Sequence record: NC_027364.1
Direction: 5' to 3' (one strand)
DNA: 64,000 bases
Shown: piece by piece, positions 1 through 64,000 of the stretch
Layout: each line of letters begins with the position of its first letter
Position numbering within the stretch: the first letter of the stretch is position 1
Notes under the pieces: generated by a model
Database searches by the model: none
The model's input: the letters and a program-made list of their open reading frames with translations, nothing else
Told to the model about the DNA's origin: nothing
Translations under genes and position numbers: made by a program

Positions 1-390
1 CAATGCAACAATTGGTGGTACACTAGGTGTAACTGGAAGGCAACTGTACGGTTTCGTACTACGAATTACTAGGTGACGGTATCTGCAACTTCTGGTACAT
101 TTAGTACTACAATAGATGTAACTGGTGCAGCAACCTTTGGTAATAATGTTAACATTACTGGTACATTAACGCCAGGTGCATTGGATTTATCTAGTACTGA
201 TGTAGTTGCAAACAGTCTTTCTGTTGCAACCACACTACATTCAGATGGTAATGCAACAATTGGTGGTACATTAGGTGTAACTGGTGCAGCAACTGCTCCA
301 TCAATCACTCTTAATGGTGAAGGAACTGCATTAGCAGTTACTAACAATGCAACAATTGGTGGTACATTAGGTGTAACTGGTGCAGCAACT
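1..390 (+). repeat. Three near-identical copies of a 36-45 bp coding repeat (aatgcaacaattggtggtac[a/c][c/t]taggtgtaactgg)
   Basis: Copies at about 1-36, 250-294 and 345-390. Confidence 0.8.
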
Positions 391-1620
391 TTAGGTTCAC
401 TAACAACTTCTGGTGCAGTGAAAACTGGTTCTAATGTTATTATTGGTACTAAGATCGGTGAACAACCAGAAACAGTTCAGATTTTCCCTAACACTTACAT
501 TGCTGGTTCCTTGCGTGTAGATGGTGGTATCAACGCTGATATTGATGTTAGTGGTCAAACAATCGAACCTTATGCAGTTGTTGCGGCTGACACTATTAGT
601 GCAGCGGGTAATATTACTTCTGGTGCAGAGTTGATTTCTAAATCAGCAACTATTGGTGATGTTGGTTCACAAAACAACAACTTAACAATCAATGGTAACG
701 TAGTTAACAACGGTAACTTTACAGTAACTGGTGTTCTAAACGCAACACTAAACCAAGCAAACTCTGATGTAGCTGTTAAATCATTAACTGCAACCAACAG
801 TGTTGCTGCTGGTACTAGCATTACCGCAGGTACAAGTATTACTGCAACTGGTCTGCTAAAAGGGAACACCCTTGAAGTAACTACTACTGGTTCATTTGGT
901 GGTGCAGTAACAATGTCAAGTGGTGCTAACATTACTGGAACCGTTGGGATTACTTCTGGTAACCTAACTGTTGGTGGTGATATTTCTGCAACAGGTACTG
1001 CAACCCTAGCAGCAACTTCAGTAACTACTATTACTACTTCTGGTGCAGCAACACTTGCTAGTGCATCTGTTACTGGAGCAGCAACAATCGGTGGTACTTT
1101 AACTGTTACTGGATTAATGACTGCAAATGGTAGTGTTGTTTTAGGTGACGCGGCTGCTGATACATTAACTGTCAATGCAACATCTTCTTTCAAAGAAAAT
1201 GCAGTATTTGATAAAGATGTAACTGTAACTGGTCAATTAACAACTACTAATGCTGACTTGACTACTACAACAGTAACTACTAAAAAATATGATGTTATTC
1301 CTAATCAAGTAACTTCTTCTGTTATTGCACCAACTGGCACTTGGACCCCAGACGGTACTAGCAACGTATACTTTATCACTCTAGATCAAGATACAACTCT
1401 AGCACCAATCACTGGTCTAATCGGTGGTGGTAAAGCATCTTCAGTATACATTTATGTAAAACAAGATGCAACAGGTAATAGAAACTTTACTACTGATGGT
1501 ACTTATGCGGTTGTTGATGGAACTCTAAACAAAACTGCAAACTCTGTAACTATCTACCAAGTCATTTATGACGGGGTGAGTCCAGTAACAGATATGTTTA
1601 TTGCACAACGTACTGCTTAA
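73..1620 (+). CDS. Tail fibre-like protein (5' part lies before the window; reading frame disturbed at about 37-72)
   Basis: G/T/A/V-rich beta-repeat shaft. NATIGGTLGVTGAAT occurs twice in the ORF and NATIGGTLGVTG once at 2-37 in another frame. C-terminal YVKQDATGNR domain is typical of fibre tips. Confidence 0.7.
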   Translation: MTVSATSGTFSTTIDVTGAATFGNNVNITGTLTPGALDLSSTDVVANSLSVATTLHSDGNATIGGTLGVTGAATAPSITLNGEGTALAVTNNATIGGTLGVTGAATLGSLTTSGAVKTGSNVIIGTKIGEQPETVQIFPNTYIAGSLRVDGGINADIDVSGQTIEPYAVVAADTISAAGNITSGAELISKSATIGDVGSQNNNLTINGNVVNNGNFTVTGVLNATLNQANSDVAVKSLTATNSVAAGTSITAGTSITATGLLKGNTLEVTTTGSFGGAVTMSSGANITGTVGITSGNLTVGGDISATGTATLAATSVTTITTSGAATLASASVTGAATIGGTLTVTGLMTANGSVVLGDAAADTLTVNATSSFKENAVFDKDVTVTGQLTTTNADLTTTTVTTKKYDVIPNQVTSSVIAPTGTWTPDGTSNVYFITLDQDTTLAPITGLIGGGKASSVYIYVKQDATGNRNFTTDGTYAVVDGTLNKTANSVTIYQVIYDGVSPVTDMFIAQRTA

Positions 1621-1684
1621 TAATTATAATAATAAAGGTGTCACTCATTTTGGGTGACACCATCATAACAAGTGAGGTAGTTAT

Positions 1685-2464
1685 ATGTTCACATATGTGA
1701 AAGGAAATTCAAAAGAAAATTATGAATTGGGAAGTATTATTTCCAATCCAATTGGTGTAAAAGGACTTAAAGAACGTCCAGGTGCAACACCAGAAGATCC
1801 ACAAACCTATCGTTATCTTTATAGTGATATTAGAACTCTTTATGGTATTTCAAGTAAAGATGGTTCCCCAGTAGAACCTAATGATGCTGTTAGAAAAGAA
1901 GAAGGTTTTTGGTGGTTAGTGTATAAAAATCTTGGAAATGTTAATGCTATTGAACAACCGTTGGAGTTTATTAAATTAAAAGATGAAAATCAACCTATTG
2001 TTGAATTTTTAGAAGACGCTACCGAAGAATATAAAGCACTAACTGTTCTTAAAACATATCATTATATTGATATGCCAATAGCAGATGTTAAAGCTGATTT
2101 AAAAGCAAGAACTATATCAGAACGTACAAATCGTATGAATTCTGGTTATATGTTCAATGGTCATCGTTACAGTACTGATATGTCTGGTCGTCAAATGCTT
2201 CTTAATTATTATACACAAGTTACTTCAGGCTCTGAAAGTGTTTCTATTTTTCTTGATGACGCAATTGTAAAATTATCTGCTGCTGAAATGACTCAACTAT
2301 ATACTGAAGCATTTGCAATGATTGAACAATTGTTTTCGGAATGTGACAAACAGTGTGCTGCAATTGATGCAGTTGATGATTTAGATCCTGATGCAATTTA
2401 TAAAGCACAACAAGCTGCAATTTGGGTATATGAAGGTATTGATATTCCTGAACGTATACGTTAA
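1685..2464 (+). CDS. Fibre-associated protein with DUF4376-like C-terminal domain
   Basis: C-terminal GYMFNGHRYSTD..GRQML motif and helical tail resemble DUF4376 tail assembly proteins; lies between fibre genes. Confidence 0.5.
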   Translation: MFTYVKGNSKENYELGSIISNPIGVKGLKERPGATPEDPQTYRYLYSDIRTLYGISSKDGSPVEPNDAVRKEEGFWWLVYKNLGNVNAIEQPLEFIKLKDENQPIVEFLEDATEEYKALTVLKTYHYIDMPIADVKADLKARTISERTNRMNSGYMFNGHRYSTDMSGRQMLLNYYTQVTSGSESVSIFLDDAIVKLSAAEMTQLYTEAFAMIEQLFSECDKQCAAIDAVDDLDPDAIYKAQQAAIWVYEGIDIPERIR

Positions 2465-2470
2465 TTAATA

Positions 2471-2500
2471 AAGGTCAACTATTGTTGACCTTTTTTGTTT
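2471..2500 (+). terminator. Rho-independent terminator
   Basis: aaggtcaac/gttgacctt stem followed by a T tract. Confidence 0.7.
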
Positions 2501-2518
2501 CATTATAAGGAAAAATAT

Positions 2519-3886
2519 ATGTATAATATAAGAACAGATATTATTGTAAATGGTGATATTAGTTATGACGGAGAACTAATAGGCAAGATACCAGTGCCTG
2601 ATATTAGTACTAAAAATAAAAATATTTTAATTCATGAAAGTGATGGTTTATATGTTCCAGATAACACTATTATCTATCAAGGTGGAACTGGTATATCAAT
2701 ATCCTCTAATTTAATATCCACAAAAATAAGTTCAACACAAGGAAATATTCTTAGTAATGATTCTAATGGTTTATATGTACCTGATAATACAGTAACATAT
2801 ACAGGTAGTGACAGTATTAAAATAGATAATAATATTATATCATCAAAAATAAGCACATCTTTAGGAAATATCCTTACAACTGATAGTACTGGTCTATTCG
2901 TACCGGATAATTCGATAACTTACAATGCTGGTACTGGCATTACTATTAGTGATGATGTAATAAGTGTGAAGGTTGACCCGACATCAGAAAACATACTATC
3001 TTCTACAAGTAATGGTTTATTTGTGCCTGATAATTCAGTATCTTATAGTGCTGGTTCCGGTGTTTCTATCAGTGGTGAAGTAATCAGTACTAAAATTAGT
3101 TCTACTTCTGGTAATATACTATCTACTGACAGTACTGGATTATTTGTACCTAATACAAGAATAAATTACGTTGGTGGTACTGGTATATCTATTAGTTCAG
3201 AAACAATTTCAACTAAAATAAGCACAACTCCAGGAAATACGTTAACAACTGACGTAAATGGGTTGTATGTTCCAACTGGACCATCCTCATATACTGCGGG
3301 AAATGGTATATCTATTGACGCTAATGTAATTTCATCTAAAATCAGTAATACCTCTGGTAATATATTAACATCAGATAGTACTGGATTATTTGTTAATGGT
3401 AATAATACTACTAACCTAATTCGTAGAAAAAGAGAATTATATTATTCAAACTTAAATATACAATTCACTGATGGAATTGAACAAAATTTAATTCAAATAC
3501 TTAAATCATTCACACCCACTAGTGGAACACTAGATAGTTTCTTCAATACAACAAGTAATAAGTTAAATGTTTATAATTTCAATTCCTCTCTAAATTTCAA
3601 ATTAAATATATACGGCACATGGACTACTAGTTCGTCTAATATGAGTTTTGCTATTAATTTTACAAATACTCAATTTAATAATATTAATCAAGTTAGAACA
3701 CCAACTATCACGGTTGATACTATTTCATTTAATACATTTTTAAGTGTTGATGAAAATGGTAACCTAGTAACTAATGGAACACCTATTACGTTAATGTCAC
3801 ATGGTGGTAAGTTTACAGTAACTAATTTATTATTAATTGCTGAACAAATCGTTCCACCTTCAATGAGTGGAGTTTCTGTAGTTTAA
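2519..3886 (+). CDS. Fibre protein: six 41-aa repeats plus Sf6/HK620 tail-needle-type knob domain
   Basis: ATG at 2519 follows an AAGGA SD. The C-terminal RRKRELYYS...FFNTTSNKLNVYN...LIAEQ region matches my recollection of the Sf6 gp9 knob along its length. Confidence 0.75.
   Translation: MYNIRTDIIVNGDISYDGELIGKIPVPDISTKNKNILIHESDGLYVPDNTIIYQGGTGISISSNLISTKISSTQGNILSNDSNGLYVPDNTVTYTGSDSIKIDNNIISSKISTSLGNILTTDSTGLFVPDNSITYNAGTGITISDDVISVKVDPTSENILSSTSNGLFVPDNSVSYSAGSGVSISGEVISTKISSTSGNILSTDSTGLFVPNTRINYVGGTGISISSETISTKISTTPGNTLTTDVNGLYVPTGPSSYTAGNGISIDANVISSKISNTSGNILTSDSTGLFVNGNNTTNLIRRKRELYYSNLNIQFTDGIEQNLIQILKSFTPTSGTLDSFFNTTSNKLNVYNFNSSLNFKLNIYGTWTTSSSNMSFAINFTNTQFNNINQVRTPTITVDTISFNTFLSVDENGNLVTNGTPITLMSHGGKFTVTNLLLIAEQIVPPSMSGVSVV
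2666..3403 (+). repeat. Six tandem 123-bp (41-aa) coding repeats
   Basis: Consensus xxxYxxGxGIxIxxxxISxKISxxxGNILxxDSxGL(F/Y)VPxN is visible in the translation. Confidence 0.85.
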
Positions 3887-3895
3887 TAACATATT

Positions 3896-3926
3896 AAGGT
3901 CAAGTCTATGCTTGGCCTTTTCTTTT
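3896..3926 (+). terminator. Rho-independent terminator
   Basis: aaggtcaag/cttggcctt stem (one G.U pair) plus T tract. Confidence 0.6.
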
Positions 3927-3973
3927 AACTAAAATAAATACATCATATAAATCTATTCTGAGGAAATATTTAA

Positions 3974-5938
3974 ATGAGTATAAATCGAATTAGAGGTGAT
4001 GGTGGTGTAATTATCGATAGTAAATCTTTTTTAGAGTTACCGAAAGCACCATCAAAAGAAACCGCTGATGTAATAAGATCAGGGATGATTAGATACAATA
4101 AGGAATGGAAATCGTTTGAAGGTGTTCTGGATTTTGAAGATGGTACTATGGCATATCGCCGTTTTGCAAACTTAGATGCAAATGGTAAACTTCTTACTTC
4201 CCAATTACCAGATTCAGTAACTAGTGGTTTACAATTTGTTGGTACATATAATCCTATTCCAGATGATATTGATCCACCTTTAGCACAAACTCCACTACCA
4301 GCACCAGCAGCATCACTAAATGGTGATTATTATGTTGTTCGTGGTATTATGGATGCCGCACAAGCCCATTATGAAGCAAATAATCCACAAACAAGTCCTG
4401 TTACATTTACTCCTACAAATCCAACTGGACAAGGTAATTGGATTGAAATTTTATATTATGTTGACTCTAATCCAAATATATCTGGTGCTAAACTAGTAAC
4501 ATACGCTTTCGCTAGAATTATTCCTGCATCTATTCCGAGTACTGGTCATGATGGTCTTAAAAATTTAGCAACAGATGCTGACTTAACCAAACCATTTGCT
4601 TCAGGTGTTCCAATGAACCAAACCGCACTATCAGATGGTGATTGGATTATTATAACTGAAGATAAAAACATACGTCTACGCCAGTCAAGAACAAGCATTT
4701 CCGCTGCTTCAGTATTATATGACAATACTGTAATGATTGCAAATCATCGTCAATTTAGGACAAACGCAGGGACCGTTCAAACATCCATAGATAACGTTGT
4801 GATTGAGTGTTTACGTAGAACTGGTGATTCCATGTATAATGATGGAACAGACGGCTCTGGGCGTTTTGGGGTGGTGTATGGAAGTGCAGCAGCACCAGCA
4901 TTGACATTTAACAATAATCCGTTTGACCCAACGAATAACCCAGGTAATGACCCAACTAAGTGGTCAGATGCTAATACTGGTATATTTCATCCAGCCGATG
5001 ACGCAATTGGGTTCAGTACTGCTGGTACAGAACGTGTTCGAATTAATAATTCAACACTAACATTATATCAATCAACATCAACACCTGCATCAACGCCAGT
5101 ACTAAGATTTGATAATGCAACTAATACTAATGTGGGATTAAGTGCTAGTAGTAATATTATTTCATTTAGTTCAATGAATAAAGTTCAAGTTGAATTTAAA
5201 AATGGCGAAAGTGCGTTTCATGGTAATATTGTTGTTGATGGTACAAGTACATTAACTGGGGATACATCAGCTAGTAATATAACTGCTAGTGGTAATTTGA
5301 ACATTCAAGGTAATACCACATTAGGTGATGCTGCATCAGATACCATTACAGTTAATGGTGTTAGTACTTTTACAGCTAATACTAATTTTAATGGAACAAC
5401 TAATAAATTTAAAAATATAAATCTATTAGCTAATGGTATAATTACATTAGAAAGTGCTACTAATCAAAGTACAATCCAATTAGTTAGTTCTGATTTAAAA
5501 CTATCAATGGGTAATTATGCTGATGTAAGTATCTATGATAATGGAACTATAAGAACACGTTTTAATAGATATGGTATCCAATTACCTGTACTAGCTACTA
5601 TTGATAACTCTGTTGGCGTTGATGGTATGATTGCATACTCCAATACCGAGCGTACTTCAATGCAAAAAGTTCAAGGTCAATGGGTTCCAATTGGTTCAGG
5701 TTCAGTGAGAACCGATGCTTTTACCATTTCATCTTGGGTCTTAAGTGGTAACTACTACACCCTTACTGTAACAGCCTCAAACATCGTCACAGCAGAGATA
5801 CAGGAACAGGTTAGTCCTGGTGTCTATACTCGTGTTGAGGTCGATAGCGTGACGTTTAACGGCACTAACGTAGTGTTCAGTATACCTTCAACACCTGATG
5901 TACGTTTCGACGGAAGAACATTGGTAACAATTAGATAA
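3974..5938 (+). CDS. Virion structural / fibre-like protein
   Basis: Lies in the fibre cluster and shares the LGDAAxDTxTVN shaft motif with the first ORF; ATAAATA late-promoter-like motif upstream. Confidence 0.55.
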   Translation: MSINRIRGDGGVIIDSKSFLELPKAPSKETADVIRSGMIRYNKEWKSFEGVLDFEDGTMAYRRFANLDANGKLLTSQLPDSVTSGLQFVGTYNPIPDDIDPPLAQTPLPAPAASLNGDYYVVRGIMDAAQAHYEANNPQTSPVTFTPTNPTGQGNWIEILYYVDSNPNISGAKLVTYAFARIIPASIPSTGHDGLKNLATDADLTKPFASGVPMNQTALSDGDWIIITEDKNIRLRQSRTSISAASVLYDNTVMIANHRQFRTNAGTVQTSIDNVVIECLRRTGDSMYNDGTDGSGRFGVVYGSAAAPALTFNNNPFDPTNNPGNDPTKWSDANTGIFHPADDAIGFSTAGTERVRINNSTLTLYQSTSTPASTPVLRFDNATNTNVGLSASSNIISFSSMNKVQVEFKNGESAFHGNIVVDGTSTLTGDTSASNITASGNLNIQGNTTLGDAASDTITVNGVSTFTANTNFNGTTNKFKNINLLANGIITLESATNQSTIQLVSSDLKLSMGNYADVSIYDNGTIRTRFNRYGIQLPVLATIDNSVGVDGMIAYSNTERTSMQKVQGQWVPIGSGSVRTDAFTISSWVLSGNYYTLTVTASNIVTAEIQEQVSPGVYTRVEVDSVTFNGTNVVFSIPSTPDVRFDGRTLVTIR

Positions 5939-5974
5939 TAAAAAAGGGAGAACATCAGTTCTCCCTTTTCTTTT
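5939..5974. terminator. Bidirectional terminator between convergent genes
   Basis: aaagggagaac/gttctcccttt stem with A and T tracts on both sides. Confidence 0.85.
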
Positions 5975-6902
5975 ATACAGCCATCGGTGCTTTAATTGTT
6001 GGCATTGGATTGTAATTCACTAATTTGAAAGAATCCATTGTGAAATCTTCAATATTAGTAATTGTAGGATCAAGCCATAATTCAGGTAATTCACGAGGTT
6101 TTCTCTGTAGTTGTTCTTTTACTTGTTCAACGTGGTTTTTATAAATGTGGCAATCACCACCATTCCAAATAAATTCACCAACATCTAAACCCGTAATTTG
6201 TGCAATCATATGAGTTAGTAGTGAATAACTACTGATATTAAATGGAACTCCCAAAAATAGATCAGCGGATCTTTGATGTAGAATGCAGCTTAGTTTCCCT
6301 TGTACTACACAAAATTGTACAAAGCTATGACAAGGTGGCAACGTCATATCATCAAGCTCACCAACGTTCCATGCACTTAGAATATGGCGACGACCATATG
6401 GATCGGAATTTATACCATTGATTAGTTCCTGTAATTGGTCAGTTGTACGTTTCATAACAACACCATGTGAACCAGTATAATCGATAACTTTGTATCCTTT
6501 ATCTTTTAATTCTTGAATTTCTTCAGTACTGGAACTAAATTTATAATCTTCCCATTCACGCCATTGCTTACCATACACTGGACCTAACTCACCATCAGTA
6601 TAACCAAGAGCAACGCCTTGATTTAGGTAATTATCTGTCCAAATAGTTTTCTTTTCTGTATCACGAGTTCCATGCAAAATTTCACAAAGGCGACGCTCAT
6701 CATGGGAACCTTCAATAAACCATAGTAATTCTGAAGTCATTGCTTTCCAAGCTAGACGTTTTGTCGTCACTGCTGGGAAACCATCTTTAAGGTCAAAACG
6801 CATTTGTTGACCGATAAGTTTGATTGTTCCAACACCAGTACGGTCAACGCTTTCTACGCCTTCATCTAGAATTTTTTGATATAGTTCTTGTAGTTGTTTC
6901 AT
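5973..6902 (-). CDS. thyA: Thymidylate synthase
   Basis: DRTGVGT, ELLWFIEG, GPVYGKQWR, LPPCH catalytic Cys, QRSADLFLGVPFN, DCHIY. Confidence 0.97.
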   Translation of the reverse strand: MKQLQELYQKILDEGVESVDRTGVGTIKLIGQQMRFDLKDGFPAVTTKRLAWKAMTSELLWFIEGSHDERRLCEILHGTRDTEKKTIWTDNYLNQGVALGYTDGELGPVYGKQWREWEDYKFSSSTEEIQELKDKGYKVIDYTGSHGVVMKRTTDQLQELINGINSDPYGRRHILSAWNVGELDDMTLPPCHSFVQFCVVQGKLSCILHQRSADLFLGVPFNISSYSLLTHMIAQITGLDVGEFIWNGGDCHIYKNHVEQVKEQLQRKPRELPELWLDPTITNIEDFTMDSFKLVNYNPMPTIKAPMAV

Positions 6903-7495
6903 TATTCTTCCTTGAAAAATGTAATAAAATGTTCCATATGTTTTTCTGTGGCATTGCGTGAACCAATACCAGTCCAGTTACCATGTGGTGCTGGAACGAC
7001 GAATGTTTGTGTGAACTCTTTCAGTACTGTATCGAAATAAAATACTGAACGTGAATTCATATCATAACAATAAATTTCAGGATTTTCAACTGAATCCATA
7101 TACATCTGTACTGCCCATGCAGTACCACCACTTACCTTAGTTGGTGATGTGATATTTGCAATACAATATATTCTTTCTGTATTAAGTATCTGATAACTAT
7201 TCCTTGCAAGTAAGTTGTAAACATAAGAACCAGGCTTTGGCACTTTTCGCTGCAACGAGTAACATGCAATGTTTAGTTGATTTAATATAGAAATATCAGA
7301 TAGAATATTGGATGGTATTTCTAATATAGTACTTTCATCTACACTATGCTCATGACCTTTGAATGAAAAATTAATAACTTCAAATCCATTATTTTTTGCA
7401 TAGATAGAAAAAAGGCGGTCAGCACCTGCTGCCCCGCCACTAAAACATACATTAGATAAACCTTTAATTGCTTCATCTAATTCATTCTTTTTCAT
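6902..7495 (-). CDS. SLOG (YspA/DprA-like) superfamily nucleotide-binding protein
   Basis: FSGGAAGAD glycine-rich loop, LLARN, SGGTAWAV, GIGSR. Confidence 0.5.
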   Translation of the reverse strand: MKKNELDEAIKGLSNVCFSGGAAGADRLFSIYAKNNGFEVINFSFKGHEHSVDESTILEIPSNILSDISILNQLNIACYSLQRKVPKPGSYVYNLLARNSYQILNTERIYCIANITSPTKVSGGTAWAVQMYMDSVENPEIYCYDMNSRSVFYFDTVLKEFTQTFVVPAPHGNWTGIGSRNATEKHMEHFITFFKEE

Positions 7496-7498
7496 ATT

Positions 7499-8155
7499 TT
7501 ATTTTGCTTTACGTTCTGCAAATAGTTGTTTTACTTTCTCAATAGCTTTAGTCTGTGAAATACCTTCTGGAATTTCTAGATAAATTGTTTTACTATCTTT
7601 CGGTTGTTCAACAACTTGTGTTTGCGGACGCAAGCTTGGCTCTAAATTGTATGCACGTTCATAATGTTCTTTAGCCAGTTTTTCATATTTTTGTGCATCA
7701 GTGAGAAGTTGTTCTACAATAGTAGCTTCTTCTACTTTAGTGTCTGCTTCTTGTGGATTGAATGGGTTAAAGTCTTTTACTTTACCATCTTCTTGTACTT
7801 TCGCTTGATTTTCATCTAATGCTTTGTTTAGAACATCAAGAGAAATTTTATTATTACCACCAGTGTGCATATCAATATCACAAGTACGAACGCGACGTAG
7901 ATGCTGCATGTTGTGTAGAACATCTAGCATTTTGCGTCCATCGAGATAACCAATTTTATGCATTACTTCCCACAAATCAATATTAGATTGACCATGACCC
8001 ATAACAATATCAGTTACTGCGTGTACATATGCTTCTGGTAGTGAATCACGATAAACGATAAGGCAGTGTTCAGGATCATCTGGTAGTGAACGCCAAACAA
8101 CAAAAACACGAGAACCTGTATTACGCATTACACCAACATGACGAATAGCTGCCAT
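7499..8155 (-). CDS. Hypothetical protein
   Basis: 218-aa ORF packed tightly with its neighbours. Confidence 0.75.
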   Translation of the reverse strand: MAAIRHVGVMRNTGSRVFVVWRSLPDDPEHCLIVYRDSLPEAYVHAVTDIVMGHGQSNIDLWEVMHKIGYLDGRKMLDVLHNMQHLRRVRTCDIDMHTGGNNKISLDVLNKALDENQAKVQEDGKVKDFNPFNPQEADTKVEEATIVEQLLTDAQKYEKLAKEHYERAYNLEPSLRPQTQVVEQPKDSKTIYLEIPEGISQTKAIEKVKQLFAERKAK

Positions 8156-8157
8156 AA

Positions 8158-8418
8158 TTATTCTCCTTTATCTTCTTGAGTTTCACTATCTTGTGATTCA
8201 GCTTCTTCTTTAGCTGCATCTTCTTGTGCTTTAATATCTTCAAGAGCTACATTTGCAAAAGAAACAAATTTAGATACAACTGGAGCAACCTCAACAAGTT
8301 CTTCAACTTTAAAGGTGTTTCGTGCAACAGCAGCTTCCATGATTTTTGCAGCATTGATTAGGTCTAGAAGGGTTAGTTGAATTTGATTATTTTCTTGTTC
8401 CATTTTAATACTCTCCAT
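8158..8418 (-). CDS. Hypothetical acidic protein
   Basis: 86-aa ORF downstream of a promoter. Confidence 0.7.
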   Translation of the reverse strand: MESIKMEQENNQIQLTLLDLINAAKIMEAAVARNTFKVEELVEVAPVVSKFVSFANVALEDIKAQEDAAKEEAESQDSETQEDKGE

Positions 8419-8437
8419 GTATATTGGTACATTAACT

Positions 8438-8466
8438 ATTATATCATATTTTTATAAGTTGTCCCA
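8438..8466 (-). promoter_or_regulatory. TGGGAC-N17-TATAAT promoter
   Basis: Minus strand TGGGAC aacttataaaaatatga TATAAT. Confidence 0.7.
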
Positions 8467-8471
8467 CTTAT

Positions 8472-8500
8472 AAAAGAAGAGAACGGAATTTTCCGTTCTC
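8472..8500 (-). terminator. Terminator after the VWA gene
   Basis: gagaacgg/ccgttctc stem plus T-rich tail on the minus strand. Confidence 0.65.
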
Positions 8501-8512
8501 ATTATTTAGTAC

Positions 8513-9937
8513 TTAACTACGTTGACGCTTTTTATCAGCTTCATATTCGTAGTGTACAGTCTCACCAAATGGTGCAACTTTATTTGGGTTACTGTGAATC
8601 ACGAACAGTGTTTTACAGTAGTTTGGATCACCCCATGACTGCCACGGTTCACCATCAGTAAACATTACAAGCTGTTTAGGCTTGTAGTTGTCGTTCTTCA
8701 TATGAACCCATACTGCTTCAAAGTCAGTACCACCACCACCTTTTACTGGATATTCCAGAATCTTACGTTCTTCGCCAGTTTTGTAATCCTTTACAGTATA
8801 AACTTCAGTATCAAAAGTCATGATACGAATCTTAAACTGTTTGAATTGTTTAGTGATGCCAAGAACTTCACTAATGAAATCACGAAGCATATCTTCAGAA
8901 ATAGACCCAGAAGCATCTAGTGCAATCGCAATATCAATATCATCATCTGGTTTCATCCCTGGGTAAATTGGATTACCATAGAATGAGCCATTAGAACCAA
9001 AACCTGCACCCCAAGAACGACGATTCGGATTTTGATATGTTGCATCAGACTTCAACCAACTACGAAGTGTACGTTGAAGTTTTGAACGCCAGTCAATCTT
9101 TGGTTCTTTAAAGTTGTTAATCATACGAGCGATTTCTGCTGGTGTACCACCTGCACGAGCAGCATTCATCATTGCTGTTTTGAAATCATCCATGTAATCA
9201 CGTTTTTGCTGTTCACTTGAACCACCCTCTTGACCTTCTTGTGGAACGTCATGCTGGTCAATGGTAGTACCTTTTGGTTTACCCTTACCATCTTTAATAT
9301 CGCCAAAAGTACCGCGATTTTTACCTTCACCTTCACCGCCGCCACTTTGTGGTTGACCTTCACCTTCACCATCTTCTTTTTGTTCTTCTTCTTCAAGAAG
9401 AATGTAAATCTCTTCTGCGGTCATGCCTTCATATTTTTTATCATACAACCATGAACTTTGGATTTTCCCAATTTTCTCACGAACGATGATTTGGTTAATG
9501 GCATAATCCGCTGCACGGTTATAACGTTGTGGATCACGCATACCACGACGAAGGAAGTGATCGTAAGCACAGTGTAGAATTTCATGACAAATTACAGCAA
9601 CAAGGTTTTCATCAGTCAAACCTTCAGTCATTTCTTTTAATTGTTCGTCTGTAACTTCAGGGTGCTTTTCACGAATAGCTTCTTCATATTCTTTCTTTTT
9701 AGATGGGTCTTGAATGCCCATTACAAATTCTACGTTGTAGAATAGATGTTTACCATCCACTGCTAGAGTACGACACCATGTATTATTAGGAACTGGACGT
9801 AAACGTGAAGCGAGTACACCAAAGAATGGTGCAGTTAACATCAAAGATGTACGAGCCAGAACCAGACGTTCTTGACATTCTTTCTGGAGTGCCGGAGATA
9901 CTTCATTGAATCTTGAAGTAGATTTGTTATCTGACAT
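8513..9937 (-). CDS. DUF2201-type protein: HEXXH metallopeptidase-like domain plus C-terminal VWA domain
   Basis: CHEILH zinc motif; ALDASGS MIDAS, GGGGTDF, MFTDG. Confidence 0.85.
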   Translation of the reverse strand: MSDNKSTSRFNEVSPALQKECQERLVLARTSLMLTAPFFGVLASRLRPVPNNTWCRTLAVDGKHLFYNVEFVMGIQDPSKKKEYEEAIREKHPEVTDEQLKEMTEGLTDENLVAVICHEILHCAYDHFLRRGMRDPQRYNRAADYAINQIIVREKIGKIQSSWLYDKKYEGMTAEEIYILLEEEEQKEDGEGEGQPQSGGGEGEGKNRGTFGDIKDGKGKPKGTTIDQHDVPQEGQEGGSSEQQKRDYMDDFKTAMMNAARAGGTPAEIARMINNFKEPKIDWRSKLQRTLRSWLKSDATYQNPNRRSWGAGFGSNGSFYGNPIYPGMKPDDDIDIAIALDASGSISEDMLRDFISEVLGITKQFKQFKIRIMTFDTEVYTVKDYKTGEERKILEYPVKGGGGTDFEAVWVHMKNDNYKPKQLVMFTDGEPWQSWGDPNYCKTLFVIHSNPNKVAPFGETVHYEYEADKKRQRS

Positions 9938-10011
9938 GTATATTTCCTCGTTTAGTTAAGATAAAAGAAGGATACCATTAGGCATCCTTCTTGTCAACAA
10001 CTCTTTGTTAA

Positions 10012-11337
10012 TTAGCCAAGAGAGCGTGCTTTACGTACAAGATCAGAGTACTTAGCGATGAAATCTTTAAACGCTGGTACATCTTTAATGGAAATCGCAA
10101 CCTTATGAAGCGTGATGGTACGAATTGCCAGTACTGCCAGTTCTGCTTGAGTTGCAGAGAAGTTATGGTCTAGGAAGGTGATGAAGTTGTTACACAGTTT
10201 ACCCCATTCTTCCACTGGTAGACGTTGTTCTTGCTTCTCATTGAACAGGTCGATAATTTTATAAACCAAGTTCAGAGTGATAAAGTAGTTCGCAGAAATA
10301 TCCAGCGTTGCGTCGATTTCTTTGATTTCACCAGACAGAATAGACATAGTATCTGGTAATTTAGCAACGTTCTCAACGTACTCAATGTATTCAGTTGCAA
10401 CACCTTCACCAACACGACCAGCAATCATTGCACGGAACACTTCTTTATCAATTGTCTTAGTTTTCTTGAGATCTTCGTAGCGTGCTACTGCTTCCCATGA
10501 ACGTGGAGAAGTACCACCACTGTGAGAAGGATCTTGTGGACTAAGTGTGTTAAAGTACTTAGAACCAGTGTTGTTGATGAACGCAACAGTTGCTGGGTTC
10601 AAACGTTTTGCAATCGCATAATCGTTAATCCAATCTTGATGATAAGGAATCATCTCAATGTGAGTCATACGGTCACGCAGTGGTGTAGCAAGAGAGAAAG
10701 TTACACCGCCATCAGTTTCACGGTTACCTGCTGCAAGAATCAGTGCAGTCTTAGGTAGCTTCATCTCACCAACACAACGGTCGAGGATTAGCTGATAAGA
10801 CGCTGCCTGAACAATAGGCATTGCAGAGTTAATTTCGTCAAACAGAATAACACCTTTCCAATCTTCGGACAATTTCAGAACTTTAGGTGCAGCCCATACT
10901 ACCGCAGTTTCAGCTACATAATCTTTTGCTTCGGCAAGCTCAGATTCTTTCAGAAGAGAACCGTCAGTTTTACGGAAAAGCTTCTCTGGTACTGGAATAC
11001 CGCGAAGGTCACTTGGTTCGATTTGAGACAAACGGAAATCGATAAAGTTAGTATCTTGGTCGATTAGTTTTGCTTCAAATGCAGCCAGTTCACGGCGTAG
11101 CTGATCAGCATTTTCAGGGTCAGCTTCGATTTGTTGTTTCATGAACTCGATTTTAGCTACGTTATCTTTACGCAGTGGGTAATTTTCATCAGCGTATTGA
11201 CGAGCGATTGCAGACTTACCGATACCTGGGCTACCCCAAATCATCAGGCTATCTTGAATCATGTCAGCTAGTGCCATTGCTTCTTTAGCTTTCTTTGGAG
11301 TCAGTTTAACGTTCAGGATATCGTTTTGAGTAGTCAT
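10012..11337 (-). CDS. MoxR-like AAA+ ATPase
   Basis: Walker A GSPGIGKS, Walker B VILFDE, AAGNR, LRDR, SPRSW. Confidence 0.88.
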   Translation of the reverse strand: MTTQNDILNVKLTPKKAKEAMALADMIQDSLMIWGSPGIGKSAIARQYADENYPLRKDNVAKIEFMKQQIEADPENADQLRRELAAFEAKLIDQDTNFIDFRLSQIEPSDLRGIPVPEKLFRKTDGSLLKESELAEAKDYVAETAVVWAAPKVLKLSEDWKGVILFDEINSAMPIVQAASYQLILDRCVGEMKLPKTALILAAGNRETDGGVTFSLATPLRDRMTHIEMIPYHQDWINDYAIAKRLNPATVAFINNTGSKYFNTLSPQDPSHSGGTSPRSWEAVARYEDLKKTKTIDKEVFRAMIAGRVGEGVATEYIEYVENVAKLPDTMSILSGEIKEIDATLDISANYFITLNLVYKIIDLFNEKQEQRLPVEEWGKLCNNFITFLDHNFSATQAELAVLAIRTITLHKVAISIKDVPAFKDFIAKYSDLVRKARSLG

Positions 11338-11378
11338 GTATATATTTCCTTTTGTTGGATAAAATCGTTTAAGTTTCT

Positions 11379-11407
11379 ATTATAGCCAATCCGTGGGCAA
11401 AAGTAAA
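11379..11407 (-). promoter_or_regulatory. Sigma70-type early promoter
   Basis: TTTACT-N17-TATAAT. Confidence 0.6.
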
Positions 11408-11506
11408 GGAACTGTGTTAAAATAATTTAACTTATCAGTTCCTTTGTTACTTCATGAATCATCCGTGTGTTTAAAAGGTAAATCTCTTTGCTGTCTTGAT
11501 GTGAAC

Positions 11507-11534
11507 ATTATATCACATCGTTTCAACTTGTCAA
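11507..11534 (-). promoter_or_regulatory. Sigma70-type early promoter
   Basis: TTGACA-N16-TATAAT with TG extension. Confidence 0.7.
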
Positions 11535-11599
11535 TCACTTTTTTTCTTTTTTTTCAAACTCACATCTTGTGTCGCTTGAAAACTTTATGTCTGATGCTT

Positions 11600-11627
11600 A
11601 TTGTATCACATCATTCTATCTTGTCAA
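11600..11627 (-). promoter_or_regulatory. Sigma70-type early promoter
   Basis: TTGACA-N16-TACAAT with TG extension. Confidence 0.65.
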
Positions 11628-11650
11628 CATTTATTTTTAATTCATTTTTC

Positions 11651-12031
11651 TTACATATGAATAGAAAATAACTGTTTAAAATCATCACAACACAATGTTA
11701 ATTCAGTTATTATCATTGCATCTGTCAGATATATGTACTGACCTTCAACATAATAAGGTGAAGTACATATTCTGTCAAGTGATGTAAACATTATAGAACT
11801 TTTAAATTCTCTTTGCAAGGGGATTTTGGTAAATTCATAAAGATTATTTTCTTTACAAATTCCATACCCAAACTTGCTAAGACGTAAACCACCGCCAGTT
11901 CTGAAATTTTCAAAAATTGACATCAGAAGCATACGGTCTGTTATTTCTGAATCTGATTCATGTACTTCCCTAACTTTGGAAAGTACATTATTTTGATATT
12001 CAGTACTGTTATGTGATGGTTCTGGAAACAT
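11651..12031 (-). CDS. Hypothetical protein
   Basis: 126-aa ORF in operon orientation. Confidence 0.7.
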   Translation of the reverse strand: MFPEPSHNSTEYQNNVLSKVREVHESDSEITDRMLLMSIFENFRTGGGLRLSKFGYGICKENNLYEFTKIPLQREFKSSIMFTSLDRICTSPYYVEGQYIYLTDAMIITELTLCCDDFKQLFSIHM

Positions 12032-12034
12032 ATA

Positions 12035-12430
12035 TTAGTCTCCAACAAAACCTTGACGTGCAGCATAAGATGGTGCACCAGGCTCATTATAGTGTTGTAC
12101 GCCTTCTTTGTCAATTGATGGTCCCATACCTTCAGTTCCAAAACAACCTGCAATGGCTTCCAACACTTCTTCATCAGCAACTTCAGTACTTTCATCATTA
12201 TATCGAATGTCAGACAAAATGTCACAGGCTTTTTGTAGTTTATCTACAATTTCTTTTTGGTCTTCACCAGATTTAATCTTATCAACAATATCAATAAGAC
12301 ATTTGGTAATATCCTTAAGAACATCAACTGCTACAACATCGGATTCAACTTCAACTGAAAAACTTTCGTCTTCATCTCTTCCGGTAATTTCGTCTAACGC
12401 TTCAACTAGTTCACGATAATTATATTGCAT
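12035..12430 (-). CDS. Acidic hypothetical protein (putative head-internal)
   Basis: 131 aa, D/E rich. Confidence 0.7.
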   Translation of the reverse strand: MQYNYRELVEALDEITGRDEDESFSVEVESDVVAVDVLKDITKCLIDIVDKIKSGEDQKEIVDKLQKACDILSDIRYNDESTEVADEEVLEAIAGCFGTEGMGPSIDKEGVQHYNEPGAPSYAARQGFVGD

Positions 12431-12431
12431 A

Positions 12432-13412
12432 TTATTTGTCTCCTAAAAATTTCTTGTATTTTTCTTGGAGACTTTCAAAAATATCTTCTACTTCTTCATC
12501 AGAATCATCTTCCAAGTCAATGTTACCTTCAGGTGAATCATCTTCTTCACTTTCATTAACATTTAGTGGGTTATCTCCTAATGCAGTGCCTGGGAATTTT
12601 GGTTCAAATTTATGAACACGATTTTCGTTCCCTTCATTATCATAATACTCAGGTTCTGGACGATTGTCAAGATCTTCATCTACAACACGTCTCCAATAAA
12701 ATTGATTGCCTTTTGCAATTACAACAAAATGGTCACCTTCAACACCATTAGTCTTTAGTTGACCATCACGAACGGCATCAGCTTCTGTTTCATATGGACC
12801 ATAATCAGTACTGTTAGATGGTTCTTCATCTTCAGAGATACTTAGATCTGGTAGAAATTGGGTATCTTTCATTTCTTTATCGGTAGCAGGATTACCCTCT
12901 ACTGAAAAATCTTCGTCTTCTTCTTCGTTAATACCAGCAAGAGATAGCATACGACTAAAATCGAATTCTTCTTCAATAATTTCTTCTTCTTCCTCATCGT
13001 CTTCTTCAACTGATTCTAGTTGAGGTTGACCACTAAGGTCAAGAGAAAAATCTTCTTCACCTTCTACACCTGGTTCTGAAAATTCAGCATCCATACTAAC
13101 TTCATCTGTGTCAGCACCAAAATCACCAACATCAGCGGAAAGATCATCAACTGCCGCTGCTAGTGGGTCTTCAACTGAAGTTTCAATTCCACCAATTTCT
13201 TCTTCAGCACCAATAGAATCGAGATCTAGTGGAGCAATAGGTGGAAGAGATGGAGTCATAGACCCCATAGATGGTACTGGAGCAGCAACTACTGGGTCTT
13301 GACGTTCAGCTTGACCAGCAAGAGCTAACATACGTGATAGAGTTTCCAAATCATCAGATTCTAAACCTGCGATATCGATTTTAACTTGTGCTTCATTAAT
13401 TTTTTTAGCCAT
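12432..13412 (-). CDS. Highly acidic protein, putative prohead core/scaffold-like
   Basis: Very D/E rich, repeated SRMLxLAG motif, several (I/L)xE sites. Confidence 0.5.
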   Translation of the reverse strand: MAKKINEAQVKIDIAGLESDDLETLSRMLALAGQAERQDPVVAAPVPSMGSMTPSLPPIAPLDLDSIGAEEEIGGIETSVEDPLAAAVDDLSADVGDFGADTDEVSMDAEFSEPGVEGEEDFSLDLSGQPQLESVEEDDEEEEEIIEEEFDFSRMLSLAGINEEEDEDFSVEGNPATDKEMKDTQFLPDLSISEDEEPSNSTDYGPYETEADAVRDGQLKTNGVEGDHFVVIAKGNQFYWRRVVDEDLDNRPEPEYYDNEGNENRVHKFEPKFPGTALGDNPLNVNESEEDDSPEGNIDLEDDSDEEVEDIFESLQEKYKKFLGDK

Positions 13413-13434
13413 TTTAAATAAATCCTTTTAGTTA

Positions 13435-14952
13435 TCAATCATTATTATTTAATGATTTTAAAATTTGCACTGTTTCATCCTTTTTACCTGAAAGTAAAAT
13501 GTCAGCAGCAAGTAGAGAAACCTCATCACCACGAGTTAGTAGTACTGTGATTTTTTTAGCATAAGGTGACTCTTTAATTTTAGAAGCTAATGATTGTACA
13601 TCATCACCAGCAATTGTTTCAGATTTAGTTTCTGGTTCAGAAACTTCGTCTGGTTTTTGTTCAGATTCTGGTTCTTTCTTAGGTTCTTCTTTTGATTGAA
13701 TTTGCTCAGTACCAGAGTCTACTTCAGGTGTTTCATCACTTTTAACTTCTTTATCTTGTTCATATTTGGCAAGTAATTTAGCAGCAGTTGCTTTTGGTAT
13801 AAACTTACCATCAGCACTAATGAATCTGTCACCACCAACATACGAATATTCTTTGCCTTGTTTGGATTTAACTTTTGTACCGATTTTCATAGCACCGGAA
13901 TTGTTATGACGGAAAATATCACGCTGTGCTGCTCGTTCAACACTTTTAGAAGCACTTGTGTTAAGTTGCTTTTTACTTTCGATATCATACCACAAGTTAT
14001 TTTTCTTAGCGTATGTTTTTCCTTTAGAAGAAGTCATTCTATAACCGTCAGGAACAGTAATGCTTTCAAATTCTTCAATTTCTTCATCTGCTTCATTAAT
14101 TGATTCTTTAGTTGCAAATACTGGCTGTTTAGCAGGCTGTGAAGCTTGTTGTGGCTTTTCACCTGAACCAAAACGTTGCTCACTATGTTCTTGTTCACCC
14201 GTTAATGTTGGAAAATCACTTGGGTTATTCTTAACAAATTGCTGATATGCATTAATAATTGCATGTGCATTTTGTTCTGGAATTACTACATTACCATCAT
14301 TATCACAAAATTCTTTACCATTCCACTCACAACGTGTATTGCCTTGTACTAAGGTTGATTTGATTGGAATTAGTTTATTTTTAGAAGCTAACTGACGAGC
14401 AATACGCATACCTTCATCTGATAGTTTACGGGTCATTGCTGGATCAACTGCTCGGCCTGATTTCATATCAACAAAACGGTGATTCTTTGGAACAAATTTA
14501 AAACCACTTACTTCCATACCTGCTGGAATTGATATATCATCAGCATATGGTGGAAGAATGTAAAATTTTAATGCATTCCATTCTTTTTGTAGTGTTTCTT
14601 TAGAAACATTATATACTCGATGATCATCTGCCATTAATTCAGTGATGAATTCACTTTCAGTTAATAGAATTCCATCTTTTGAATTGAAACGGTTTTCACC
14701 AATAAATGTACACTCTTTACCTTCAACAATATATTTGTTACCAATCTTATATTCATTTGAAGCTAGATTGTGCTCGACAATCTGTTGTCGAGCACTTGCG
14801 TACATGGATGGGTATTTTCTAGGGTCTACCATTAACATATTATTGTCATTGAACCAGAATCCTTCAAGAAATACATATTTTGCACCAGTATGTGACGTAT
14901 ATACATATCCATTAGGAACTGTGGTAGTTTCAGTACTGAAAAAATTATCCAT
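13435..14952 (-). CDS. Hypothetical virion protein with three internal repeats of about 85 aa
   Basis: VPNGYVYTS..., IPAGMEVSG... and VPDGYRMTS... modules, each ending F.s.DG. Confidence 0.6.
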   Translation of the reverse strand: MDNFFSTETTTVPNGYVYTSHTGAKYVFLEGFWFNDNNMLMVDPRKYPSMYASARQQIVEHNLASNEYKIGNKYIVEGKECTFIGENRFNSKDGILLTESEFITELMADDHRVYNVSKETLQKEWNALKFYILPPYADDISIPAGMEVSGFKFVPKNHRFVDMKSGRAVDPAMTRKLSDEGMRIARQLASKNKLIPIKSTLVQGNTRCEWNGKEFCDNDGNVVIPEQNAHAIINAYQQFVKNNPSDFPTLTGEQEHSEQRFGSGEKPQQASQPAKQPVFATKESINEADEEIEEFESITVPDGYRMTSSKGKTYAKKNNLWYDIESKKQLNTSASKSVERAAQRDIFRHNNSGAMKIGTKVKSKQGKEYSYVGGDRFISADGKFIPKATAAKLLAKYEQDKEVKSDETPEVDSGTEQIQSKEEPKKEPESEQKPDEVSEPETKSETIAGDDVQSLASKIKESPYAKKITVLLTRGDEVSLLAADILLSGKKDETVQILKSLNNND

Positions 14953-14965
14953 GTGTTGATTCTCC

Positions 14966-15508
14966 TTAAGAAAGCATACGTAACAGTTGGTCGCGTTGCT
15001 CTGGACTTAATTTTTGTAGAGCATCAGGGATACTGGAACCTTGTGCTTTTGGTTGTTCTTGTTGTGCTGGTTGCTCAGTTGAGGTCGATTGTGATGGTTG
15101 TAATTCTGAACTTTCTTCGCCACCTTGTTGGTCACGGTAGTCATTCATTATATCACGAGCAGCATTTAATAGAGCAGTACCTACATCTTTTGGTGTAAAA
15201 GAACGACGAGGATTGTTCCCTAAATGTTTAATATCAAGATTGTTACCTTTAAAAAACTGTGCCACATCAGCGTAAGGTACTGATGGTTGAGCTTTACCAT
15301 ATTTACGTCCAACATAACGTTTAAACTCTGCCCATAAGCGGTTGGCTTCAGCACCAACTTCTTGTGCACCTTGTTCAATCTGTCCACTACCAAAAAAGCC
15401 TTTTACTTTTCCTTTTGCACTATCAACTGCACTTTGTGAACGACTATAAGGACGAGCTTCATTTAACTCATTGTCTTCATAATCTAACATTTCATTAAGT
15501 ATACTCAT
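14966..15508 (-). CDS. Hypothetical protein (putative head-internal)
   Basis: N-terminal ILNE...ELNEA motifs. Confidence 0.65.
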   Translation of the reverse strand: MSILNEMLDYEDNELNEARPYSRSQSAVDSAKGKVKGFFGSGQIEQGAQEVGAEANRLWAEFKRYVGRKYGKAQPSVPYADVAQFFKGNNLDIKHLGNNPRRSFTPKDVGTALLNAARDIMNDYRDQQGGEESSELQPSQSTSTEQPAQQEQPKAQGSSIPDALQKLSPEQRDQLLRMLS

Positions 15509-15511
15509 GTG

Positions 15512-16048
15512 TTAATCCTTTTTACCAAAACCAGCACTCATATATTGAGAGTATTTATTGTCTTTTTTCGATGCTTCAATTGCATCATCAACGGCAGTGT
15601 CTGCACGTTGTTGTCCAGCTAAGTCATAACTGTCTTCTGGTTTGCCAAAATCCACTCCAATAACTGGTTCATCAACATCATCAAAATCGATATCATCTTC
15701 CAAATCAGTCATTTCAATTTGACGAGGTTCATCTTTACTACGAACACGAATCAATGCTTCTGTCATGCTTAGTAAATTGCCAATTTCATACATTAGTACA
15801 TTTGATTGAACGCCACGATGACATTTAAAGTCAAACATCCAAATTTCACCACAATCTAATTCATAGAAATCTAATGGTTTTTCCATAAAAATTGTTTTCT
15901 TTAGTGCTCCAATTTCAAACGCATCATAGCGATCCATTAGTCGCTGTGTTACTTTACTAAGTTGTTCAGGTGTTGGTTCAACTGCAAACTTAACTCGGTA
16001 TTCATAAACTGGTTTCTTTTCAGTTAGGATTTGTTGTAATCTATTCAT
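15512..16048 (-). CDS. Hypothetical protein
   Basis: 178-aa ORF. Confidence 0.7.
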   Translation of the reverse strand: MNRLQQILTEKKPVYEYRVKFAVEPTPEQLSKVTQRLMDRYDAFEIGALKKTIFMEKPLDFYELDCGEIWMFDFKCHRGVQSNVLMYEIGNLLSMTEALIRVRSKDEPRQIEMTDLEDDIDFDDVDEPVIGVDFGKPEDSYDLAGQQRADTAVDDAIEASKKDNKYSQYMSAGFGKKD

Positions 16049-16075
16049 TTTAATAACTCCATAAGGTCGTTTAAG

Positions 16076-18183
<2,108 letters not shown>

Positions 18184-18194
18184 TCATTATCTCC

Positions 18195-18971
18195 TTAAAA
18201 TCCTACACTACCAAAAACACGATCAATGATATCTAAACCTTGATTGACATTTTCAGGTAAAAGTGAATTAATTCTGGTACTATACATTTCTTCAATATTA
18301 TCAAATTGTATACAATTATCTGGTTTGATAGTCACTACCATTTCAACTGGAGAACTTGAGCTATAATCTAATGAATCGTATGATATGTTTTGAATAACAC
18401 ATCCGGTTAAAACAAAGTATTCCATAACACCAGCACTGTTATATGAAGAACCACCAATAAATTGATCTACTGCATTTACTAAGCCAGAATTATTTGTTGC
18501 AGCAGTTGCAGCATCTACTAGAGTATCTCTTCCTAGATTTCCTAGTGTATCATCTGAGTTACGTCCACTCAACATCTGTATAACCAAACCAAATTTATAA
18601 GAACCATAATCTTGGTCACTTCTTGAAGTTATTCTGCGTTGAAAGTCAAGTTGTTTTTGTAATTGGCGTGATAATGCTTTTGCTGATGCATTACCAACTG
18701 AATCACGGATAGATATTGTAATTGGTTCCCAATCATGACTACCTATATAGGAAGTATTAGTAGTAAATTGATATAGTTTATGAGTACTAAATGTTACAGT
18801 AGGTCTATCAATTTTATCAACATCTAATGCGATGTGATCACGTTCATCTATATCAGTACCGAAATTATACACAATAACACGAAACTTGTATTTTGCTTTC
18901 GGTTGTAGCATTGAACGATTACGCCCCGATGGTAAAGGAACGCCATATTTATTAATCATGTTATTTGCCAT
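18195..18971 (-). CDS. Tail tube protein paralogue (gp19-like)
   Basis: YGVPL...QPKAKYKFRVI shared with the next gene; WEPITISIRDSVG; LDYSSS. Confidence 0.7.
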   Translation of the reverse strand: MANNMINKYGVPLPSGRNRSMLQPKAKYKFRVIVYNFGTDIDERDHIALDVDKIDRPTVTFSTHKLYQFTTNTSYIGSHDWEPITISIRDSVGNASAKALSRQLQKQLDFQRRITSRSDQDYGSYKFGLVIQMLSGRNSDDTLGNLGRDTLVDAATAATNNSGLVNAVDQFIGGSSYNSAGVMEYFVLTGCVIQNISYDSLDYSSSSPVEMVVTIKPDNCIQFDNIEEMYSTRINSLLPENVNQGLDIIDRVFGSVGF

Positions 18972-19017
18972 AGCAACCTCTTTTTTATTTTATAAGGCAT
19001 TATACTTTATTTAGCAT

Positions 19018-19045
19018 AAAAAAAGCCCCGAATAGATTCGAGGCT
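19018..19045 (-). terminator. Rho-independent terminator
   Basis: gcctcgaa/ttcggggc stem plus T7 on the minus strand. Confidence 0.75.
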
Positions 19046-19066
19046 ATATATTAAGTTTAAATAAAA

Positions 19067-19753
19067 TTAATTTTCGTAGAAGTTACTATCTGGTAGAGTA
19101 GTACTACTAATATTAGTTTGTGCACCAGAAATAGAGGTAGCAGTTGATGGATTACCGAAGCCACTAACTTCATCACCGAACGCTTCGCCATTTGGACCCA
19201 ATTTAGCACAACCATCTGGTTGAACAGTCATTGAAATAACTTGTGCTTCACTTGAGGAATAATCCCAATCACCAAAGTTACTGGATTCAATAAAGCAACC
19301 TTGACATACCCAAGTACTCAATGTTCCTTCAAACAAGTTTGTTGTATTTTCACTATTAGAACCATCAAGTTCTTGAATCCACATTTCGAATTTAAATTGT
19401 GAATCAGTCATGCGAGATTCTTGACTGTAGTAGTTGAATTCTTTACGCATTTGGTTGTATAGTGCTTTAGCAGAAGCATTACCTACTGAGTCACGGAAAG
19501 CAACATCAATTGTATCCCAAGTGTACTTACCTTTATAGTGTGCAGAACTGTTGTAACTATGAACAGTGACATTTTCATGTGATACAGATACTGCCCCAAC
19601 TGTATTGGTGTCTAGTGTAATCATATTACCATCATCATTAGTACCAAAGCCAAAGAAAATAACACGAAATTTGTATTTTGCTTTTGGTTGTTTCATAGAG
19701 ATACGACCACCGCCAGCGAGCGGTACGCCATATCGATCAAGCATTGTAGCCAT
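19067..19753 (-). CDS. Tail tube protein (gp19-like)
   Basis: KGKYTWDTIDVAFRDSVG, GCFIES.NFGDWDYSSSE; downstream of the sheath gene. Confidence 0.75.
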   Translation of the reverse strand: MATMLDRYGVPLAGGGRISMKQPKAKYKFRVIFFGFGTNDDGNMITLDTNTVGAVSVSHENVTVHSYNSSAHYKGKYTWDTIDVAFRDSVGNASAKALYNQMRKEFNYYSQESRMTDSQFKFEMWIQELDGSNSENTTNLFEGTLSTWVCQGCFIESSNFGDWDYSSSEAQVISMTVQPDGCAKLGPNGEAFGDEVSGFGNPSTATSISGAQTNISSTTLPDSNFYEN

Positions 19754-19813
19754 TTATATTCTCCTATTATGGAATGACATCTTTATATTATTTATCTATC
19801 TGGAAGTATATTT

Positions 19814-20069
19814 TTAATTAACTAAAGTGTCATCAACAGGGAACCAATTAATATTAACACAATATAAGTATCTTTTTCGTTTAGTGTGGTCAATATAGTT
19901 TACTGATATAGACCATTTTCCATTTGTGTATACTTCGTATTTTTCAATTATACCGACAATCTTCCAAATTTTTTAAAAATATATTTAGTATGTGTACTGA
20001 TTCCAACTGAGTTAAAACTATTTTACTGACATCTTGTATTGTTTTTTTTAGTATTTCTTCCATATCCAT
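19814..20069 (-). pseudogene. Small gene (about 84 aa) split by an apparent extra base in a homopolymer run
   Basis: AAGGA SD plus ATG at 20069 gives MDMEEILKK...NIFLK. Removing one A from TTAAAAAATT continues into IWKIVGIIEKYEVY...DTLVN*. Confidence 0.5.
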
Positions 20070-20116
20070 AATGTTCCTTTATAACATCAATATAAAGGTA
20101 TTTAATTTTAATCAAT

Positions 20117-20142
20117 AAAAAAGGGAACCTTTTGGTTCCCTT
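20117..20142 (-). terminator. Terminator after the sheath gene
   Basis: aagggaacc/ggttccctt stem plus T tract. Confidence 0.75.
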
Positions 20143-20148
20143 AGTGTT

Positions 20149-22812
20149 TTATTGAGTTTTCTCGATACGGATTGGTACGTAAATGAAGTTAATACTCTTA
20201 GTTGGTTGAATTGCAATATCCATCCAAAGTTCATTACGGTCAATACGCTCTGCGGTGTTGTTACTTTCATCACAAACCACTGCGAAGTTATAAAGACCCT
20301 GTTGTTGAACAATTTCAGCCAAGAAGCTATTAACTACACCACTAAATTCCTGACGAGTACTTGGAGTATTCAAACGGAATAGGAATGGTTCGGAAATAAT
20401 TTCTAGTTGACGACGAATATAAACAACTAAACGAGCAACGTTAACACGACTTAGTGCAGAAGTTTGATTAGCAGATAGAGTTTTATCTCCATAAACAAGC
20501 AATCCACGGTTAGGACGCATTGCAATTGGGTTAATGTTGTTAGTATACATAACGTCACGTTGACCTTGGTTGTATACTACTGGTTGATATTCACCTTCGC
20601 TGTTGATAAAACCAGTACTTGCAGCGTTTGTTACAACACCACGAGTTGTACCAGCAGGTGGATACCATACATAACTAACACTATCACTGTATGCATATGT
20701 ACGCATTGCAATAGTACTACCAGGAACTGCAACTTCTTCACCATCAACGTTAGTACTTAGACACCAACCCATATACTGAGCAGCATAATCATAAGCAGTT
20801 GTACGACCAACTGAACCGTTGCTTGGTGCATTGTTAGCATTAGTAGCCCATTGTTGTACAGCACTACCGTTTCCGGTTGGATTCAAACGTGCTGGAACGT
20901 CAGTAACAATAAATGCAGTTTCTTTACGATCAGTGTTTAAAGTTACACATTCATCAAGTGTTTCAACGTAACCAGGTACACAAATTAGGTTAAAATCAAT
21001 AAATTCAGAACGAATGTCATCATTACCAATAATAACAGCAGCTAGTGCTTCAACTACTAGTTGACGTTGTGCAGCACGACCAAATAGGCCAGCACCATCA
21101 AGACTTACACCACTAACAACTTCCCATTGACCATTAACCATTTTCTTAACAACACCTTCAGTGTTACCTAGGTCAACTGCAAGCATACCATTTTGATACA
21201 ATGCCGCAGCAGGAACTTGGCTTGGGAAATTAAAGTCTTGGAAAATCATACCATTTAGTGTACTTTGATCAGTACTGTCAAGTTTAACCCATTCACCATC
21301 AACGTTACGATAGAAATCATAACCATCAATGCCTTGAGACAAAGGACAAACCCAAATTAAACGGTCAGCCGCTGGTTCATCAACTTGTACATATTTGTTT
21401 TCTTCTTGTACTAGATCCCATTCATCATTAGCAACATCAGCAACATACATAGTTACAGTTAGATTATCGGAGTTCCCAAAATCATACCAGAGAGTTCCTT
21501 CTTTTGCTACACTACGTGGTACTGAATAACTAACACGGAAGTTATTAACGTTAATTAGAGAGTAGTTGTTACTATCTACAGTTAGTTTTTGTAGTTCAGA
21601 TTCAGCAAAAATATCATCACCACTTTGTGTGATTTTGAAACTGTAACCTTTTGTATTGGAAACAACTAAACCACCATTAGTTTCACGTTTAAATTTAAAA
21701 CCATCGTTAATAATTTCAGCATTTGCATTTAGATTATTGATGATAGTTTGGGTATTAATAACACCGCCTTGTGGAACTGCTAGTACTTTAACTGATTTAT
21801 TCAAATAAACAAAAGTCATATAACTATCAGCACCTGCTTGTTCAATAATAGTTTCACCAAGTGGCAAAGCAGGAGCACTAATTGTTGTTAGTTTTGCACT
21901 TTGAATATAGAAAGAGAAACTCTTACTATCTTCATCAAAACGAGATGCGATATAACTATTGTTTAGTACACCACTTTTCGCTTCAATTTCTTGGAATGAA
22001 TTACCAGTATATGCTGGTACAATATTCCAAACTTGAGTTAGGGATGCATAACGTTTAATAACAAAACGAGTACCAAAATAGTTTGAACCATTTTGGGTGT
22101 AACCATCACGAATCCAAATGTTACCTTTTTCTACAGTTGAGCCAACTGGAACTTTGTTAATTGGTGATAGATAAGTTTCCATTTGCACTAGCCCAGAAGC
22201 AGAACGTTTATACATTAGCATCTGACCATTGCTTGGTTTGTAACGTAGAACTAAATCATCAACATTTAAACCTACTAGACTTACATCTTCAACTTCTTCA
22301 GCACTTACAATAGTTACTGGCTTAAGTTGCCAATCATAAAAACTGCTTGGACTATCTTTCTTCGCTACATACGCTTCTACTTGTGATTGTGCGGTATCAA
22401 ACCACAAAGTACCATTGGATACTGGGCCAGTTGGTGCTTCAGCACTTGGTGCTAGTTGTGCTAGATCGATATCAGCACGAATTACATATGCACGGTTAGT
22501 AATGCCTAGATAAGAATATACTGCATGTAGGCCATATTCGTTTAGTTCATCACCTTGAACAACAGAACCGTTATTCATTTGAAAAATTGGTGTACCATAG
22601 GTATCAAGTGAGCTTTTTTGTGATGTTAGAAGCTGTAGTTTTCCAGCGTTTGCTTTAGTAGTTCCCGCAGCTATTGCACTGCTTCCTGGGACAAGTTTGT
22701 CTTCAGCAGTAGCGATTACAAATAGTGGTACAGTGCCAGGAGCAGCAGCGGTACTCATACTTTCATCAGTTACTGAAATGGAAACGCCAGGTGAGAGTAG
22801 ATCTCCTGCCAT
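20149..22812 (-). CDS. Contractile tail sheath protein (gp18-like)
   Basis: LLSPGVSISVTDES N-terminus; WYPPAG..RG, NINPI, VYGDKT, SRVNVARL, VVCDESNNT..IDRNEL..DI.IQP.KSINFI. Confidence 0.95.
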   Translation of the reverse strand: MAGDLLSPGVSISVTDESMSTAAAPGTVPLFVIATAEDKLVPGSSAIAAGTTKANAGKLQLLTSQKSSLDTYGTPIFQMNNGSVVQGDELNEYGLHAVYSYLGITNRAYVIRADIDLAQLAPSAEAPTGPVSNGTLWFDTAQSQVEAYVAKKDSPSSFYDWQLKPVTIVSAEEVEDVSLVGLNVDDLVLRYKPSNGQMLMYKRSASGLVQMETYLSPINKVPVGSTVEKGNIWIRDGYTQNGSNYFGTRFVIKRYASLTQVWNIVPAYTGNSFQEIEAKSGVLNNSYIASRFDEDSKSFSFYIQSAKLTTISAPALPLGETIIEQAGADSYMTFVYLNKSVKVLAVPQGGVINTQTIINNLNANAEIINDGFKFKRETNGGLVVSNTKGYSFKITQSGDDIFAESELQKLTVDSNNYSLINVNNFRVSYSVPRSVAKEGTLWYDFGNSDNLTVTMYVADVANDEWDLVQEENKYVQVDEPAADRLIWVCPLSQGIDGYDFYRNVDGEWVKLDSTDQSTLNGMIFQDFNFPSQVPAAALYQNGMLAVDLGNTEGVVKKMVNGQWEVVSGVSLDGAGLFGRAAQRQLVVEALAAVIIGNDDIRSEFIDFNLICVPGYVETLDECVTLNTDRKETAFIVTDVPARLNPTGNGSAVQQWATNANNAPSNGSVGRTTAYDYAAQYMGWCLSTNVDGEEVAVPGSTIAMRTYAYSDSVSYVWYPPAGTTRGVVTNAASTGFINSEGEYQPVVYNQGQRDVMYTNNINPIAMRPNRGLLVYGDKTLSANQTSALSRVNVARLVVYIRRQLEIISEPFLFRLNTPSTRQEFSGVVNSFLAEIVQQQGLYNFAVVCDESNNTAERIDRNELWMDIAIQPTKSINFIYVPIRIEKTQ

Positions 22813-22906
22813 ATTAAATCCTCCAAAAATAATTGGTTATTCGAAATATATTCGTATAGTCTTATTTATTGAAGGATTTAATTGTCCAGTCCTTATTGTT
22901 TATAAT

Positions 22907-23533
22907 TTATGTATTAGAATAAATAATGTCCATTGCTTTTTTATGTAAATCATCAATAGTACTGTTATTCTGTACAATTATATCAGGATTGTTTATGCCA
23001 ATCCAAGCCCACTCAGATTCGTGTACTGATTCTAGTTCAACTGGTTTAATATTAATATCCCCTTTATTATAAGAGGCCGCCAAACCATACCAATGTGGTA
23101 GAACACGTTGAACTTCAATAATAGTCCCATTTTGCGATCTAATCATTTTTAATTCATTTGGAAAACGGCAATCAGTGATGATGATATTTCCATCTATTTC
23201 TTGCATTGATTTTTCTAAACTGAATACCCAAATATCATTATGAAAATACTTACGCAAAATATTAGTACCATAATTCTGCAATACCCATCGAGGGGATACA
23301 TCACTACGACCTAACTTATCACACCAGTACTGGTCCGGTTCTTCACGAATCTTACGACTTTCCTTAGTTGAACCTTCAAGCATTTCACGATCCCATCCAA
23401 AAATAGCAGCAACGGAATCTTTAAGATTAGTTGCAAATGACATTCTGGTGTAACCATTATTAATAAAAGTTTCTCCAAAAGTATCTTTACCACTTCCAAT
23501 AGTACCGTTAATTGCAATTATTTGTCTTTCCAT
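22907..23533 (-). CDS. Deoxynucleoside monophosphate kinase (T4 gp1-like)
   Basis: INGTIGSGKDT, SFATNLK, PRWVLQNYGT, ITDCRFPNE, HESE. Confidence 0.9.
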   Translation of the reverse strand: MERQIIAINGTIGSGKDTFGETFINNGYTRMSFATNLKDSVAAIFGWDREMLEGSTKESRKIREEPDQYWCDKLGRSDVSPRWVLQNYGTNILRKYFHNDIWVFSLEKSMQEIDGNIIITDCRFPNELKMIRSQNGTIIEVQRVLPHWYGLAASYNKGDINIKPVELESVHESEWAWIGINNPDIIVQNNSTIDDLHKKAMDIIYSNT

Positions 23534-23551
23534 AATACTTCTCCATGTATA

Positions 23552-23821
23552 TTATATAAGTACTACTAAATCCTTTCCTACTAAACATTCAAGTAATTGA
23601 ACTATAAACTCGCTCCCATAATATATAGTAACATAAGTGATGTAGAATGTTTCTCCATTATCATCACGACATATACTCGCCCACGCGTTTATTCGATCTC
23701 TACCGAAAACATCAACGATTGATTCTTTTAAAAATTTCCAGAATTTTTCTGTTGACTCATAATCTAATGTAGGTGCACCACAACTATATTTGTTATACAT
23801 TGCATTTATGTTATTATTCAT
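23552..23821 (-). CDS. Hypothetical protein
   Basis: 89-aa ORF after a TGATATAAT -10 element. Confidence 0.6.
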   Translation of the reverse strand: MNNNINAMYNKYSCGAPTLDYESTEKFWKFLKESIVDVFGRDRINAWASICRDDNGETFYITYVTIYYGSEFIVQLLECLVGKDLVVLI

Positions 23822-23866
23822 GACAAGTTCCTTTAGATTAATAGTATCATTATATCACATAATGTG

Positions 23867-23893
23867 AAAAAGACTCCATATAGGAGTCTTTTT
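23867..23893 (-). terminator. Terminator after the neck gene
   Basis: aaaaagactcc/ggagtcttttt. Confidence 0.75.
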
Positions 23894-23897
23894 TAAT

Positions 23898-24689
23898 TTA
23901 ACCAATAATCATACCTAGTGGTTCAGCACCATCTTGATAACGTTTCAAACGCTCTTTAAGCTGTTCCTGAAGTTGTAATCCTTCATTACGTAATGTATCA
24001 CCATCCATAGAAAACGTTCCCTGTGGACCTGGAAGAGAAGCAAATTTGGCACGGTTACGACCCAACATAATCATGGCTTCAGACAATGCCCAATCACGTA
24101 GCCAAGGATAACTTTGCTGTCTTTGAAACAACAATGGTTCAGGAATATTATGATATACGTGTAATAGTACTTCTTCAGTACCGCGAATATCACGATCTAT
24201 AATTAATTTTTTGGTCATTGGGTTAAATTGAAATATAATATCACGACCAAACATACGACCTACCAGTTCTTGGAACTGAAAACTAAAATCATATGTAGTT
24301 AGATCATATCCACCTGCATTTCGTGCTGAAGTCAATAAGTAAGTGTTGGTGAATGCTAGAGAAAACGGATCTACTGAGTTCCCACTACCAGAACTTAAGT
24401 AACCATTACCATAACGATAAATCTTTTTAACAATTTCAACTTCAGTTGGTAGCATATATACAGATTGTGAATCATAAAATTTCATATTTAAAAATGCTTC
24501 TTCTTTAGAAGCAGAACTCCACGCTCTGTAATTCGATACCGCATTATCAATTGCAATTTCTAATTGACCATCAGTAATTTCTACCTCAACGGCCCCAGCA
24601 CCCAACATTTGAGTGATAACATCTTTCAGTTTTTCACGATGGTCAAAGTTAGGAGCATCAGGGTTTCCACCCATATAATCGTAAGACAT
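23898..24689 (-). CDS. Neck protein (gp13-like head-tail adaptor)
   Basis: MLGAGAVEVEITDGQL..AID.A; WLRDWAL...LGRNR.KF..LPGPQG...MDG. Likely start is MSYDY. Confidence 0.8.
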   Translation of the reverse strand: MSYDYMGGNPDAPNFDHREKLKDVITQMLGAGAVEVEITDGQLEIAIDNAVSNYRAWSSASKEEAFLNMKFYDSQSVYMLPTEVEIVKKIYRYGNGYLSSGSGNSVDPFSLAFTNTYLLTSARNAGGYDLTTYDFSFQFQELVGRMFGRDIIFQFNPMTKKLIIDRDIRGTEEVLLHVYHNIPEPLLFQRQQSYPWLRDWALSEAMIMLGRNRAKFASLPGPQGTFSMDGDTLRNEGLQLQEQLKERLKRYQDGAEPLGMIIG

Positions 24690-24739
24690 AAAAAAGCACC
24701 TCATTAATGTTTATATACATTATTTAGAGGTGCTAATAG

Positions 24740-24958
24740 TTATTTTGAATTATACAAGCAGTACAGGTATACCAATGGAGTAAAATGCTCAGAATCTATT
24801 ATATATATTAACTGAGTAACATATATTCCATATAGATCTCGTGATTTATCTCTGTACATTAACAATGATTTATTTAAGTAAGGATCAACCCAGTACTTAA
24901 TATCATTGTACTTCAACGTGTTGTTACGGTAACCTGACAGTTTCGAATTTTTATTCAA
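24740..24958 (-). CDS. Hypothetical protein
   Basis: 72-aa ORF overlapping the upstream stop codon. Confidence 0.5.
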   Translation of the reverse strand: MNKNSKLSGYRNNTLKYNDIKYWVDPYLNKSLLMYRDKSRDLYGIYVTQLIYIIDSEHFTPLVYLYCLYNSK

Positions 24959-25328
24959 TTTTCTTACAATTACTCAGTAAGTGAATGATATCATCAGCAG
25001 TGAATGGTCCCAATACCAGAACTTCTTCACCATTACCGAAAATGCTCAATGGTACTGATTGCTGACCAGCTAGATATTCAATTTGTTCCAGTTCGAAAAT
25101 GTCATCAGCAGCATAAACTACCTGCTCCATTTCATTATCTTTAATCCATGACTGCCAATGTTCTTTAAACTTCTTAGCTTCGTATTCTTGAACATAGTTA
25201 GGTGATTCAGGGTTGTATTGATGTAACATAGTCATCCCAGCCATTACTAATTCTTTAGGGGATGGTGTAGAATCTTTCAGTACTACGATAGCTTGGATAG
25301 TTTTTACTTTAACGTCATTAGCAGCCAT
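24951..25328 (-). CDS. Degenerate peptidyl-tRNA hydrolase 2 (Pth2)-like protein
   Basis: QAIVVLKD, W....EQVVYA...EL..I...A....VP and VLVLGP...I..L follow the Pth2 pattern; the DAGxT catalytic motif is absent. Confidence 0.4.
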   Translation of the reverse strand: MAANDVKVKTIQAIVVLKDSTPSPKELVMAGMTMLHQYNPESPNYVQEYEAKKFKEHWQSWIKDNEMEQVVYAADDIFELEQIEYLAGQQSVPLSIFGNGEEVLVLGPFTADDIIHLLSNCKKIE

Positions 25329-25340
25329 TATATACCTCTA

Positions 25341-25658
25341 TTATAGAATGATTTTATTCTCAGGAACGAAAACTTTTGGAGTGTTTTCGATTGCTTTAAT
25401 AGCATCAACATAAGCATCAACTAATGCAGGGTTTGCATCACTAACACTAATAATGTTGGATTTATAAAAAATAACATTTTTCTCCATACTAACAAACTCT
25501 AGATAATCACGAAGAATGATTTCACCATTTTCGTCAGTCCCTAGTTGTGCTGGGTAGTTAACTACAACAGCTTCAGCAGAATCGGTTTGAAGAACTGCTA
25601 GTACTGGGCCAATGTTATTGATGTTTAGTAGTTTAACGGTCATAGTCATTTTTGTCAA
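25341..25658 (-). CDS. Hypothetical protein
   Basis: 105-aa ORF. Confidence 0.65.
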   Translation of the reverse strand: MTKMTMTVKLLNINNIGPVLAVLQTDSAEAVVVNYPAQLGTDENGEIILRDYLEFVSMEKNVIFYKSNIISVSDANPALVDAYVDAIKAIENTPKVFVPENKIIL

Positions 25659-25668
25659 GTCCTTTTGT

Positions 25669-26145
25669 TTATTTTAGAATGTATAAGTGTTTTTCTGCAT
25701 TGACCAGTCGGTGATCAATGATTTCTTTGATAACGTTCCAGTTACCGCCGCCCAAATCGGCTCCAATTTTCGGGAAGTGTACATGAACATCTCGATCAAC
25801 TTTACAAAAATAATTTAGATGTTTGAACACATCGTCGATTGCATCATAACTGACATATTTAGCACCGTCATTACCGTACATTTTTTGGGTAATACAGTTT
25901 GCAATAATCAAATTATCGTTAATTGCTGAATATGCAATTTGTCCAATTCTAAGAAATCCCATTTCCTTTTCATATGCTTTATAATCATCATATGCCATTG
26001 GGTAACGATTTCTTAGCTCTTTTGCAAAACCTGAACCCATTTTACCCTGTGCGTTACAACCATGAGCAATTATATGTATTGCTGTTTTATCATCTGTAAC
26101 AGTACTGAATAATTCAAACAGATTACCTCGGTGTTCATGAATCAT
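25669..26145 (-). CDS. Macrodomain protein (TARG1/Poa1/DarG-like ADP-ribose hydrolase)
   Basis: GNLF, IAHGCNAQGKMGSGFA, ANCITQ, FPKIGADLGGGNW. Confidence 0.88.
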   Translation of the reverse strand: MIHEHRGNLFELFSTVTDDKTAIHIIAHGCNAQGKMGSGFAKELRNRYPMAYDDYKAYEKEMGFLRIGQIAYSAINDNLIIANCITQKMYGNDGAKYVSYDAIDDVFKHLNYFCKVDRDVHVHFPKIGADLGGGNWNVIKEIIDHRLVNAEKHLYILK

Positions 26146-26156
26146 TATATTCTCCG

Positions 26157-26186
26157 AAAAGAAAGGACTCTGTGATCAGAGTCCTT
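26157..26186 (-). terminator. Rho-independent terminator
   Basis: aaggactctg/cagagtcctt. Confidence 0.7.
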
Positions 26187-26194
26187 ATTTTAAA

Positions 26195-26452
26195 TTATTC
26201 TTCTTCACCGAAACGGATTTTCTTTAATTCTTTTCGATGCTTTCTAGCTATTGTACTTTTGTGAAGTCTATTACTGCGTTTTGTGTCTTTTGTAATGTAC
26301 CATGAATCTTCTGGTGCATCATAATCACAAAATCCATCTTCCGTAATTGTTCCTAAAAATGCAGATTTTTTAGGAATATTAGTTTGAGCTTTAGCCTGAA
26401 ATTGACCTTTTGCTAATTGTTCACGAAAACTGAGCATAATAGTATCTCCCAA
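26195..26452 (-). CDS. Hypothetical basic protein
   Basis: 85-aa ORF. Confidence 0.65.
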   Translation of the reverse strand: MGDTIMLSFREQLAKGQFQAKAQTNIPKKSAFLGTITEDGFCDYDAPEDSWYITKDTKRSNRLHKSTIARKHRKELKKIRFGEEE

Positions 26453-26483
26453 ATTGTTAAGAAGAACTTTTTGTTCTTCACAT

Positions 26484-26735
26484 TTATTTAGGGTTGCCAG
26501 AAACCTTCACATATTTGATAAATGCCAAAATATCATCTTTACTAAAAGATTTTACAATAAATTCGACAGCGGAATCATACTGTTCTTGTTTAGATAGATA
26601 TTCTTTCATCTTGTTAATTTTAATCTGGGCTTTTTCTTTAGCTATTGAAATATCAGGAATTTTGAACTCTACTCCCAACGTATCAGCTAGTTGTTTTGCA
26701 CGAGATGATACTTTTTCAATATCCATTAGTTCCAA
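26484..26735 (-). CDS. Hypothetical protein
   Basis: 83-aa ORF overlapping the glutaredoxin stop. Confidence 0.65.
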   Translation of the reverse strand: MELMDIEKVSSRAKQLADTLGVEFKIPDISIAKEKAQIKINKMKEYLSKQEQYDSAVEFIVKSFSKDDILAFIKYVKVSGNPK

Positions 26736-26974
26736 CGACCTTCTTTAAGACCTTCAATAAACCCAGTACAACCACCTGGTACATAAATGTCATTTACGAA
26801 AATTTGAGGAACTTGACGAACTGGTTCACCACAAATTTCAGACAGTTTTGAACCATCGATACCTTCAGCAACAATATCTACAAACTCCATTTCAAATTTA
26901 TTTTGTTCACATACAGCTTTTGCAGTGTCGCAAAATTTACAACCAGTCTTGCGACCATAAATTTTAACTTTCAT
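26726..26974 (-). CDS. Glutaredoxin (T4 NrdC-like)
   Basis: GCKFC active site, VPQIFV, GG. Confidence 0.92.
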   Translation of the reverse strand: MKVKIYGRKTGCKFCDTAKAVCEQNKFEMEFVDIVAEGIDGSKLSEICGEPVRQVPQIFVNDIYVPGGCTGFIEGLKEGRWN

Positions 26975-26975
26975 G

Positions 26976-27408
26976 TTATTTCCTTCTATTTCTTTGAAAA
27001 GCTTTAACAGCTTTAATAATACTGTTACACATTCGTTCAGTCAAATACTTTTGACATTCTCGTACATCAATGTACATGAACTTATCCAATTCTGGATGAC
27101 TCTTACCATATCTATTAGTGTAAGTACTTTTACAAACTAATTCATCTGGTATTGGTTTGTCTTTGGCAGTATAAAAGAAAAGTACTAACCTTTTTCCCTT
27201 TCTATAGGATACATCACCAAGAAACAGAAGATCATCTTCATCGATTTCGTATCCTGTCTCTTCGAAACATTCACGTACAGCAGCTTCTTTGAAAGTTTCA
27301 TTACCCTCAGCTTTCCCTTTAGGTAAATCCCAATGATTCTGTCCGTGTTGTATGTCCGATAAGTATCTGACCATCACGATAAAATATTATACCACAACTA
27401 TAACGCAT
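26976..27408 (-). CDS. Nudix hydrolase (apparent one-base insertion near 27345)
   Basis: Nudix box GKAEGNETFKEAAVRECFEETG. The canonical N-terminus MRYSCGIIFYRDGQILIGHTT starts at 27408 in another frame. Confidence 0.85.
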
Positions 27409-27449
27409 ATCTTATCTCTTTGTCATCAATCGATGTTCAGATACTAATA

Positions 27450-27478
27450 ATTATATCAGTTATTGGTTTTTTGTCCCA
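27450..27478 (-). promoter_or_regulatory. TGGGAC-N17-TATAAT promoter
   Basis: TGGGAC aaaaaaccaataactga TATAAT. Confidence 0.7.
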
Positions 27479-27485
27479 CTATTTT

Positions 27486-28598
27486 TTAGAACATTTGTTT
27501 GATTGCTTCGTAACGAAGTTCACAAACAAAATCACGAATTTCTGACGTTTCAAGTTCACCATCTTTGACCATTTGCTGAATATCAGGCAATTCAACATCA
27601 GTATAACGATCATAAACTTTAATAATTAGATCTTCAAGTTCTAAATCAATTTCTTTTCGCAAAATGAAGTATTCCAAAACTTTATAAAGGAATTCTTCAC
27701 CTCCGTTATTTTTAATATTCATATCCAATAAAATATTACCCATTTCAATAGGGGTCTTTTTACGGAATGTTTTGATATCATCACGGAAACGTTTGATATA
27801 ATTACTAAATTTAACATACTTAACTGGAACTTTAATAGCACCGTTAAGTACTGAATCATTATTTACTTCTTCATTTTCAAGAAGAATAGACCACAGAAAA
27901 TATGGTTTATATACATCTGTACAGTTCTCTGCAATATAATCAATAAGGTCTAAATTCTTTTTGGTCAAAGATGTATTAAACACCTTTTCGTAATAACCAA
28001 ATTTACTTAGCGTCTTAAGGAACTTTGCAGGCTTTTCTTCGGAAAATGCTTTTTCGAATTCCACAAAAACACGGTCAGGAACAAGATGATTTAACTCACC
28101 ACTATTGACCATTCCAATAGCGAGTTCCTCAGTACTTTCATGGATAGTAAAGTCAGAATAACGAGTAGCAAATCGAGCAAGACGTAACACACGTAATGGA
28201 TCTTCTTTAAAATGGTCAGAAACATGACGTAGTACCTTGTTCTTGATATCAGCTTTACCACCGTATGGATCGATATGAATTTGTAGTACTGGATCATACG
28301 AAATTGCATTTATTGTTAGGTCACGGCGATACAAATCTTGTTCGAGTGTTACGCCTTTTGTATCCACTTCAAAGCCACCATATCCAGTACCAGTTTTACG
28401 CTCAGTACGTGCCAATGCGTGCTCATTACCCTCTGGACTTAGATACACGGGAAAATCCTTACCTACTTGCTTATAACCAATACTTTGCAAGTACTTAATA
28501 TCAGATTCAGTTGCTCCGACAATGACATAATCTTTGTCTTTTGCACGAAGACCCATTAAACGGTCACGGACGTAGCCACCAACCAAATACTTTTTCAT
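27486..28598 (-). CDS. cca: tRNA nucleotidyltransferase (CCA-adding, class II)
   Basis: YLVGGYVRDRL, DKDYV, VGKDFPVY, EHALARTERKTG.GY.GF, DLYRRDLTINA, EDPLRVLRLARF; E. coli Cca-like, without the HD domain. Confidence 0.95.
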   Translation of the reverse strand: MKKYLVGGYVRDRLMGLRAKDKDYVIVGATESDIKYLQSIGYKQVGKDFPVYLSPEGNEHALARTERKTGTGYGGFEVDTKGVTLEQDLYRRDLTINAISYDPVLQIHIDPYGGKADIKNKVLRHVSDHFKEDPLRVLRLARFATRYSDFTIHESTEELAIGMVNSGELNHLVPDRVFVEFEKAFSEEKPAKFLKTLSKFGYYEKVFNTSLTKKNLDLIDYIAENCTDVYKPYFLWSILLENEEVNNDSVLNGAIKVPVKYVKFSNYIKRFRDDIKTFRKKTPIEMGNILLDMNIKNNGGEEFLYKVLEYFILRKEIDLELEDLIIKVYDRYTDVELPDIQQMVKDGELETSEIRDFVCELRYEAIKQMF

Positions 28599-28599
28599 A

Positions 28600-28722
28600 T
28601 TATTCCCCCATCAACCAATCACGCAAACGTTCCCAGAAGCCTTTAGGCTTATATTCTGGGTATTCATATTCATCAGTGCCTTGCTCGGAAACACCCCAAT
28701 CTTCTTCTAACATAGCAATCAT
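28600..28722 (-). CDS. Small hypothetical protein (40 aa, not in the ORF track)
   Basis: GGAGG SD; MIAMLEEDWG...GFWERLRDWLMGE* fills the gap exactly. Confidence 0.65.
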   Translation of the reverse strand: MIAMLEEDWGVSEQGTDEYEYPEYKPKGFWERLRDWLMGE

Positions 28723-28733
28723 AATGCCTCCAA

Positions 28734-29156
28734 TTAAATTAATCTATCACGTAGACGGTCGTAATATTTTGCATGTATATCTAGTATACACTGAAATGAT
28801 GGATAGTCAATACTAAATGTATCATCAATGAACATGTACTGATCAAGTGTTTCAGGACCATTATCAACAACTGGCAATGAACCTTCTTTTTTTGACAGTG
28901 TGTTCCACATCAACTCATATGTAGTATCGAAAATTGCGTATGTTAATTCTATCTTACTTTTTCTAAGTGTAATTAATAATTCATCATTCTCTACTAACGA
29001 GTTTCGTATTTTTATACGTACAGTACCCTGAAATTTATTAGTGGTTAGTACTCTATATTGATTATACGAAATTATGCCTCGTATTTCAGTACTGATTTCT
29101 TGTTCAGAAAAGAACCTTAATGTATTGTGGAAATTTGGTATTTTACGAATGTCCAT
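28734..29156 (-). CDS. Hypothetical protein (FIDDTF family)
   Basis: C-terminal QYMFIDDTFSIDY. Confidence 0.7.
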   Translation of the reverse strand: MDIRKIPNFHNTLRFFSEQEISTEIRGIISYNQYRVLTTNKFQGTVRIKIRNSLVENDELLITLRKSKIELTYAIFDTTYELMWNTLSKKEGSLPVVDNGPETLDQYMFIDDTFSIDYPSFQCILDIHAKYYDRLRDRLI

Positions 29157-29556
29157 TCAAACTCCTTTCGTATATATGGTATACGTTCATTATACTATTA
29201 TATAGATCAAAGTCAAATCCAAATGTGTCATCAATGAACTGATATTGCAGATATTCTTCATATGAAGCATCAATTGGTAATGATCCAGAACGAATATCAT
29301 CTGATTTAAAATCGTCAATGTATCTTAATGTTATGTCTTCATCAACCGTGATATCTATCATCAACGTATCGTCACTGTACCATAGGTTGTGTATACGGAT
29401 GTAAAGTCTCTTAGTACGATTAAAACTAGATACATTGGTATTGCGATGGAGTTTATCTAAGTTGAAGTAAAAACCAGACTCGTTCTTACTTATGTTTTTC
29501 ATATGTTCTGCAATCGAATTAATTATATAATCAATGTTGAATGTTCTCATAAACAA
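29143..29556 (-). CDS. Hypothetical protein (FIDDTF family)
   Basis: C-terminal QYQFIDDTFGFDF. Confidence 0.7.
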   Translation of the reverse strand: MFMRTFNIDYIINSIAEHMKNISKNESGFYFNLDKLHRNTNVSSFNRTKRLYIRIHNLWYSDDTLMIDITVDEDITLRYIDDFKSDDIRSGSLPIDASYEEYLQYQFIDDTFGFDFDLYNSIMNVYHIYERSLNGHS

Positions 29557-29732
29557 ATCTCATATCGATTAGTGTTTGGATCATAGCAATAATTATCATT
29601 AACTTTAACACCAGGTTTAAGTGTTATTGTTGTTCCTACTTCAGTACTGGGTTCTGCATCACAATAAATCATCACACCAACCCCGACTAGTAAGGATATG
29701 ATACATATAACTATACATATTGTATATTCCAT
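29547..29732 (-). CDS. Small membrane protein
   Basis: N-terminal hydrophobic helix. Confidence 0.65.
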   Translation of the reverse strand: MEYTICIVICIISLLVGVGVMIYCDAEPSTEVGTTITLKPGVKVNDNYCYDPNTNRYEICL

Positions 29733-29745
29733 AAATTTATCTCCA

Positions 29746-30141
29746 TTATAAAAAGTAATTATACAGTTTATTGTACAATATAAAAAGGTCTTTCACATTA
29801 TCATAAGTAATATCAGATACATCATGAATTAATGATAACTGAAAAAATGAAGCTTCGTCTATTTCTGCTGGAATTATAACATCACCATCGTCTTCGTCCA
29901 TTTTATTGGTGTAGTATTTTATGTGATCTACATTCAACTCAATAGAGAACGCAATGTTGGTTTTTGTATAATCTTCAATTAATCCAATATATTGAGATTT
30001 TTCATTAATAAAAAATCCAATCCCAACACAACGGTTATCTGGATATGGATAGTACCATCTATTAATAACTAAGTGTTCAGGTAAGTCCATATCATGTGTT
30101 GATATTAGAGATTTTACAATTTCCATCCAGGAATAATTCAT
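29746..30141 (-). CDS. Hypothetical protein
   Basis: C-terminal DEASFFQLSLIHD motif. Confidence 0.7.
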   Translation of the reverse strand: MNYSWMEIVKSLISTHDMDLPEHLVINRWYYPYPDNRCVGIGFFINEKSQYIGLIEDYTKTNIAFSIELNVDHIKYYTNKMDEDDGDVIIPAEIDEASFFQLSLIHDVSDITYDNVKDLFILYNKLYNYFL

Positions 30142-30155
30142 AATTAAAACTCCAT

Positions 30156-30186
30156 AAGAAAAGGGACAGAATTAATCTGTCCCTTT
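30156..30186 (-). terminator. Rho-independent terminator
   Basis: aaagggacaga/tctgtcccttt. Confidence 0.75.
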
Positions 30187-30194
30187 AGTATATA

Positions 30195-30527
30195 TTACTC
30201 TTCGTTTTCTGTCAAATCATCAAGAACTGGGTGTTCTGGATGGTTTCGGCGGTGTAATTTAATGCTTTTGTCTTTACTGAATACAGTTTCCATTTTTTCA
30301 AATGAATCACCAATTGCTTTGTATAAATCTGCTGCATCGGCAGTAACTGATTTACTGCCTGATGTTATAGTCACAGAGTATTGAGACTTATGCTCTTTCT
30401 TCACATGAACTTCAATATCCATTACAGTTGAAGTACGGAACTTTTCAAGACATTTAGCACCATCGTAAATTGCATCTTGAATTGCTGTAGTAAAATCAAC
30501 ATTACCTTGAATATTTAATTTTAGCAT
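30195..30527 (-). CDS. Ribosome hibernation factor-like protein (HPF/RaiA, S30AE family)
   Basis: MLKLNIQGNVDFTTAI ... ADAADLYKAIG.SFEK aligns by eye with HPF MQLNITGNNVEITEAL ... AEGQDMYAAID.L.DK. Confidence 0.7.
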   Translation of the reverse strand: MLKLNIQGNVDFTTAIQDAIYDGAKCLEKFRTSTVMDIEVHVKKEHKSQYSVTITSGSKSVTADAADLYKAIGDSFEKMETVFSKDKSIKLHRRNHPEHPVLDDLTENEE

Positions 30528-30543
30528 AATTTACCTACCTTTT

Positions 30544-31470
30544 TTAGAGTGAACTTAACAACAAATCTGCTCGGTTTGTAACTTGACGATACCATAAGGA
30601 ATTCATAATTTCTTTTTTAAATTTCTTAGGGTTATCATTTTTCACACTTTTCCAAAGCTTATTAAACGTAGCCAATTTATCGACGCCCATTGTATAGGAC
30701 ATTTCATAAAGAATACGTTGTTGTTCTTTGGTCAAATTTACTGCTTCTTTTTTCTGCATCAATAATAAAAAGTCATCATATGTTCTTTTCATATCTTGCA
30801 TCAAAAGTTTGTTGGCTTGAGCTTTGGTAATACCGTTTCTGTACTTAATCGCATCAGATTCTTTTCTACCCAAATAATGCCCATAACCTATTGTATAATT
30901 ACCTTTCATGTCCTTGTAAGGATGAAATTTAGAATTGTGGAAAGGAACTCCGACTTTCCCACCAAGTAAACGGCGTTTGTTCTTGGACTGAAATTCAATT
31001 GAACCTTCAGCTTCTTTGATGTGATTGACAATTTCTGGATCATTATAATCAAACAGTACAGTCACATCTGGTAACAATACGTTCTTCAAATCCTCTTTTG
31101 TTGGGATAAAGATACCCTGAGAAGTATGAAGAGTAGCATTTAAATTGATATTTTTCAACAAAATAACATACTCTTCAAGTTGTACATTTTTAGGTTTAAA
31201 CTTTTTAGCAATAGAATAATAACTATCACCAGGTTGAACCGTATAATGCTTCTCGCCGCGTGGAACATCCTTTGATATTTCTACCTTTGGTAATTCCTGC
31301 TTTTGAATTTGCGTAACTTGTGGTTTTAAATTGTGTACCTGACTTTCGTCCGATGATGATACACGATCATTTTGAGAAAAACCATAAAATCCAATCGCAG
31401 CGACAAGTACTGTGCAAACTAGAACACCATAAGTAGTCTTAGTTTTCAGTGCTTTTTTCGCTTGTTTCAA
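30544..31470 (-). CDS. Membrane-anchored LysM plus T4-lysozyme-like (GH24) muramidase
   Basis: AGGAGG SD before TTG at 31470; N-terminal TM helix; LysM HYTVQPGDSYYSIAKKF; EAEG...YKDMKGNYTIGYGH; SLWYRQVTNRA. Confidence 0.85.
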   Translation of the reverse strand: MKQAKKALKTKTTYGVLVCTVLVAAIGFYGFSQNDRVSSSDESQVHNLKPQVTQIQKQELPKVEISKDVPRGEKHYTVQPGDSYYSIAKKFKPKNVQLEEYVILLKNINLNATLHTSQGIFIPTKEDLKNVLLPDVTVLFDYNDPEIVNHIKEAEGSIEFQSKNKRRLLGGKVGVPFHNSKFHPYKDMKGNYTIGYGHYLGRKESDAIKYRNGITKAQANKLLMQDMKRTYDDFLLLMQKKEAVNLTKEQQRILYEMSYTMGVDKLATFNKLWKSVKNDNPKKFKKEIMNSLWYRQVTNRADLLLSSL

Positions 31471-31586
31471 AACGCCTCCTTTGTTGATTGTTAAGATGGG
31501 CAATCACAAAGATGGCAAAGAGGCCATTTGCAAAAGCCTCATCGGACTTTCTACAGTACAAAAACGTTCTTTTCAAATGTTTAAGT

Positions 31587-31614
31587 AGTATAGCATATTT
31601 TTATTTTATTACAA
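31587..31614 (-). promoter_or_regulatory. Possible sigma70-type promoter ahead of the structured lysozyme leader
   Basis: TTGTAA-N16-TATACT with TG extension. Confidence 0.45.
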
Positions 31615-31638
31615 GACATATTTACTGTAAAAACCACA

Positions 31639-32049
31639 TTAATCGTAGTAGGTTCTACCTACAGTGATGTGATATTTAAAGTACTTGGTTGGTAGTCCTA
31701 GTTCATTTCTAATATGTGTGATGAAATCATCTTCAAATTCAATGATAAAGAATGAACCTGGATTCTTTTTATCTTTTACTATCTCAATACAAGGATTGAA
31801 CTTTATCTTTACTTTCATTCCATCGTATTTTTTCCAGAACTCTTGATGTTGTGATACTTCCCCACGAACTATACTAACATGTGCTCCCCATTGAGGATCT
31901 TTAACATCAATATGTAAATCAGTTCTGATGAAGTACTGGTAGTATCTAACCAACTGTAATGGAAGTTGCAGTACTAACCAGAAGTCCTTCTTCTTTTTCA
32001 TAGTGCCACGGTCTGGATCATACACCAGAGTTCCTTCCATTTCAATCAT
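31639..32049 (-). CDS. 2H phosphoesterase family protein
   Basis: Two HxS/T motifs, GAHVSIV and KYHITVG, about 70 aa apart. Confidence 0.7.
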   Translation of the reverse strand: MIEMEGTLVYDPDRGTMKKKKDFWLVLQLPLQLVRYYQYFIRTDLHIDVKDPQWGAHVSIVRGEVSQHQEFWKKYDGMKVKIKFNPCIEIVKDKKNPGSFFIIEFEDDFITHIRNELGLPTKYFKYHITVGRTYYD

Positions 32050-32056
32050 ATTTTAC

Positions 32057-32260
32057 CTATAAATTTACATATATGTTTTTATTTTCAATACGAACATATG
32101 TTTCCAAAACGTCTTTCGGAATTTTATTACTTGTTTTGTGCCATGTAGTATTATCTACTAAAACAAAAGTTTCACCGTCAGTTTCACCAAATGTACTCAA
32201 AGCATAAATGAAGTAATTTGGTGCTGCACTACAATAGATATCAGCATTGATTTCAATCAT
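32057..32260 (-). CDS. Hypothetical protein
   Basis: 67-aa ORF. Confidence 0.6.
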   Translation of the reverse strand: MIEINADIYCSAAPNYFIYALSTFGETDGETFVLVDNTTWHKTSNKIPKDVLETYVRIENKNIYVNL

Positions 32261-32265
32261 ACTTT

Positions 32266-32397
32266 TTACACCACAATAAAACTTAATACAACAAGTGTAA
32301 TAAACACACCCACGATGGCAGTCATTTCTGGATTTGCATCATATGTGTATCGGATGCACTTTAGAAAATCTTTACCAAACTTTTTTAGTCCATTCAT
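32266..32397 (-). CDS. Small membrane protein (43 aa, not in the ORF track)
   Basis: SD plus MNGLKKFGKDFLK...AIVGVFITLVVLSFIVV*. Confidence 0.6.
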   Translation of the reverse strand: MNGLKKFGKDFLKCIRYTYDANPEMTAIVGVFITLVVLSFIVV

Positions 32398-32408
32398 ATA
32401 TTTTCCTT

Positions 32409-32765
32409 TCATTTCTTGTGTAAAGGTTCATCACTTTCATAATAAATTGTATCATTATTTCGCTCTATAGTAAAGCTCTTTTGACACAACTCTTCAGCTA
32501 AACCCTTTGCATAGTTTAATACATCTCGGTTGAGATATACTTCTTCTTTTGGAAAGCGTGGGTACTGAATAATACGAGCACACATCCCACTTTCAAGACC
32601 GCCAGTGTAGATATATTCACAGGGAATTAATTGTACACAAAATCCAAGCTTGAATGCAAACTTTCGTGTGTACTCTCTTGCTGTTTGGATATCACCAGCA
32701 ATATGAATATTCCAGTACTGCGTCTCCACTGTACCTTTGTCGATATATTTCATACTCATCTCCAA
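32409..32765 (-). CDS. Conserved phage hypothetical protein
   Basis: YIYTGGLESG...IIQYPRFP motif. Confidence 0.7.
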   Translation of the reverse strand: MEMSMKYIDKGTVETQYWNIHIAGDIQTAREYTRKFAFKLGFCVQLIPCEYIYTGGLESGMCARIIQYPRFPKEEVYLNRDVLNYAKGLAEELCQKSFTIERNNDTIYYESDEPLHKK

Positions 32766-32782
32766 TTATAGCATAAAAAATC

Positions 32783-33172
32783 CTACTTGCCCAAATCTTC
32801 TATAATTCTTTTTATAGTATCATTGTTTTCCAGACATAAAGTACTGAAATTTCTACCTGTTTTTTCATTGAGTTCATTAATCTCAAGCATAAGATAACCA
32901 TAAGTGATATCTTGAACCCTACTTCGTTTTACCCTTGAGTACAGTCTGATGGGTACAGATACACGAGTATTCAAAAAGAATTCTGATAAATCATAACGAT
33001 ATACCAGGTATTCATTCTTGTAACGTTTACGACTGTACGATTCTAAACACTGTGGGAAACGTCTATCAAAAATACTGGTCCTTAGCTGAAGAATCATCGG
33101 ATCTAACTTATGTGAGTAATATTTTTTAATTATTTTGTCAAAACGCTTAATGTGACGTTTCTTCCATCTCAT
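32783..33172 (-). CDS. Hypothetical protein
   Basis: 129-aa ORF. Confidence 0.65.
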   Translation of the reverse strand: MRWKKRHIKRFDKIIKKYYSHKLDPMILQLRTSIFDRRFPQCLESYSRKRYKNEYLVYRYDLSEFFLNTRVSVPIRLYSRVKRSRVQDITYGYLMLEINELNEKTGRNFSTLCLENNDTIKRIIEDLGK

Positions 33173-33666
33173 GTTCTAACTCCTTTCAATAATACAATAG
33201 GAAAATACTGTGTATCTGTATCAGAAATACTATTACAGTACTCAATAATTTCTTGATGGAGTGTGTTTATATAAATGCTAGGATATGGAATTGGTGTTTG
33301 TATTAGTCCAGAACTATAAACACAATCAGTTCTTTGACAATCAATATAGTGTGTTGTTGGTATACCTTTACCACGTTCCTCAACTACAATTGAGTACGAG
33401 TCAGCAATAAAAATGAACGCATTGTTAATTGATACATATTGTAGGGAATACACATCATCCTGAACTTCAATCAAAGGACCATCAAAATACATCAATACCG
33501 AACGGCGATATCCTAACACATCACTCATTGCATCGAACTGTTCTTGTGATGAAAGATAACAAAAACACGTATCACGACATACGTCAATAAAACGCTTAAA
33601 TGTTTCTGTTTCTATAAGCATATAATTTTCCTTAAAAAAGACCCCACATAGTGAGGTCAAATACAT
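33169..33666 (-). CDS. Hypothetical protein (start probably at MLIETE)
   Basis: ORF track; ATGA overlap with the next gene. Confidence 0.65.
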   Translation of the reverse strand: MYLTSLCGVFFKENYMLIETETFKRFIDVCRDTCFCYLSSQEQFDAMSDVLGYRRSVLMYFDGPLIEVQDDVYSLQYVSINNAFIFIADSYSIVVEERGKGIPTTHYIDCQRTDCVYSSGLIQTPIPYPSIYINTLHQEIIEYCNSISDTDTQYFPIVLLKGVRT

Positions 33667-33891
33667 TTAATCGTTATCATCATCCAATGCGTCACGGTAA
33701 ACATAATAAACATGTGCACCTAGCAGAGCAATAAGTACAATAAAGATTAACCAGAATGGTACAAAATGCAGTACTAGAGAAAACGCCAGTACTGTAATAA
33801 CCATTACAACTGAACTGAAAATAAGACTTACTGCTTTTTCAAATCCAGATAGTAATTTTTTAAAGATTTTTTTCATAAATGAATCAACCAT
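33667..33891 (-). CDS. Small membrane protein
   Basis: Two hydrophobic helices. Confidence 0.65.
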   Translation of the reverse strand: MVDSFMKKIFKKLLSGFEKAVSLIFSSVVMVITVLAFSLVLHFVPFWLIFIVLIALLGAHVYYVYRDALDDDND

Positions 33892-34234
33892 TTTTAATCC
33901 TCAAGAAAGTATGCTTACATTTTAGTTTATTACCATAGAATGAAATAGGAACATTAAACATTTCAATCTTATCTTCTTTCAACAAACGTAGAATATCAGG
34001 ATCGTTTTTTGTTTGAATGCAATGAAGACCATTAACCTGAATTTCTAAACCTTTCTTTAGATATTCATAAATTTTTTGACGACGCATCCCACCATAACTA
34101 TCATTATGTACCACATCACATAATTCTTTATATTCTTGCTTCAATGCTCGGTCTACAAGTGTTCCATCTTTCTTCCTGATCTCTGCAATACATTTATATT
34201 GATTTGAACCTCTAAGAGCCATGTTGTACCTCAT
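33884..34234 (-). CDS. Hypothetical protein
   Basis: 116-aa ORF. Confidence 0.7.
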   Translation of the reverse strand: MRYNMALRGSNQYKCIAEIRKKDGTLVDRALKQEYKELCDVVHNDSYGGMRRQKIYEYLKKGLEIQVNGLHCIQTKNDPDILRLLKEDKIEMFNVPISFYGNKLKCKHTFLRIKNG

Positions 34235-34691
34235 TAGGGTATTTTTTCATCAATTCGTGTAAACGCTGAATCTCTTGTTCTTTTTTTCTATCACTCTCGT
34301 ATTTTCGAGAAAGTTTCTTTTTTGTATTTGCTTCTTCTAATCTAATATCAGTACAGAATTTGTCATTTTTAAAAAAATTGATACGCAATGCATCGAAAAC
34401 AGACTTGAAATCGTTTCCTAATTCTTTAGACGTGTCAGTGTAATTATGAAAATACATGTTATTTGTCATATTTACATGTTCAATAACTGCACCATTATGA
34501 GTTACGATAAACATTATATCTCCATACTGTTCACGTGGTTCAGTACGATATAGATATATATGTTGACGTAAATAATCTTTTAATTCATGTTCAATGCCAC
34601 TTTGTTCATAACTTTGATATACTAAAACCTCACCATCAGTTGAACTGTTGTCAGATTCATATGGTTCGCGGATAATTATAAGATTATACAT
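34212..34691 (-). CDS. Hypothetical protein
   Basis: 159-aa ORF. Confidence 0.7.
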   Translation of the reverse strand: MYNLIIIREPYESDNSSTDGEVLVYQSYEQSGIEHELKDYLRQHIYLYRTEPREQYGDIMFIVTHNGAVIEHVNMTNNMYFHNYTDTSKELGNDFKSVFDALRINFFKNDKFCTDIRLEEANTKKKLSRKYESDRKKEQEIQRLHELMKKYPNEVQHGS

Positions 34692-34699
34692 ATTACTCC

Positions 34700-34981
34700 T
34701 TATACCGGAGATACGGTACTCAACATTAGTAAAGCTGTATTTTCATCAATTTCATGATAGTTGTCGCATACAAGTGTTTCCAACAAATCAGGATGATAAT
34801 AATAATGTTCATAATCAGTATCATTAGGAATATGATGATATACAAATACAATATCAAAAACATCATCATCATTTTCACACTTGAAACGCTTTAATTCATC
34901 GACACTTTCAACAAAGCCATATTCTTCAAAAGCAGTTGTACCATCTGGTAGTTTCATCCATGCACTTGCAACAATTTTCAT
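34700..34981 (-). CDS. Hypothetical protein
   Basis: 93-aa ORF. Confidence 0.7.
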   Translation of the reverse strand: MKIVASAWMKLPDGTTAFEEYGFVESVDELKRFKCENDDDVFDIVFVYHHIPNDTDYEHYYYHPDLLETLVCDNYHEIDENTALLMLSTVSPV

Positions 34982-34998
34982 AAATTTGTGAATCCTTA

Positions 34999-35583
34999 TT
35001 ATTTTGTAATGTTTAGTTTAGAAACGAAGTATTCTTTGGCTTCTTCATATGTCATTGAAGTATACATAGGATTCCATTTATCGTCAATATCGATAAGTAC
35101 TTTAACTTCCATTACATCTTCTGGTGTATAGAATTGCCATGTATTGTGATCTGGCTCATAGTTAGGGTCCAGTACAAAAACCGTACCATCCTGACCATAA
35201 ACTTCTCCATCCTCTAATAGCTCACGGAAGAAATCTTCTCCAGTAGTTGGGTCTTCGTATGCATTATAAAAACGAAAAACAACATTCTCAACATCAGTTC
35301 GGGTAGTACCATCTTCTTCATCATATTCTACCAAACGGTCCTGATGAAATACTAGGTCAATAGCACCAATGCGAGGTTTATTATGTGGAGTTTTGATTTC
35401 TTGCTGGGAATTATAATCAATACGTTCAGTACTGATGAATACTCCACTAGGGGTAATTTCAATACCAGACACATTTTCTGGTGAATAGTAAGCGTCACAC
35501 ATGTCATCAATGTGCATGTGCTCATGATACACTTCCATTTCAGGATTCTGCAACAACAGTGCTGCTAAGTCTTTTGCTTTCAA
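34999..35583 (-). CDS. Hypothetical protein, paralogue of 36319..36936
   Basis: MKAKDLAALLL.NP.MEVY, TPSG, YTPEDV, MTYEEA. Confidence 0.7.
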   Translation of the reverse strand: MKAKDLAALLLQNPEMEVYHEHMHIDDMCDAYYSPENVSGIEITPSGVFISTERIDYNSQQEIKTPHNKPRIGAIDLVFHQDRLVEYDEEDGTTRTDVENVVFRFYNAYEDPTTGEDFFRELLEDGEVYGQDGTVFVLDPNYEPDHNTWQFYTPEDVMEVKVLIDIDDKWNPMYTSMTYEEAKEYFVSKLNITK

Positions 35584-35972
35584 TCTTCAATCTCCATAGA
35601 ATTATCATCATCATAATCATCACTGGTGTACTTAGTTTTTACCTCAATACCATTCTCATGTAGGTATGTGATAAAACCATTACCATAAACGAATTGATTA
35701 TAATATGTATTTTCTTCTACATGTGCATCATAATCATCTTCATAATATGTGGGTATTGTAACATCATGACCTACACTTTGCAAGTACTGGAACAATTCTT
35801 TCAGTACTACTTCGATATCACCTTCTTCTGTACCATAACAATAAGCAGGTTCACCGTGAGTGAATTTGAAACCTTTACAGGAAACTGTATAAATGTCACT
35901 CATTTGTATACCACAATCATCACATTCATGTATAGAACAATGCTGGTGGAATTTAATCTTTTTGATTTGCAT
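35580..35972 (-). CDS. Hypothetical protein, possible zinc-binding N-terminus
   Basis: HCSIHECDDCG. Confidence 0.65.
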   Translation of the reverse strand: MQIKKIKFHQHCSIHECDDCGIQMSDIYTVSCKGFKFTHGEPAYCYGTEEGDIEVVLKELFQYLQSVGHDVTIPTYYEDDYDAHVEENTYYNQFVYGNGFITYLHENGIEVKTKYTSDDYDDDNSMEIED

Positions 35973-36312
35973 TTAGAAAATCCTGTAAAGATGTAGTAGA
36001 CATTGGACTATCAGCACCATCATACCACAGTGATGTATATGGCTGAACTGAACTAATATCAATACAGAATCCTTCACGCTCACATTTTCGAGCGAATTCT
36101 TCAGTAGTTAGTTTGTTACCAAAAGAAATCTCAAATTCATAACTAGACATATCAATATCAGTACTGTAAATCAATGCACCATCATATGTAATATGGAGTT
36201 TAGAATCTGCGTCAAAAAGACGATCTGAAATAGCTTCATAATCATCTTCAGGAACTGCTTCAATAAGACGTGCCATTAGTCCAGATGTTACGCGGTAATC
36301 ACTCATGTTCAA
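35953..36312 (-). CDS. Hypothetical protein
   Basis: 119-aa ORF. Confidence 0.7.
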   Translation of the reverse strand: MNMSDYRVTSGLMARLIEAVPEDDYEAISDRLFDADSKLHITYDGALIYSTDIDMSSYEFEISFGNKLTTEEFARKCEREGFCIDISSVQPYTSLWYDGADSPMSTTSLQDFLNANQKD

Positions 36313-36318
36313 CCTCTT

Positions 36319-36936
36319 TTATTTTTTAATTTTATCAATCATAGAAGGTGATACTTTTACATTGAATTCAGAATCAGGAAAATCTTTAGAAAATGAATCA
36401 ATTTGTTCTTGTGAAAGTTCTTCTTTTTGTGGAAATAACATTTTAACTAAATTTTTACCACATTCAATTGCTTCATCATACGACATAGTTTCCCATGTTC
36501 CATGCCAAGTACTAGGTTCATATTCTGTCAGTACAGAAATGAAATCAATATCATCGGGTGTATACCAAACAGCATTTTGATTCCCTGATGGTGCTGATTG
36601 ATTTTTACCTAATAAAACAATTGGCTTTTCATAAGGAATGTTAAATATCAACCCAGATTCTAAGTTAAGAACAGTTTGAATAGATGAACCCTCCAATTTT
36701 GGAGTAATAGTACCATCCTTAAAGAAAATTTGTACATGACCCAAGAGCGGGGTTTCGTATGGTGTAAGTACATTTTCAGAAACTGATGTGGGTTTTACCG
36801 TTGTGAAAATGCCAGATGGGGTGACCATTAATTTATTATCAAAATTCTGATAATGCAAGTCACTCTCTGCATCATAATGATAAATTTCTAGATTTGGTTG
36901 AGATAGTAGTAATTTTGCTAAATCATGAGATTTCAT
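36319..36936 (-). CDS. Hypothetical protein, paralogue of 34999..35583
   Basis: GGAG SD before ATG 36936; MKSHDLAKLLL.QP.LEIY, TPSG, YTPDDI, MSYDEA. Confidence 0.7.
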   Translation of the reverse strand: MKSHDLAKLLLSQPNLEIYHYDAESDLHYQNFDNKLMVTPSGIFTTVKPTSVSENVLTPYETPLLGHVQIFFKDGTITPKLEGSSIQTVLNLESGLIFNIPYEKPIVLLGKNQSAPSGNQNAVWYTPDDIDFISVLTEYEPSTWHGTWETMSYDEAIECGKNLVKMLFPQKEELSQEQIDSFSKDFPDSEFNVKVSPSMIDKIKK

Positions 36937-36946
36937 TTTATTTCTC

Positions 36947-36977
36947 CAAAAGAAAAGGAGAGTCACAATGACTCTCC
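36947..36977 (-). terminator. Rho-independent terminator
   Basis: ggagagtca/tgactctcc plus T-rich tail. Confidence 0.75.
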
Positions 36978-36984
36978 ATATATT

Positions 36985-37425
36985 TTATTGTAAAACTTTA
37001 AGTTTGTAAAGTGTTCCTTCAACAAAACTCATAATATCTTCTAATGTGTTTACACTGCCGTAATCACCTGATTCTTCAAGCATATCATGAATTGCTCTAC
37101 ATTGCTCAACATATTCTTCAAGAATTGGTACACAATCTTCAATTGGTGTAAAACGATAACTATTACCAGTTCCAACTTGTAAAGCACCACGATTATTCAT
37201 GATACCTTCAACAAATGCGTCTACATATTCTGGTAATTCTTTATATAGTTCATCTAATTGTAAATGCTTTGTATAAAAATGACATTGTAAGTGCCAGTTA
37301 TGTGCAGCAGAACTTAAAAACAAACTATTTTCAATAAAAGTTAATAGTACTTCATCATATGAATTATCTTCTTCAGTACTTCCGATAAAGTCCATTACGT
37401 GTCGTAAATCATTAATATCTTCCAT
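36985..37425 (-). CDS. Dps/ferritin-like protein
   Basis: AAHNWHLQCHFYTKHLQLDELY......VDAFVE matches the Dps AHW....F...H..LD.......D...E ferroxidase pattern. Confidence 0.75.
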   Translation of the reverse strand: MEDINDLRHVMDFIGSTEEDNSYDEVLLTFIENSLFLSSAAHNWHLQCHFYTKHLQLDELYKELPEYVDAFVEGIMNNRGALQVGTGNSYRFTPIEDCVPILEEYVEQCRAIHDMLEESGDYGSVNTLEDIMSFVEGTLYKLKVLQ

Positions 37426-37457
37426 AATATCTCTCCTTAGAGTTATTCTCTTATTAT

Positions 37458-37886
37458 TTAGTTAATAATAAAGGTAATTTCAGGATTCATTTCAGAAACT
37501 GCATTGCGTTTACTTCTATCCCATAGTATTCTGTTATTATACAAAGAAGAATCACATACTACAAGTAAGCAATTTCTTAATCTACTTACAGTACTTTGAT
37601 TATTTAAATCAGTTTCTGAAATAAAAAATACATTTTCAGGAACTACTAAAGGAATAGATTTATCAAAAAACAAAACTACAATAGGTCTTGTTGTATGAAC
37701 TGATTTAACGAAATCCAAAATACTATTATAAAAATTAGTTTCTTTAGTAATTACTGACGGATCTTTAATTCTTTTCAAATATTGCTGTGGTAGTTGTTGT
37801 TCGTCTTTTATCTGAAACTCAAAATATTCTTTGAATAACATTTGTGTTAATTCGGATTTATCGGATATTTTCGTTGTGTTACTCAT
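37458..37886 (-). CDS. Hypothetical protein
   Basis: 142-aa ORF. Confidence 0.65.
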   Translation of the reverse strand: MSNTTKISDKSELTQMLFKEYFEFQIKDEQQLPQQYLKRIKDPSVITKETNFYNSILDFVKSVHTTRPIVVLFFDKSIPLVVPENVFFISETDLNNQSTVSRLRNCLLVVCDSSLYNNRILWDRSKRNAVSEMNPEITFIIN

Positions 37887-38540
37887 TCACTTCGTTCTCT
37901 CGTAACTCAAGAAGTCACTGCGTTTACTTCGTAAACTAGTTCCTTCTGAAAATGATAATGTACTTTAAAAACTTGACGGGATTTGTTGAGGACTATTACA
38001 TCCCCCCGCAGGGGAATGAAGGTAATAAAAAAGAGACAATTAAGTCTCTCTTGACGATGATGGCATCGGATATTATCGAATTGCGAATTTCTCAAATTTT
38101 GGACGGATCTTTCTTGTACCAAAATTTAGAGAGCGAAAGCGGGTTGCTCGGTTTCTCTCTATCGCAGTCATATGCAACGGTCGCTGGTCTTTTCATCAAC
38201 AGCACTCAGTACTAACTCTATTCGATCAAAGTAGTACTTGTTCTCAAATTTTGGACGCAACTTTCTTGTAAAAATTGCGTCCGCTATTCTTGAACTCCCT
38301 TAGCAAATCTGGTAAGGTGCGAACCTTATACATCTATCTAGGAACTCTCTGTATGCTTATCGGAGTTCTTTATACAGCCGTGTCGCCGTGATTCGTGGTC
38401 TTACATCGTGTTTGTTTGAATGCCAGTACTCTAACAGGTTTCTTCTGCTGTTCGCTACAACGGTAAAGCTCATCTATCCTTTACATTTTCAAGAGAAGTA
38501 GGTTCTCAGTGTCCATTTTTCAATGTCCGTTGTCATTTTC
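37887..38540. other. Hairpin-rich non-coding region (candidate replication origin or large structured RNA)
   Basis: About 650 bp with no credible gene, more than 10 inverted repeats, GNRA-type loops and a 30-bp near-identical direct repeat (38089, 38241). Confidence 0.6.
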
Positions 38541-38547
38541 TATATAC

Positions 38548-38576
38548 ATTATATCATTGGAACATATAATGTCCCA
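38548..38576 (-). promoter_or_regulatory. TGGGAC-N17-TATAAT promoter pointing into the non-coding region
   Basis: TGGGAC attatatgttccaatga TATAAT. Confidence 0.7.
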
Positions 38577-38975
38577 TTACATGTATACTTTTTTTAAATC
38601 CTTAGAACAACGATCAAAAATTGTGTTTATGAATTCAACATCTTCGATAATATTCGAATCGTTAGCAACATTTTCATTTCTTGTCGTGTTCCTATATGTG
38701 TGTTCAGGATGATTGTATACCACCTTGACTACATTATTTAGGTCTATAAAATTTGACGTTTTTTGCGTATAGGAAGCCTGAAGCTTGATGAGTTTACCAT
38801 CATTCTCAAGATTGGTTTTATGAATTAGTTCTTCAATACCAGTTAAATGGCTATAGCTATCTTTTTCTTTTACAAAAGTAATAGTAACAAGAACTGCTTT
38901 CTCATCTCCCATATCGGAAATGTTTTTTACAGCACTGATAATTTCTAAGTTTGAAAAATCTAATTCTTTAAGCAT
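38577..38975 (-). CDS. Hypothetical protein
   Basis: 132-aa ORF. Confidence 0.65.
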   Translation of the reverse strand: MLKELDFSNLEIISAVKNISDMGDEKAVLVTITFVKEKDSYSHLTGIEELIHKTNLENDGKLIKLQASYTQKTSNFIDLNNVVKVVYNHPEHTYRNTTRNENVANDSNIIEDVEFINTIFDRCSKDLKKVYM

Positions 38976-38976
38976 T

Positions 38977-39333
38977 TTACAAATATTTCCACAAAGTTCG
39001 ATAAGTGATAATTTCTTCTCTGGTTACAGAAACTTCATTGCACTTAACACCATCAGTTTCATTACTGAATGGTTGTACTAGTCTATCTTCTGTTAAACCT
39101 CGTTCATAAGTACAATGATAAAACTTATTTGTGCTCATGTCAAGAAATACGAGATCAAATTCTTCAGTCCACCTTCTGTGCCCTTTGCTTTCATTGCAGA
39201 TGATTTTATATTTTACATCTGGTTTAAAAGTTTCAGTACTGTCATCCCATGCACCATAGTCAGTATATTCATCATTTTCATCTAACTCTGCTAGATGCCA
39301 CATTAATTGTGGTAAAAAGATTTTAGATTTCAT
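38977..39333 (-). CDS. Hypothetical protein
   Basis: 118-aa ORF, GGAG SD. Confidence 0.7.
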   Translation of the reverse strand: MKSKIFLPQLMWHLAELDENDEYTDYGAWDDSTETFKPDVKYKIICNESKGHRRWTEEFDLVFLDMSTNKFYHCTYERGLTEDRLVQPFSNETDGVKCNEVSVTREEIITYRTLWKYL

Positions 39334-39344
39334 TTATTTTCTCC

Positions 39345-39374
39345 AAAAAAAAGGACTTGAATACTCAAGTCCTT
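39345..39374 (-). terminator. Rho-independent terminator
   Basis: aaggacttga/tcaagtcctt plus T tract. Confidence 0.8.
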
Positions 39375-39385
39375 ATAATATCATA

Positions 39386-40042
39386 TCAATCATGTTTATT
39401 CAATTTCTTCTGTTCTTTTTTCAAAGCTTTCATATGACGACCAAACTCTCGAACATGCCATAGATGATCGGTTTCCCATAATTCTTGACGTAACCTACGT
39501 TCTTCTAGTAGTTTCGACTTGTCAATGTTATTTTTCTTTTTTTGTACATTAAAGAAATTATTCATATGTTCTTGGAGAAGATTACGACCTTTAACTTTTT
39601 CAAGAAACTCATCAACTGTTTCAGTTTTATTCGAACGTAGTTGATTACATCTGGAGCACATAGTATTAAAGTTTGACTCTAAATCAGGTCCACCCTTAGA
39701 TGCCAGATGATTATGGTCAACTGTCATTAAAACTTCATAAAGACCACATACAGCATATACATTTAAATGTGGTTTACCATATACTGGATCAGAACATAAT
39801 GAACGTTCAATGCGTACTTCAGTAGCTTCAATCCCACATGCCACGCATTTTGGATTCTTAACAAAAGTAAGAACTTTTTGTGGGAAATATCGAAAAGTAA
39901 TACCATTTAAAGTGTAGCGTTTCATCTTAGTACTTCGTTGATTTAATTCTTCAAGAAGTGATAATTTTGTCGTATAGTAAACATGATATTTGTTCATTTT
40001 ATTCCTTGATATTGATTTTAATATCTTTACCTTGTAAATCAC
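39386..40042 (-). CDS. Free-standing HNH-type endonuclease-like protein
   Basis: CVACG ... TVDHNHLASKGG.D...NFNTMCSRCNQLRSN. Confidence 0.75.
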   Translation of the reverse strand: MIYKVKILKSISRNKMNKYHVYYTTKLSLLEELNQRSTKMKRYTLNGITFRYFPQKVLTFVKNPKCVACGIEATEVRIERSLCSDPVYGKPHLNVYAVCGLYEVLMTVDHNHLASKGGPDLESNFNTMCSRCNQLRSNKTETVDEFLEKVKGRNLLQEHMNNFFNVQKKKNNIDKSKLLEERRLRQELWETDHLWHVREFGRHMKALKKEQKKLNKHD

Positions 40043-40307
40043 GAATAGTTTTAATCAATGCGTCGTGTTTTAAAGCACATTCATTGTAGACTGCATCCCA
40101 ACGAGTAAGTACTTTAAGAATTTCTGCACCATCATAACCTTTAAAACCATTTTTGTCAATCATAATTTTTTGTGGTAGAGGTGTATCATCATCACATCTT
40201 TCTAACAGAATTTCTTGTTTAATTGGTGCAGGGGATTGTAGTTTTACTTGTTCGGCACACCCACTTATAATTAAAAAAGAAATAAACGGAACTAATAATT
40301 TTTTCAT
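39999..40307 (-). CDS. Outer-membrane spanin (Rz1-like lipoprotein)
   Basis: Signal peptide with lipobox ISGC, Pro-containing body, YNECALKHDALI; overlaps the i-spanin stop. Confidence 0.75.
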   Translation of the reverse strand: MKKLLVPFISFLIISGCAEQVKLQSPAPIKQEILLERCDDDTPLPQKIMIDKNGFKGYDGAEILKVLTRWDAVYNECALKHDALIKTIRDLQGKDIKINIKE

Positions 40308-40678
40308 TTGAATTTATTCCTCGCAGCTTGAGAATTTTGTTTTAGTTCATTCAGTACTTTTACACCATCCTCATCTAAACATACATTCTTATAAACTTCA
40401 CGTTCTACAATAAAAGGAACCTTTGTTTCAATAACTTTAGCATTATCTTCCATGATTTTTTTAGTTTCAAGGTAATTTTTTGCATTTTCTTGTTGCATTT
40501 TATCCAAGGCGGTATCAACTTTTTTAGCTATTTGTTGCTCTATGCTTTGTTGATAGCCACTGTAATAAGTATTAGCTTCCCAACCAGCATAAGCTGAACC
40601 GCCAATCAATAATACAAAAGAAATTGGTTTCCAAAATGGAATCAGAATTTTTGAAACAATTATTTCTAACATACTCAT
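40304..40678 (-). CDS. Inner-membrane spanin (Rz-like)
   Basis: N-terminal TM, coiled coil, VYKNVCLDEDG; paired with the lipoprotein. Confidence 0.75.
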   Translation of the reverse strand: MSMLEIIVSKILIPFWKPISFVLLIGGSAYAGWEANTYYSGYQQSIEQQIAKKVDTALDKMQQENAKNYLETKKIMEDNAKVIETKVPFIVEREVYKNVCLDEDGVKVLNELKQNSQAARNKFK

Positions 40679-40731
40679 AATAATATCTCCTATAGTTGAT
40701 GATATTATTTAGAGCATACAATTGTATAGGT

Positions 40732-41151
40732 TTACAACATGTTTTGAATATGTTCTGCTAGTTCATACAGCTTAGTTTCATTATTCTCGAACTTTTCATC
40801 AACTTCAACATTGAATTTTTCTTCTAGTTCCATCACCATTTCAAGCCAATCAAGCCAATCAAAATTGAATTTTTCTTCTACTTCTAATTTAGTAAGATTG
40901 AAGTTCGCTGATACATCATTCTCTGATGTATCACAGTAACGAGTAGTGATGAATTTGACAATTTCTTTTTCAACATCGTTTAATTCACGAGTTTGATATT
41001 CGGGCTGAAGATACCACCATTCTCCCTTATTAATAGATTCCAATTCTTGTTTGATTTCATGCATTACTTTATAACGGTCAGTACTTTTATCAATAGAATT
41101 TACTTCTTGGTTCAATACATGTAGTGCATTTTTAATACGTTCATTTAACAT
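40732..41151 (-). CDS. Acyl carrier protein-like protein with DSL changed to DWL
   Basis: FNFDWLDWLEMVMELEEKFNVEV aligns with AcpP [23 protein letters not shown]. Confidence 0.7.
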   Translation of the reverse strand: MLNERIKNALHVLNQEVNSIDKSTDRYKVMHEIKQELESINKGEWWYLQPEYQTRELNDVEKEIVKFITTRYCDTSENDVSANFNLTKLEVEEKFNFDWLDWLEMVMELEEKFNVEVDEKFENNETKLYELAEHIQNML

Positions 41152-41164
41152 TTTATCACCTTAT

Positions 41165-41194
41165 AAAAAAAGAGAACTCCATATGAAGTTCTCT
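41165..41194 (-). terminator. Rho-independent terminator
   Basis: agagaact/agttctct plus T tract. Confidence 0.7.
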
Positions 41195-41225
41195 GATTAT
41201 ACATAATTACTTTTTCTATGTCAAG

Positions 41226-44015
41226 TTATAAATCACGGAAACGATTTGGTGTGTTTAAGCGGTACATTGAGTATAATCCCAATCCACGCATAATCTCACC
41301 TGCCCAGAAACCAAAAAACATACCATTATCAGTACCTTCTCTAACTGCTGGACTCCATGAACCATTCATTGGTGAACCTGGATTTACAATAACATAATTC
41401 TTTTGAAGTTCGAGAACTAAGTTATCAGCGAGTGTTGTTAGACCTTCTATTTTACATCCAGCCAATCCAGCAGCACAAGCCCCAGCTAACCACAACCCAC
41501 ACATATGACCTGTAAAGTCCCAATCTGGACCTTCAACTGTGCCATCTTTATTGAAGATTGTTGGTGAACGACCATCATTATCTTTTTGAAATTGAATTAA
41601 AAAGTGAATCCAATTCTCACAAAATTCAACAAGATCTGCTGGTGGTTCAATTCCTCTCTCTGCGAGTTCTTGCCATGCTCTGGCAGCCCCAAAGAACGCA
41701 CGTGGTTCATACCCACTCCATGCTTGATCACCCCAATGTAGCATAGTAAATGTATCTGGTTCACCATATTTTAAGTTATCCCAGCGGTTCCAAACATATG
41801 CTTGTGCACACGGACCAACAGTACCGAATTGTTGAGTAAACCATGTTTGGGAATCTTTCATAAAGCTTAACATGTTTCCTAAGCGTGTGTTATCTACTGG
41901 CTGGTCTTTAAAACAATATATCACAGGATATTGATAACCTGGATACGGTAAACCACGCCATCCTGAATACTGGTTCGCATACGGGTCAGTGATGTTAGAA
42001 AATGGTATTGTTCCTGGTGTGTAATGCAATGAGTTTAACAAATAATCCTTGATTACACAATCCCCTAACTGTGCAGTATATGGTGATTCACCTGCAATTG
42101 TTATTGAAAATGTCATAGTATAGTCATCACCGTCAGCATCCGTGTATAATTCTGGAATGTCATTAATACAATACCAATCAATTATTGCAGCAACACCATC
42201 TACTGGGGTTGTATCAGGTAAAATAGTAATATCTTCTAGTTCACTATAAACTGGTGCATCTGGTCTTGGGTCAGAACTTGGATGATTTGGCTGATACCCA
42301 GATAAACGTAATGTATCGGAACTTAGTGTGATTGTAGTCCATTCCCCGTGTGTTGCAGGAATCATCCACCACCATCTCCAACCATTATCATCTACAATTC
42401 TTATATTGTAATCATCTTCATATGAACGATAGGTAAAAGATTTAACTTCAGACTTATTTGTTGCTAATAGCCAAAATCCAATAACAGCACCATCATCTTC
42501 ACCACAAACTAACTGATTAATGGTATCGCGGCGTGTAACTAATATATCAGTACTATATATCATTTCGGACGTAGCTGCACCATAAGGAACAACAATTCTA
42601 CTATCAGCAATTATATAAGGGGAACCATCTGCTTTCTTTTCTCTAACAAATGCACTTAAAGGTGTTAATGAATGTGTGATATTTTGGTCTTTACTTTCCG
42701 GTAAGCCACAACGATAACGAACAACATCATGGTCATTTTTTGTTTTTGACAATTCCAGTACTGGTTTAAATGATAACGGCTTACCATCATCACATACACC
42801 ACCATAGTCTACAAGTAATTTAGAATCAGCATTGACCCTGAACCAAATAGCTTGTTGTTCCATTGTACTTTGTGCACTTTGGTCTTGCCTGATAGTAATA
42901 TATCCTAGAGAATTTCTACCAAACTTAGCAATAGCATCACTTGGATAAAAATATTCATAGGAAATACCATCAGTGAATGGTGTGGTTACAATTGTACTTT
43001 GTCTGAAAAATTTATCTCTGGAGTCAATATCACCATAAGCATAACACGTTAGTAGTGAACATTTCCAACCCAAATAATGTTTTCTTTCTTTTGTTATTTT
43101 ATATAACAAATAAGAAGCATCACTAAACCATAATTCTGCATCTGATGCGTTATCAGCAAATTCCAAATCAATTGGAACATGAAGAGGGCGGTTGTGTTGC
43201 ATTTCATTTCGTTGAATTATCACACCACCATATTCTACTGGTTGACGATTTGCAAAATTTAATTTATATACACCATTAATTGTTGTATTCTTTAATTGAA
43301 CAGTTCCTTTTTCAGATTCGTCAAAACCTTCTGCTAAAATATTACCATCCCAGTCGATTTTTCTACCCATGAAATCGATAATCCAGTCAACATCATATTG
43401 TTCACCTGGTGTATCCCAATCAACACTACCATCTGGTAATAATGCTTTTACTGACGCATTTATTTGGTTCCATGCTAAAGCACCTTTGAATGCAAATGTT
43501 ACTTTATCCAAGAACTGACCATAATATGGTGCACCATGTGGTATTTTACATTGTCCATTTGTAAATGTAAATTCTACACCCTTGAAACCACCATGTGTAG
43601 GCCATCCATCATCAGCTAAAGGCCAGTTAGCCAAAATCGGTTCTTTGGCATTAACTATCCAGTTACATTGCAGTGGGGTTGGTGGGTCTGGTAATTCACG
43701 CCCAGCATAAAAGTACTGATGATATGCATCCCAGTACCATTTGGCTTTATCTAAAAACATTGGATCATTTGTTGCCAGATACGCATAAATGTATCCTAAA
43801 ATTAATAGACTTTGACCTTCTGTTGTTCCGTCACCGTTTGGTTGACCTTCCATTGCAGAATAGTTAATAAAATGGCGGTTGTTCGCCAAAACACCCTGAT
43901 TGTTCACCACATAATGCTGTACTGTTGGGTCTATTGTATCACCAGTATTTCTTTCAATAAATTTGTGATGCCCATAAAGAAGTTGTACAATATTATCAAT
44001 ATTATTGTTTAACAT
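41226..44015 (-). CDS. Large GH8-like (BcsZ-like) glycoside hydrolase, probably virion-associated
   Basis: TTEGQSL and NASDAELW resemble BcsZ TSEGQSY and SASDGDVW; long inserted beta-rich segment. Confidence 0.6.
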   Translation of the reverse strand: MLNNNIDNIVQLLYGHHKFIERNTGDTIDPTVQHYVVNNQGVLANNRHFINYSAMEGQPNGDGTTEGQSLLILGYIYAYLATNDPMFLDKAKWYWDAYHQYFYAGRELPDPPTPLQCNWIVNAKEPILANWPLADDGWPTHGGFKGVEFTFTNGQCKIPHGAPYYGQFLDKVTFAFKGALAWNQINASVKALLPDGSVDWDTPGEQYDVDWIIDFMGRKIDWDGNILAEGFDESEKGTVQLKNTTINGVYKLNFANRQPVEYGGVIIQRNEMQHNRPLHVPIDLEFADNASDAELWFSDASYLLYKITKERKHYLGWKCSLLTCYAYGDIDSRDKFFRQSTIVTTPFTDGISYEYFYPSDAIAKFGRNSLGYITIRQDQSAQSTMEQQAIWFRVNADSKLLVDYGGVCDDGKPLSFKPVLELSKTKNDHDVVRYRCGLPESKDQNITHSLTPLSAFVREKKADGSPYIIADSRIVVPYGAATSEMIYSTDILVTRRDTINQLVCGEDDGAVIGFWLLATNKSEVKSFTYRSYEDDYNIRIVDDNGWRWWWMIPATHGEWTTITLSSDTLRLSGYQPNHPSSDPRPDAPVYSELEDITILPDTTPVDGVAAIIDWYCINDIPELYTDADGDDYTMTFSITIAGESPYTAQLGDCVIKDYLLNSLHYTPGTIPFSNITDPYANQYSGWRGLPYPGYQYPVIYCFKDQPVDNTRLGNMLSFMKDSQTWFTQQFGTVGPCAQAYVWNRWDNLKYGEPDTFTMLHWGDQAWSGYEPRAFFGAARAWQELAERGIEPPADLVEFCENWIHFLIQFQKDNDGRSPTIFNKDGTVEGPDWDFTGHMCGLWLAGACAAGLAGCKIEGLTTLADNLVLELQKNYVIVNPGSPMNGSWSPAVREGTDNGMFFGFWAGEIMRGLGLYSMYRLNTPNRFRDL

Positions 44016-44016
44016 A

Positions 44017-44644
44017 TCATACTCCTGCTCTAATTAATGCACCGTACCATGTAACTCCTTTATCATATGTTTCTAATGAAATAATATCTTTTTCACCAAT
44101 TTCATAAGAAAGAACAACTGGTCTGTTATATGACCATTTAACATTAGAACCCCAATTAACTAGGTTTGAACCTGTTTGTTGTGTTAATAGGATGGTAATT
44201 GAATAAACTTCAGTAGGAGCCGCACCAATCGAAATAGTAGTATTTCTATCAGATAAATTAATATTAAAAACAGCATTGCCCGACAGTGGATTAATTAAAA
44301 TATTATTAGAACTTAATACATTATATAACTTATTACTTGCACTATCATACAATGTTACCCATTCTGTTTCATGATTCTCATTAGTAGCTTTAGCTTTTAT
44401 TTTTACATTATTTTCGGAAGAAGTCATTCCAGTCCAGCCAGAAATAATAAAAGAACTGTTTTTATTTGTTCCAAATGATGCAATTACTGAATCACTAAGA
44501 GAACTATCTTCACCGTCAATAGATCCGAGTACTGACAATGTTAAAACCATCATTTTTAATGTCTACACCAGTTGCACCTGAAAAATTATTTTGAAATTTA
44601 ATAACTCCGGTAGTGTGGATATCTGTGAAAATTTGTTGTGCCAT
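44017..44644 (-). CDS. Fibre-tip-like structural protein (apparent extra base near 44528)
   Basis: AAGGA SD plus MAQQIFTDIHTTG at 44644. Deleting one C in AGTACTCGGA joins NIVST to GSIDGEDS. C-terminal ILLTQQTGS..VNW..NVKW domain. Confidence 0.6.
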
Positions 44645-44721
44645 ACTTAATCCTTGCGTTAATTTATATTGAGTATTTATCGAGTATAATGGCATTTTTA
44701 GTACCATTATACTCATGTATG

Positions 44722-45954
44722 TTACTTATACCATTGCATTTCTCTGATATCAATGATAATTTTTGATGCTAATTTAATGTTTGGTTTTTTTGGAAGTACT
44801 GATTTCTTATATAGAACATCACGAATGTATTGTACTTTATCATCGAAATATTCTAATACTTCTTCATACTTCCATTTACCATTACGAATATCCATCAACA
44901 TTTGTGCATCTGGTCGTTTAACTTGAATAATTCCACTTTGTAATGCTTCTTCTGCACTATTCAAAAGTCGGATTGTGTGCATAGCATGTTTACAATCGTA
45001 TCCGTGTTGTGATTCTAAAATAGCACGTTTGGCATTACGATTTTCTTTCCATTTATGATAACTTTTCCTATTCTCACTATTTTCCTGATATTCTTTTTCG
45101 TTAAATTTGACAATTAGTTCTGGTTTGGTTTTCAACTCTTCAGTACTACGTTCTTTTGAAAAATAACGCAATGAACCATCATGGTTAATAGTGCTTTCAT
45201 TAGGATTCTTAACAATCGCAAAAATGTTTTCTCCGTAATGAATTAGTTCATAACCATTATTAAAATTCAATAAATTGAAATCACGATCAAGAATTTTTTC
45301 AGTAGTGTAGTTATGCACTAATCTTACGAAATGATATTGCTTTAATGGATTTTTCGAAACTAACTGCAATGATGTATCACGCATATATTTTTCAAAATCA
45401 ATCTTTTTAGCATTAAATGGATGTAAGTTGGATGTATCTAAACGTTCAACAAGATACTGTGGGAATGAATCATACATCCACGCAAGAACCTCATCAACAG
45501 GGTGTTCTTCTAAAATCTCATTTAATCGTTTTTCAGCAATACGCTCTTTATCCATCCAACCGTGATGATTTGTCATACGCTTAATCTGATTATATGCATA
45601 TCCAGTGTATGAAAATGCAATCTTGGAACTAAGAAGTTTTTGGTTAAATGAACGAAGATAGTCATAAATTTCAGTACTTTCCACAATGTGTTCAGGTTCA
45701 ACCCAAAGTGATTCAAGAATATTAGGGTTAGCTTCAGTGTATAATTTTAAATACTGATTCAACTCATAGAATTTAGTATCTTCTTCGCTTTTGTCAGCTA
45801 CCTCTTTGACCTTATAGAAGGGTGTAAGAATAAATTCTTTATTAGCAAGAAAAATACCACGATAATCAGTATCACTTTCCGGTGTACTGGTTCCGTAGGC
45901 TTGTGACCCAGCCAAGTGTTTCACTATTGTTTGTTCAATATATTGGTTATTCAT
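44722..45954 (-). CDS. Pol-beta-family nucleotidyltransferase (RlaP/YcgL-like)
   Basis: LAGSQAYGTSTPESDTDYRGIF, NPNILESLW, YDCKHAMH.IRLL. Confidence 0.85.
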   Translation of the reverse strand: MNNQYIEQTIVKHLAGSQAYGTSTPESDTDYRGIFLANKEFILTPFYKVKEVADKSEEDTKFYELNQYLKLYTEANPNILESLWVEPEHIVESTEIYDYLRSFNQKLLSSKIAFSYTGYAYNQIKRMTNHHGWMDKERIAEKRLNEILEEHPVDEVLAWMYDSFPQYLVERLDTSNLHPFNAKKIDFEKYMRDTSLQLVSKNPLKQYHFVRLVHNYTTEKILDRDFNLLNFNNGYELIHYGENIFAIVKNPNESTINHDGSLRYFSKERSTEELKTKPELIVKFNEKEYQENSENRKSYHKWKENRNAKRAILESQHGYDCKHAMHTIRLLNSAEEALQSGIIQVKRPDAQMLMDIRNGKWKYEEVLEYFDDKVQYIRDVLYKKSVLPKKPNIKLASKIIIDIREMQWYK

Positions 45955-46352
45955 AGATAAATTGTTAACTCCTTTAAGAAACCATTATAATAACGATTAA
46001 AGTCATGTTCTAATGTTTTATAATCATCAAAACTAAAACCTAAATTGATAATTGTATCTTCTTGAAAGAAAGTTTCTTCATTCATACATTCAATAGGTTC
46101 GTAATTAATTCCACCTTTGAAAACTTTTGTAAAAAACATTCCATCATTATTAATTTCAACATACATAAAATTATTTTCTGGGTCACGAGGACAGACGATA
46201 TTCAGTGAACTATTTCCACTTGTATTGTACTCATAAGAAATTATATCAAAAGAATCAATACCATAACACTTAGATTTTTCTTTATCGCCAAATACTTTTC
46301 TATCTGTACTCATATTGCGTATAGTGCTATAGATATCATCAACTGTAGTCAT
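45951..46352 (-). CDS. Hypothetical protein
   Basis: C-terminal NEETFFQ..TII motif. Confidence 0.7.
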   Translation of the reverse strand: MTTVDDIYSTIRNMSTDRKVFGDKEKSKCYGIDSFDIISYEYNTSGNSSLNIVCPRDPENNFMYVEINNDGMFFTKVFKGGINYEPIECMNEETFFQEDTIINLGFSFDDYKTLEHDFNRYYNGFLKELTIYL

Positions 46353-46354
46353 AG

Positions 46355-46864
46355 TTAACCACCATACTTTGACTTGTATGTTTCAAGTGATAAAGATATA
46401 CGATTTTGCTTTTTAATTCTTTCATCAATATCCTTTGAATTCTTCACACTTCGGTATACGTCAGCTAGTAAATTATAATCTTCTTTATTTGAGCTATGCT
46501 GTGCCCAACCTATCTCTGTTTTAATACGAACATTTGCTTTATTTGACGAGTAAAAGAAACTGAATCCATTGGACCCATCAAAAATATCAAAAGTATCTAC
46601 CCAATCACCATAAGGAAAGCTCATTGGAACTGACTCATGGTCTATTGTGATATCCGATAAATTTTTTGAACAGTACTTCGCAAAGTGATAAACGATTGGA
46701 TCACATTTTGATAATTCGTATTTGTATTCAATGATAGTTTTTCTATTAGCATCATTGATAGCATATTCTTTTATCAATGGACTTTTTTTGATGATAAGAG
46801 TCCATAGAAACGATTCTAATCCTGTTTCATCAACTTTTTGTTTCTTTTTGAAAAATGAAATCAT
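46355..46864 (-). CDS. Hypothetical protein, tandem paralogue 1
   Basis: KSPLIK...NDANRK.IIE.KYELSK. Confidence 0.7.
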   Translation of the reverse strand: MISFFKKKQKVDETGLESFLWTLIIKKSPLIKEYAINDANRKTIIEYKYELSKCDPIVYHFAKYCSKNLSDITIDHESVPMSFPYGDWVDTFDIFDGSNGFSFFYSSNKANVRIKTEIGWAQHSSNKEDYNLLADVYRSVKNSKDIDERIKKQNRISLSLETYKSKYGG

Positions 46865-47379
46865 TTATATAAACCCTTAATTTTCTGTCTATTATGTATA
46901 TCATTTTGCTGGATTTTCAATTTAGTAAGGTTGTTTCTTACACCTTCAACACCACGCATTATTTGTAACATAATTAGTGATTCGTCATATGTTAGGACAT
47001 TGCTATTATCGATATATACTTTCACTCCACTTTCAAGATAATCATTTTCTTTGGAGTTAAAGTTTCTAATAACAAACTTAACGCCATTTGATGCATCACT
47101 GAAAACATATCGTTCCGCACCGTAGAATGTTTTTCCACGAAATAAACCGCCGTCTTCCCACTTCCAACGACTAGATTCATAATCATTAACGTAATCAATG
47201 ATTAAAGAAAGTAAAGGGTGTTTGCTCAATTTATATTTTGCATCTAACAGGATACGTCTATCATTATCTGTGGTGATAATATCCTTTAGTGAGTAGCTTT
47301 TAGATATAATTTTAAAGATAATTTCATGCCAAATTAAAGTACTGTTTTGTTTTCCAACTGATCCAAAAAACATATCCAT
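46861..47379 (-). CDS. Hypothetical protein, tandem paralogue 2
   Basis: KSYSLK...TDNDRR.LLD.KYKLSK. Confidence 0.7.
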   Translation of the reverse strand: MDMFFGSVGKQNSTLIWHEIIFKIISKSYSLKDIITTDNDRRILLDAKYKLSKHPLLSLIIDYVNDYESSRWKWEDGGLFRGKTFYGAERYVFSDASNGVKFVIRNFNSKENDYLESGVKVYIDNSNVLTYDESLIMLQIMRGVEGVRNNLTKLKIQQNDIHNRQKIKGLYK

Positions 47380-47385
47380 TCCTCA

Positions 47386-47952
47386 TTAGTATAAATCAGT
47401 AATGTCTTTGTATGCATTAATCTGTTTTTGTTGTAATGAAAGTTCATTGAGTTTAGTTACCATCTTATCTACACCAACACGTGTATAGAAAATAATTAAT
47501 GAATCTAAATTGCCTAGAGTAATTCTTGAACTGTAAGTTGAAAGTTTTCTTGCATAAACATAAATTTCTTCTTCACTTGGTAAACGTTTCTCAATCAGCA
47601 AGTTTTCCACACCATTCGGCTCATAATCAATCTCGAACTCTACGCCTATCACTGTGTCTTGAATGCGATCCGTATATGAACCACCGTAAAAATACTCTCT
47701 TGGTTTGGCTCTCCAACGAGGACTAAATGGGTCAGATGCGTATTCTTTTACAAATTTGTAAAAGGACATTTTACTGAGCATATACTTCATCTCAATTAGT
47801 GCTTTGCGGTCATCATCAGTTTTAAACTCTGCTTTGAGCGATGGACTTTTACACAGTAACTTAACTAAATTGTTGTACATCTTTAATGTACGTTGTTCTT
47901 TCATTTCTTTGATTTTGTGACGTTTTGGTGGTGGTAATAAAGATTTGACCAT
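47386..47952 (-). CDS. Hypothetical protein, tandem paralogue 3
   Basis: KSPSLK...TDDDRK.LIE.KYMLSK. Confidence 0.7.
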   Translation of the reverse strand: MVKSLLPPPKRHKIKEMKEQRTLKMYNNLVKLLCKSPSLKAEFKTDDDRKALIEMKYMLSKMSFYKFVKEYASDPFSPRWRAKPREYFYGGSYTDRIQDTVIGVEFEIDYEPNGVENLLIEKRLPSEEEIYVYARKLSTYSSRITLGNLDSLIIFYTRVGVDKMVTKLNELSLQQKQINAYKDITDLY

Positions 47953-47974
47953 AATTTCCTCCTATTTTTATTCA

Positions 47975-48003
47975 ATTATACACATAAAAGAAAAGCCCGT
48001 CAA
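47975..48003 (-). promoter_or_regulatory. Near-consensus sigma70 promoter overlapping a terminator
   Basis: TTGACG-N17-TATAAT with TG extension. Confidence 0.8.
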
Positions 48004-48015
48004 TAGACGAGCTTT
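47986..48015 (-). terminator. Rho-independent terminator
   Basis: aaagctcgtc/gacgggcttt plus T-rich tail. Confidence 0.7.
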
Positions 48016-48019
48016 AAAT

Positions 48020-50749
48020 TTATTTCCAACGTGTACCTGGACCTGATGGTACACCAGTACTGGCAGGTATCGCTGAACCACGTTTCGTTGTACTTGGACG
48101 ATATGTCAAAAAACGAGTTACTTTTTCTGTATCAATTGAAGTTATTCCTGAAGTTCCAGTAACTATCTTACCAATGTAAGTGCTAGTTAAAGATTCATCA
48201 ATTGTTTCAGTACTAATAACATATGACGCTTTCTTAGTATTCCTGTTCATTTGTATATACAAATAGAACGTAGTATTAGCTGGATTACTTTTTACAGTAC
48301 TTAAATCAACACTTTGTATAGGTAGTCTGTCGAAAATTCCACCTAAAAACACCGGAACTTCACGTGTAAAGTACACTGAGAATCCTTGTGCAACGTCTTG
48401 TGATACTACCACAATCTTTTCTTTAACGCTACCATTTCCGCTAATTAAACCATCCATTTCAGCAGATGTTGTACCAAAAACGCTGAATACAGATTTGGTT
48501 TGATAGTCAGAATCTTGAAAATTGTAATATCCAAAACCAACACCAGGAATAACACCATGTTGATATGCTGCACCAAGTTGGATGTAACTAGATGATAAAA
48601 AACGATTTGATGTTATGACACCATCTACTGTTTTAGCTATCATCATCTTAAATTGTGCATTACCTGGTTGTGAAAATTGATGAACAGCATCAACACCAAT
48701 GTAACCAAATCCTGAATATTTTGCAACTGTTAGACCAGTACAACGTTTCATATATGCTTCAGTAATAATTCCTGTAACAGAACTCAGTGTTTCATATCTA
48801 GTACTCACCAATGTAGCTGAAGTTATGTTAGTTCCAGATAATACAACATCAACTTCGGCATAGATTGCATAACCTTGGTTATTGTTAAGATTATATGCTG
48901 AAACTACTGCGATGGATTTAGAAAAAGTATTATCAGGTACATAATATAATACAATTTGTCCAGATAGTGTACCAACAATGCCAGAGTTTCCTATATTAGC
49001 AAAAATATCTTGTTTTAATGATTCTAATACCGTTGGTTCTATTGTATATGTTTCATCAAATTCTAAAGTATCTGGATTTAATAATCCACCACTTGTTTTA
49101 TATACACCTTCAATGAATGATGTTCCATAGCATCTAACACTACCATCGGTATCAACAAGAGAAATCATAGCAGTGTATGTAAAATCATCGCCTATTTGTT
49201 TACGATTAGATTGTGGTGCAAAACCATTTAATGTAGTATTATTTTGAACTGAGTTATATTGATATGTTGGTTGTGAACCTATTTCAGAAAAAACAGTATT
49301 ATTATAATTATATGTTACATCATCATACGTACCAGAACATGCTAATAATATTTTTCTATTATCGATGAAACGTACACCTAAAAGGTTTGCACCAACAGCA
49401 CTACCAAAAACTGGTAAAACGTTTGCATTTATAACGTTACTTGCGGTTCTAGTACTGGCAACCCATGAATCAAACGGTGTACCACTAACCTTATATCGTT
49501 GTAGACCATAAAATTCAGTTGAACTCCATCTAAATTTAGATGCAAATACCAAACCATCTTTAGTTTGACATAAACCACCTGCGTTTCCTAATACACCAGC
49601 AGCAGTTGTCCCTGTGAAGTTGACCATATCAATTTCAAATGGGTTAGAAACTTGAAATCCATTATTATATGAAACAGTTGCAGGTGCACGAGCACTACCA
49701 TCTAGTGACATAGATTTTGAGTTTATATTATAAACAAAACTGATTCCAGTACCATAAACTGTTGAAATATACAAAGGTGTAACCATTCGATGTGTTGGAT
49801 ATAAAGTTACACGTATTTTTGATAAATCAGGACTAACGTTGGCTTGAATGTTAAAGTCTGTATAGTCTGAAAATTCTACACGTGATACTGGTGATGTAAC
49901 TTCGAATAATGAATCCGAGCTAGTACCAACACTATATAATTTATCGAACACTCTTATGTTATTAGATGCAGAATAACTTGTGTTTCGAACAGTTTGACCT
50001 GATAACCCAGTAACTTTTGTTAATGATGCCATTGAGCTTGCTTTCACATCACTTAGCTCTACTGTATAAATTGAAAGTGCTAATCCTAAATTAGAAACAC
50101 TTTTATCTTTACACCAAATATAAACCTTTGTCCCAACAATATGTGTATATATTGGCATATCATTACCAAAAGAAGTACTTGGCACTTTAGCATGAATATG
50201 TGATATTTCGTTAAATGTGCCATTGGTTATAGTAAAAATATAATTATCTTCAGTACTTAAACATCCAAGCATCTCATAACCATTAGAGCCAATAAAATAC
50301 TTAATATTTTCAGTACTACTCATAATTGAAGGTTTATACATTGAATTGGTTGAAATAACACTTTCTTGTGAAATCATAGTTATATTTCGGAGTTCTCGTA
50401 TAAATGAATAATAAAAACCTTTAGTACTACCATTGGTTCCGCTACGCAGAACAACGGCGGTTCCATCATCTTCAATAATTGTTGGCTGAACTACTTGGTC
50501 ACTTGACATAGGTGTAGCACCTTCATACGACCCACTTACGTTTAATGGTAAGTAATCCATTTCTCCTACACGTGATATAGGCAACATATCTAAAATACTT
50601 TGAACTTCTGAACGCTTATATATTGGATATTGAACAATTCCAGTATTGGCATCCGGTGAGGTTCCATTAAAAGTACGCATAGCGTACCTTTGTCCAATTG
50701 CCAAGTTCCCAAGGATCTCGGCACTTCCTATAATTCGTTTTGATGACAT
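48020..50749 (-). CDS. Large beta-rich virion protein (paralogue of 51365..54061); likely start MSSKR at 50749
   Basis: Shares YLP..VSG...GA, EDDGT.V.LRSGTNGS..G.(F/Y)YS and the VVSQDVAQGF.VYFT...C-terminal domain. Confidence 0.7.
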   Translation of the reverse strand: MSSKRIIGSAEILGNLAIGQRYAMRTFNGTSPDANTGIVQYPIYKRSEVQSILDMLPISRVGEMDYLPLNVSGSYEGATPMSSDQVVQPTIIEDDGTAVVLRSGTNGSTKGFYYSFIRELRNITMISQESVISTNSMYKPSIMSSTENIKYFIGSNGYEMLGCLSTEDNYIFTITNGTFNEISHIHAKVPSTSFGNDMPIYTHIVGTKVYIWCKDKSVSNLGLALSIYTVELSDVKASSMASLTKVTGLSGQTVRNTSYSASNNIRVFDKLYSVGTSSDSLFEVTSPVSRVEFSDYTDFNIQANVSPDLSKIRVTLYPTHRMVTPLYISTVYGTGISFVYNINSKSMSLDGSARAPATVSYNNGFQVSNPFEIDMVNFTGTTAAGVLGNAGGLCQTKDGLVFASKFRWSSTEFYGLQRYKVSGTPFDSWVASTRTASNVINANVLPVFGSAVGANLLGVRFIDNRKILLACSGTYDDVTYNYNNTVFSEIGSQPTYQYNSVQNNTTLNGFAPQSNRKQIGDDFTYTAMISLVDTDGSVRCYGTSFIEGVYKTSGGLLNPDTLEFDETYTIEPTVLESLKQDIFANIGNSGIVGTLSGQIVLYYVPDNTFSKSIAVVSAYNLNNNQGYAIYAEVDVVLSGTNITSATLVSTRYETLSSVTGIITEAYMKRCTGLTVAKYSGFGYIGVDAVHQFSQPGNAQFKMMIAKTVDGVITSNRFLSSSYIQLGAAYQHGVIPGVGFGYYNFQDSDYQTKSVFSVFGTTSAEMDGLISGNGSVKEKIVVVSQDVAQGFSVYFTREVPVFLGGIFDRLPIQSVDLSTVKSNPANTTFYLYIQMNRNTKKASYVISTETIDESLTSTYIGKIVTGTSGITSIDTEKVTRFLTYRPSTTKRGSAIPASTGVPSGPGTRWK

Positions 50750-50765
50750 CTTTCTTTTCCTTAAT

Positions 50766-51353
50766 TTACCAACCAATTGTACCAGTTTCTGATGGTTTTC
50801 CAGTACTGACTGGGAATGAAGAACCTTTTTGTGTAACACTAGGTCTATATGTACTAAATCTGGATACTTTATTAATGTTTATATTTGTAATACCACTTGT
50901 ACCAACGGTCAGTGTTCCAATAAACATTATAATTTCAGATTCTTGTATTTGTGTTGGTGATATTTTATAAATTGGTTCACCGAGAACTAACGTTGCATAT
51001 ACGTATTGTGTTTGTGTTCCAGATGAAACAGTTGAAGCAAAAATAGAAACTGCTGGAAATTTATAAAGATAACCACCAATAAATGATGGTATCTGTCTAT
51101 TAAATGTAAGACTATAGCCTGATGAAGTAATATTTAGACTAGCGTCATCATACAATTCTCCGTATTGTGTAAGTGGTAATCCATTGACAATAAAGTTAAC
51201 TTCATCTTTGGTAATAGAGGGGAATGTACATTCCCCATTTGAATTTGTTGGGTAATAAGTCATATTATTACCTAATACACCAAGACCAGTACTTTTACCC
51301 TGAACTGTAACTTGTTGCATTGCCTTAAGGTCTGCTCTTATTTTATATGCCAT
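50766..51353 (-). CDS. Short virion protein consisting mostly of the shared C-terminal domain
   Basis: ...KVSRFSTYRPSVTQKGSSFPVSTGKPSETGTIGW. Confidence 0.7.
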   Translation of the reverse strand: MAYKIRADLKAMQQVTVQGKSTGLGVLGNNMTYYPTNSNGECTFPSITKDEVNFIVNGLPLTQYGELYDDASLNITSSGYSLTFNRQIPSFIGGYLYKFPAVSIFASTVSSGTQTQYVYATLVLGEPIYKISPTQIQESEIIMFIGTLTVGTSGITNININKVSRFSTYRPSVTQKGSSFPVSTGKPSETGTIGW

Positions 51354-51364
51354 TATGTAATCCT

Positions 51365-54061
51365 TTACCAGTTTATGGTTCCTGTTTGTGATGGTAGACC
51401 GTAGCTAACTGGGAACGATGAACCTGCTGATTCAAGTGAAGCACCAAATATATCTAAACGGGAACGTTTTTGTATATTAATTGTTTCGATTTGAATTGCA
51501 TTAGTTTGAATTGTACCTATCCAAAAAATATTATATGCAGTTGTTCCTGTTTCAGAAATAACATCAGTAGTTATGTAATAGTTTGCCAATCCTTGTTCCA
51601 ATTTAACATATACATAAAATGTTGTATTTGCTGGATTAGACTTAATAGTTCTCAAATCAATATTTGAAACTGGTAGTGAAAATGACTTACCTGAAAGAAT
51701 AACTGGTGTTTCCTCTGTAAAATATACAATAAACCCTTGAGCAACGTCCTGGGATACTACGTTAATTGGGCTACCTTGTGCAGTCCAGTTATTATAGTCT
51801 GCAATCGTTGTTCCATATTTTTTGAATGTCATTTTATTTGAGTAATCAATTGGTTCAAAAATTCCAAAACCAATACCAGGTAATGCTGCTGGTTGACTTC
51901 CTTGTTCATAACTGGCATGAGATCCAGTAATTATAAAACTTGTAAATTGTGCAGTTGATTTAGTTACATATGCTCTAAATTGATGAGTTGCAGTATTACC
52001 TATTGTTGGATGTGATAATGGGTCAGAACCACCAATGAAGTAGAATGAACCACCATCATATATTGTCAAACCAACAGAAGAAGATGCAATCGAACCATTC
52101 CCAGTTGGTGTAAAGTTATCACCATACGTATTCTCAAGTACTAAACGCTTAAATGTAATAGATGTAATATTACCAACTCTAGTATTGACATTAACTTCAG
52201 CAATTCTAATATAGTTTCTATAATCATTAGTAATTGTACTCAACATAACAAAAGCTGGAATGTCTGTTTGTTGTGGAACAAATAGTGTCATATCACGGTA
52301 TGCTTGTGCTGATAAATTCCAATCACTTAGAACTTTGGCATATTCAGTATTTCTAAAATTGTCCAGTACTGATTGTGTAACGCTTATAATTCCTGTGCCA
52401 TTTAAGTTTTTATCATAGGATAATGATTGTGAATAACGTTGCCCAACCATAAAAATACCACCATTGGTTGTGACAGTTGACCCAGAAATACTACTAATAA
52501 AAATTCTATTATTTGCATTATCATCAACATTAGCACGTTCAACTGTAGGTTCATAACCTTGTATTGTTCCTAAAGATAATGATTTAAATGTAAAATTAGG
52601 AGTACTTTTATGAACTGCATATGATGGTCTAAATCCACCACTACCTGATGCACGTGAATATTGTTTAGTACTGTTATCTGGTAGTAATTCTACACCATTA
52701 ATAAATGAACCAACCGCTGAACCAAAAGACGGGCGAACTATACCACCTTTGAAGTCAGTAGAAAGTACAGCACGGACATTCAGCATACTATAAACTATTT
52801 GAATAGGAAACTTAGCTTTTTGCATAAGTAATGGTTCTGCTAAGTTTGGACATGCAGTACAAAAAGCTTCACCAGAATTCAAATAAAAATATGAACTATA
52901 AATGTTTCTTGCATTTGCATGGTTATACAATGGATCGTTATTTAAAACGTTACCAGTAGGAACTAATGCCGAACCAGTATTAGTTATAACTAATGGTGCT
53001 TGATATGAACCAATATCGTTACCTGCATCTAATGTACATTGTTTAGTACTCATATTGAACACAAAACTGTAACTATGCTGTGGACGTGTATTATATGTTG
53101 CCATTGTAAACCAAGCATCCCCGTTCATTCTAAAGCGGAAATTCTGCGTTCCTGGCTGCTGTGCAACATATAAATCAATTGATGTCATGTAAATCCCAAT
53201 ACCACGTAGATTTTGTGGAACATACACATAAGGTTTATCAGCAATATTTGTTGATGTTACCTGATTAGTAATAACCATATTATTTTGTGCAGAATATGTC
53301 GTGTTATAAAATGTTTTAGTAGTCCATCCAGTAATTCGAGTTGCAGTATAAGTACCATTGCTTATATTATAAACAACTTTAACAACAACTAATTGTAGTT
53401 GGTTATTTTCATTAAGTACGTTAAAAACATATATAGAACCATCTTCTGCCATCATAGCATATTCAATACCACCTTCAGGTGATATATCTGCTTGGTTAAC
53501 GAAAAAACCAGTATGCAATTTATCATCTAATGTACCATTGGTAATTGATATGAACAAACCATTAGTACTGTTAGAAGTATCAATATATCTACCGAGTAAA
53601 ATATTTGGATCAGTATTGTATAAACCAATCGCAACTCTATTTGAACCAAAAAACCCAGGCTTGTATTGACGACTAGTGTTAATTGTACGGCTCATGTCAT
53701 CAACTGATAATGCGTTAGCCAAATATGAATAAAATAATCCCTCAACACTACCGTTTGTCCCACTACGTAAAAGTACTAGTGTACCATCGTTTTCTAATAA
53801 AATTTTATTTCTACGTTGTGACTGGTTTTCTGATGCACCATTGAAATCCCCAGAAACACCCGCAGGTAGATAGTTTTGTGAACCATAATGGGAGATTGGC
53901 ATCATACTTACTATATCTAGTACTTCATCTCTGGAATAAGTATCTAATTCCAAGTTACCGTTGGAATCAAAAACTTGTTCATTTATTCCTTGAATTGTTC
54001 TTTTACCATTAACTGTCACATTATGTGTGACATCTAAGCCACCATATATTTTCTTTGACAT
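51365..54061 (-). CDS. Large beta-rich virion protein
   Basis: Same conserved blocks as 48020..50749; perfect TATAAATA upstream. Confidence 0.7.
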   Translation of the reverse strand: MSKKIYGGLDVTHNVTVNGKRTIQGINEQVFDSNGNLELDTYSRDEVLDIVSMMPISHYGSQNYLPAGVSGDFNGASENQSQRRNKILLENDGTLVLLRSGTNGSVEGLFYSYLANALSVDDMSRTINTSRQYKPGFFGSNRVAIGLYNTDPNILLGRYIDTSNSTNGLFISITNGTLDDKLHTGFFVNQADISPEGGIEYAMMAEDGSIYVFNVLNENNQLQLVVVKVVYNISNGTYTATRITGWTTKTFYNTTYSAQNNMVITNQVTSTNIADKPYVYVPQNLRGIGIYMTSIDLYVAQQPGTQNFRFRMNGDAWFTMATYNTRPQHSYSFVFNMSTKQCTLDAGNDIGSYQAPLVITNTGSALVPTGNVLNNDPLYNHANARNIYSSYFYLNSGEAFCTACPNLAEPLLMQKAKFPIQIVYSMLNVRAVLSTDFKGGIVRPSFGSAVGSFINGVELLPDNSTKQYSRASGSGGFRPSYAVHKSTPNFTFKSLSLGTIQGYEPTVERANVDDNANNRIFISSISGSTVTTNGGIFMVGQRYSQSLSYDKNLNGTGIISVTQSVLDNFRNTEYAKVLSDWNLSAQAYRDMTLFVPQQTDIPAFVMLSTITNDYRNYIRIAEVNVNTRVGNITSITFKRLVLENTYGDNFTPTGNGSIASSSVGLTIYDGGSFYFIGGSDPLSHPTIGNTATHQFRAYVTKSTAQFTSFIITGSHASYEQGSQPAALPGIGFGIFEPIDYSNKMTFKKYGTTIADYNNWTAQGSPINVVSQDVAQGFIVYFTEETPVILSGKSFSLPVSNIDLRTIKSNPANTTFYVYVKLEQGLANYYITTDVISETGTTAYNIFWIGTIQTNAIQIETINIQKRSRLDIFGASLESAGSSFPVSYGLPSQTGTINW

Positions 54062-54095
54062 TATATATCCCTTATAAATTAGATATTAGTTAATG

Positions 54096-54103
54096 TATTT
54101 ATA
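54096..54103 (-). promoter_or_regulatory. T4-type late promoter TATAAATA
   Basis: Exact motif 35 bp upstream of the structural gene start; related (C/A)TAAATA motifs precede other structural genes (about 19010, 22865, 24720, 44675). Confidence 0.65.
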
Positions 54104-54111
54104 TACATAAT

Positions 54112-54134
54112 AAAAAAGCACCCAACGGGTGCTT
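54112..54134 (-). terminator. Terminator after nrdG
   Basis: aagcaccc/gggtgctt plus T tract. Confidence 0.75.
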
Positions 54135-54137
54135 ATG

Positions 54138-54608
54138 CTAAAAATCTTTATTTTTATATAGTATTCTTTGATTATTTGAACCACGGAAAGGTAATTTTAA
54201 ATTCTTTTCGGACTCAATAAATTTACCATCAACTAATACATCTAAGTACTGAAGTATATCTTTAGCATGATTTTTCATAATCTCATCTAAAGTATACCCA
54301 CTCCAGCACCAAATAGTTTTACTAGGATAAGTTTTTTTAACTACTTTGCATAGATTTAAAACTTCATCTATATTCTTTTTCATTAATGGATCGCCGCCTA
54401 GAAGTGACAAACCACTAACATATGGTTTTTTTAGTTCCTGTAGTATAATCTCAACTGTTTCAGTACTGAACAATTGACCACTTCTGTAATCCCATGCTTC
54501 TTCATTGAAGCAACCATCACATCCGTGCGAACACCCACTAACAAATAAAGAGCAGCGAACGCCCTCTCCATTTACTAAATCATCCTTGATTATCGTCTGG
54601 TAATTCAT
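54138..54608 (-). CDS. nrdG: Anaerobic ribonucleotide reductase activase
   Basis: NGEGVRCSLFVSGCSHGCDGCFN radical SAM motif, LLGGDP, DVLVDGKF, FRGSNNQR. Confidence 0.96.
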   Translation of the reverse strand: MNYQTIIKDDLVNGEGVRCSLFVSGCSHGCDGCFNEEAWDYRSGQLFSTETVEIILQELKKPYVSGLSLLGGDPLMKKNIDEVLNLCKVVKKTYPSKTIWCWSGYTLDEIMKNHAKDILQYLDVLVDGKFIESEKNLKLPFRGSNNQRILYKNKDF

Positions 54609-54912
54609 CTAATATTGCACTCACTATTTCGACAAGAACATCGCCGTGACATGATTTTGGTTTACAGAAACAACCAAGGCGTTTCCCTGCGAGTTCAAGT
54701 AATTCATCAATCTTAACTTCTCCACAAGAAATACGTTCAATAATGTATTCTCTGAATTTTTCAATTGATTCTTCTCTTGTACTAACAATGAACTCGGCTT
54801 TGGTTTGTTTATCTTTAATATGGGTAAATGGGTTTCCCCATTTAGACCCACGTCCAATATACACATCATACGGTTCTTTGTATTTGTTAACCACAATTGG
54901 CTTTAAATCCAT
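54580..54912 (-). CDS. DUF4326 family protein
   Basis: YDVYIGRGSKWGNPF ... LGCFCKPKSCHGDVL. Confidence 0.88.
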   Translation of the reverse strand: MDLKPIVVNKYKEPYDVYIGRGSKWGNPFTHIKDKQTKAEFIVSTREESIEKFREYIIERISCGEVKIDELLELAGKRLGCFCKPKSCHGDVLVEIVSAILDELPDDNQG

Positions 54913-54920
54913 AATTTACC

Positions 54921-56726
54921 TTATTTGTGCTGAATACGCTCGCAACACTCTTGTTGCTTGCCTTTATTGAAGCCACGCGAAGAAGGATTACCCAAGTACC
55001 CAGAAACACGACGAATCACTGAGATTGTCTTCTCATTACGATTATCACATACAGGACAGTGGAAACCATGTTTATCGACACTGAACTCACCCTGGAAGCC
55101 ACATTCATAACAATGGTCAACTGGTTGGTTAATACCAAAATATGGTATCTTAGTGTACGCATAGTTAACTAATGTTTCAAGTGCTTGAATGTTGTTTGCT
55201 AAGTTTGGAGATTCAACATAACTGATGTTTCCACCGTTACTTAGGTAAGCAAACCCTTCTTCATAACTCCATTTATCAAATGGAGAACTTTCTACCCATA
55301 CTGGTTGATGGAAGGAATTTGTGATGTAATCACGTTTTAGTACTGAAGGATATTTTGCTTCAATGCAACGTGCAAATTTATAACAAAGCGACTCTGCTGG
55401 AGTTCCATATAGACTAAAAGCAATATTACTTTCTTTTTTGAACTCATCACATTTTACTTTCATATAATTCAGTACTGACATACAAAACTCCTTACTGATA
55501 GATCCAGTGAGGATTTCTGAACATTCAACAAGACCAACATAACCAATACTAATACTAGCATAACCATTGTAAAATAGCTTGTCAATCGTTTCTTCTGCTC
55601 CTAAACGTGCTAATGCACCTTCCATGAACAAAATTGGATTCTGCTTCGCTTTAGTGCCTTTTAAACGCTCCACACGGTTCATCTGAGCACGATATGCAAT
55701 ATTCATGTGCTCGTCTATCTTATCAAAAAACTCTCCATCAGAAGCACTCTCAAGAGCAATTAGGGGTAAATTGATAGAAACCACACCTAAATTGAAACGA
55801 CCGTTGTATTGTTCATTTCCATTTGAATCTTCCCATTTTCCTAAGAATGAACGACAGCCCATCGGTGTTACAGCAGTACTACTACTTCCGGTCACTTTAT
55901 GATTTAATGGTACTGAAACAAAATCTGGATAGATTCTTTTTGATGCACAACGCATAGCTAACTGTTTAAGGTCATAATTGCTATCATTTGCATTCATGTT
56001 TATACCATCTTGTAAAAAGAAAATTACTTTAGGAAACACTGGAGTAATCTTATCTTTACCTAAACCATTCTCATGAACTTTTAAGTACTGTTCAGTGATT
56101 AATTTACCAAATTTAGAAGTATTAAGCCCTAAACTAAGAGAAATGAATGCAGCTTGTCCATTAGTGCTAATCATTGAATTAGTCTGGTAAAGTAATGTTT
56201 GACATCCATCGTATACTTCTTTTCGTAATTCTTCTTCAATGAACTCATCACTTAGATTATATTTCTTTTGTTTTTCTAACAGCTTATCCCATGACTTTTG
56301 AACGTAAGGTTCTAAACCGACATCAATGTGAGCCAACGATTGACCGCCGTATTGGGAACTAGCTACAGCTTGTACAATCTGTGTTAGTACTGTACATGCT
56401 ACACTAAAACTTTTTGGTTCTTCAATTTTAGCACAACCAATTGTAAAACCATTTTTAAGCATATCTGGATAGTTAACTAAACAACAGTTTGTTAATGGAC
56501 TAATATAGTAATCTAAGTCATGAATATGACCATAACCATCATTATGCCATTGCATTAACTCGGTTGGAATAACATCTTGTGAATAATGCTTAGATAGGAT
56601 ACCAGCTAGTAAATCTCTGTGTGTGTTGACGCACTTTGCATCTTTATTTGCATTTTCATTTGTAAGATCAGTATTACTCTGATTTAGGAAATTCGTTACG
56701 TCAGTATATAATTTATCTAATTGCAT
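54921..56726 (-). CDS. nrdD: Anaerobic (class III) ribonucleoside-triphosphate reductase, no ATP cone
   Basis: IHDLDY, NCCLV, MGCRSFL, GRFNLGVVSINLP, YGTPAESLC, CxxC...CxxC, RRVSGYLG glycyl radical loop. Likely start MQLDK at 56726 (AAGGA SD). Confidence 0.96.
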   Translation of the reverse strand: MQLDKLYTDVTNFLNQSNTDLTNENANKDAKCVNTHRDLLAGILSKHYSQDVIPTELMQWHNDGYGHIHDLDYYISPLTNCCLVNYPDMLKNGFTIGCAKIEEPKSFSVACTVLTQIVQAVASSQYGGQSLAHIDVGLEPYVQKSWDKLLEKQKKYNLSDEFIEEELRKEVYDGCQTLLYQTNSMISTNGQAAFISLSLGLNTSKFGKLITEQYLKVHENGLGKDKITPVFPKVIFFLQDGINMNANDSNYDLKQLAMRCASKRIYPDFVSVPLNHKVTGSSSTAVTPMGCRSFLGKWEDSNGNEQYNGRFNLGVVSINLPLIALESASDGEFFDKIDEHMNIAYRAQMNRVERLKGTKAKQNPILFMEGALARLGAEETIDKLFYNGYASISIGYVGLVECSEILTGSISKEFCMSVLNYMKVKCDEFKKESNIAFSLYGTPAESLCYKFARCIEAKYPSVLKRDYITNSFHQPVWVESSPFDKWSYEEGFAYLSNGGNISYVESPNLANNIQALETLVNYAYTKIPYFGINQPVDHCYECGFQGEFSVDKHGFHCPVCDNRNEKTISVIRRVSGYLGNPSSRGFNKGKQQECCERIQHK

Positions 56727-56864
56727 TTTACATTCCTTGTATTTTGAAATCATCTGGGGGTGAAGATATTTAATATCACCAGACAACATTATAGCGTCAG
56801 AACAGGTTATTTCTCTTGACCTATATCAAGGAAAAGTGACATTGCTTTTAATTTGCACAAATAG

Positions 56865-56887
56865 AAAAAGCACCACTAGGGTGCTTT
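56865..56887 (-). terminator. Rho-independent terminator
   Basis: aaagcacc/ggtgcttt plus T tract. Confidence 0.65.
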
Positions 56888-57002
56888 AAAGTACTGCTAA
56901 TATAACAACTGCCCAAATTAACAGTAATACATTGGTTGGTGCGGAAAAAAGCATATATGCAGCAATTGCACTACAACCTATGACAAGTTTAGCTAGTCTC
57001 AT
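56886..57002 (-). CDS. Small hydrophobic protein (38 aa, not in the ORF track)
   Basis: MRLAKLVIGCSAIAAYMLFSAPTNVLLLIWAVVILAVL*. Confidence 0.5.
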   Translation of the reverse strand: MRLAKLVIGCSAIAAYMLFSAPTNVLLLIWAVVILAVL

Positions 57003-57174
57003 CTGGACTCCATGTAATAGTCACTGTGAACGTCCCTTCCTGAAAACCAAACTCATCTTGTGGGATTTGTTCAGCTAATGGGTTAAATCTTGAATCGAAG
57101 GCTTCATGTACGTCTCTTTGAATATCATAGAGACTTTCACCATCGTATTCTTTTTTGAAGATTTCATTCTGCAT
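56989..57174 (-). CDS. Conserved small phage protein
   Basis: YDGESLYDIQRDVHEAFD...IPQDEFGF..GTFTVTITW. Confidence 0.7.
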   Translation of the reverse strand: MQNEIFKKEYDGESLYDIQRDVHEAFDSRFNPLAEQIPQDEFGFQEGTFTVTITWSPDETS

Positions 57175-57574
57175 TTAAACGTAACGACCCTCGGATTGTA
57201 TCTGGATAATTATCTAATAGATCGATTAGTCTATTAAATGTATGAGTACTGATGAATGGATGTTTCTTAGCTAGTTCAATGCGTTTTTCAAAATCCATTA
57301 TTGTAATCTCGGTTCTATTGAAACTACCTTTACGTCTGTACGTTAGTAAACGCTCTTTATGTCCATCAAGCTGGAAATCAAAATATGTTGTTGCATTATA
57401 ATCACTATCATCACTGATAGGCTTTGAAAGATCCAGATTATACGTAGTTCCAATCGCAAAAAAGTATCCACCATCTTCCAATGGAATATCTTTGTCGCTT
57501 AGATTGAAATCTGTTTCATCACCTAGTATATCAAATATCTTGATACTTAGTGACATAAATTCATCAGCTAACAT
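57164..57574 (-). CDS. Hypothetical protein
   Basis: 136-aa ORF. Confidence 0.7.
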   Translation of the reverse strand: MLADEFMSLSIKIFDILGDETDFNLSDKDIPLEDGGYFFAIGTTYNLDLSKPISDDSDYNATTYFDFQLDGHKERLLTYRRKGSFNRTEITIMDFEKRIELAKKHPFISTHTFNRLIDLLDNYPDTIRGSLRLNAE

Positions 57575-57585
57575 TTCTTTTTACC

Positions 57586-57804
57586 TTATTTGATAACTCT
57601 ACAGTAGTACTGAATAATGTAAGGAAATAAAGGATTATTTACGTATGTTGCAAAATTAGCTATTGTAACTTTTTTATAGTACGAGTTGTGAATTGTTATA
57701 ATAGTGTGGGGATCTATTGATTCTCTATTAGAGAGTTCAACAAAACGTCCACACTTCATATAAGCCTTACCATAATAATCGTAAATTATCTCGTATTTTT
57801 CCAT
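57586..57804 (-). CDS. Hypothetical protein
   Basis: 72-aa ORF. Confidence 0.6.
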   Translation of the reverse strand: MEKYEIIYDYYGKAYMKCGRFVELSNRESIDPHTIITIHNSYYKKVTIANFATYVNNPLFPYIIQYYCRVIK

Positions 57805-58164
57805 TTATTCAGGATCTTTATTTTTATCAACTGTGTTGTTTTTATTCAAATCAATTTGCAAAGCCATTGCAGCTTCAGCATTTTCTTCATGTGTGCCATT
57901 GAATTTATACCCATTCTTGATGAGATTAACGGTGTAGTACTTATTATAAAGAAATGCCCAAACGATCATCGCAATAGTACCTACAATCCAAAAAGACACT
58001 GCGTTTAGGATGAAGTAAATTACAAATGCACCAATGAACGTAATAAAGTCACCACGGAACAATGCAGGGAAAGGTCCAAAAAATAATGTAGTCCAAGAAA
58101 AACCAAAGAAACCATCTTTGCGTTGTCCTACATTTTCATTTTTTAAAGAAATTGTTTTAGCCAT
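57805..58164 (-). CDS. Membrane protein (GFSWTTLFFG family)
   Basis: AGGAG SD before ATG 58164; GFSWTTLFFGPFPALFRGD, YNKYY...L...GY. Confidence 0.75.
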   Translation of the reverse strand: MAKTISLKNENVGQRKDGFFGFSWTTLFFGPFPALFRGDFITFIGAFVIYFILNAVSFWIVGTIAMIVWAFLYNKYYTVNLIKNGYKFNGTHEENAEAAMALQIDLNKNNTVDKNKDPE

Positions 58165-58174
58165 TTTTAATCTC

Positions 58175-58444
58175 CTACTTTTTATTTGGGTTTGGTATAC
58201 AGTACACAAATACTAAATGATTAAAATGTTCTGTATTCGCATACTTTGCTAAGTCGGTTATGAGGAAGTTTGTATCTTTAAATCTGCCATCATTGTATGT
58301 TGTGATTTGAAAACGTAGTTCAGGTGCAAAAATATAATAATAGAATATATCATTTACACACCCAACAGTATGCTTAGCATATCTTTCAATTTTCATGTGT
58401 GGATAATCTCTTTCACCCCATATTCTTTTATTGCTAATGAGCAA
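58175..58444 (-). CDS. Hypothetical protein (start probably MKIERY)
   Basis: ORF track. Confidence 0.55.
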   Translation of the reverse strand: MLISNKRIWGERDYPHMKIERYAKHTVGCVNDIFYYYIFAPELRFQITTYNDGRFKDTNFLITDLAKYANTEHFNHLVFVYCIPNPNKK

Positions 58445-58761
58445 ATTTCACATGGTTTAGCCGGAACAGGAATTCCATCTTTACTTATCCGTGCAATCAG
58501 TAAAGTATGAACATCAGCACGAGCAGCCAGTAAACATGAAATTTCAGCATGAAGAAACTCACCTTGCGGTCGCCCAGCACGAATGGCGAAACCCTTCTGT
58601 ACTGGGTGAGTCTGTGTATAAGAATTTGTGCGAGTTGCCAGTACTCTACCTTTTTTATCAAGTGCACGAGCAATAACACGATACCGTTTGTAATTTCCTA
58701 CTTGTTCAATAGGTGGCATCTGGCGTAATTCTTCGATTAGTTTCTCCAATTTACTATTCAT
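58393..58761 (-). CDS. Zinc-dependent cytidine/dCMP deaminase-fold protein
   Basis: LHAE ... PCEIC, N-terminal TNS...THP. Confidence 0.8.
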   Translation of the reverse strand: MNSKLEKLIEELRQMPPIEQVGNYKRYRVIARALDKKGRVLATRTNSYTQTHPVQKGFAIRAGRPQGEFLHAEISCLLAARADVHTLLIARISKDGIPVPAKPCEICSLAIKEYGVKEIIHT

Positions 58762-59384
58762 AAGTCTAAGTCTATACCCTTTTCAATAGATTTCTCTAGA
58801 ACCCAAAGTTTACATTCTTCACTCTCCAAATGTATCTTTGCCTCTTTCTGTTGTTCTATTGTACAAGACTTTATGAATTCACGCAAGGCTTCTATTGTAT
58901 TTTTTAAATTTTTTATATCATCGAAGATTTTTTCTTTGGTTTCTTCATCGATTACACATGAACTCCAACTGTGTCGTTCCTCCCAAACAGTTTTAGTGGG
59001 ATTAAAAATTGATGGAGTAGATTTGAATGCATGGATCTTATTAAATGTGTTATCTGCTTCTTGTTGGGTGTAATCACCATATGTGTTTAGCACATTTTTG
59101 TATAATTTATCAATCGCCTCTTCATACGTATCACCACCACAATCCAATTGATAATCATGTGCTTGTACCCATTCGTCGTCTTGCTCAATATACATTGGTG
59201 AAAGAAATTCTACCCAAAATTGAGTCTTTGTATTCAATGCTTTAAAATCTTCAATTCGATTTGTCATTGGACACACATCATGAGGTTCTATATCAATCCT
59301 AGCTGGAACCATGTCTTTGTTTATGAATTTAGGATGACCCAAAATCCACCAGTACTTTTCCGATGTAGTCATAGTAATCTCCAA
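58758..59384 (-). CDS. Hypothetical protein
   Basis: 208-aa ORF. Confidence 0.7.
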   Translation of the reverse strand: MEITMTTSEKYWWILGHPKFINKDMVPARIDIEPHDVCPMTNRIEDFKALNTKTQFWVEFLSPMYIEQDDEWVQAHDYQLDCGGDTYEEAIDKLYKNVLNTYGDYTQQEADNTFNKIHAFKSTPSIFNPTKTVWEERHSWSSCVIDEETKEKIFDDIKNLKNTIEALREFIKSCTIEQQKEAKIHLESEECKLWVLEKSIEKGIDLDL

Positions 59385-59417
59385 TTAAAAAGTACTGCCA
59401 TTATGACAGTACTGATA

Positions 59418-59777
59418 TTAAATGTAACGTTTCTTTTTATAATCATACCCTACTGCTTTGTAAAAGTCAAACAAAGAAGCATGTTCAAATGTAGGTAATA
59501 GGTCATATGGATGCTGATAGTTCGCAATACCAACAATAGCCAGCATTGATTCAGCAGTTCTTACGTTCTCACTATCCCATTCATCCAAACGCCACAGTGA
59601 GCAAAGTACCTCTCGTTCATGTTTCTTACCCAGAAAGAATCCAGCTTCACGGTCACGAAATGCACCTACACTGATAGTACTTTTGTACCAGTCTTTTTCA
59701 CCATATAATGGCATACGGATAATATGTTTTTCTTTAGCTTCTCCAAAGCGATGAAGAAATGCTACATAATCACTCAT
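59418..59777 (-). CDS. Hypothetical protein
   Basis: 119-aa ORF. Confidence 0.7.
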   Translation of the reverse strand: MSDYVAFLHRFGEAKEKHIIRMPLYGEKDWYKSTISVGAFRDREAGFFLGKKHEREVLCSLWRLDEWDSENVRTAESMLAIVGIANYQHPYDLLPTFEHASLFDFYKAVGYDYKKKRYI

Positions 59778-59944
59778 AATTTATAACCCATTACAGGTTT
59801 GGTATGATCCGGTTCGTAAGACTTTTCAGTACTGAACCCTCTGAAATTACCACGACCTGGATTCGGGCAAGCCATCCCTTGTACTGAATGCTTACCCTTA
59901 TCTTTGCCACAATTTTTACATTTGTAGTCAATTACTTCTTTCAT
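59774..59944 (-). CDS. Small Cys/His protein (56 aa, not in the ORF track)
   Basis: MKEVIDYKCKNCGKDKGKHSVQGMACP...; ATGA overlaps on both ends. Confidence 0.7.
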   Translation of the reverse strand: MKEVIDYKCKNCGKDKGKHSVQGMACPNPGRGNFRGFSTEKSYEPDHTKPVMGYKL

Positions 59945-60189
59945 TGTGCATCCTTCGGAACAGTATTAAGACGTTTGCGATTCACAATCTTCCTGCACAT
60001 GAGATTAAGATCTTGCCCATGACGCATAGTATGACATGCGTATAGTGTTCCTTGGTGATTTAGTTTTGTTAAACCTTGACGGATGATTTCAGCATCCATC
60101 TCATCAACTTTAGGAGCACAACCACAGAGAATAATGGATACAAATATTGTTAATGTAATGAATATATTTTTCATGATATTTTTTCTCAT
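59941..60189 (-). CDS. Putative lipoprotein
   Basis: Hydrophobic stretch ending LCGC. Confidence 0.6.
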   Translation of the reverse strand: MRKNIMKNIFITLTIFVSIILCGCAPKVDEMDAEIIRQGLTKLNHQGTLYACHTMRHGQDLNLMCRKIVNRKRLNTVPKDAQ

Positions 60190-60566
60190 TTAGTAAAACA
60201 CGAATTATTACTGATAAGTTCATCAAGTACGTTTTGTACTTCGATAGAATTAATATCAACTTTGTAATAATTATAGTTTTTAACTCTAAAATGTTCTTTT
60301 GATATATCAACTTTAAATTCAATAATATCAAGATTACCAATAAAATCAGACTTATCAGTTCTTAAATCCAAAATACCTAATTCCGGTTTTTGTGGTTTAC
60401 ATAAAATCAAACCAAATTTATTTTCTTCAAATGCCTGATTAAACATATCATAATAATCACTAATAACAAATCTAATATTATCAGTGCTTAACTTTCCTGA
60501 TTTTCCTTTTTTATAAACAGAAACAATGTTTAGTTCAAAGGTTTTACCAAAGCGTGTGATTTTCAT
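60186..60566 (-). CDS. Hypothetical protein
   Basis: 126-aa ORF. Confidence 0.7.
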   Translation of the reverse strand: MKITRFGKTFELNIVSVYKKGKSGKLSTDNIRFVISDYYDMFNQAFEENKFGLILCKPQKPELGILDLRTDKSDFIGNLDIIEFKVDISKEHFRVKNYNYYKVDINSIEVQNVLDELISNNSCFTK

Positions 60567-61534
60567 TTTGGGCTATAACCACTTTTAATTTTGGAAATTA
60601 CTTTCTTCTCGAAGAACTTACGTGCTTCTTCAATAGTTTCGAATTCTTCACCATCAGTAGTACTGGTTTTACCAATAGCACCGTACTCAATAATTACTTC
60701 ACACACTGGAGCATTCAATTCAATATTATAGAATTTGTTTGAAGAACCGTGAACATATTCCAAATGTACATTATCAGGAATGTTCTGTACATAATCATAG
60801 TTCTTGAAGATAATATCAATCATATTTTCTTCGCCGCGATCAGGAAATAGTTCAGTATTATTCAGTACTAAACGCTGTGCAGCACGGAACATATCAAAAT
60901 ATTGTTCGCCTTTTTTCAGTTCTTTTGTATCAGAACAGAAATGACCATAATATTCTACATAATCATTCCAAGGATAAATTCCTTCATCAGCAGTTTCAAA
61001 AACGTAAGTTTCATCTTGTGGAACTTTAAAACCACGAGTTTTTGGATGAGAAATTAAGCACAGTGAAATATTATGACCGATATCTGAATCATCAGTAATA
61101 CTACCACCAACCATATGAACAACATTTTTAATACGTTCAAAATCTACATCTTCAATTTCATGATACATTAAATGTTCTTCAATATTACTTACTAGTAATG
61201 AATTACCATTTCCGGCATCGAATTCAAAAATGAAAAGTTCTACACAATCTTCTTCTTTCATTTCAATAGTATCACTGAGTTTAATATACTCATTTTTTAA
61301 TTGTTCAATATTTTCATGAGAACCAAAACTATAACGTGAACTGATATAACTACTACCGTCCAACCATCCCATATCCCAAGGTTCTTCTGACATGTATTCT
61401 GAGCTATAGAAATGAGTCAAATCATCTCTCTGAGTACAAACCGTAAGAGAGCGAACATTATTAAGACCTTGAACTTCAAGATTCAGTACTGTAGTATTGC
61501 CAATTTTTTGTTCAGAAATAATTTTAGTTTTCAT
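60563..61534 (-). CDS. Protein with C-terminal WGR domain
   Basis: HLEYVHGSSNKFY.IEL....V...YGAIG......EF.T.EEA...F.K.V.SK.K.GY. Confidence 0.75.
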   Translation of the reverse strand: MKTKIISEQKIGNTTVLNLEVQGLNNVRSLTVCTQRDDLTHFYSSEYMSEEPWDMGWLDGSSYISSRYSFGSHENIEQLKNEYIKLSDTIEMKEEDCVELFIFEFDAGNGNSLLVSNIEEHLMYHEIEDVDFERIKNVVHMVGGSITDDSDIGHNISLCLISHPKTRGFKVPQDETYVFETADEGIYPWNDYVEYYGHFCSDTKELKKGEQYFDMFRAAQRLVLNNTELFPDRGEENMIDIIFKNYDYVQNIPDNVHLEYVHGSSNKFYNIELNAPVCEVIIEYGAIGKTSTTDGEEFETIEEARKFFEKKVISKIKSGYSPK

Positions 61535-61543
61535 TTAAAATAC

Positions 61544-61648
61544 CTATTGAATTGATTTACGCCATTTGGCTAGTTTAACATTCATGTAAGTAAGGAACTC
61601 ACGTTCCATCTCTTCTGAACTCATATTATCGCATTGCAAAGCGAACAT
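61544..61648 (-). CDS. 34-aa ORF duplicating the C-terminus of the upstream gene
   Basis: MFALQCDNMSSEEMEREFLT versus LFKTQYEGHSAEEVEREFIT. Confidence 0.45.
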   Translation of the reverse strand: MFALQCDNMSSEEMEREFLTYMNVKLAKWRKSIQ

Positions 61649-61665
61649 GTCAAGTGCACATCATC

Positions 61666-62313
61666 CTACTTTTTCGATTGGAACAATGCAATCTGTACGC
61701 GTGTAATGAACTCACGCTCTACTTCTTCAGCACTGTGTCCTTCATATTGTGTCTTGAAAAGTTCCATTGCTTTTAGTGCCATCTGTACAGAAATGTCTGT
61801 AATACTTTCAGTACTGGTAGTCTCAAATACATTTCTGATGGATAGTTCACCATCATCAGCATGTTCTTGTTGAACCGTGTTGTTTTGTTCATCAATGTAA
61901 CGTAAAGCTTTGTACTCTGCTTTTGTTAGATTTTCATACCAACGTGGGTGGTGGAACAAATCATGCATTGTAACTTTTGCTGCTTCCATGAGAAGTAATA
62001 GCTCTTCATTTCTGCGAATATGTTTTTCTTCACCTTTATGATTTTTGTAAGTATATGCACAACGCATAATGGCTAATCGAACTTCACCTGCTTTGGTGAT
62101 AGTGTATGAATGTATTGCATTATCATAATCACTTTCCCATTTCTGACCAGCATATTCGTACCAAAGTTCATTAGTTTCCCATTTAATGAAATCAAATTCT
62201 AACAAACTGTCAATCAACTTAGCCAAATTACCACTGTACTCACGGCTAATGATATTGAAACCACCATTGTACTTTGCAAGGTACAGAATCTTTTCTTGTG
62301 TTACATTTTTCAT
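61666..62313 (-). CDS. Hypothetical protein
   Basis: 215-aa ORF. Confidence 0.7.
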   Translation of the reverse strand: MKNVTQEKILYLAKYNGGFNIISREYSGNLAKLIDSLLEFDFIKWETNELWYEYAGQKWESDYDNAIHSYTITKAGEVRLAIMRCAYTYKNHKGEEKHIRRNEELLLLMEAAKVTMHDLFHHPRWYENLTKAEYKALRYIDEQNNTVQQEHADDGELSIRNVFETTSTESITDISVQMALKAMELFKTQYEGHSAEEVEREFITRVQIALFQSKK

Positions 62314-62651
62314 TACATGTAATCCTTGATGTATTTTAGCAGTTTAGATTTCTCTTCGGTACTTAATGATTTCTTGTTCATTAAGTGTTTCATTTCTTGA
62401 CGTTCAATTTCTTCACATCTTTTAGATTCAGCTTCAATTCGTGTATTATATTCTTCGTCAGTTTCTTCTCTGGTCCAAATTACATTGTATCCATGAAAAC
62501 CGCCGTAACCACCGTCGGGTGAAAGACTAATGGGACCGTTATATTCAGCACGATACTTATTAAGAGTGTCAATAAAGGTATCAATGCCACACGGTTCAAT
62601 TTCAATATAACCAATCACTACAGTAACGTCAATTTTGTTCATAAAGTTCAC
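62313..62651 (-). CDS. Hypothetical protein
   Basis: REETDEEY..RI motif. Confidence 0.7.
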   Translation of the reverse strand: MNFMNKIDVTVVIGYIEIEPCGIDTFIDTLNKYRAEYNGPISLSPDGGYGGFHGYNVIWTREETDEEYNTRIEAESKRCEEIERQEMKHLMNKKSLSTEEKSKLLKYIKDYM

Positions 62652-62669
62652 CTATAAAATTAGGGAGCA

Positions 62670-63227
62670 TTAGCTCCCTTTGTATTGATGTTTACGTTTA
62701 GTACTGTATTTCCAGCCAGTACTGTGTCTTGTTCTGATATCGTCCCAATACGATGGTAATGAACGCATCTTACGTCTTCCACGTATTTCAGGTTCCCCCT
62801 CATCCTTCAGTACTGCACAAGCCATACGACGCTCTTGCTGAGTCTTAGGACGCTTGTATCGGGAGTGGTTATGTTTGTACATATACGAACGCTTATGTCG
62901 CCATTCCTTATCACGAGCTTTACGTTTATGTTCCCAGTACTCATTATAGAGTATCATGTATTCACCCATAAGTAAATCAGGAGATACAAGTAATCCTTTT
63001 TCAGTACAAAGATAATAACCTACGAACTTTTCTGGATACATTTCGTAATAGAAACGGTTCTTCCAAAATGTTTCACGATTCTTTTTGTTGAATTCAGCTA
63101 AATCGAATTTCATCTTACTGTGGAAACGGTCTATACCGTCATGTTCCGCAATGTACTCTAACAGATTATCAATAATCTCAACTTTACCAGAATCGTGATA
63201 CAACGTAAATGTTTGGTCAAAAAACAT
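62670..63227 (-). CDS. Hypothetical protein with basic C-terminus
   Basis: RPKTQQERR...RGRR...LPSYWDD...WK...KRKHQYK. Confidence 0.75.
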   Translation of the reverse strand: MFFDQTFTLYHDSGKVEIIDNLLEYIAEHDGIDRFHSKMKFDLAEFNKKNRETFWKNRFYYEMYPEKFVGYYLCTEKGLLVSPDLLMGEYMILYNEYWEHKRKARDKEWRHKRSYMYKHNHSRYKRPKTQQERRMACAVLKDEGEPEIRGRRKMRSLPSYWDDIRTRHSTGWKYSTKRKHQYKGS

Positions 63228-63453
63228 ATGAAATCTCCTTTAAGTTAAAATAACCTAATGGAAAGTCATTCTTCCTTTAATACATGTTCTCATGATTTGT
63301 TCCTTTTGTCAAGATATAGATATAAAAAATCCCTGCCAAAAGACAGGGACGAAAAACTGAAATAACACATGGAGTTCTTTTTAATTTAATAAAAAGTATT
63401 ATTATTCTTATAAAAGTATTTATTAAGAACTCCACAATATGGCTTCAAATGAA

Positions 63454-63642
63454 TCAAAAACCTTTCTGAGCTACTAGTTCGCGGTACTGTGCACGAGTTA
63501 GTACACCTTGTTTGCGTAGAGCTTGTAGACCGGATAGGGTTTCACTCTTACGTTGTTCGTACATACGTTGTTCTTTAGATTGAATAACTTTCTCTTTCTT
63601 AACTTTTGCTACTGGTTCTTGTTTCTTAGGTTGTTTAGCCAT
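63454..63642 (-). CDS. Small basic protein
   Basis: 62 aa, K/R rich, GGAG SD. Confidence 0.7.
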   Translation of the reverse strand: MAKQPKKQEPVAKVKKEKVIQSKEQRMYEQRKSETLSGLQALRKQGVLTRAQYRELVAQKGF

Positions 63643-63673
63643 TTTATATCTCCTTCTGTATTATGATAACAAC

Positions 63674-63703
63674 ATTATATCATGTATGGGACATTATGTC
63701 CCA
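63674..63703 (-). promoter_or_regulatory. TGGGAC-N18-TATAAT promoter embedded in the gtatgggac/gtcccatac hairpin
   Basis: TGGGAC ataatgtcccatacatga TATAAT. Confidence 0.55.
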
Positions 63704-63710
63704 TACAATA

Positions 63711-64000
63711 TTACATATTTTCTTCAGCAAATTCTGCAAGTGGTGAACGAACAACACCTTCTAGTTCGATGACACGACAACCTGCCCAATCTTTAAACTT
63801 CTCAGTTACATATGTCAAACCACTGTTAACAGGACTAATAAACTTACTGTCAATCTGACTCAAGTTACCCATAATTACTACTTTACAGTTTAATCCTGCT
63901 CGTGTCAAGATTGTTTTGGCTTGTGCAGGTGTAATGTTTTGGAATTCATCAACTACTAGAATAGTGTTGGTGAATGAACGTCCACGTACAAAGTTTAGTG
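63711..64000 (-). CDS. phoH: PhoH-family ATPase (3' end; gene continues beyond the window)
   Basis: RGRSF.N.ILVVDEFQN.T..Q....LTRAG...K.V.MGN..QID ... RS.LA. Confidence 0.92.
   Translation of the reverse strand, partial: LNFVRGRSFTNTILVVDEFQNITPAQAKTILTRAGLNCKVVIMGNLSQIDSKFISPVNSGLTYVTEKFKDWAGCRVIELEGVVRSPLAEFAEENM

Follow-up and report, generated by a model that had tools for sequence, protein, structure and literature searches.

The hexamer AGTACT is an iterated palindrome throughout the 348-kb genome of Escherichia phage PBECO4, a Rak2-like jumbo myovirus with E. coli as host, and its abundance lies far above what base composition, codon usage and protein sequence account for, so that it looks like a tag at the level of the DNA that is maintained by selection. 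The analysed stretch comprises bases 1-64000 of NC_027364.1 (hereafter the window) and contains 133 copies (2.08 per kb), where a zero-order model predicts 21.6, which is a 6.2-fold enrichment. Dinucleotide-preserving shuffles of the window (n = 100) gave 18.0 +/- 4.4 copies with a maximum of 34, and none of the 100 reached 133. The whole genome contains 891 copies (7.5 times the zero-order expectation), i.e. about one per 400 bases or 2.6 sites per kb. A preceding sequence-only reading had estimated a six- to eightfold excess; the twelve sites it located in 1-6000 are exact to the base, and its 24 sites in 54001-63000 become 25 on recounting. The features of the window are as follows.

1-64000, no strand: field of 133 AGTACT sites, 126 in open reading frames and 7 intergenic or at the edges of open reading frames.
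103-5368, no strand: twelve AGTACT sites with confirmed coordinates (103, 193, 2171, 2606, 2885, 3086, 3131, 3377, 4538, 5015, 5098, 5363), in gp001-gp004, the four plus-strand genes at the record's left end.
2170-62815, no strand: 33 copies of the 8-bp palindrome CAGTACTG, starting for example at 2170, 3130, 5014, 6524, 7022, 10129, 12001, 12806 and 14931, and at 62717 and 62808.
20149-22812, minus strand: tail-sheath gene, used as anchor; with its neighbour genes it supplied the sites for the ortholog comparison.
38233-38430, no strand: AGTACT at 38233 and 38425, in a 735-bp stretch without annotated gene between gp056 and gp057.
56890-56895, minus strand: intergenic AGTACT directly upstream of an intrinsic-terminator-like hairpin (56887-56867) that is followed by a T run; the site lies on the upstream side of an nrdD-like gene (54921-56789, minus strand).
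59391-59413, minus strand: two AGTACT 17 bp apart, base-paired as the arms of a terminator-like hairpin with a 10-bp stem, behind which comes a T run; directly next to the upstream copy lies a CATAAT -10-like hexamer (promoter-like match GTTACA-17-CATAAT with TG).

With a maximal-order Markov model, which had been proposed earlier as a check, the observed-to-expected ratio of AGTACT in the window is only 1.27, because the sub-words AGTAC and GTACT are enriched as well. The signal is nested and not absent, as the 33 copies of CAGTACTG against 0.72 +/- 0.88 in shuffles make evident. For the codon control, synonymous codons were shuffled within each gene, with amino acid sequence and codon usage held fixed. 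The coding sequence of the window contains 127 AGTACT versus 36.3 +/- 5.3 after such shuffling (3.5-fold, z = 17), that of the genome 782 versus 222 +/- 11 (z = 50), and shuffling of the codon order results in a ratio of 5.1. The enrichment is confined to AGTACT, since the runner-up among the 6-mer palindromes of the window reaches only 2.1-fold and 28 GC-rich hexamer palindromes have zero copies there; GCGC is avoided in the entire genome. The sequence-only reading had regarded a codon-aware ratio near 1, or a similar enrichment of other palindromes, as speaking against itself; neither is seen, and its observation therefore stands.

AGTACT occupies all three codon phases in the window (67, 21 and 38 sites), and its excess over synonymous shuffles is 3.1-fold for AGT-ACT, 4.0-fold for xAG-TAC-Txx and 4.3-fold for xxA-GTA-CTx, in agreement with the earlier view that Ser-Thr dipeptides alone do not explain it. 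Genome-wide, the codon-aware ratio is 3.35 for plus-strand and 3.50 for minus-strand genes, it is alike in early, middle and late genes, and it lies between 2.8 and 4.4 in every 20-kb bin. The density is 2.50 per kb in non-coding DNA (early region left out) versus 2.28 per kb in coding DNA, and 87% of the sites are found within genes, along which they are evenly spread (chi-square p = 0.41). The non-palindromic AGTAC is strand-balanced apart from two blocks, one at 116.7-124.3 kb and one at 127-132.6 kb. Nearest-neighbour spacing is exponential, i.e. Poisson (CV 1.09), and no phasing suggestive of cooperative arrays was found in it. A codon-aware excess of about 3.5-fold is held throughout the genome by randomly scattered sites, and the trait belongs to the duplex DNA and not to codons, dipeptides or promoters.

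The motif has a symmetric core, H-AGTACT-D, and its optimum is CAGTACTG in PBECO4 as well as in RaK2. Position -1 is C at 64 of the 133 sites of the window and position +6 is G at 64, with both flanks together at 33, which is the value expected if the two half-sites are independent; in the genome, CAGTACTG occurs 191 times, 55-fold above zero-order. Coding and non-coding sites share one preference at -1/+6 (C 0.45 versus 0.43, G 0.08 versus 0.05), and after orientation by the coding strand it is mirror-symmetric (C at -1 0.43, G at +6 0.47). Outside the 8-bp core there is at most 0.19 bit per position, so that in length the motif does not exceed a restriction or modification site. Ranked by excess, AGTACT stands far above AGTACA and TGTACT, these in turn stand above TGTACA, and GGTACC and CGTACG are at zero. 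Across lineages G is avoided at -1 in all, and the preferred base drifts from C to A. The specificity is thus graded, which suggests recognition of a protein-like kind.

Outside the window, a conserved block of about 8 kb (7.6 kb) with some 20 genes has zero ACT on its coding strand. Its nearest permitted surrogate is CAGTACAG, and AGTACA occurs there 43 times versus 13.6 +/- 2.8, with the same fold excess, so that the AGTACT-type signal persists as a surrogate under another constraint, the ban on ACT. Altogether two conserved blocks are wholly AGTACT-free, yet contain a one-off variant at equal fold excess; AGTACT is unpolarised except for these two small blocks, which have the half-broken, oriented variant instead. 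AGTACT is densest, with 6.6 sites per kb, in the counterpart of the direct terminal repeat, which also has the highest GC content. In the early region, AGTACT is fixed in position within two sigma-70-like promoter families that were clearly multiplied by duplication. A role as promoter element or operator was rejected, as such a fixed position is found only in these two Asteriusvirus early-promoter families and 87% of the sites are genic. The terminator Torf26 of phage CBB has a two-AGTACT stem identical in arrangement to the one at 59391-59413.

Relatives were fetched with the PBECO4 tail-sheath gene as anchor. In ten of them (sheath about 72% identical), 23-44% of homologous positions retain AGTACT, versus 12-15% for other hexamers; at conserved amino acids the share is 55-90% versus 31-35%, the latter comparison comprising a small sample of 9-14 sites per relative and relatives that are not independent of each other. 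The site conservation that the sequence-only reading had proposed to test in orthologues was thereby found, and single sites are kept at synonymous positions across long divergence. Losses occurred through changes at all six positions and not by C to T alone. Every relative with a tail sheath at least 71% identical possesses the trait (121Q, RaK2 and the GAP32/BF/CBB-like phages), and 14 of 14 loci from close-clade genomes are enriched 5-7-fold; in farther jumbo phages all loci are at 0-1.4-fold, and the most enriched palindromes of those phages do not exceed about 2-fold after codon correction. As a palindrome, AGTACT is thus iterated throughout the genomes of the Rak2-like enterobacterial jumbo phages, including Asteriusvirus (with PBECO4), RaK2 and the GAP32/BF/CBB-like phages; no mention of it in these phages was found in the literature searched. 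A 100-kb sample of E. coli K-12 contains 6 AGTACT versus 23 expected (ratio 0.26), i.e. about 0.06 per kb or some 43 times less than the phage, and a 35-kb sample of coliphage phi92 contains 0 versus 12 expected.

PBECO4 encodes two recognisable methyltransferases, a Dam-type enzyme (PF05869) and a short DNMT3-like C5 enzyme. No AGTACT-specific methyltransferase was found among the recognisable enzymes, which are of Dam and CpG type only, and no Vsr-like nuclease was found in PBECO4; when the annotated methyltransferases and nucleases, along with the proteins encoded next to them, were scanned against Pfam, NCBIfam and PDB, nothing pointed to AGTACT. The DNA of RaK2 is CpG-methylated according to bisulfite data (PMC3622015), and AGTACT does not contain CpG. 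A 51%-identical homologue of the C5 enzyme is present in phi92, whose sample lacks AGTACT. The earlier idea of a self-mark for a phage methyltransferase is thus left without an enzyme, and the search for a cognate methyltransferase or DNA-binding protein came back empty in these scans. Published digests of fEgEco12 employed ten enzymes other than ScaI, TatI and RsaI and gave the predicted results.

Among the closest known systems is HIP1 (GCGATCGC) of cyanobacteria, along with their alternate highly iterated palindromes. Like AGTACT, it is a short palindrome that is hyper-abundant beyond composition and codons, is present in all frames and intergenic DNA, is conserved in position among related genomes, is lineage-restricted and is of unsettled function (PMC5861425, PMC4390886). 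AGTACT differs from it by being AT-rich, by having 6 bp with weak flanks, by its occurrence in a virus replicon and by a smaller excess (7.5-fold zero-order and 3.5-fold codon-aware versus 15-300-fold). Over long ranges HIP1 is distributed quasi-periodically, at periods of 10-90 kb (Xu et al. 2018, PMC5861425). The spacing of AGTACT is Poisson at short range, in a genome that at 348 kb is too short for a test of such periods. In the model favoured for HIP1, a cognate orphan methyltransferase recognises the palindrome or its core (Elhai 2015, PMC4390886), and none for AGTACT is evident among the recognisable enzymes of PBECO4. AGTACT shares over-representation, occurrence in all frames and non-coding DNA, and site conservation with the HIP class; the sequence-only reading was right about these descriptive hallmarks, while its calling the analogy established finds no support in the literature searched. 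HIP1 proper was dismissed, as CGATCG is absent from the window and has two copies in the genome. AGTACT also belongs to the word class affected by restriction-site avoidance, being the 6-bp palindromic ScaI/Eco255I site, and PBECO4 itself shows textbook avoidance of the 28 palindromes missing from the window and, over its whole genome, of GCGC; the sign is opposite, however, since AGTACT is enriched 6-7-fold here and under-represented in E. coli and phi92. Chi, KOPS and DNA-uptake sequences are short words too, scattered in excess over their genomes and labelling "own" DNA for the machinery that processes it, but they are asymmetric and strand-polarised. A polarised motif of the Chi or KOPS type was rejected on the basis of the palindrome, its symmetric flanks and the strand balance of AGTAC outside the two blocks.

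Among the other explanations, an origin as by-product of Ser-Thr content, codon or codon-pair usage, or of a copied promoter or terminator module can practically be discarded. AGT, ACT and GTA are indeed preferred codons, and the early promoter families have spread their AGTACT by duplication, but the excess withstands both codon shuffles in all phases. Ser-Thr dipeptides are written AGT-ACT in 366 of 717 cases (105 expected) and the pair GTA-CTG occurs 141 times versus 22.5 expected, whereas ACT-AGT, the same two codons in reverse order, is depleted (33 versus 73 expected); the shuffle ratios and this depletion refute the by-product. Only about 114 of the 891 sites are non-coding, and the published RpoD-like promoters of CBB lack AGTACT despite equal enrichment of the CBB-like genomes. 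Very improbable, too, is a site for a host factor, whereby the copies would bind or titrate an enterobacterial protein or act as ScaI-type decoys. The trait is restricted to phages of Enterobacterales; the scarcity of AGTACT in E. coli and its absence from the phi92 sample indicate that something in these hosts reads it, and SlmA is the one known candidate, as its dispersed, palindromic chromosomal sites (GTGAGTACTCAC) have the same 6-bp core and are read by a homodimer, as we infer for AGTACT. SlmA, however, requires G1, T2, A4 and G5, with a purine as the third base, in the 12-bp palindrome GTRAGYRCTYAC (PMC3020112), of which there are 0 full matches in 348 kb; SBS-type half-sites are even depleted (16, where about 50 would be expected), GAGTACTC has only 4 copies and CAGTACTG 191, and hundreds of sites contrast with a small dispersed set per bacterial chromosome. 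Nor would decoys be of use, as 891 ScaI-type sites mean high vulnerability to ScaI-type restriction and not protection. A signal at the RNA level, with AGUACU (CAGUACUG) serving for instance as endoribonuclease processing or decay site and the palindrome being secondary, is improbable, though less so. With 86% of the genes on a single strand, it is difficult to distinguish an RNA motif from a DNA palindrome, AGTACT pairs build terminator-like stems, and the ACU-free sense strand of the 20-gene block points to some ACU-reading activity on RNA; AGUACA persists in that block, however, so ACU itself is not selected for. Moreover, nothing would require an RNA-binding site to be self-reverse-complementary, and the sense-strand flanks are mirror-symmetric and identical in non-coding DNA, with equal excess for genes of either strand and for intergenic DNA.

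The main rival, unlikely on balance but clearly ahead of these, is a HIP-like drive without function, in which, given heavy recombination of the phage, a sequence-specific bias of mismatch correction or gene conversion turns near-cognate hexamers into AGTACT and shields the sites already present, so that copies build up in all parts of the genome. Very-short-patch repair is one model of it; in E. coli, its footprint is an excess of CCWGG and a deficit of CTWGG, tied to Dcm and Vsr. Similarly, the deamination-type neighbours of AGTACT are mildly depleted in the PBECO4 genome (AGTATT 0.82, z = -3.6; AATACT 0.78, z = -4.5), which also has a CpG deficit, a TG/CA excess and a C5 methyltransferase gene. 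But the excess is far larger than in that footprint, the shortfall of about 100 neighbours is small against about 560 surplus sites, losses are not merely C to T, and neither a Vsr-like gene nor an AGTACT methyltransferase was found, while the C5 enzyme is of the DNMT3-like, CpG-related type and coexists as a homologue with total avoidance of AGTACT in phi92. The other model is the one of Elhai, which is favoured for HIP1 (PMC4390886). The ratio is uniform over the early, middle and late gene classes, the two strands and non-coding DNA, as expected from a genome-wide mechanical process, a selection-like conversion drive would likewise yield site conservation, and density and GC content peak in the terminal repeat, the place where most recombination would be expected; the AGTACT-free blocks with their one-off variant at equal excess are not predicted by a blind drive.

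We therefore tentatively prefer, with a probability of roughly 40%, that AGTACT is the dispersed recognition site of a putative clade-specific phage protein that reads duplex DNA. Counting against this reading are the scans that gave no candidate reader, the small amount of information beyond the 8-bp core, the plain Poisson spacing and the confinement of promoter-embedded copies, which might have hinted at an operator, to Asteriusvirus. Such a reader would recognise both half-sites symmetrically, i.e. as a homodimer, and its likeliest variant would be a binding protein with a part in organising or protecting the chromosome of the phage. 121Q has been reported to contain a phiKZ-like inner body (PMC5646251), which makes abundant DNA-associated internal proteins plausible. 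Alternatively, the reader might be a nuclease or nickase supplying recombination-dependent replication with ends, or a modification enzyme of an unrecognised type; the putative roles as genome-organising site and as recombination hotspot are both compatible with the data. Selection could hold the site density high and might thus mark the phage DNA (2.6 sites per kb) against that of the host (about 0.06 per kb), with the first-entering terminal repeat marked most densely (6.6 per kb), so that AGTACT may conceivably serve these phages as a self-mark.

Escherichia phage PBECO4 (KC295538 / NC_027364), a jumbo myovirus of the genus Asteriusvirus in the Rak2-like group, contains the window unchanged as its bases 1-64000, and the whole genome of 348,113 bp was retrieved (L001-L007) as context for judging it. 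In the window AGTACT occurs 133 times, where 21.6 copies are expected at zero order (6.2-fold) and dinucleotide-preserving shuffles give 18.0 +/- 4.4 with a maximum of 34. The twelve positions that the sequence-only reading had placed in 1-6000 are all correct, and its 24 sites in 54001-63000 become 25 on recounting. AGTACT ranks alone among the 64 hexamer palindromes, with the second-ranked at 2.1-fold in the window. The maximal-order Markov ratio in the window is merely 1.27, because the enrichment is nested, with the 5-mers inside the word enriched as well and a signal of up to 8 bp; as the 5-mers share the excess, this ratio was rejected as an argument against enrichment. In the window AGTAC/GTACT reach 3.0-fold, CAGTAC/GTACTG 7.7-fold, and the extended 8-bp palindrome CAGTACTG is found 33 times where 0.6-0.7 copies are expected. 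Genome-wide, there are 891 AGTACT (7.5-fold) and 191 CAGTACTG (55-fold).

The excess is not a consequence of coding. When synonymous codons are permuted within each gene, which leaves protein sequence, dipeptides and codon usage unchanged, the window ORFs retain 36.3 +/- 5.3 AGTACT against 127 observed (3.5-fold, z = 17), and the whole genome 222 +/- 11 against 782 (z = 50). The word had been said to occur in all three codon phases beyond what Ser-Thr dipeptides explain, and this is borne out after synonymous shuffling of the window, with excesses of 3.1-fold for AGT|ACT, 4.0-fold for xAG|TAC|Txx and 4.3-fold for xxA|GTA|CTx. Ser-Thr dipeptides are spelled AGT-ACT in 366 of 717 cases (105 expected) and Val-Leu is spelled GTA-CTG 141 times (22.5 expected), and the reversed codon order ACT-AGT (Thr-Ser) is depleted, with 33 copies against 73 expected. 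The shuffles and codon-pair tables thus rule out an origin from codons, dipeptides or codon order. A ratio near 1 after such correction, or a similar enrichment of most other hexamer palindromes, had been named as grounds for giving up the idea; given the codon controls and the lone status of AGTACT, neither is found.

Along the genome the codon-aware excess is even, with 2.8- to 4.4-fold in 17 of the 18 20-kb bins and 5.65-fold in the short terminal bin, and it amounts to 3.35- and 3.50-fold on the two coding strands. Outside the early region coding and non-coding sequence are equally dense in AGTACT, and no positional preference along gene length was found. Nearest-neighbour spacing is exponential (CV 1.09) and Poisson outside the early region, by which regular spacing or helical phasing was rejected.

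When sites are oriented by the coding strand, their flanks are mirror-symmetric: position -1 is C in 43% of them and position +6 is G in 47%, and the opposite choice, G at -1 or C at +6, is avoided. Left and right flanks are mutually independent, and non-coding sites show the same preference as coding sites, so that it is a property of the DNA word and not of the codons. The information outside these two positions is small (at most 0.19 bit). Variants altered at one outer position are in excess (AGTACA 1.37-fold, TGTACT 1.21-fold), GGTACC and CGTACG have zero copies, and the two words one C-to-T change away, AGTATT and AATACT, are slightly under-represented (~0.8). At -1, the other genera of the clade lean more toward A; as all of them avoid G there, the conserved core is H-AGTACT-D.

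The enrichment follows the clade. Among 46 IMG/VR loci retrieved with tail sheath and large terminase as anchors, AGTACT is the top palindrome (5- to 7-fold) in every locus from a genome whose sheath is at least 71% identical or whose terminase is at least 73% identical, including those of 121Q, RaK2, Serratia phage BF and GAP32 types, and it stands at 0- to 1.4-fold in all more distant loci. In a 20-kb RaK2 locus the codon-corrected excess is 3.4-fold (z = 12). Seemingly alternative iterated palindromes of distant jumbo phages (CTGCAG, CAATTG, TGGCCA and CAGCTG, 3- to 5-fold at zero order) fall to about 2-fold or less after codon correction; the one exception in the outgroup is the low-count GCCGGC (17 against 4.8, z = 5.0), and none of these words comes near the AGTACT signal. 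Conservation of the sites in orthologues, which had been proposed as a check, could be confirmed: in relatives of ~72% sheath identity, 23-44% of PBECO4 sites are still AGTACT at homologous codons, against 12-15% for other hexamers, and where the amino acids are unchanged 55-90% are kept, against 31-35%. About two thirds of the sites are therefore lineage-specific, and the density is maintained while the positions turn over. E. coli K-12, sampled in two 50-kb stretches, has 6 AGTACT where 23 are expected (0.06 per kb, O/E 0.26), which makes the word ~43 times denser in PBECO4, and 35 kb sampled from coliphage phi92 have none where 12 are expected. The host and another coliphage thus avoid AGTACT, and something in E. 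coli/phi92 hosts selects against it.

The density of AGTACT is highest, at 5-7 per kb, at ~132-157 kb of PBECO4. This peak aligns to the terminal repeat of the relative fEgEco12, the termini of which were determined experimentally and consist of a direct repeat of 20,993 bp (PMC13070987); in fEgEco12 the repeat carries 6.6 sites per kb. The features concerned, with L003 and L004 as segments of the PBECO4 genome, are:

PBECO4 ~132.5-153.4 kb (L003:32500-L004:3442): equivalent of the terminal repeat, present as a single collapsed copy in the PBECO4 record
Window 59391-59413, minus strand: two AGTACT(G) copies, separated by a few bases, that form the stem of an intrinsic-terminator-like hairpin

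The repeat equivalent has a higher GC content (0.36-0.38) and contains dozens of small early genes, each preceded by a promoter of one of two stereotyped, multiplied sigma-70-like families in which AGTACT takes fixed positions. One family has it directly next to the -10 hexamer and the other at the upstream edge of the TTGCAA -35 hexamer, with an overlap; some promoters carry both placements 20-22 bp apart. AGTACT is missing from the RpoD-like promoters published for CBB, a member of the clade, and the promoter association is therefore probably secondary; a role as promoter or operator element is real in the early promoters of Asteriusvirus, is not conserved in CBB and explains few sites. The CBB terminator Torf26 likewise has a stem made of two paired AGTACT(G) copies (PMC5259590 supplement).

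Against the Poisson background two stretches of PBECO4 are free of AGTACT, 116,608-124,301 and 126,954-132,598. These blocks, their equivalents in TH47 (L043) and fEgEco12 (L058), and the phage tRNA genes (L005, a further PBECO4 segment) are located as follows:

PBECO4 116,681-124,301 (L003:16681-24301), coding strand minus: first block, with 0 ACT over 7,620 bp
TH47 L043:16158-23134: equivalent of the ACT-free block, 87% identical, a 6,976-bp gap
fEgEco12 L058:29019-37312: equivalent of the ACT-free block, an 8,293-bp gap
PBECO4 126,954-132,598 (L003:26954-32598) and fEgEco12 L058:20857-26616: second block, with tandem genes of ~70 codons
PBECO4 L005:7837-12112, minus strand: six tRNA genes, for Thr(UGU), Asn(GUU), Met(CAU), Ser(GCU), Ser(UGA) and Gly(UCC)

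The ACT-free block is unique in the genome; ~145 ACT would be expected there by genome average and 41 after synonymous shuffling, and ACT makes up 0.07 of its Thr codons against 0.46 elsewhere. It comprises about 20 small genes, ends in an intergenic region, and is kept in relatives of 83-87% identity. The ten proteins tested all belong to PHROGs of unknown function. Within this block the motif persists as the nearest permitted word, CAGTACAG, and AGTACA, at 43 copies against 13.6 +/- 2.8 and across all three phases, shows a 3.2-fold excess equal to that of AGTACT elsewhere. The second block, whose start coincides precisely with the repeat's inner end, is a mirror image of the first: its coding strand has 13 TGTACT, and AGTAC is nearly absent (2 against 28 expected). 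The variants in both blocks show that, even with the perfect palindrome excluded, there is continued pressure for a word resembling AGTACT. On its simplest reading, the ACU-free sense strand would make the transcripts immune to an ACU-cutting ribonuclease. A replication origin between the two blocks was considered and rejected, as neither iterons nor a skew switch were found there. Among the phage tRNAs, Ser(GCU) reads AGU, a codon inflated by the motif, and Thr(UGU) recognises ACA, which serves for Thr in the ACT-free block.

Phage genomes are known for the loss of short palindromes. In PBECO4, 28 hexamer palindromes, GC-rich ones, have zero copies in the window and 23 genome-wide, CTGCAG, GGTACC, GGATCC and CCATGG included, which could reflect avoidance of host restriction or self-avoidance of phage nucleases. 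GCGC is absent from the 348 kb (290 expected) and from every clade locus (L009-L018, L044, L055). Beside AGTACT, the ACU-free block of ~20 genes and the elimination of GCGC would be two further kinds of whole-genome word engineering in the same genomes.

To our knowledge, highly iterated palindromes have so far been a cyanobacterial phenomenon, and no description of AGTACT in Rak2-like jumbo phages was found in the searchable literature. The proposal that AGTACT is a phage counterpart of HIP1 holds descriptively, as the word belongs in this class. It departs from the cyanobacterial palindromes by its sequence, its magnitude and its replicon, which is a virus, and while their favoured model is defined by a cognate methyltransferase, the search for one in PBECO4 yielded only Dam-type and DNMT3-like enzymes. 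Three genes deserve mention:

L005:21340-22200, minus strand: gp416, a short C5 methyltransferase with eukaryotic DNMT3 catalytic domains as closest structural relatives
Window 8513-9937, minus strand: RefSeq 'HNH endonuclease', in Pfam DUF2201 metallopeptidase-like plus VWA-like without an HNH domain, hence probably misannotated; the largest window gene without AGTACT
Window 36985-37425, minus strand: annotated 'starvation-inducible transcriptional regulator', a DUF5856 ferritin-like (Dps-like) protein and candidate chromosome-associated, Dps-type DNA-condensing factor

The second of the two annotated methyltransferases, gp148, is of the phage Dam type (PF05869) and shows no link to AGTACT. 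RaK2 DNA reportedly shows the behaviour of DNA with Dam, Dcm and CpG methylation, and bisulfite sequencing detected methylated CpG (PMC3622015); the CpG deficit of PBECO4 (rho 0.75) and its CA/TG excess (1.28 and 1.18) are consistent with this. AGTACT contains neither CpG nor GATC. The nearest homologues of gp416 beyond the clade are in phi92-like phages (~51% identity), and phi92 combines its homologue with zero AGTACT in the 35-kb sample. The DNMT3-like nature of gp416, the CpG methylation of RaK2 DNA and the case of phi92 led to its rejection as the AGTACT enzyme. Among annotated nucleases and methyltransferase neighbours in a genome of 551 proteins, Pfam, NCBIfam and PDB gave no AGTACT-linked hit. 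Ten ordinary enzymes cut fEgEco12 DNA as predicted (PMC13070987), which excludes a global hypermodification.

AGTACT is therefore a clade-wide, symmetric word of 6-8 bp in duplex DNA, in constant excess across the chromosome and conserved at synonymous sites. We infer that it is the recognition site of a putative homodimeric, clade-encoded protein (motif-type and contrast oligonucleotide sequences: TTCAGTACTGAA, GAGTACTC), and its high density may have been selected as a mark of phage DNA. As reader of this mark we favour a binder that would organise or protect the chromosome, because the marks are densest in the repeat that is expected to enter first and because 121Q was reported to have an inner body in its capsid (PMC5646251). 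The reader might instead be a nuclease or nickase making ends for recombination-dependent replication, or an unrecognised modification enzyme. The main rival is a repair or conversion drive in the style of the cyanobacterial palindromes; if blind, such a drive does not predict the excess of AGTACA and TGTACT in the AGTACT-free blocks. Readings at the RNA level, through a host factor or as a by-product of coding are less likely or refuted. As to host factors, SlmA, the nucleoid-occlusion factor with the site GTGAGTACTCAC, is the one enterobacterial DNA-binding protein known to have a site with an AGTACT core. This site requires positions 1, 2, 4 and 5 and a purine at position 3 (PMC3020112). 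The PBECO4 genome contains no full SlmA site, and SBS-type half-sites are three-fold rarer than by base composition (16 against 50), so this reading was rejected, with flanks that are wrong and even depleted.

We tentatively propose, at a probability of roughly 0.3, that Rak2-like phages practise sequence-based self-recognition through a putative H-AGTACT-D reader, which together with the ACU-free block and the loss of GCGC would amount to viral genome design at the oligonucleotide level, involving at least two sequence-specific factors. The genome would then have been recoded at ~900 synonymous and non-coding positions to bear the tag, most heavily in the terminal repeat, with which entry into the cell is expected to begin.

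The clade, a group of jumbo coliphages and Klebsiella phages in therapeutic use, has purged dozens of palindromes yet actively maintains one at ~900 copies, and the spelling of this motif bends half of the Ser-Thr dipeptides and most Val-Leu(CTG) pairs. AGTACT is a simple diagnostic for these phages and is relevant for their engineering or recoding and for their sensitivity to ScaI-type restriction systems. They offer a far more tractable model than cyanobacteria for asking what purpose highly iterated palindromes serve, a question now 30 years old, with a replicon of 350 kb, growth on E. coli K-12, ~70 sequenced relatives and motif-free blocks as natural controls. The finding implies a sequence-specific factor, or a directional repair activity, that acts across the whole chromosome.

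Follow-up and report, generated by a model that had tools for sequence, protein, structure and literature searches.

The window analysed here comprises bases 1–64000 of Escherichia phage PBECO4 (NC_027364.1), a Rak2-like jumbo myovirus and giant coliphage. An earlier sequence-only reading had picked out four minus-strand sites in which TGGGACA takes the place of the −35 hexamer, and all four are present (Table 1), with a spacer of 17 nt at 8438, 27450 and 38548 and of 18 nt at 63674, and with TGA ahead of TATAAT in every case. The promoter at 8438, in the gap that separates gp009 (an HNH endonuclease gene) from gp008, heads gp008, gp007, a DprA-like gene and thymidylate synthase, and directly ahead of it the upstream gene has a terminator-like hairpin with a T-rich run behind it. 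A variant site that had been proposed at 32765 exists but is weak, scoring 13.7 in the matrix scan described below against 25.8–28.5 for the four strong sites: its extended −10 is good and its box poor, and the annotated ATG of gp044 lies only 6 nt past the −10. Because the surrounding region is 97% identical in the related phage fEgEco12, conservation is uninformative at that site. Ordinary sigma70-type promoters at 11507, 11600 and 47975 are there as described. The late motif TATAAATA is also found, but the plural "late promoters" was overstated, since the window holds a single exact match (11 expected).

Table 1. Promoters, repeats and other features of the window, and the candidate sigma gene
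Feature	Position	Strand	Remarks
Class M promoter	8438–8466	−	TGGGACA box, 13-nt spacer, TGATATAAT; matrix score 28.3
Class M promoter	27450–27478	−	matrix score 28.5; between tRNA nucleotidyltransferase gp033 and nudix hydrolase gp032
Class M promoter	38548–38576	−	matrix score 25.8; heads ORF-free stretch, a putative non-coding RNA gene
Class M promoter	63674–63703	−	matrix score 26.3; spacer one base longer; between PhoH-like gp091 and gp090
Doubtful variant	32765–32793	−	TGGGCA-N17-TGCTATAAT; matrix score 13.7, box score 1.7
Terminator-like hairpin of upstream gene	8471–8508	−	inverted repeat, 18-nt arms, 83% complementary
Perfect 10-nt inverted-repeat pair	8450–8475		flanks box
9-nt inverted-repeat pair	38546–38572
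Inverted repeat	centre 63695		9-nt perfect core within 31-nt arms, 71% complementary
Conserved non-coding element, ~470 nt	37973–38507	−	candidate structured RNA; one of four paralogous copies
Sigma70-type promoter	11507–11534	−	TTGACA-N16-TATAAT, with TG
Second sigma70-type promoter	11600–11627
Third sigma70-type promoter	47975–48002		TTGACG
T4-type late motif	54096–54103	−	sole exact TATAAATA in window; 35 nt upstream of gp073 start
gp356, sigma70-family gene	genome 195592–196557		outside window

A second phage-specific promoter class

TGGGAC by itself is not enriched in the window (14 observed, 15 expected), so it is the coupling to the −10 that carries the signal: TGGGAC-N16–19-TATAAT occurs four times, on the minus strand only, against 0.06 expected from dinucleotide-preserving shuffles, none of 100 of which reached four. 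A matrix scan of the whole genome, with strong sites defined by a score of 18 or more, returned 29 sites on the minus strand, which is the gene strand, and none on the plus strand (0.1 expected per strand); the plain pattern TGGGAC-N17/18-TATAAT gave 10 sites, again all on the minus strand. When the hexamers lying 15–19 nt upstream of all 762 TATAAT were counted without bias, GGGACA (35-fold) and TGAGAC (29-fold) ranked first and second, and the early-type hexamers ACTTGC (28-fold) and TTGACA (20-fold) were also high. The consensus is an A/T-rich tract, T-G-(G/A)-G-A-C-A-A, about 12 nt and T-G-N-T-A-T-A-A-T, with the box in the normal −35 register and the same 16–17-nt spacer as TTGACA. In fEgEco12, box and −10 are kept at 8438 and 27450 while the spacer has diverged, the promoter at 38548 is conserved, and at 63674 box and −10 are retained together with 7 bp of the palindrome arms. 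The view that TGGGAC and TATAAT coincide by chance in a genome rich in A+T, which could appeal to the lack of enrichment of TGGGAC alone, is refuted by the window and genome counts, by the single strand and by the conservation of box and −10 across diverged spacers; we give it practically no weight. The signal is thus confirmed as a genuine second, phage-specific promoter class of PBECO4, here called class M.

According to the annotation, 24 of the 29 sites are intergenic and directly 5′ of gene starts, and tRNA genes begin 7–12 nt after three of them. The targets include SSB, primase, topoisomerase II, exonuclease, RNase H, the DNA polymerase operon, nudix and thymidylate synthase operons, tRNAs, the gp55-like late sigma gene and four copies of the ~470-nt non-coding RNA. 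This gene set (replication, nucleotide metabolism, tRNAs, late sigma) points to a middle-type role, in agreement with the third, middle-like class that had been proposed beside sigma70-type early and TATAAATA late promoters. Class M is distinct from the early class. Among NNGAC-N17/18-TATAAT sites, NN is TT in 34, GG in 13, GA in 7, TG in 7 and AG in 4 (any other at most once), and the extended −10 TG accompanies 11 of the 13 GG, 5 of the 7 GA and 6 of the 7 TG sites as against 4 of the 34 TT sites. Indeed, early TTGACA/TTGCA promoters mostly lack this TG, whereas the class M box is coupled to TGnTATAAT; early promoters cluster at 125–155 kb and class M is scattered across the replication regions. 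Public runs consisted of assembled contigs crossing the 27450 promoter and were uninformative on transcript starts.

The non-coding element, which would be transcribed from the promoter at 38548, has paralogues near 93.7, 195.3 and 305.1 kb of the genome (70–86% identity). Its alignment (A2) contains a stem kept through paired changes, and nhmmer found three to five copies in each Rak2-like genome tested; an Rfam search with the element gave no match. Of 29 near-full-length copies, 27 are preceded by a promoter that keeps the spacing, TGnTATAAT and the box of its own lineage, the exceptions being Sal7t3 at 30808 (TCC for TGn) and RaK2 at 6866 (TAA for TGn).

Lineage-specific boxes and the phage sigma factor

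Orthologous promoters in related phages, before SSB, late sigma, primase, topoisomerase II, exonuclease and gp513, keep spacing and TGnTATAAT, and their box family differs by lineage: GGGAC, GGGAT, TGAAC or GAAAC. Boxes were counted at the register and compared with an off-register control. GGGAC/GAGAC is found in PBECO4 (13+7), fEgEco12 (13+7) and 7t3 (28+4), GGGAT/GAGAT in Hallingskeid (18+5), TGAAC in RaK2 (24), and GAAAC/GGAAC in GAP32 (30+5) and Yen9-04 (23+13). Boxes of one lineage counted in another mostly stay at the level of the controls or close to it, except for GGGAC/GAGAC as a minor component of Hallingskeid (4+1), GGAAC in PBECO4 and RaK2 (3 each) and TGAAC in PBECO4 (5). In all seven genomes the box stands 16–17 nt from the −10, in exact −35 register. 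The hosts of these phages are enterobacteria, among which region 4.2 of sigma70 hardly differs, and host sigma therefore cannot explain the box differences. The reader of the boxes is probably phage-encoded and lineage-specific. In PA5oct, neither a sigma70-type gene nor a second promoter class was found.

The only sigma70-type gene of the PBECO4 genome, gp356, encodes a complete factor with Pfam regions 2, 3 and 4, matching RpoD, SigA and RpoS in the PDB (E 5e-17 alone, 3.5e-31 as family profile); its Foldseek matches are sigma factors. The model places helices at 274–280 and 293–313 with a beta-hairpin between them (pLDDT about 75–87). Helices RSS(I/L)HRKY and RTSLHRCY pair with the GGGAC box, HSTIHRRY with GGGAT, RGTLHYKF with TGAAC and KATLSRRY with GAAAC, which suggests that the recognition helix of region 4.2 and the box vary together from genus to genus, in a comparison of five phylogenetically non-independent helix types mapped onto sigma70 by motif pattern and a medium-confidence model, alignments stopping at the helix-turn-helix insertion. 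In this respect, the 7t3 and Hallingskeid sigmas share 'HR' and GGGA with PBECO4 despite an overall identity that is higher with the GAP32 sigma (44–45% and 41%) than with the PBECO4 sigma (37–38%). Against gp356 as the reader stands the lack of conservation of its residues aligned to the −10/TG readers of sigma70 region 2.3–3.0: Ser/Thr take the place of the tryptophan pair, and in PBECO4 the positions of H455 and E458 hold Y and V. Lineages that differ in sigma region 2.4 nevertheless have one and the same canonical −10.

What reads the class M box?

We consider gp356 the most likely reader of class M, with a probability of roughly 0.65. The earlier wording, a modified sigma region 4, came close in that region 4 is diverged, but it would belong to a sigma of the phage's own and not to a remodelled host sigma70. 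A host-only reading has to be weighed. TGnTATAAT is the classical extended −10 of sigma70, such promoters work without a −35 element, and GRGACA equals TTGACA at four of six positions, so that the host holoenzyme may suffice to fire class M without a phage factor. The sites would then be ordinary extended −10 promoters throughout infection, with the box serving a phage repressor or timing factor or forming part of an upstream-terminator hairpin, and having no role in recognition by the polymerase. Inverted repeats do occur, at three of the four window sites rather than the two originally described, and across the genome 6 of the 29 sites carry arms of at least 8 nt (0.7 in shuffles), some of them terminators of the upstream gene. 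At two window sites the box falls in a palindrome loop or arm partly kept in fEgEco12, that at 63674 making up one arm of a perfect 9-bp palindrome. However, the repeats share no geometry and are absent from most sites, the box is in most promoters a half-site and not a palindrome, and neither its fixed −35 register in seven genomes nor its match with the sigma helix is explained; we regard this account as unlikely.

Slightly less credible still is a T4-style appropriation, the idea put forward in the earlier reading, in which host sigma70 stays on the polymerase and reads the extended −10 while the box is bound by a phage activator, perhaps together with an anti-sigma co-factor. In its favour, sigma70 reads just such a −10 with TG, and the corresponding gp356 residues are poorly conserved. 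A comparative study reports AsiA in some related jumbo phages (PMC7824862), and 83% of the gene products of the related phage phAPEC6 are listed as having no known function (PMC7247149), so an unrecognised activator could exist. Nevertheless, a six-frame Pfam search of the whole PBECO4 genome at E up to 10 gave no AsiA and no MotA N-terminal or C-terminal domain. The box stands at −35 like TTGACA, whereas the T4 MotA box is centred near −30. An activator would also leave no promoter class for the complete phage sigma, reduce the co-variation of helix and box to coincidence, and sit poorly with PA5oct, where sigma and class are missing together. The proposed analogy to MotA/AsiA is accordingly not upheld.

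Relation to known systems and proposed cascade

T4 middle promoters resemble class M in their position in the cascade, following the sigma70 early and preceding the gp55 late promoters; both have a good −10 that often includes TG, and both serve genes of similar kinds, the late sigma gene among them. The box sequence differs, and T4 has no full phage sigma. Group IV (ECF) sigmas use −35 elements of the GGAAC type, which resemble the GG(G/A)AC and G(G/A)AAC boxes, and the R-S-S-I-H-R motif of gp356 resembles the RpoE recognition helix. This resemblance is a lead only: unlike ECF factors, gp356 has region 3 and matches group 1 and 2 sigmas best, and the class M −10 is TATAAT, not ECF-like. Parallels are also offered by middle promoters served by phage sigmas, such as gp28 of Bacillus phage SPO1 or gp36 of phiEco32 and 7-11 (PMC8948821, PMC13401047), where an early phase under host sigma gives way to a phage sigma, encoded among the early genes, that redirects host core polymerase to a promoter class of the phage's own; PBECO4 would follow the same scheme. 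In contrast to these systems, PBECO4 keeps a perfect host-type TATAAT with TG and differs only at −35, and in the model of gp356, which has regions 2, 3 and 4, a beta-hairpin interrupts the helix-turn-helix of region 4.2.

An equivalent promoter class has been predicted before in related phages, and the PBECO4 box is a further lineage-specific version of it. 'Promoter 1' of GAP32/CBB, a divergent RpoD-like promoter (TGAAACG-N-TGnTATAAT; Buttimer 2017, PMC5259590; Abbasifar 2014 being the earlier source as cited in later work), is the class to which our GAAAC box belongs. It has the same 29-nt layout (7-mer box, 13 nt, TGnTATAAT), orthologous positions such as the gp55-like sigma (CBB Porf_244) and SSB, and the same tie to DNA-synthesis genes, and its box is TGAAAC(G/A) instead of TG(G/A)GACA. 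That class was a MEME prediction with no reader assigned, made without comparing lineages and with Asteriusvirus phages outside its scope (PMC5259590). Our literature search found no promoter analysis for PBECO4, 121Q, phAPEC6, RaK2 or fEgEco12.

With gp356 as the reader, a cascade can be proposed. Host RNA polymerase with sigma70 would transcribe the early genes from TTGACA/TTGCA promoters. One of these lies upstream of gp359, three genes before gp356 and the first of four adjacent same-strand genes of which gp356 is the last; no promoter was found directly upstream of gp356 itself, and its early expression is therefore inferred from this arrangement. Once made, gp356 would bind host core polymerase and read the box at −35 with the diverged helix of its region 4.2, the −10/TG being read in the usual register. 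In consequence, it would turn on the replication and nucleotide-metabolism operons, three tRNA units, the four large non-coding RNA copies and the gp55-like late sigma gene, whose product would in turn serve the TATAAATA late promoters.

A second promoter class in PBECO4

Besides its TTGACA promoters, Escherichia phage PBECO4 (NC_027364.1; 348,113 bp; genus Asteriusvirus) carries a set of promoters, here called class M, that consist of a TG(G/A)GACA box, about 13 nt and TGnTATAAT, and that are almost certainly real as a class. The phage is a Rak2-like jumbo myovirus, and its bases 1-64000 match the window with 100% identity. The sequence-only reading had listed four intergenic minus-strand sites with TGGGAC upstream of TGA-TATAAT, and all four are present in the window. 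TGGGAC-N16-19-TATAAT occurs there four times against 0.06 in shuffled sequences, while TGGGAC by itself is at chance frequency; each site is preceded by TGA at its TATAAT and lies in a short gap separating minus-strand genes. The TGGGCA variant at 32765 does exist, but its box is poor, and the three TTGACA/TTGACG promoters named in the same reading were all found.

The annotated record, taken in seven pieces, was joined for genome scans. TGGGAC-N17/18-TATAAT occurs ten times in the genome, every time on the minus strand. In an assumption-free count of every hexamer located 15-19 nt upstream of all 762 TATAAT sequences, GGGACA (35-fold) and TGAGAC (29-fold) were the two most enriched words, and early-type hexamers were likewise enriched (ACTTGC 28-fold, CTTGCA 23-fold and TTGACA 20-fold). 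The motif search that had been proposed as a check bears the class out: a two-block matrix made from 22 seed sites gave, at a score of at least 18, 29 sites on the minus strand and none on the plus strand (0.1 expected per strand), and every sigma-bearing relative has a second class of its own. The four window sites score 25.8-28.5 and the rest of the window holds no site of at least 18.

How does this box relate to the -35 element? GRGACA stands 16 nt from TATAAT at 15 sites and 17 nt at 3 sites, as TTGACA does (16 nt at 15 sites, 17 nt at 11 and 18 nt at 3), and therefore it occupies the position of the -35 hexamer, with the GACA half in common. The two classes are nevertheless discrete. In NNGAC-N17/18-TATAAT, NN is TT (34), GG (13), GA (7), TG (7) or AG (4) and hardly anything else, and TG at -15/-14 is found in 22 of 27 GG, GA and TG sites versus 4 of 34 TT sites. 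All strong class-M sites have TATAAT or TACAAT, with the -15/-14 TG in 16 of 20, that is, a sigma70-type -10. A distinct, middle-type, phage-specific promoter class exists in PBECO4.

The TTGACA/TTGCA class is stereotyped, with an A-tract, GTACTTGCA or TTGACA, and then GTATAATGTTTTACAT. Thirty copies stand between 125 and 150 kb, in what looks like an early region, and these near-identical early promoters make up a repeated early-gene array, in which a G-rich ribosome-binding site and then a tiny ORF come after every promoter. We also observed a composite terminator-promoter unit, in which a G+C-rich hairpin (GGGTTGAC-TTCG-GTCAGCCC) and a T-run precede TG(C/T)TATAAT, so that the -35 TTGAC sits within the terminator stem; the unit has four copies in PBECO4, and 7t3-like, Yersinia and CBB contigs also have it close to their sigma gene. 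The plural late promoters attributed to the window did not hold up, since just one exact TATAAATA, the T4-type late motif, is present against 11 expected. The genome total is 15 against about 97 expected by base composition. In seven Rak2-like genomes the depletion is 5-9-fold; PA5oct and a Vibrio phage show one of about 2-fold. TATAAATA is strongly avoided in both window and genome.

Two of the sites had been described as lying inside inverted repeats; perfect repeats of 9-10 nt are indeed present, although at three of the four window sites. Arms of at least 8 nt accompany 6 of the 29 class sites against 0.7 in shuffles, with a variable layout in which the box is in the loop, the box is in an arm, or the spacer is paired with the -10. 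The two repeats in the table are partly conserved in fEgEco12, one of them by a paired T:A to C:G change, and some repeats are plainly upstream terminators. A common operator was rejected because the repeats, enriched as they are, differ in geometry, and we treat them as not being a defining feature of the class.

Coordinates of promoters, repeats, tRNAs and RNA elements in PBECO4 (L002-L007 are pieces of its genome)
Feature	Window or piece	Genome	Strand	Remark
Class-M site	window 8438-8466		minus	
Class-M site	window 27450-27478		minus	
Class-M site	window 38548-38576		minus	
Class-M site	window 63674-63703		minus	
TGGGCA variant	window 32765-32793			doubtful
Perfect 10-bp inverted repeat	window 8450-8475			GGGACA box forms the 6-nt loop
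Palindrome	window 63664-63726			box in one arm
gp044 ATG 6 nt after TGCTATAAT	window 32753-32765			
~470-nt RNA element	window 37973-38507		minus	ORF-free, conserved
~470-nt RNA element	L002:43658-44130			paralogue of window copy
~470-nt RNA element	L004:45043-45496			paralogue of window copy
~470-nt RNA element	L007:4927-5393			paralogue of window copy
tRNA-Ser	L005:9109-9198	209109-209198		starts 7 nt after class-M-type -10
tRNA-Ser	L005:10921-11010	210921-211010		starts 11 nt after class-M-type -10
tRNA-Gly	L005:12040-12112	212040-212112		starts 12 nt after class-M-type -10
Early promoter array	L003:25000-L004:3100	about 125-153 kb		
Composite unit	L004:24090-24130	about 174.1 kb		
Composite unit	L004:25880-25920	about 175.9 kb		
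Composite unit	L004:26804-26845	about 176.8 kb		
Composite unit	L004:37093-37135	about 187.1 kb		

Genes and a multi-copy RNA behind class-M sites

According to the record's annotation, 24 of the 29 sites lie in an intergenic gap directly upstream of a gene start. Among the downstream genes are the gp008/DprA-like/thymidylate synthase group, nudix gp032, primase gp485, topoisomerase II gp453, exonuclease gp475, gp513 with DNA polymerase gp512 behind it, and the gp55-like late sigma gp530. A tandem pair stands before the single-stranded DNA-binding protein (SSB) gp498, and a weaker TGGGAA site (score 17.5) before RNase H gp503. In the genome matrix scan, the plus-strand structural gene blocks had no class-M site. 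Contigs from two wastewater metatranscriptomes and from two runs of uncertain type, one of them probably DNA, span the 27450 promoter; all 24 public runs are assembled contigs, which cannot reveal transcript starts.

Class-M-type sites also stand in front of two tRNA-Ser and one tRNA-Gly, placed where a promoter has to be. Their -10 elements end 7-12 nt before the tRNA starts, so the three tRNAs would have nearly leaderless 5′ ends. The RefSeq feature tables used here list no tRNA genes. At gp044, the annotated ATG starts 6 nt after TGCTATAAT; should this -10 be functional, transcription would give an mRNA that is leaderless or begins at the second ATG.

The ORF-free stretches that follow the class-M sites at 38548 (window), 94197, 195529 and 305443 are paralogues with 70-86% identity across 190-510 nt. 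Their alignment displays invariant blocks, indels that are not multiples of three and one stem retained via paired changes. A profile search recovered 3-5 copies per genome in seven Rak2-like genomes and none in PA5oct and a Vibrio phage, and Rfam gave no match to the ORF-free stretches at either gathering or E-value thresholds. Among near-full-length copies from the seven genomes, 29 of 29 have the box of their own lineage at the usual distance from TATAAT, and 27 of 29 have TGn before it, these promoters being located ~50-80 nt upstream of the conserved core.

Lineage-specific boxes and the phage sigma factor

A class of this kind is already predicted in relatives. In CBB and GAP32, a "second possible promoter" was described that combines a classic -10 with TGAAACG in place of TTGACA; the CBB paper reports 18 such sites, mostly ahead of DNA-synthesis genes and one before a gp55-like sigma, and its Table S6 gives 29-nt sites of the form TGAAAC(G/A)-N13-TGnTATAAT (PMC5259590). 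We found no promoter analysis in the literature for PBECO4, 121Q, phAPEC6, RaK2 or fEgEco12, and no experimental study on promoters or the sigma of the Rak2-like group. The layout of GAP32/CBB Promoter 1, a 7-mer box, 13 nt and TGnTATAAT, is the same in PBECO4, fEgEco12, Hallingskeid, GAP32 and fHe-Yen9-04, whereas the 7t3 spacer is one base longer and, in RaK2, 12 sites have 17 nt and 12 have 18 nt, only 12 of these 24 carrying TG. Positions are orthologous as well (CBB Porf_244 corresponds to PBECO4 site 310144), but TGAAACG is not the PBECO4 box: at this register PBECO4 has 13 GGGAC, 7 GAGAC and 1 GAAAC, versus 30 GAAAC and 0 GGGAC in GAP32. Upstream of SSB, a tandem pair is present in six of six aligned phages, with TGGGACA or CGGGACA in PBECO4, fEgEco12 and 7t3 (one fEgEco12 copy is CGAGACA), (C/T)TGAACA in RaK2, and TGAAAC(G)/TGAAAT(G) in GAP32 and CBB; this makes the PBECO4 class, despite its different box, the orthologue of the published one. 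The PBECO4 box is a lineage variant of the GAP32/CBB class.

We repeated the unbiased upstream-word count on eight further whole genomes. In every genome with a sigma gene, TTGAC promoters are accompanied by a single dominant second class, which has a sharp peak in spacer length and, except in RaK2, TGn before TATAAT in most sites. When the boxes of one lineage are counted in another, most numbers equal the off-register control or lie close to it, the exceptions being Hallingskeid GGGAC/GAGAC (4+1), GGAAC (3 each in PBECO4 and RaK2) and PBECO4 TGAAC (5). Orthologous promoters before the late sigma, primase, topoisomerase II, exonuclease and gp513 carry, for the most part, the box of their own lineage; the few that deviate include those before topoisomerase II in Hallingskeid (GAGACA) and gp513 in fEgEco12 (GGAACA). 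Between PBECO4 and fEgEco12, spacers have diverged while box and -10 are retained. PA5oct possesses SSB and gp55 homologues; genome searches and upstream-word counts found in it neither a sigma70-type gene nor a second promoter class, and its RNA-seq-guided promoters are all of the TTGAC/TATAATA type (PMC7318152). In Vibrio phage 2.275.O, which has three or four different sigma70-like genes and was excluded from the lineage comparison, a TATAAT-anchored class was not found.

Second-class boxes and start of the putative recognition helix by lineage
Lineage	Sites by box	Helix start	Paired box
Asteriusvirus	GGGAC/GAGAC: PBECO4 13+7; fEgEco12 13+7	R-S-S-(I/L)-H-R-K-Y	GGGAC
7t3-like	GGGAC/GAGAC: Salmonella phage 7t3 28+4 (one extra spacer base)	R-T-S-L-H-R-C-Y	GGGAC
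Hallingskeid (Erwinia phage)	GGGAT/GAGAT: 18+5	H-S-T-I-H-R-R-Y	GGGAT
RaK2	TGAAC: 24	R-G-T-L-H-Y-K-F	TGAAC
GAP32, CBB, fHe-Yen9-04 (Yersinia phage), four metagenomic contigs	GAAAC/GGAAC: GAP32 30+5; fHe-Yen9-04 23+13	K-A-T-L-S-R-R-Y	GAAAC

Which protein reads the box? The hosts are all enterobacteria, among which sigma70 region 4.2 is essentially identical; the boxes are lineage-specific despite this, and therefore their reader is phage-encoded. We consider gp356, the only sigma70-family gene product in the PBECO4 genome, to be the probable reader. Against Pfam it reaches 37.8 bits for Sigma70_r3, above the cut-off, and 23.8 and 23.0 bits for Sigma70_r4 and Sigma70_r2, slightly under their cut-offs of 24.1 and 24; in the genome-wide Sigma70_r2 search it scores 25.4 bits, above the cut-off. 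It strongly matches RpoD, SigA and RpoS in the PDB (RpoD E 5e-17 singly and 3.5e-31 as a profile), and its best Foldseek matches are sigma factors. Orthologues are present in every genome having the class and diverge fast, with 35-59% identity to gp356; SSB, by contrast, retains 68-86% identity to the PBECO4 protein within the stretch matched by tblastn. The 121Q sigma (L171:10001-10963, in the 121Q sequence) is 99% identical to gp356. Three genes ahead of gp356 and in the same orientation, gp359 is preceded by a TTGACA-type promoter, from which gp356 may be expressed early.

Alignments of gp356 with sigma70 extend from region 2 as far as the first helix of the helix-turn-helix (HTH) in region 4.2 and end at an insertion; a PDB sequence search limited to region 4 returned nothing but weak matches, which stop before the recognition helix. 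In the phage sigmas, a conserved beta-hairpin of 8-10 residues (G-F-x-D-x-x-G-K) lies within the turn of this HTH, and the tryptophan pair of region 2.3 is absent. An AlphaFold model from eleven orthologues (mean pLDDT 63, about 75-87 in region 4) has helices at 274-280 and 293-313 on either side of a short beta-hairpin (282-290); the second helix, a long one, we take to be the recognition helix. By their pattern, R293, S294, H297 and R298 would correspond to sigma70 R584, E585, R588 and Q589. Residues aligned with the sigma70 -10/TG contact positions are not conserved in gp356, and they vary among lineages having an identical -10.

Five helix types are paired with five box types in nine genomes and six further metagenomic contigs, a comparison that comprises few independent lineages. 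GGGA boxes are found with 'H-R' helices, GAAA boxes with 'S-R' and TGAA boxes with 'H-Y'; where the first helix residue is Arg, position -31 is C, and where it is His, position -31 is T. In sigma70, the -31 pair is the one that R584 reads. On the whole, the sigmas of 7t3 and Hallingskeid resemble the GAP32 sigma more than the PBECO4 sigma, but their helix type and box are shared with PBECO4. We give a probability of roughly 0.55 to the reading that Rak2-like phages hold naturally orthogonal sigma/-35 pairs, in which the recognition helix and some 20-35 promoters per genus changed specificity together, towards GGGAC, GGGAT, TGAAC or GAAAC, including an Arg to His change at the equivalent of sigma70 R584 with C to T at -31, the -10 remaining host-like throughout.

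Competing readings and biological meaning

The sequence-only reading had proposed a third, middle-like class by analogy with the MotA/AsiA system of T4. The distinct phage-specific class stands and, like T4-type middle promoters, it has a sigma70-type -10, but the analogy itself was rejected. A six-frame translation of the whole 348-kb record gave no match at E up to 10 to AsiA (PF09010) or to the N-terminal (PF09114) and C-terminal (PF09158) domains of MotA, and the class-M box is in the -35 register, while a MotA-type activator box is centred near -30, in place of the -35 element. That these are plain extended -10 promoters of sigma70 is likewise unlikely: the box is the top-enriched word upstream of TATAAT and is conserved while spacers diverge. 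With an ideal -10 and a box that agrees with the sigma70 consensus at 4 of 6 positions, class-M promoters could also be used by the host holoenzyme. With gp356 as the likely reader, transcription in Asteriusvirus would have three tiers, passing from host sigma70 to the phage sigma and then to the gp55-like sigma.

What is new here is the lineage-specific pairing of box and helix, together with the link to tRNAs and to the multi-copy RNA. If the co-variation reading is true, it would provide a readable natural "code" for a sigma region 4 with an unusual beta-hairpin insertion, and would also be what switches on the large structured RNA present in multiple copies. The box/helix pairs of the different lineages could serve as a natural experiment on DNA recognition by sigma region 4 and could be mined for orthogonal promoter/sigma parts. 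The three-tier map is testable in the Asteriusvirus coliphages PBECO4, 121Q and phAPEC6, several of them under study as possible antibacterial agents, and it gives their sigma gene a likely role. It also establishes which promoter serves the large multi-copy non-coding RNA and the tRNAs of the phage, and from this when they are probably made.

Follow-up and report, generated by a model that had tools for sequence, protein, structure and literature searches.

What occupies 690 unannotated bases of a jumbo-phage genome? The window analyzed here is a stretch of 64,000 nucleotides, bases 1-64000 of Escherichia phage PBECO4 (NC_027364.1; 348 kb, Asteriusvirus, a Rak2-like jumbo phage), and its coordinates are those of the record. 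The gap, at 37887-38576, is flanked by the minus-strand genes gp056 (start 37886) and gp057 (stop 38577), and its G+C content is 40%, against ~30% in the flanks. Larger unannotated gaps exist elsewhere in the whole PBECO4 record, for example at 151710-153706. A preliminary description of the window had read the gap as a plus-strand, hairpin-packed, non-coding region that is either a replication origin or an undescribed large structured RNA. As detailed below, the feature is real and unusual and the two candidate classes were the right ones; the strand, several of the stems and an argument built on G4-type DNA hairpins were wrong.

The gap is non-coding

The only candidate gene in dispute was an 87-aa open reading frame on the plus strand. 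Phages Turkey5 and A4 have orthologous copies in which the start codon of this frame is gone and stops or frameshifts interrupt it. Substitutions at the three codon positions number 9:8:3 and 16:10:11, with no excess at the third position, and the paralogous copies differ by indels that are not multiples of three, leaving no conserved reading frame. The absence of annotation and the interruption of the frame in Turkey5 and A4 bear out the earlier view that the gap is non-coding, and the frame can be dismissed as a real gene.

Covariation points to a minus-strand RNA

A consensus fold of 40 minus-strand sequences predicted 62 base pairs, 41 of which show compensatory changes. A curated model of 82 pairs, which includes two pseudoknots, is 97.1% paired across 40 sequences, and 57 of its pairs covary; when the 3' partners were slid as a control, only 37-44% were paired. 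In an extended set of 56 sequences (≤92% identity, bacterial islands and metagenomes included), pairing amounts to 96.7%. Compensatory pairs thus stand well above their controls, as they do in structured RNAs.

The cells of the curated 82 pairs comprise 2852 Watson-Crick pairs, 202 G:U pairs on the minus strand, 17 A:C cells, equivalent to G:U if the plus strand is read, and 75 others. Single-sequence folding is stronger than expected by chance, with minimum-free-energy z-scores of -4.45 (minus strand) and -2.49 (plus strand). The RNA is assigned to the minus strand because of the wobble counts and the stronger z-score, and a plus-strand model was ruled out on the same two grounds. Two other comparisons did not separate the strands: a test on the pairs predicted for both strands, which drops majority-wobble pairs, and a symmetric search for helices, weak long-range ones included. 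Contigs of wastewater metatranscriptomes cover genes and gap alike, at low depth and without direction, and the run that covers them best is probably one of DNA. On the comparative evidence, the gap very probably represents a minus-strand RNA gene.

The preliminary description had called the plus strand from GNRA loops and G.T pairs, and both arguments fail. It had also drawn on d(GCGAAAGC), a mini-hairpin of the kind found in the phage G4 origin. This octamer occurs in only a few copies and is mostly replaced by ACGAAAGC or ACGGAAGC. Read on the minus strand, its bases are paired as the 3' side of helix P11, which covaries. The version of the origin idea that relied on G4-type single-strand DNA hairpins is thereby refuted. 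That the gap is a plus-strand DNA element with G4-like hairpins, or the gene of the 87-aa protein, is therefore extremely improbable. GCGAAAGC and several GNRA-like loops can indeed be read on the plus strand of the window copy, and the frame exists, but the comparative data contradict both ideas, in the wobble counts (17 vs 202) and P11 covariation for the former and in the broken frame and missing codon-position bias for the latter.

Architecture of the predicted RNA

Alignments of the copies define an RNA of at least ~570 nt with ~14 conserved helices, two of them pseudoknots (Table 1). P9, which forms the second pseudoknot, pairs in all of its variants (GUUGC/GCAAC, GUCAU/AUGAC, GUUAC/GUAAC and GUUGG/CCAAC). 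Between the helices, several unpaired stretches are invariant: GAUGAG, GAAACCCG, CACGGCAAUGCGGC, GAUAGACAUAUAAGG, UAAGGGAG, CGACCGUUG and AACCCGCUU. Two further candidate long-range pairings, of GAUGA with UCAUC and of the 3' CGUCAG with a 5' segment, lack covariation in the alignment and are not part of the model. The P13 hairpin with its U6 tract looks like a weak intrinsic terminator, which the terminator scanner did not call because its stem has only 2 G-C pairs. Some copies without P13 have a hairpin and a U-run directly after the promoter instead. Covarying hairpins located 70-110 nt past the conserved end overlap promoter-like sequences of the downstream genes, and related 3'-flank hairpins also follow other phage copies and island copies.

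Table 1. Features of the gap and of the predicted RNA, listed from the promoter towards gp056
Feature	Coordinates	Strand	Remarks
RNA-gene promoter	38548..38576	-	-35-like TGGGAC 38571-38576; extended -10 TGATATAAT 38548-38556; predicted start ~38541
Conserved RNA core, ~570 nt	37972..38541	-	P1 to P14; ends in invariant CAAAUCCCGUCAAG (37985-37972)
P1	38533-38527 / 38463-57	-	encloses variable hairpin, P1b and P1c region (38457..38533)
P1b	38501-38491 / 38481-74	-	irregular hairpin; conserved loop GAAAAnGUA
P1c	38469-67 / 38456-54	-	covarying
P2	38451-47 / 38378-74	-	inner P2a 38437-34 / 38389-86, plus variable insert
P3	38368-63 / 38347-42	-	hairpin, gaactc/gagttc; 6/6 pairs covary
P4	38328-25 / 38316-13	-	hairpin, taaggt/acctta; covarying
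P5	38295-93 / 38242-40	-	bears insert
Module copy 2	38241..38276	-	inside P5 insert; contains ggacgcaa/ttgcgtcc hairpin
P6	38238-27 / 38220-08	-	hairpin; covariation score 21
P7	38226-20 / 38081-75	-	pseudoknot with P6 loop AUCGAAU (38226-20); seven pairs, score 10, wobble/mismatch 0
P8	38204-02 / 38184-82	-
P9	38178-74 / 38147-43	-	second pseudoknot, into P11 loop
P10	38166-62 / 38086-82	-	part of pseudoknotted centre (38075..38178), with P9, P11, P12 and 3' strand of P7
P11	38159-55 / 38139-35	-	covarying GAGAG:CUUUC, GGAAG:CUUCC, ACUGG:CCAGU
P12	38132-30 / 38092-90	-	bears insert
Module copy 1	38089..38126	-	inside P12 insert
P13	38048-44 / 38037-33	-	hairpin, covarying, then U6 (38032-27); in ~55% of copies
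P14	38014-11 / 38006-03	-	hairpin CCCC-UGC-GGGG(GG); nearly invariant; U:G variants fit minus strand
3' flank	37887..37971	-	A+U-rich spacer, hairpins 37922-37936 and 37889-37915; reaches gp056 start codon
87-aa ORF	37952..38215	+	non-gene: disrupted in relatives' copies

Many of the twelve stems first picked out in the window correspond to parts of this model, five of them to core helices of the family. The core helices P3, P4 and P6 had been seen as gaactc/gagttc, taaggt/acctta and agtacta/tagtact, and all of them covary; tcccc/gggga is P14, which is conserved and varies only as wobble pairs, without covariation, and agagac/gtctct is P13, which covaries in those copies that have it. Other stems are real hairpins but lie outside the core: ggacgcaa/ttgcgtcc belongs to the variable P5 insert, aaattttgg/ccaaaattt to the copy-specific P12 insert, and gtttac/gtaaac to the 3' flank, where it recurs as ATTTAC-GAA-GTAAAT in a Serratia island. 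The stem cgatg/catcg occurs in only part of the family. The remaining proposals do not survive alignment: agagag/ctctct, drawn around GCGAAAGC, is a mis-pairing, as CTCTC pairs with GAAAG in P11 and the AGA of agagag with the TCT of ttctc in P12; gtaaag/ctttac and gagaa/ttctc exist in this copy only and conflict with the covarying P1b and P1c.

The direct repeat reported earlier was confirmed (38 bp, 89% identical) and represents two occurrences of a 28-38 nt peripheral module (ACAAUAUAGAUCCGUCCAAAAUUUGA). In our reading of the alignment, the module is present exactly once in 36 of 40 family members, in either P5 or P12; the window copy has it at both positions and PBECO4 copy 4 has none. A stricter regular expression found it in 27/40, one of these with two. 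A peripheral module that can change place is a typical trait of RNAs that adopt a defined three-dimensional fold.

A promoter shared with replication genes

The preliminary description had noted a TGGGAC-class promoter on the minus strand at the right edge of the gap. The promoter is real, but it does not merely fire across the region, since it drives the putative RNA gene itself. A consensus scan reads it as GGGACA-16-TATAAT with a TG extension, and all aligned copies have TG(A/G)(A/G)AC-N13-15-TGnTATAAT on the minus strand in the same place. In PBECO4, this class has 18 sites, none of them on the plus strand, where shuffled sequence would lead one to expect 0.5 sites in all; those found precede the ssb, primase, exonuclease and late-sigma genes and all four copies of the RNA. 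Plus-strand promoter-like sites are no more frequent than expected by chance. The class is the same as the divergent RpoD-like promoter described for phages CBB and GAP32 upstream of DNA-synthesis genes (PMC5259590), and from that work we infer that it belongs to the middle timing class.

An RNA that begins just after a promoter, upstream of co-directional genes at three of the four PBECO4 loci, could be a cis-acting leader, which either alters the polymerase (processive antitermination, as for HK022 put) or controls the long co-directional arrays downstream. The terminator-like hairpins within or beside the unit and the extension of the conserved unit to the gp056 start codon are in line with this idea. 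We consider it unlikely, given that known antiterminator RNAs are only about one-eighth as large and that many copies have promoter-like sequences of the downstream genes between the RNA and those genes. Moreover, copy 4 is directed into the 3' ends of plus-strand genes, and in some copies a hairpin and U-run stand ahead of the RNA body, which is therefore unable to act on them.

Diverged, co-oriented copies in jumbo phages

The whole PBECO4 genome contains four diverged paralogous copies of the element, in one orientation, at 37.9-38.6, 93.6-94.2, 195.0-195.6 and 304.9-305.5 kb. With the gap as sole query, blastn returned 72 phage records, all Rak2-like jumbo phages with 3-5 places apiece, whose hosts belong to Escherichia, Salmonella, Klebsiella, Cronobacter, Pectobacterium, Yersinia, Serratia, Erwinia and Xanthomonas. 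Matches to the non-coding core in distant genera have 67-72% identity, while the flanking genes are undetected by blastn. Both fold and promoter are kept across the Rak2-like jumbo phages sampled. Within the phage collection, the element is carried only by jumbo phages of 320-385 kb and by no small phage; no homologue was found in the plasmids searched. One GenBank record annotates a copy as 'repeat_region'.

Pattern scans of viral contigs found 4-5 copies per jumbo genome, co-oriented within every contig without exception. PBECO4 copy 4 has plus-strand genes around it, with a baseplate hub gene on one side and endonuclease VII on the other, yet retains the common orientation, and Serratia phage BF and Salmonella phage Munch have a copy at the same locus. 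In a tree, the copies of the GAP32/CBB/Yersinia/Serratia clade sort into four or five orthologous groups, to each of which a genome contributes about one copy, and orthologous copies keep syntenic positions across genera. The PBECO4 copies c1, c2 and c4 group together and not with the orthologous groups of other genera. In some lineages, copies were re-seeded or homogenised, and the tree as a whole indicates that copy number is maintained despite some turnover. Free-standing HNH endonuclease genes are found near c1 and c3.

Could the element be a non-autonomous mobile element or homing passenger that merely encodes, or resembles, a structured RNA? Such an origin would account for its spread in phages and in the bacterial islands described below, and it would fit the multiple copies in unrelated replicons, the separate clustering of three PBECO4 copies and the HNH genes close by. 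Against it, neither terminal repeats nor target duplications bound the copies, a transposase or partner protein is likewise lacking, orthologous copies are syntenic across genera, and the fold is under strong purifying selection in every copy. This explanation is very unlikely.

Homologues in bacterial islands

A pattern scan in which each species was represented by a single genome recovered seven full-length homologues outside phages, six of them in Enterobacterales assemblies: a Serratia fonticola chromosome, a Serratia sp. assembly, Enterobacter chinensis, the strain RIT714, a Buttiauxella MAG and an Enterobacteriaceae MAG. The seventh is on a 2.8-kb contig binned as Clostridium. Among 5426 complete E. 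coli genomes, two have a homologue. The homologues sit near the edge of AT-rich islands (32-38% G+C in chromosomes of 55-60%) of roughly 10 kb with defence cargo, and one island type is 83% identical to a copy on a 349-kb jumbo-phage contig. Islands are usually arranged as follows: an integrase of the tyrosine or large serine kind, the RNA unit preceded by a promoter of the class seen in the phages, a CI-like S24 repressor, a Cro-like protein, cargo and a small resolvase. No CI-like repressor was seen in the E. coli and S. fonticola islands; the former adjoins ffs and the latter encodes two ParB-like proteins.

The E. chinensis island (L157, ~10.5 kb) is the only one that was read end to end. 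It comprises a serine integrase, the RNA, a CI-like repressor, a Cro-like protein, DarT with an ADP-ribosylglycohydrolase, a UvrD-like helicase and a resolvase, and over its full length no recognisable replication-initiator or structural genes were found. Judged by this island, the elements have the features of satellites, being small and equipped with an integrase and a regulatory switch while lacking structural genes. In Pseudomonas, a jumbo phage moves islands that carry an integrase and defence cargo without transfer genes, such as I55 (PMC12595487); those islands are different elements, and no RNA is mentioned there.

Relation to described RNAs

At gathering thresholds, Rfam 15 gave no match in the 64-kb window. 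With E-values of up to 10, positions 37600-38900 gave only chance matches to snoRNAs and miRNAs with E above 1. At six island loci, the sole matches were a TPP riboswitch and STnc450, both unrelated to the element. The families covered include GOLLD, ROOL, OLE, raiA, HEARO, tmRNA, RNase P, group I/II introns and 6S; the identity with GOLLD, ROOL or tmRNA that had been put up for checking is thus not borne out, and ARAGORN found no tRNA or tmRNA. RNA-seq of the distant relative PA5oct revealed four ncRNAs (PMC7318152). The element shows no homology to ncRNA001, 002 and 004 of that phage by nhmmer at maximum sensitivity, and the PA5oct evidence is therefore not transferable to it. Literature searches returned no description of the element. 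The earlier suggestion of an undescribed large structured RNA is thus upheld by the compensated pairs, the absence of an Rfam match and the frame broken in relatives: on comparative grounds, the element is an undescribed family of large pseudoknotted RNAs.

An origin RNA or a molecule acting in trans?

We tentatively favor the view that the transcript is a cis-acting structured origin or pre-primer RNA; an ornate RNA or RNP acting in trans is almost as likely. In the favored view, the promoter would be turned on together with the replication genes, and the structured transcript, acting in cis at its site of synthesis, would activate or pre-prime several origins dispersed over the genome. The folded RNA may promote a stable RNA-DNA hybrid or a primer near the conserved G-rich 3' part and the A+T-rich DNA beyond, and islands with the same unit would be copied by the phage replication machinery upon infection. 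This view draws on the dispersed copies held at 3-5 per genome despite turnover, on their co-orientation even inside a block of opposite-strand genes, on the promoter class shared with replication genes and on the capture of the unit by islands, the sole fully read of which is apparently without replication genes. PBECO4 encodes RNase H-like proteins; an antisense regulator like RNA I was not seen. The GC skew of the whole genome tracks gene orientation and is uninformative on origins; its global minimum near 308 kb falls on the strand switch beside copy 4 and is inseparable from it.

Several observations speak against an origin. T4-type origins need no conserved RNA fold; the DNA past the conserved end is only moderately A+T-rich; P13 may simply terminate a discrete RNA; and the invariant loops and relocatable module are more in keeping with a molecule that functions through its own fold, whether ribozyme, RNP or ornate RNA. 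It is accordingly quite possible that the folded molecule is itself the product, acting in trans as a ribozyme, the RNA of an RNP or a ROOL/GOLLD-like self-assembler, and supplied abundantly by several gene copies at the middle stage of infection. The islands might then hold a copy for their own use or for interfering with the phage. Invariant single strands and junctions, the two pseudoknots and a module that occurs once at either of two positions all suit such a molecule; P13 and U6 could set a discrete 3' end, and multi-copy co-oriented genes are typical of abundant structural RNAs. Of the large conserved RNAs that comparative work has uncovered, nearly all are known to act in trans. What an action in trans does not by itself explain is the retention of 3-5 diverged copies at dispersed, partly syntenic places and the orientation kept by a copy inside an opposite-strand gene block; nor does it sit well with a most conserved 3' segment that lies beyond the terminator-like P13, or with the absence of a consistently adjacent gene for a protein partner.

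A bolder form of the origin reading, which we hold to be rather doubtful, would make the unit a portable 'RNA origin', in which promoter and pseudoknotted RNA recruit the phage replication machinery anywhere. The phage would use 3-5 of them for its 350-kb genome, and small defence islands, apparently devoid of replication genes of their own, would have captured one and be amplified, perhaps packaged, on infection by a Rak2-like phage. If so, these islands would be the first satellites of the Rak2-like group, recognised through a common non-coding RNA rather than a protein.

Significance

RNAs that are large, highly conserved and of unknown function are seldom found, and every one to date has led to new biology. 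All the Rak2-like jumbo phages examined have the RNA predicted here, among them coliphages able to infect E. coli K-12, such as phage Sharanji with its identical copy, and its genomic pattern of co-oriented copies, co-regulation with replication genes and island capture points to testable roles. Should it be an origin RNA, it would reveal how 350-kb phage genomes start replication, and would be the second natural case, after ColE1, of an elaborate RNA fold that controls priming. Should it act in trans, a new ornate RNA would be at hand in a pair of host and phage that is amenable to experiment. In both cases, its presence in islands suggests that jumbo phages and mobile defence islands are connected in a new way.

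Comparison with known systems

Large ornate RNAs: GOLLD, ROOL, OLE and raiA resemble the element in length (500-800 nt), in their many conserved helices and unpaired stretches, in being often borne by phages or prophages and in having been found by comparison. Some large ornate RNAs assemble into multimers, and large phage-associated RNAs of unknown function exist (PMC12286853), a precedent for action in trans. The element differs in giving no cmscan match to these families, which are not known as 3-5 co-oriented copies with stage-specific phage promoters.

Operon leaders: HK022 put and EAR are likewise cis-acting structured RNAs located right after a promoter at the head of long operons. They measure ~70 nt and ~120 nt, respectively, in contrast to ~570 nt here, where downstream promoter-like sequences often follow.

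Phage satellites: The small AT-rich islands share the satellite pattern of PICI, PLE, PICMI and I55, with an integrase, usually a repressor, and defence cargo. Unlike PICI, PLE and PICMI, which have replication genes of their own or protein genes in common with the helper, the islands have a non-coding RNA unit in common with the phage.

T4 origins: T4 oriF and oriG consist of a middle-mode promoter and an unwinding element, and plasmids that carry them replicate on T4 infection. PBECO4 belongs to a T4-related lineage, and its element shares with oriF (uvsY) and oriG (gene 34) the presence of several sites per genome and a middle-mode promoter that also serves replication genes, the timing class here being the one deduced above. 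The replication of T4-origin plasmids on infection would explain why islands captured the RNA unit. The T4 origins are short (promoter plus ~50 bp unwinding element) and without a conserved RNA fold, whereas the element has a ~570 nt structure that covaries across genera.

ColE1 RNA II: ColE1 RNA II is a structured pre-primer of ~550 nt whose fold decides template hybrid formation and priming. The element has a similar size, its own promoter and a G-rich 3' part, and thereby resembles a long pre-primer of the ColE1 type, a likeness without homology. The two have no sequence or Rfam relationship, and the jumbo-phage RNA, for which no RNA I was seen, is set apart by its 3-5 copies, two pseudoknots and many invariant loops.

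Promoter class and genome layout

The sequence TG(A/G)(A/G)AC-N13-15-TGnTATAAT occurs at 18 sites in the whole PBECO4 genome, against 0.5 expected, and all 18 lie on the minus strand. It precedes the genes for ssb, primase, exonuclease and the late sigma factor, as well as the four copies of the RNA, and is probably a middle or replication-stage promoter of PBECO4. Two of these RNA copies, 1 and 3, have a free-standing HNH endonuclease gene nearby, and homing might have contributed to the spread or homogenisation of the copies. Beyond the window, eleven paralogous ‘regulator of chromosome condensation’-like genes form a plus-strand block that breaks up the minus-strand gene array, with an inverted local GC skew.

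Hairpins and motifs of the RNA unit

In the window copy, the motif CGUCA(A/G) is present twice, with hairpins P13 and P14 between the two occurrences. Because the A/G variant switches in parallel in both motifs in most genomes, the sequences suggest that the two may have a common ligand rather than pair with each other. RNA copies devoid of P13 carry instead a strong hairpin followed by U7 immediately 3' of the promoter, ahead of the RNA body, which could be a terminator for the upstream gene, a 5'-end stabiliser or an attenuator.

The 3' flank of the window copy contains covarying hairpins, found elsewhere 70-110 nt 3' of RNA copies (e.g. in the analysed sequences L010, L008, L047 and L037), in the forms GUAC-AACGAAGUGA-GUAC and UUGAC-stem-loop-stem-GGCAAAU. 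They overlap putative promoters, sigma70-like or of the TGGAAC type, that would serve the genes downstream; the spacers in these promoters are palindromes with arms that co-vary from copy to copy.

Coordinates of the features (L, analysed sequences)
Feature	Location	Remark
Promoter-class sites	window 8466, 27478, 38576, 63703	minus strand
CGUCA(A/G) motifs	window 37972-37985, 38056-38064
3'-flank hairpins	window 37887-37971
Promoter-adjacent hairpin + U7	L002:30150-30195	PBECO4 copy 2; also L037, L046, L053, L034, others
HNH gene gp059	window 39386-40042	within ~1 kb of copy 1
HNH gene gp353	PBECO4 193714-194502	within ~1 kb of copy 3
Chromosome condensation block	PBECO4 157841-170100	plus strand
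UE-S1 element	ON568341.1 311377-311865
Island, Enterobacter chinensis	L157:5909-16400
Island, E. coli LR-29-1	L159:9950-20300
Further islands	L077, L076, L075, L066, L071

Annotation and bacterial islands

One GenBank record, of phage UE-S1, labels its copy of the element ‘repeat_region’; several others draw short hypothetical ORFs across it. The RNA unit also resides in AT-rich integrative islands of ~10 kb, together with an integrase, a small resolvase, defence-type cargo and, usually, CI-like and Cro-like regulators. One cargo set comprises DarT, an ADP-ribosylglycohydrolase and a UvrD-like helicase; others consist of ParB-like pairs or DUF4326/DUF488/dual-OB genes. These RNA-bearing islands may be satellites of Rak2-like jumbo phages.
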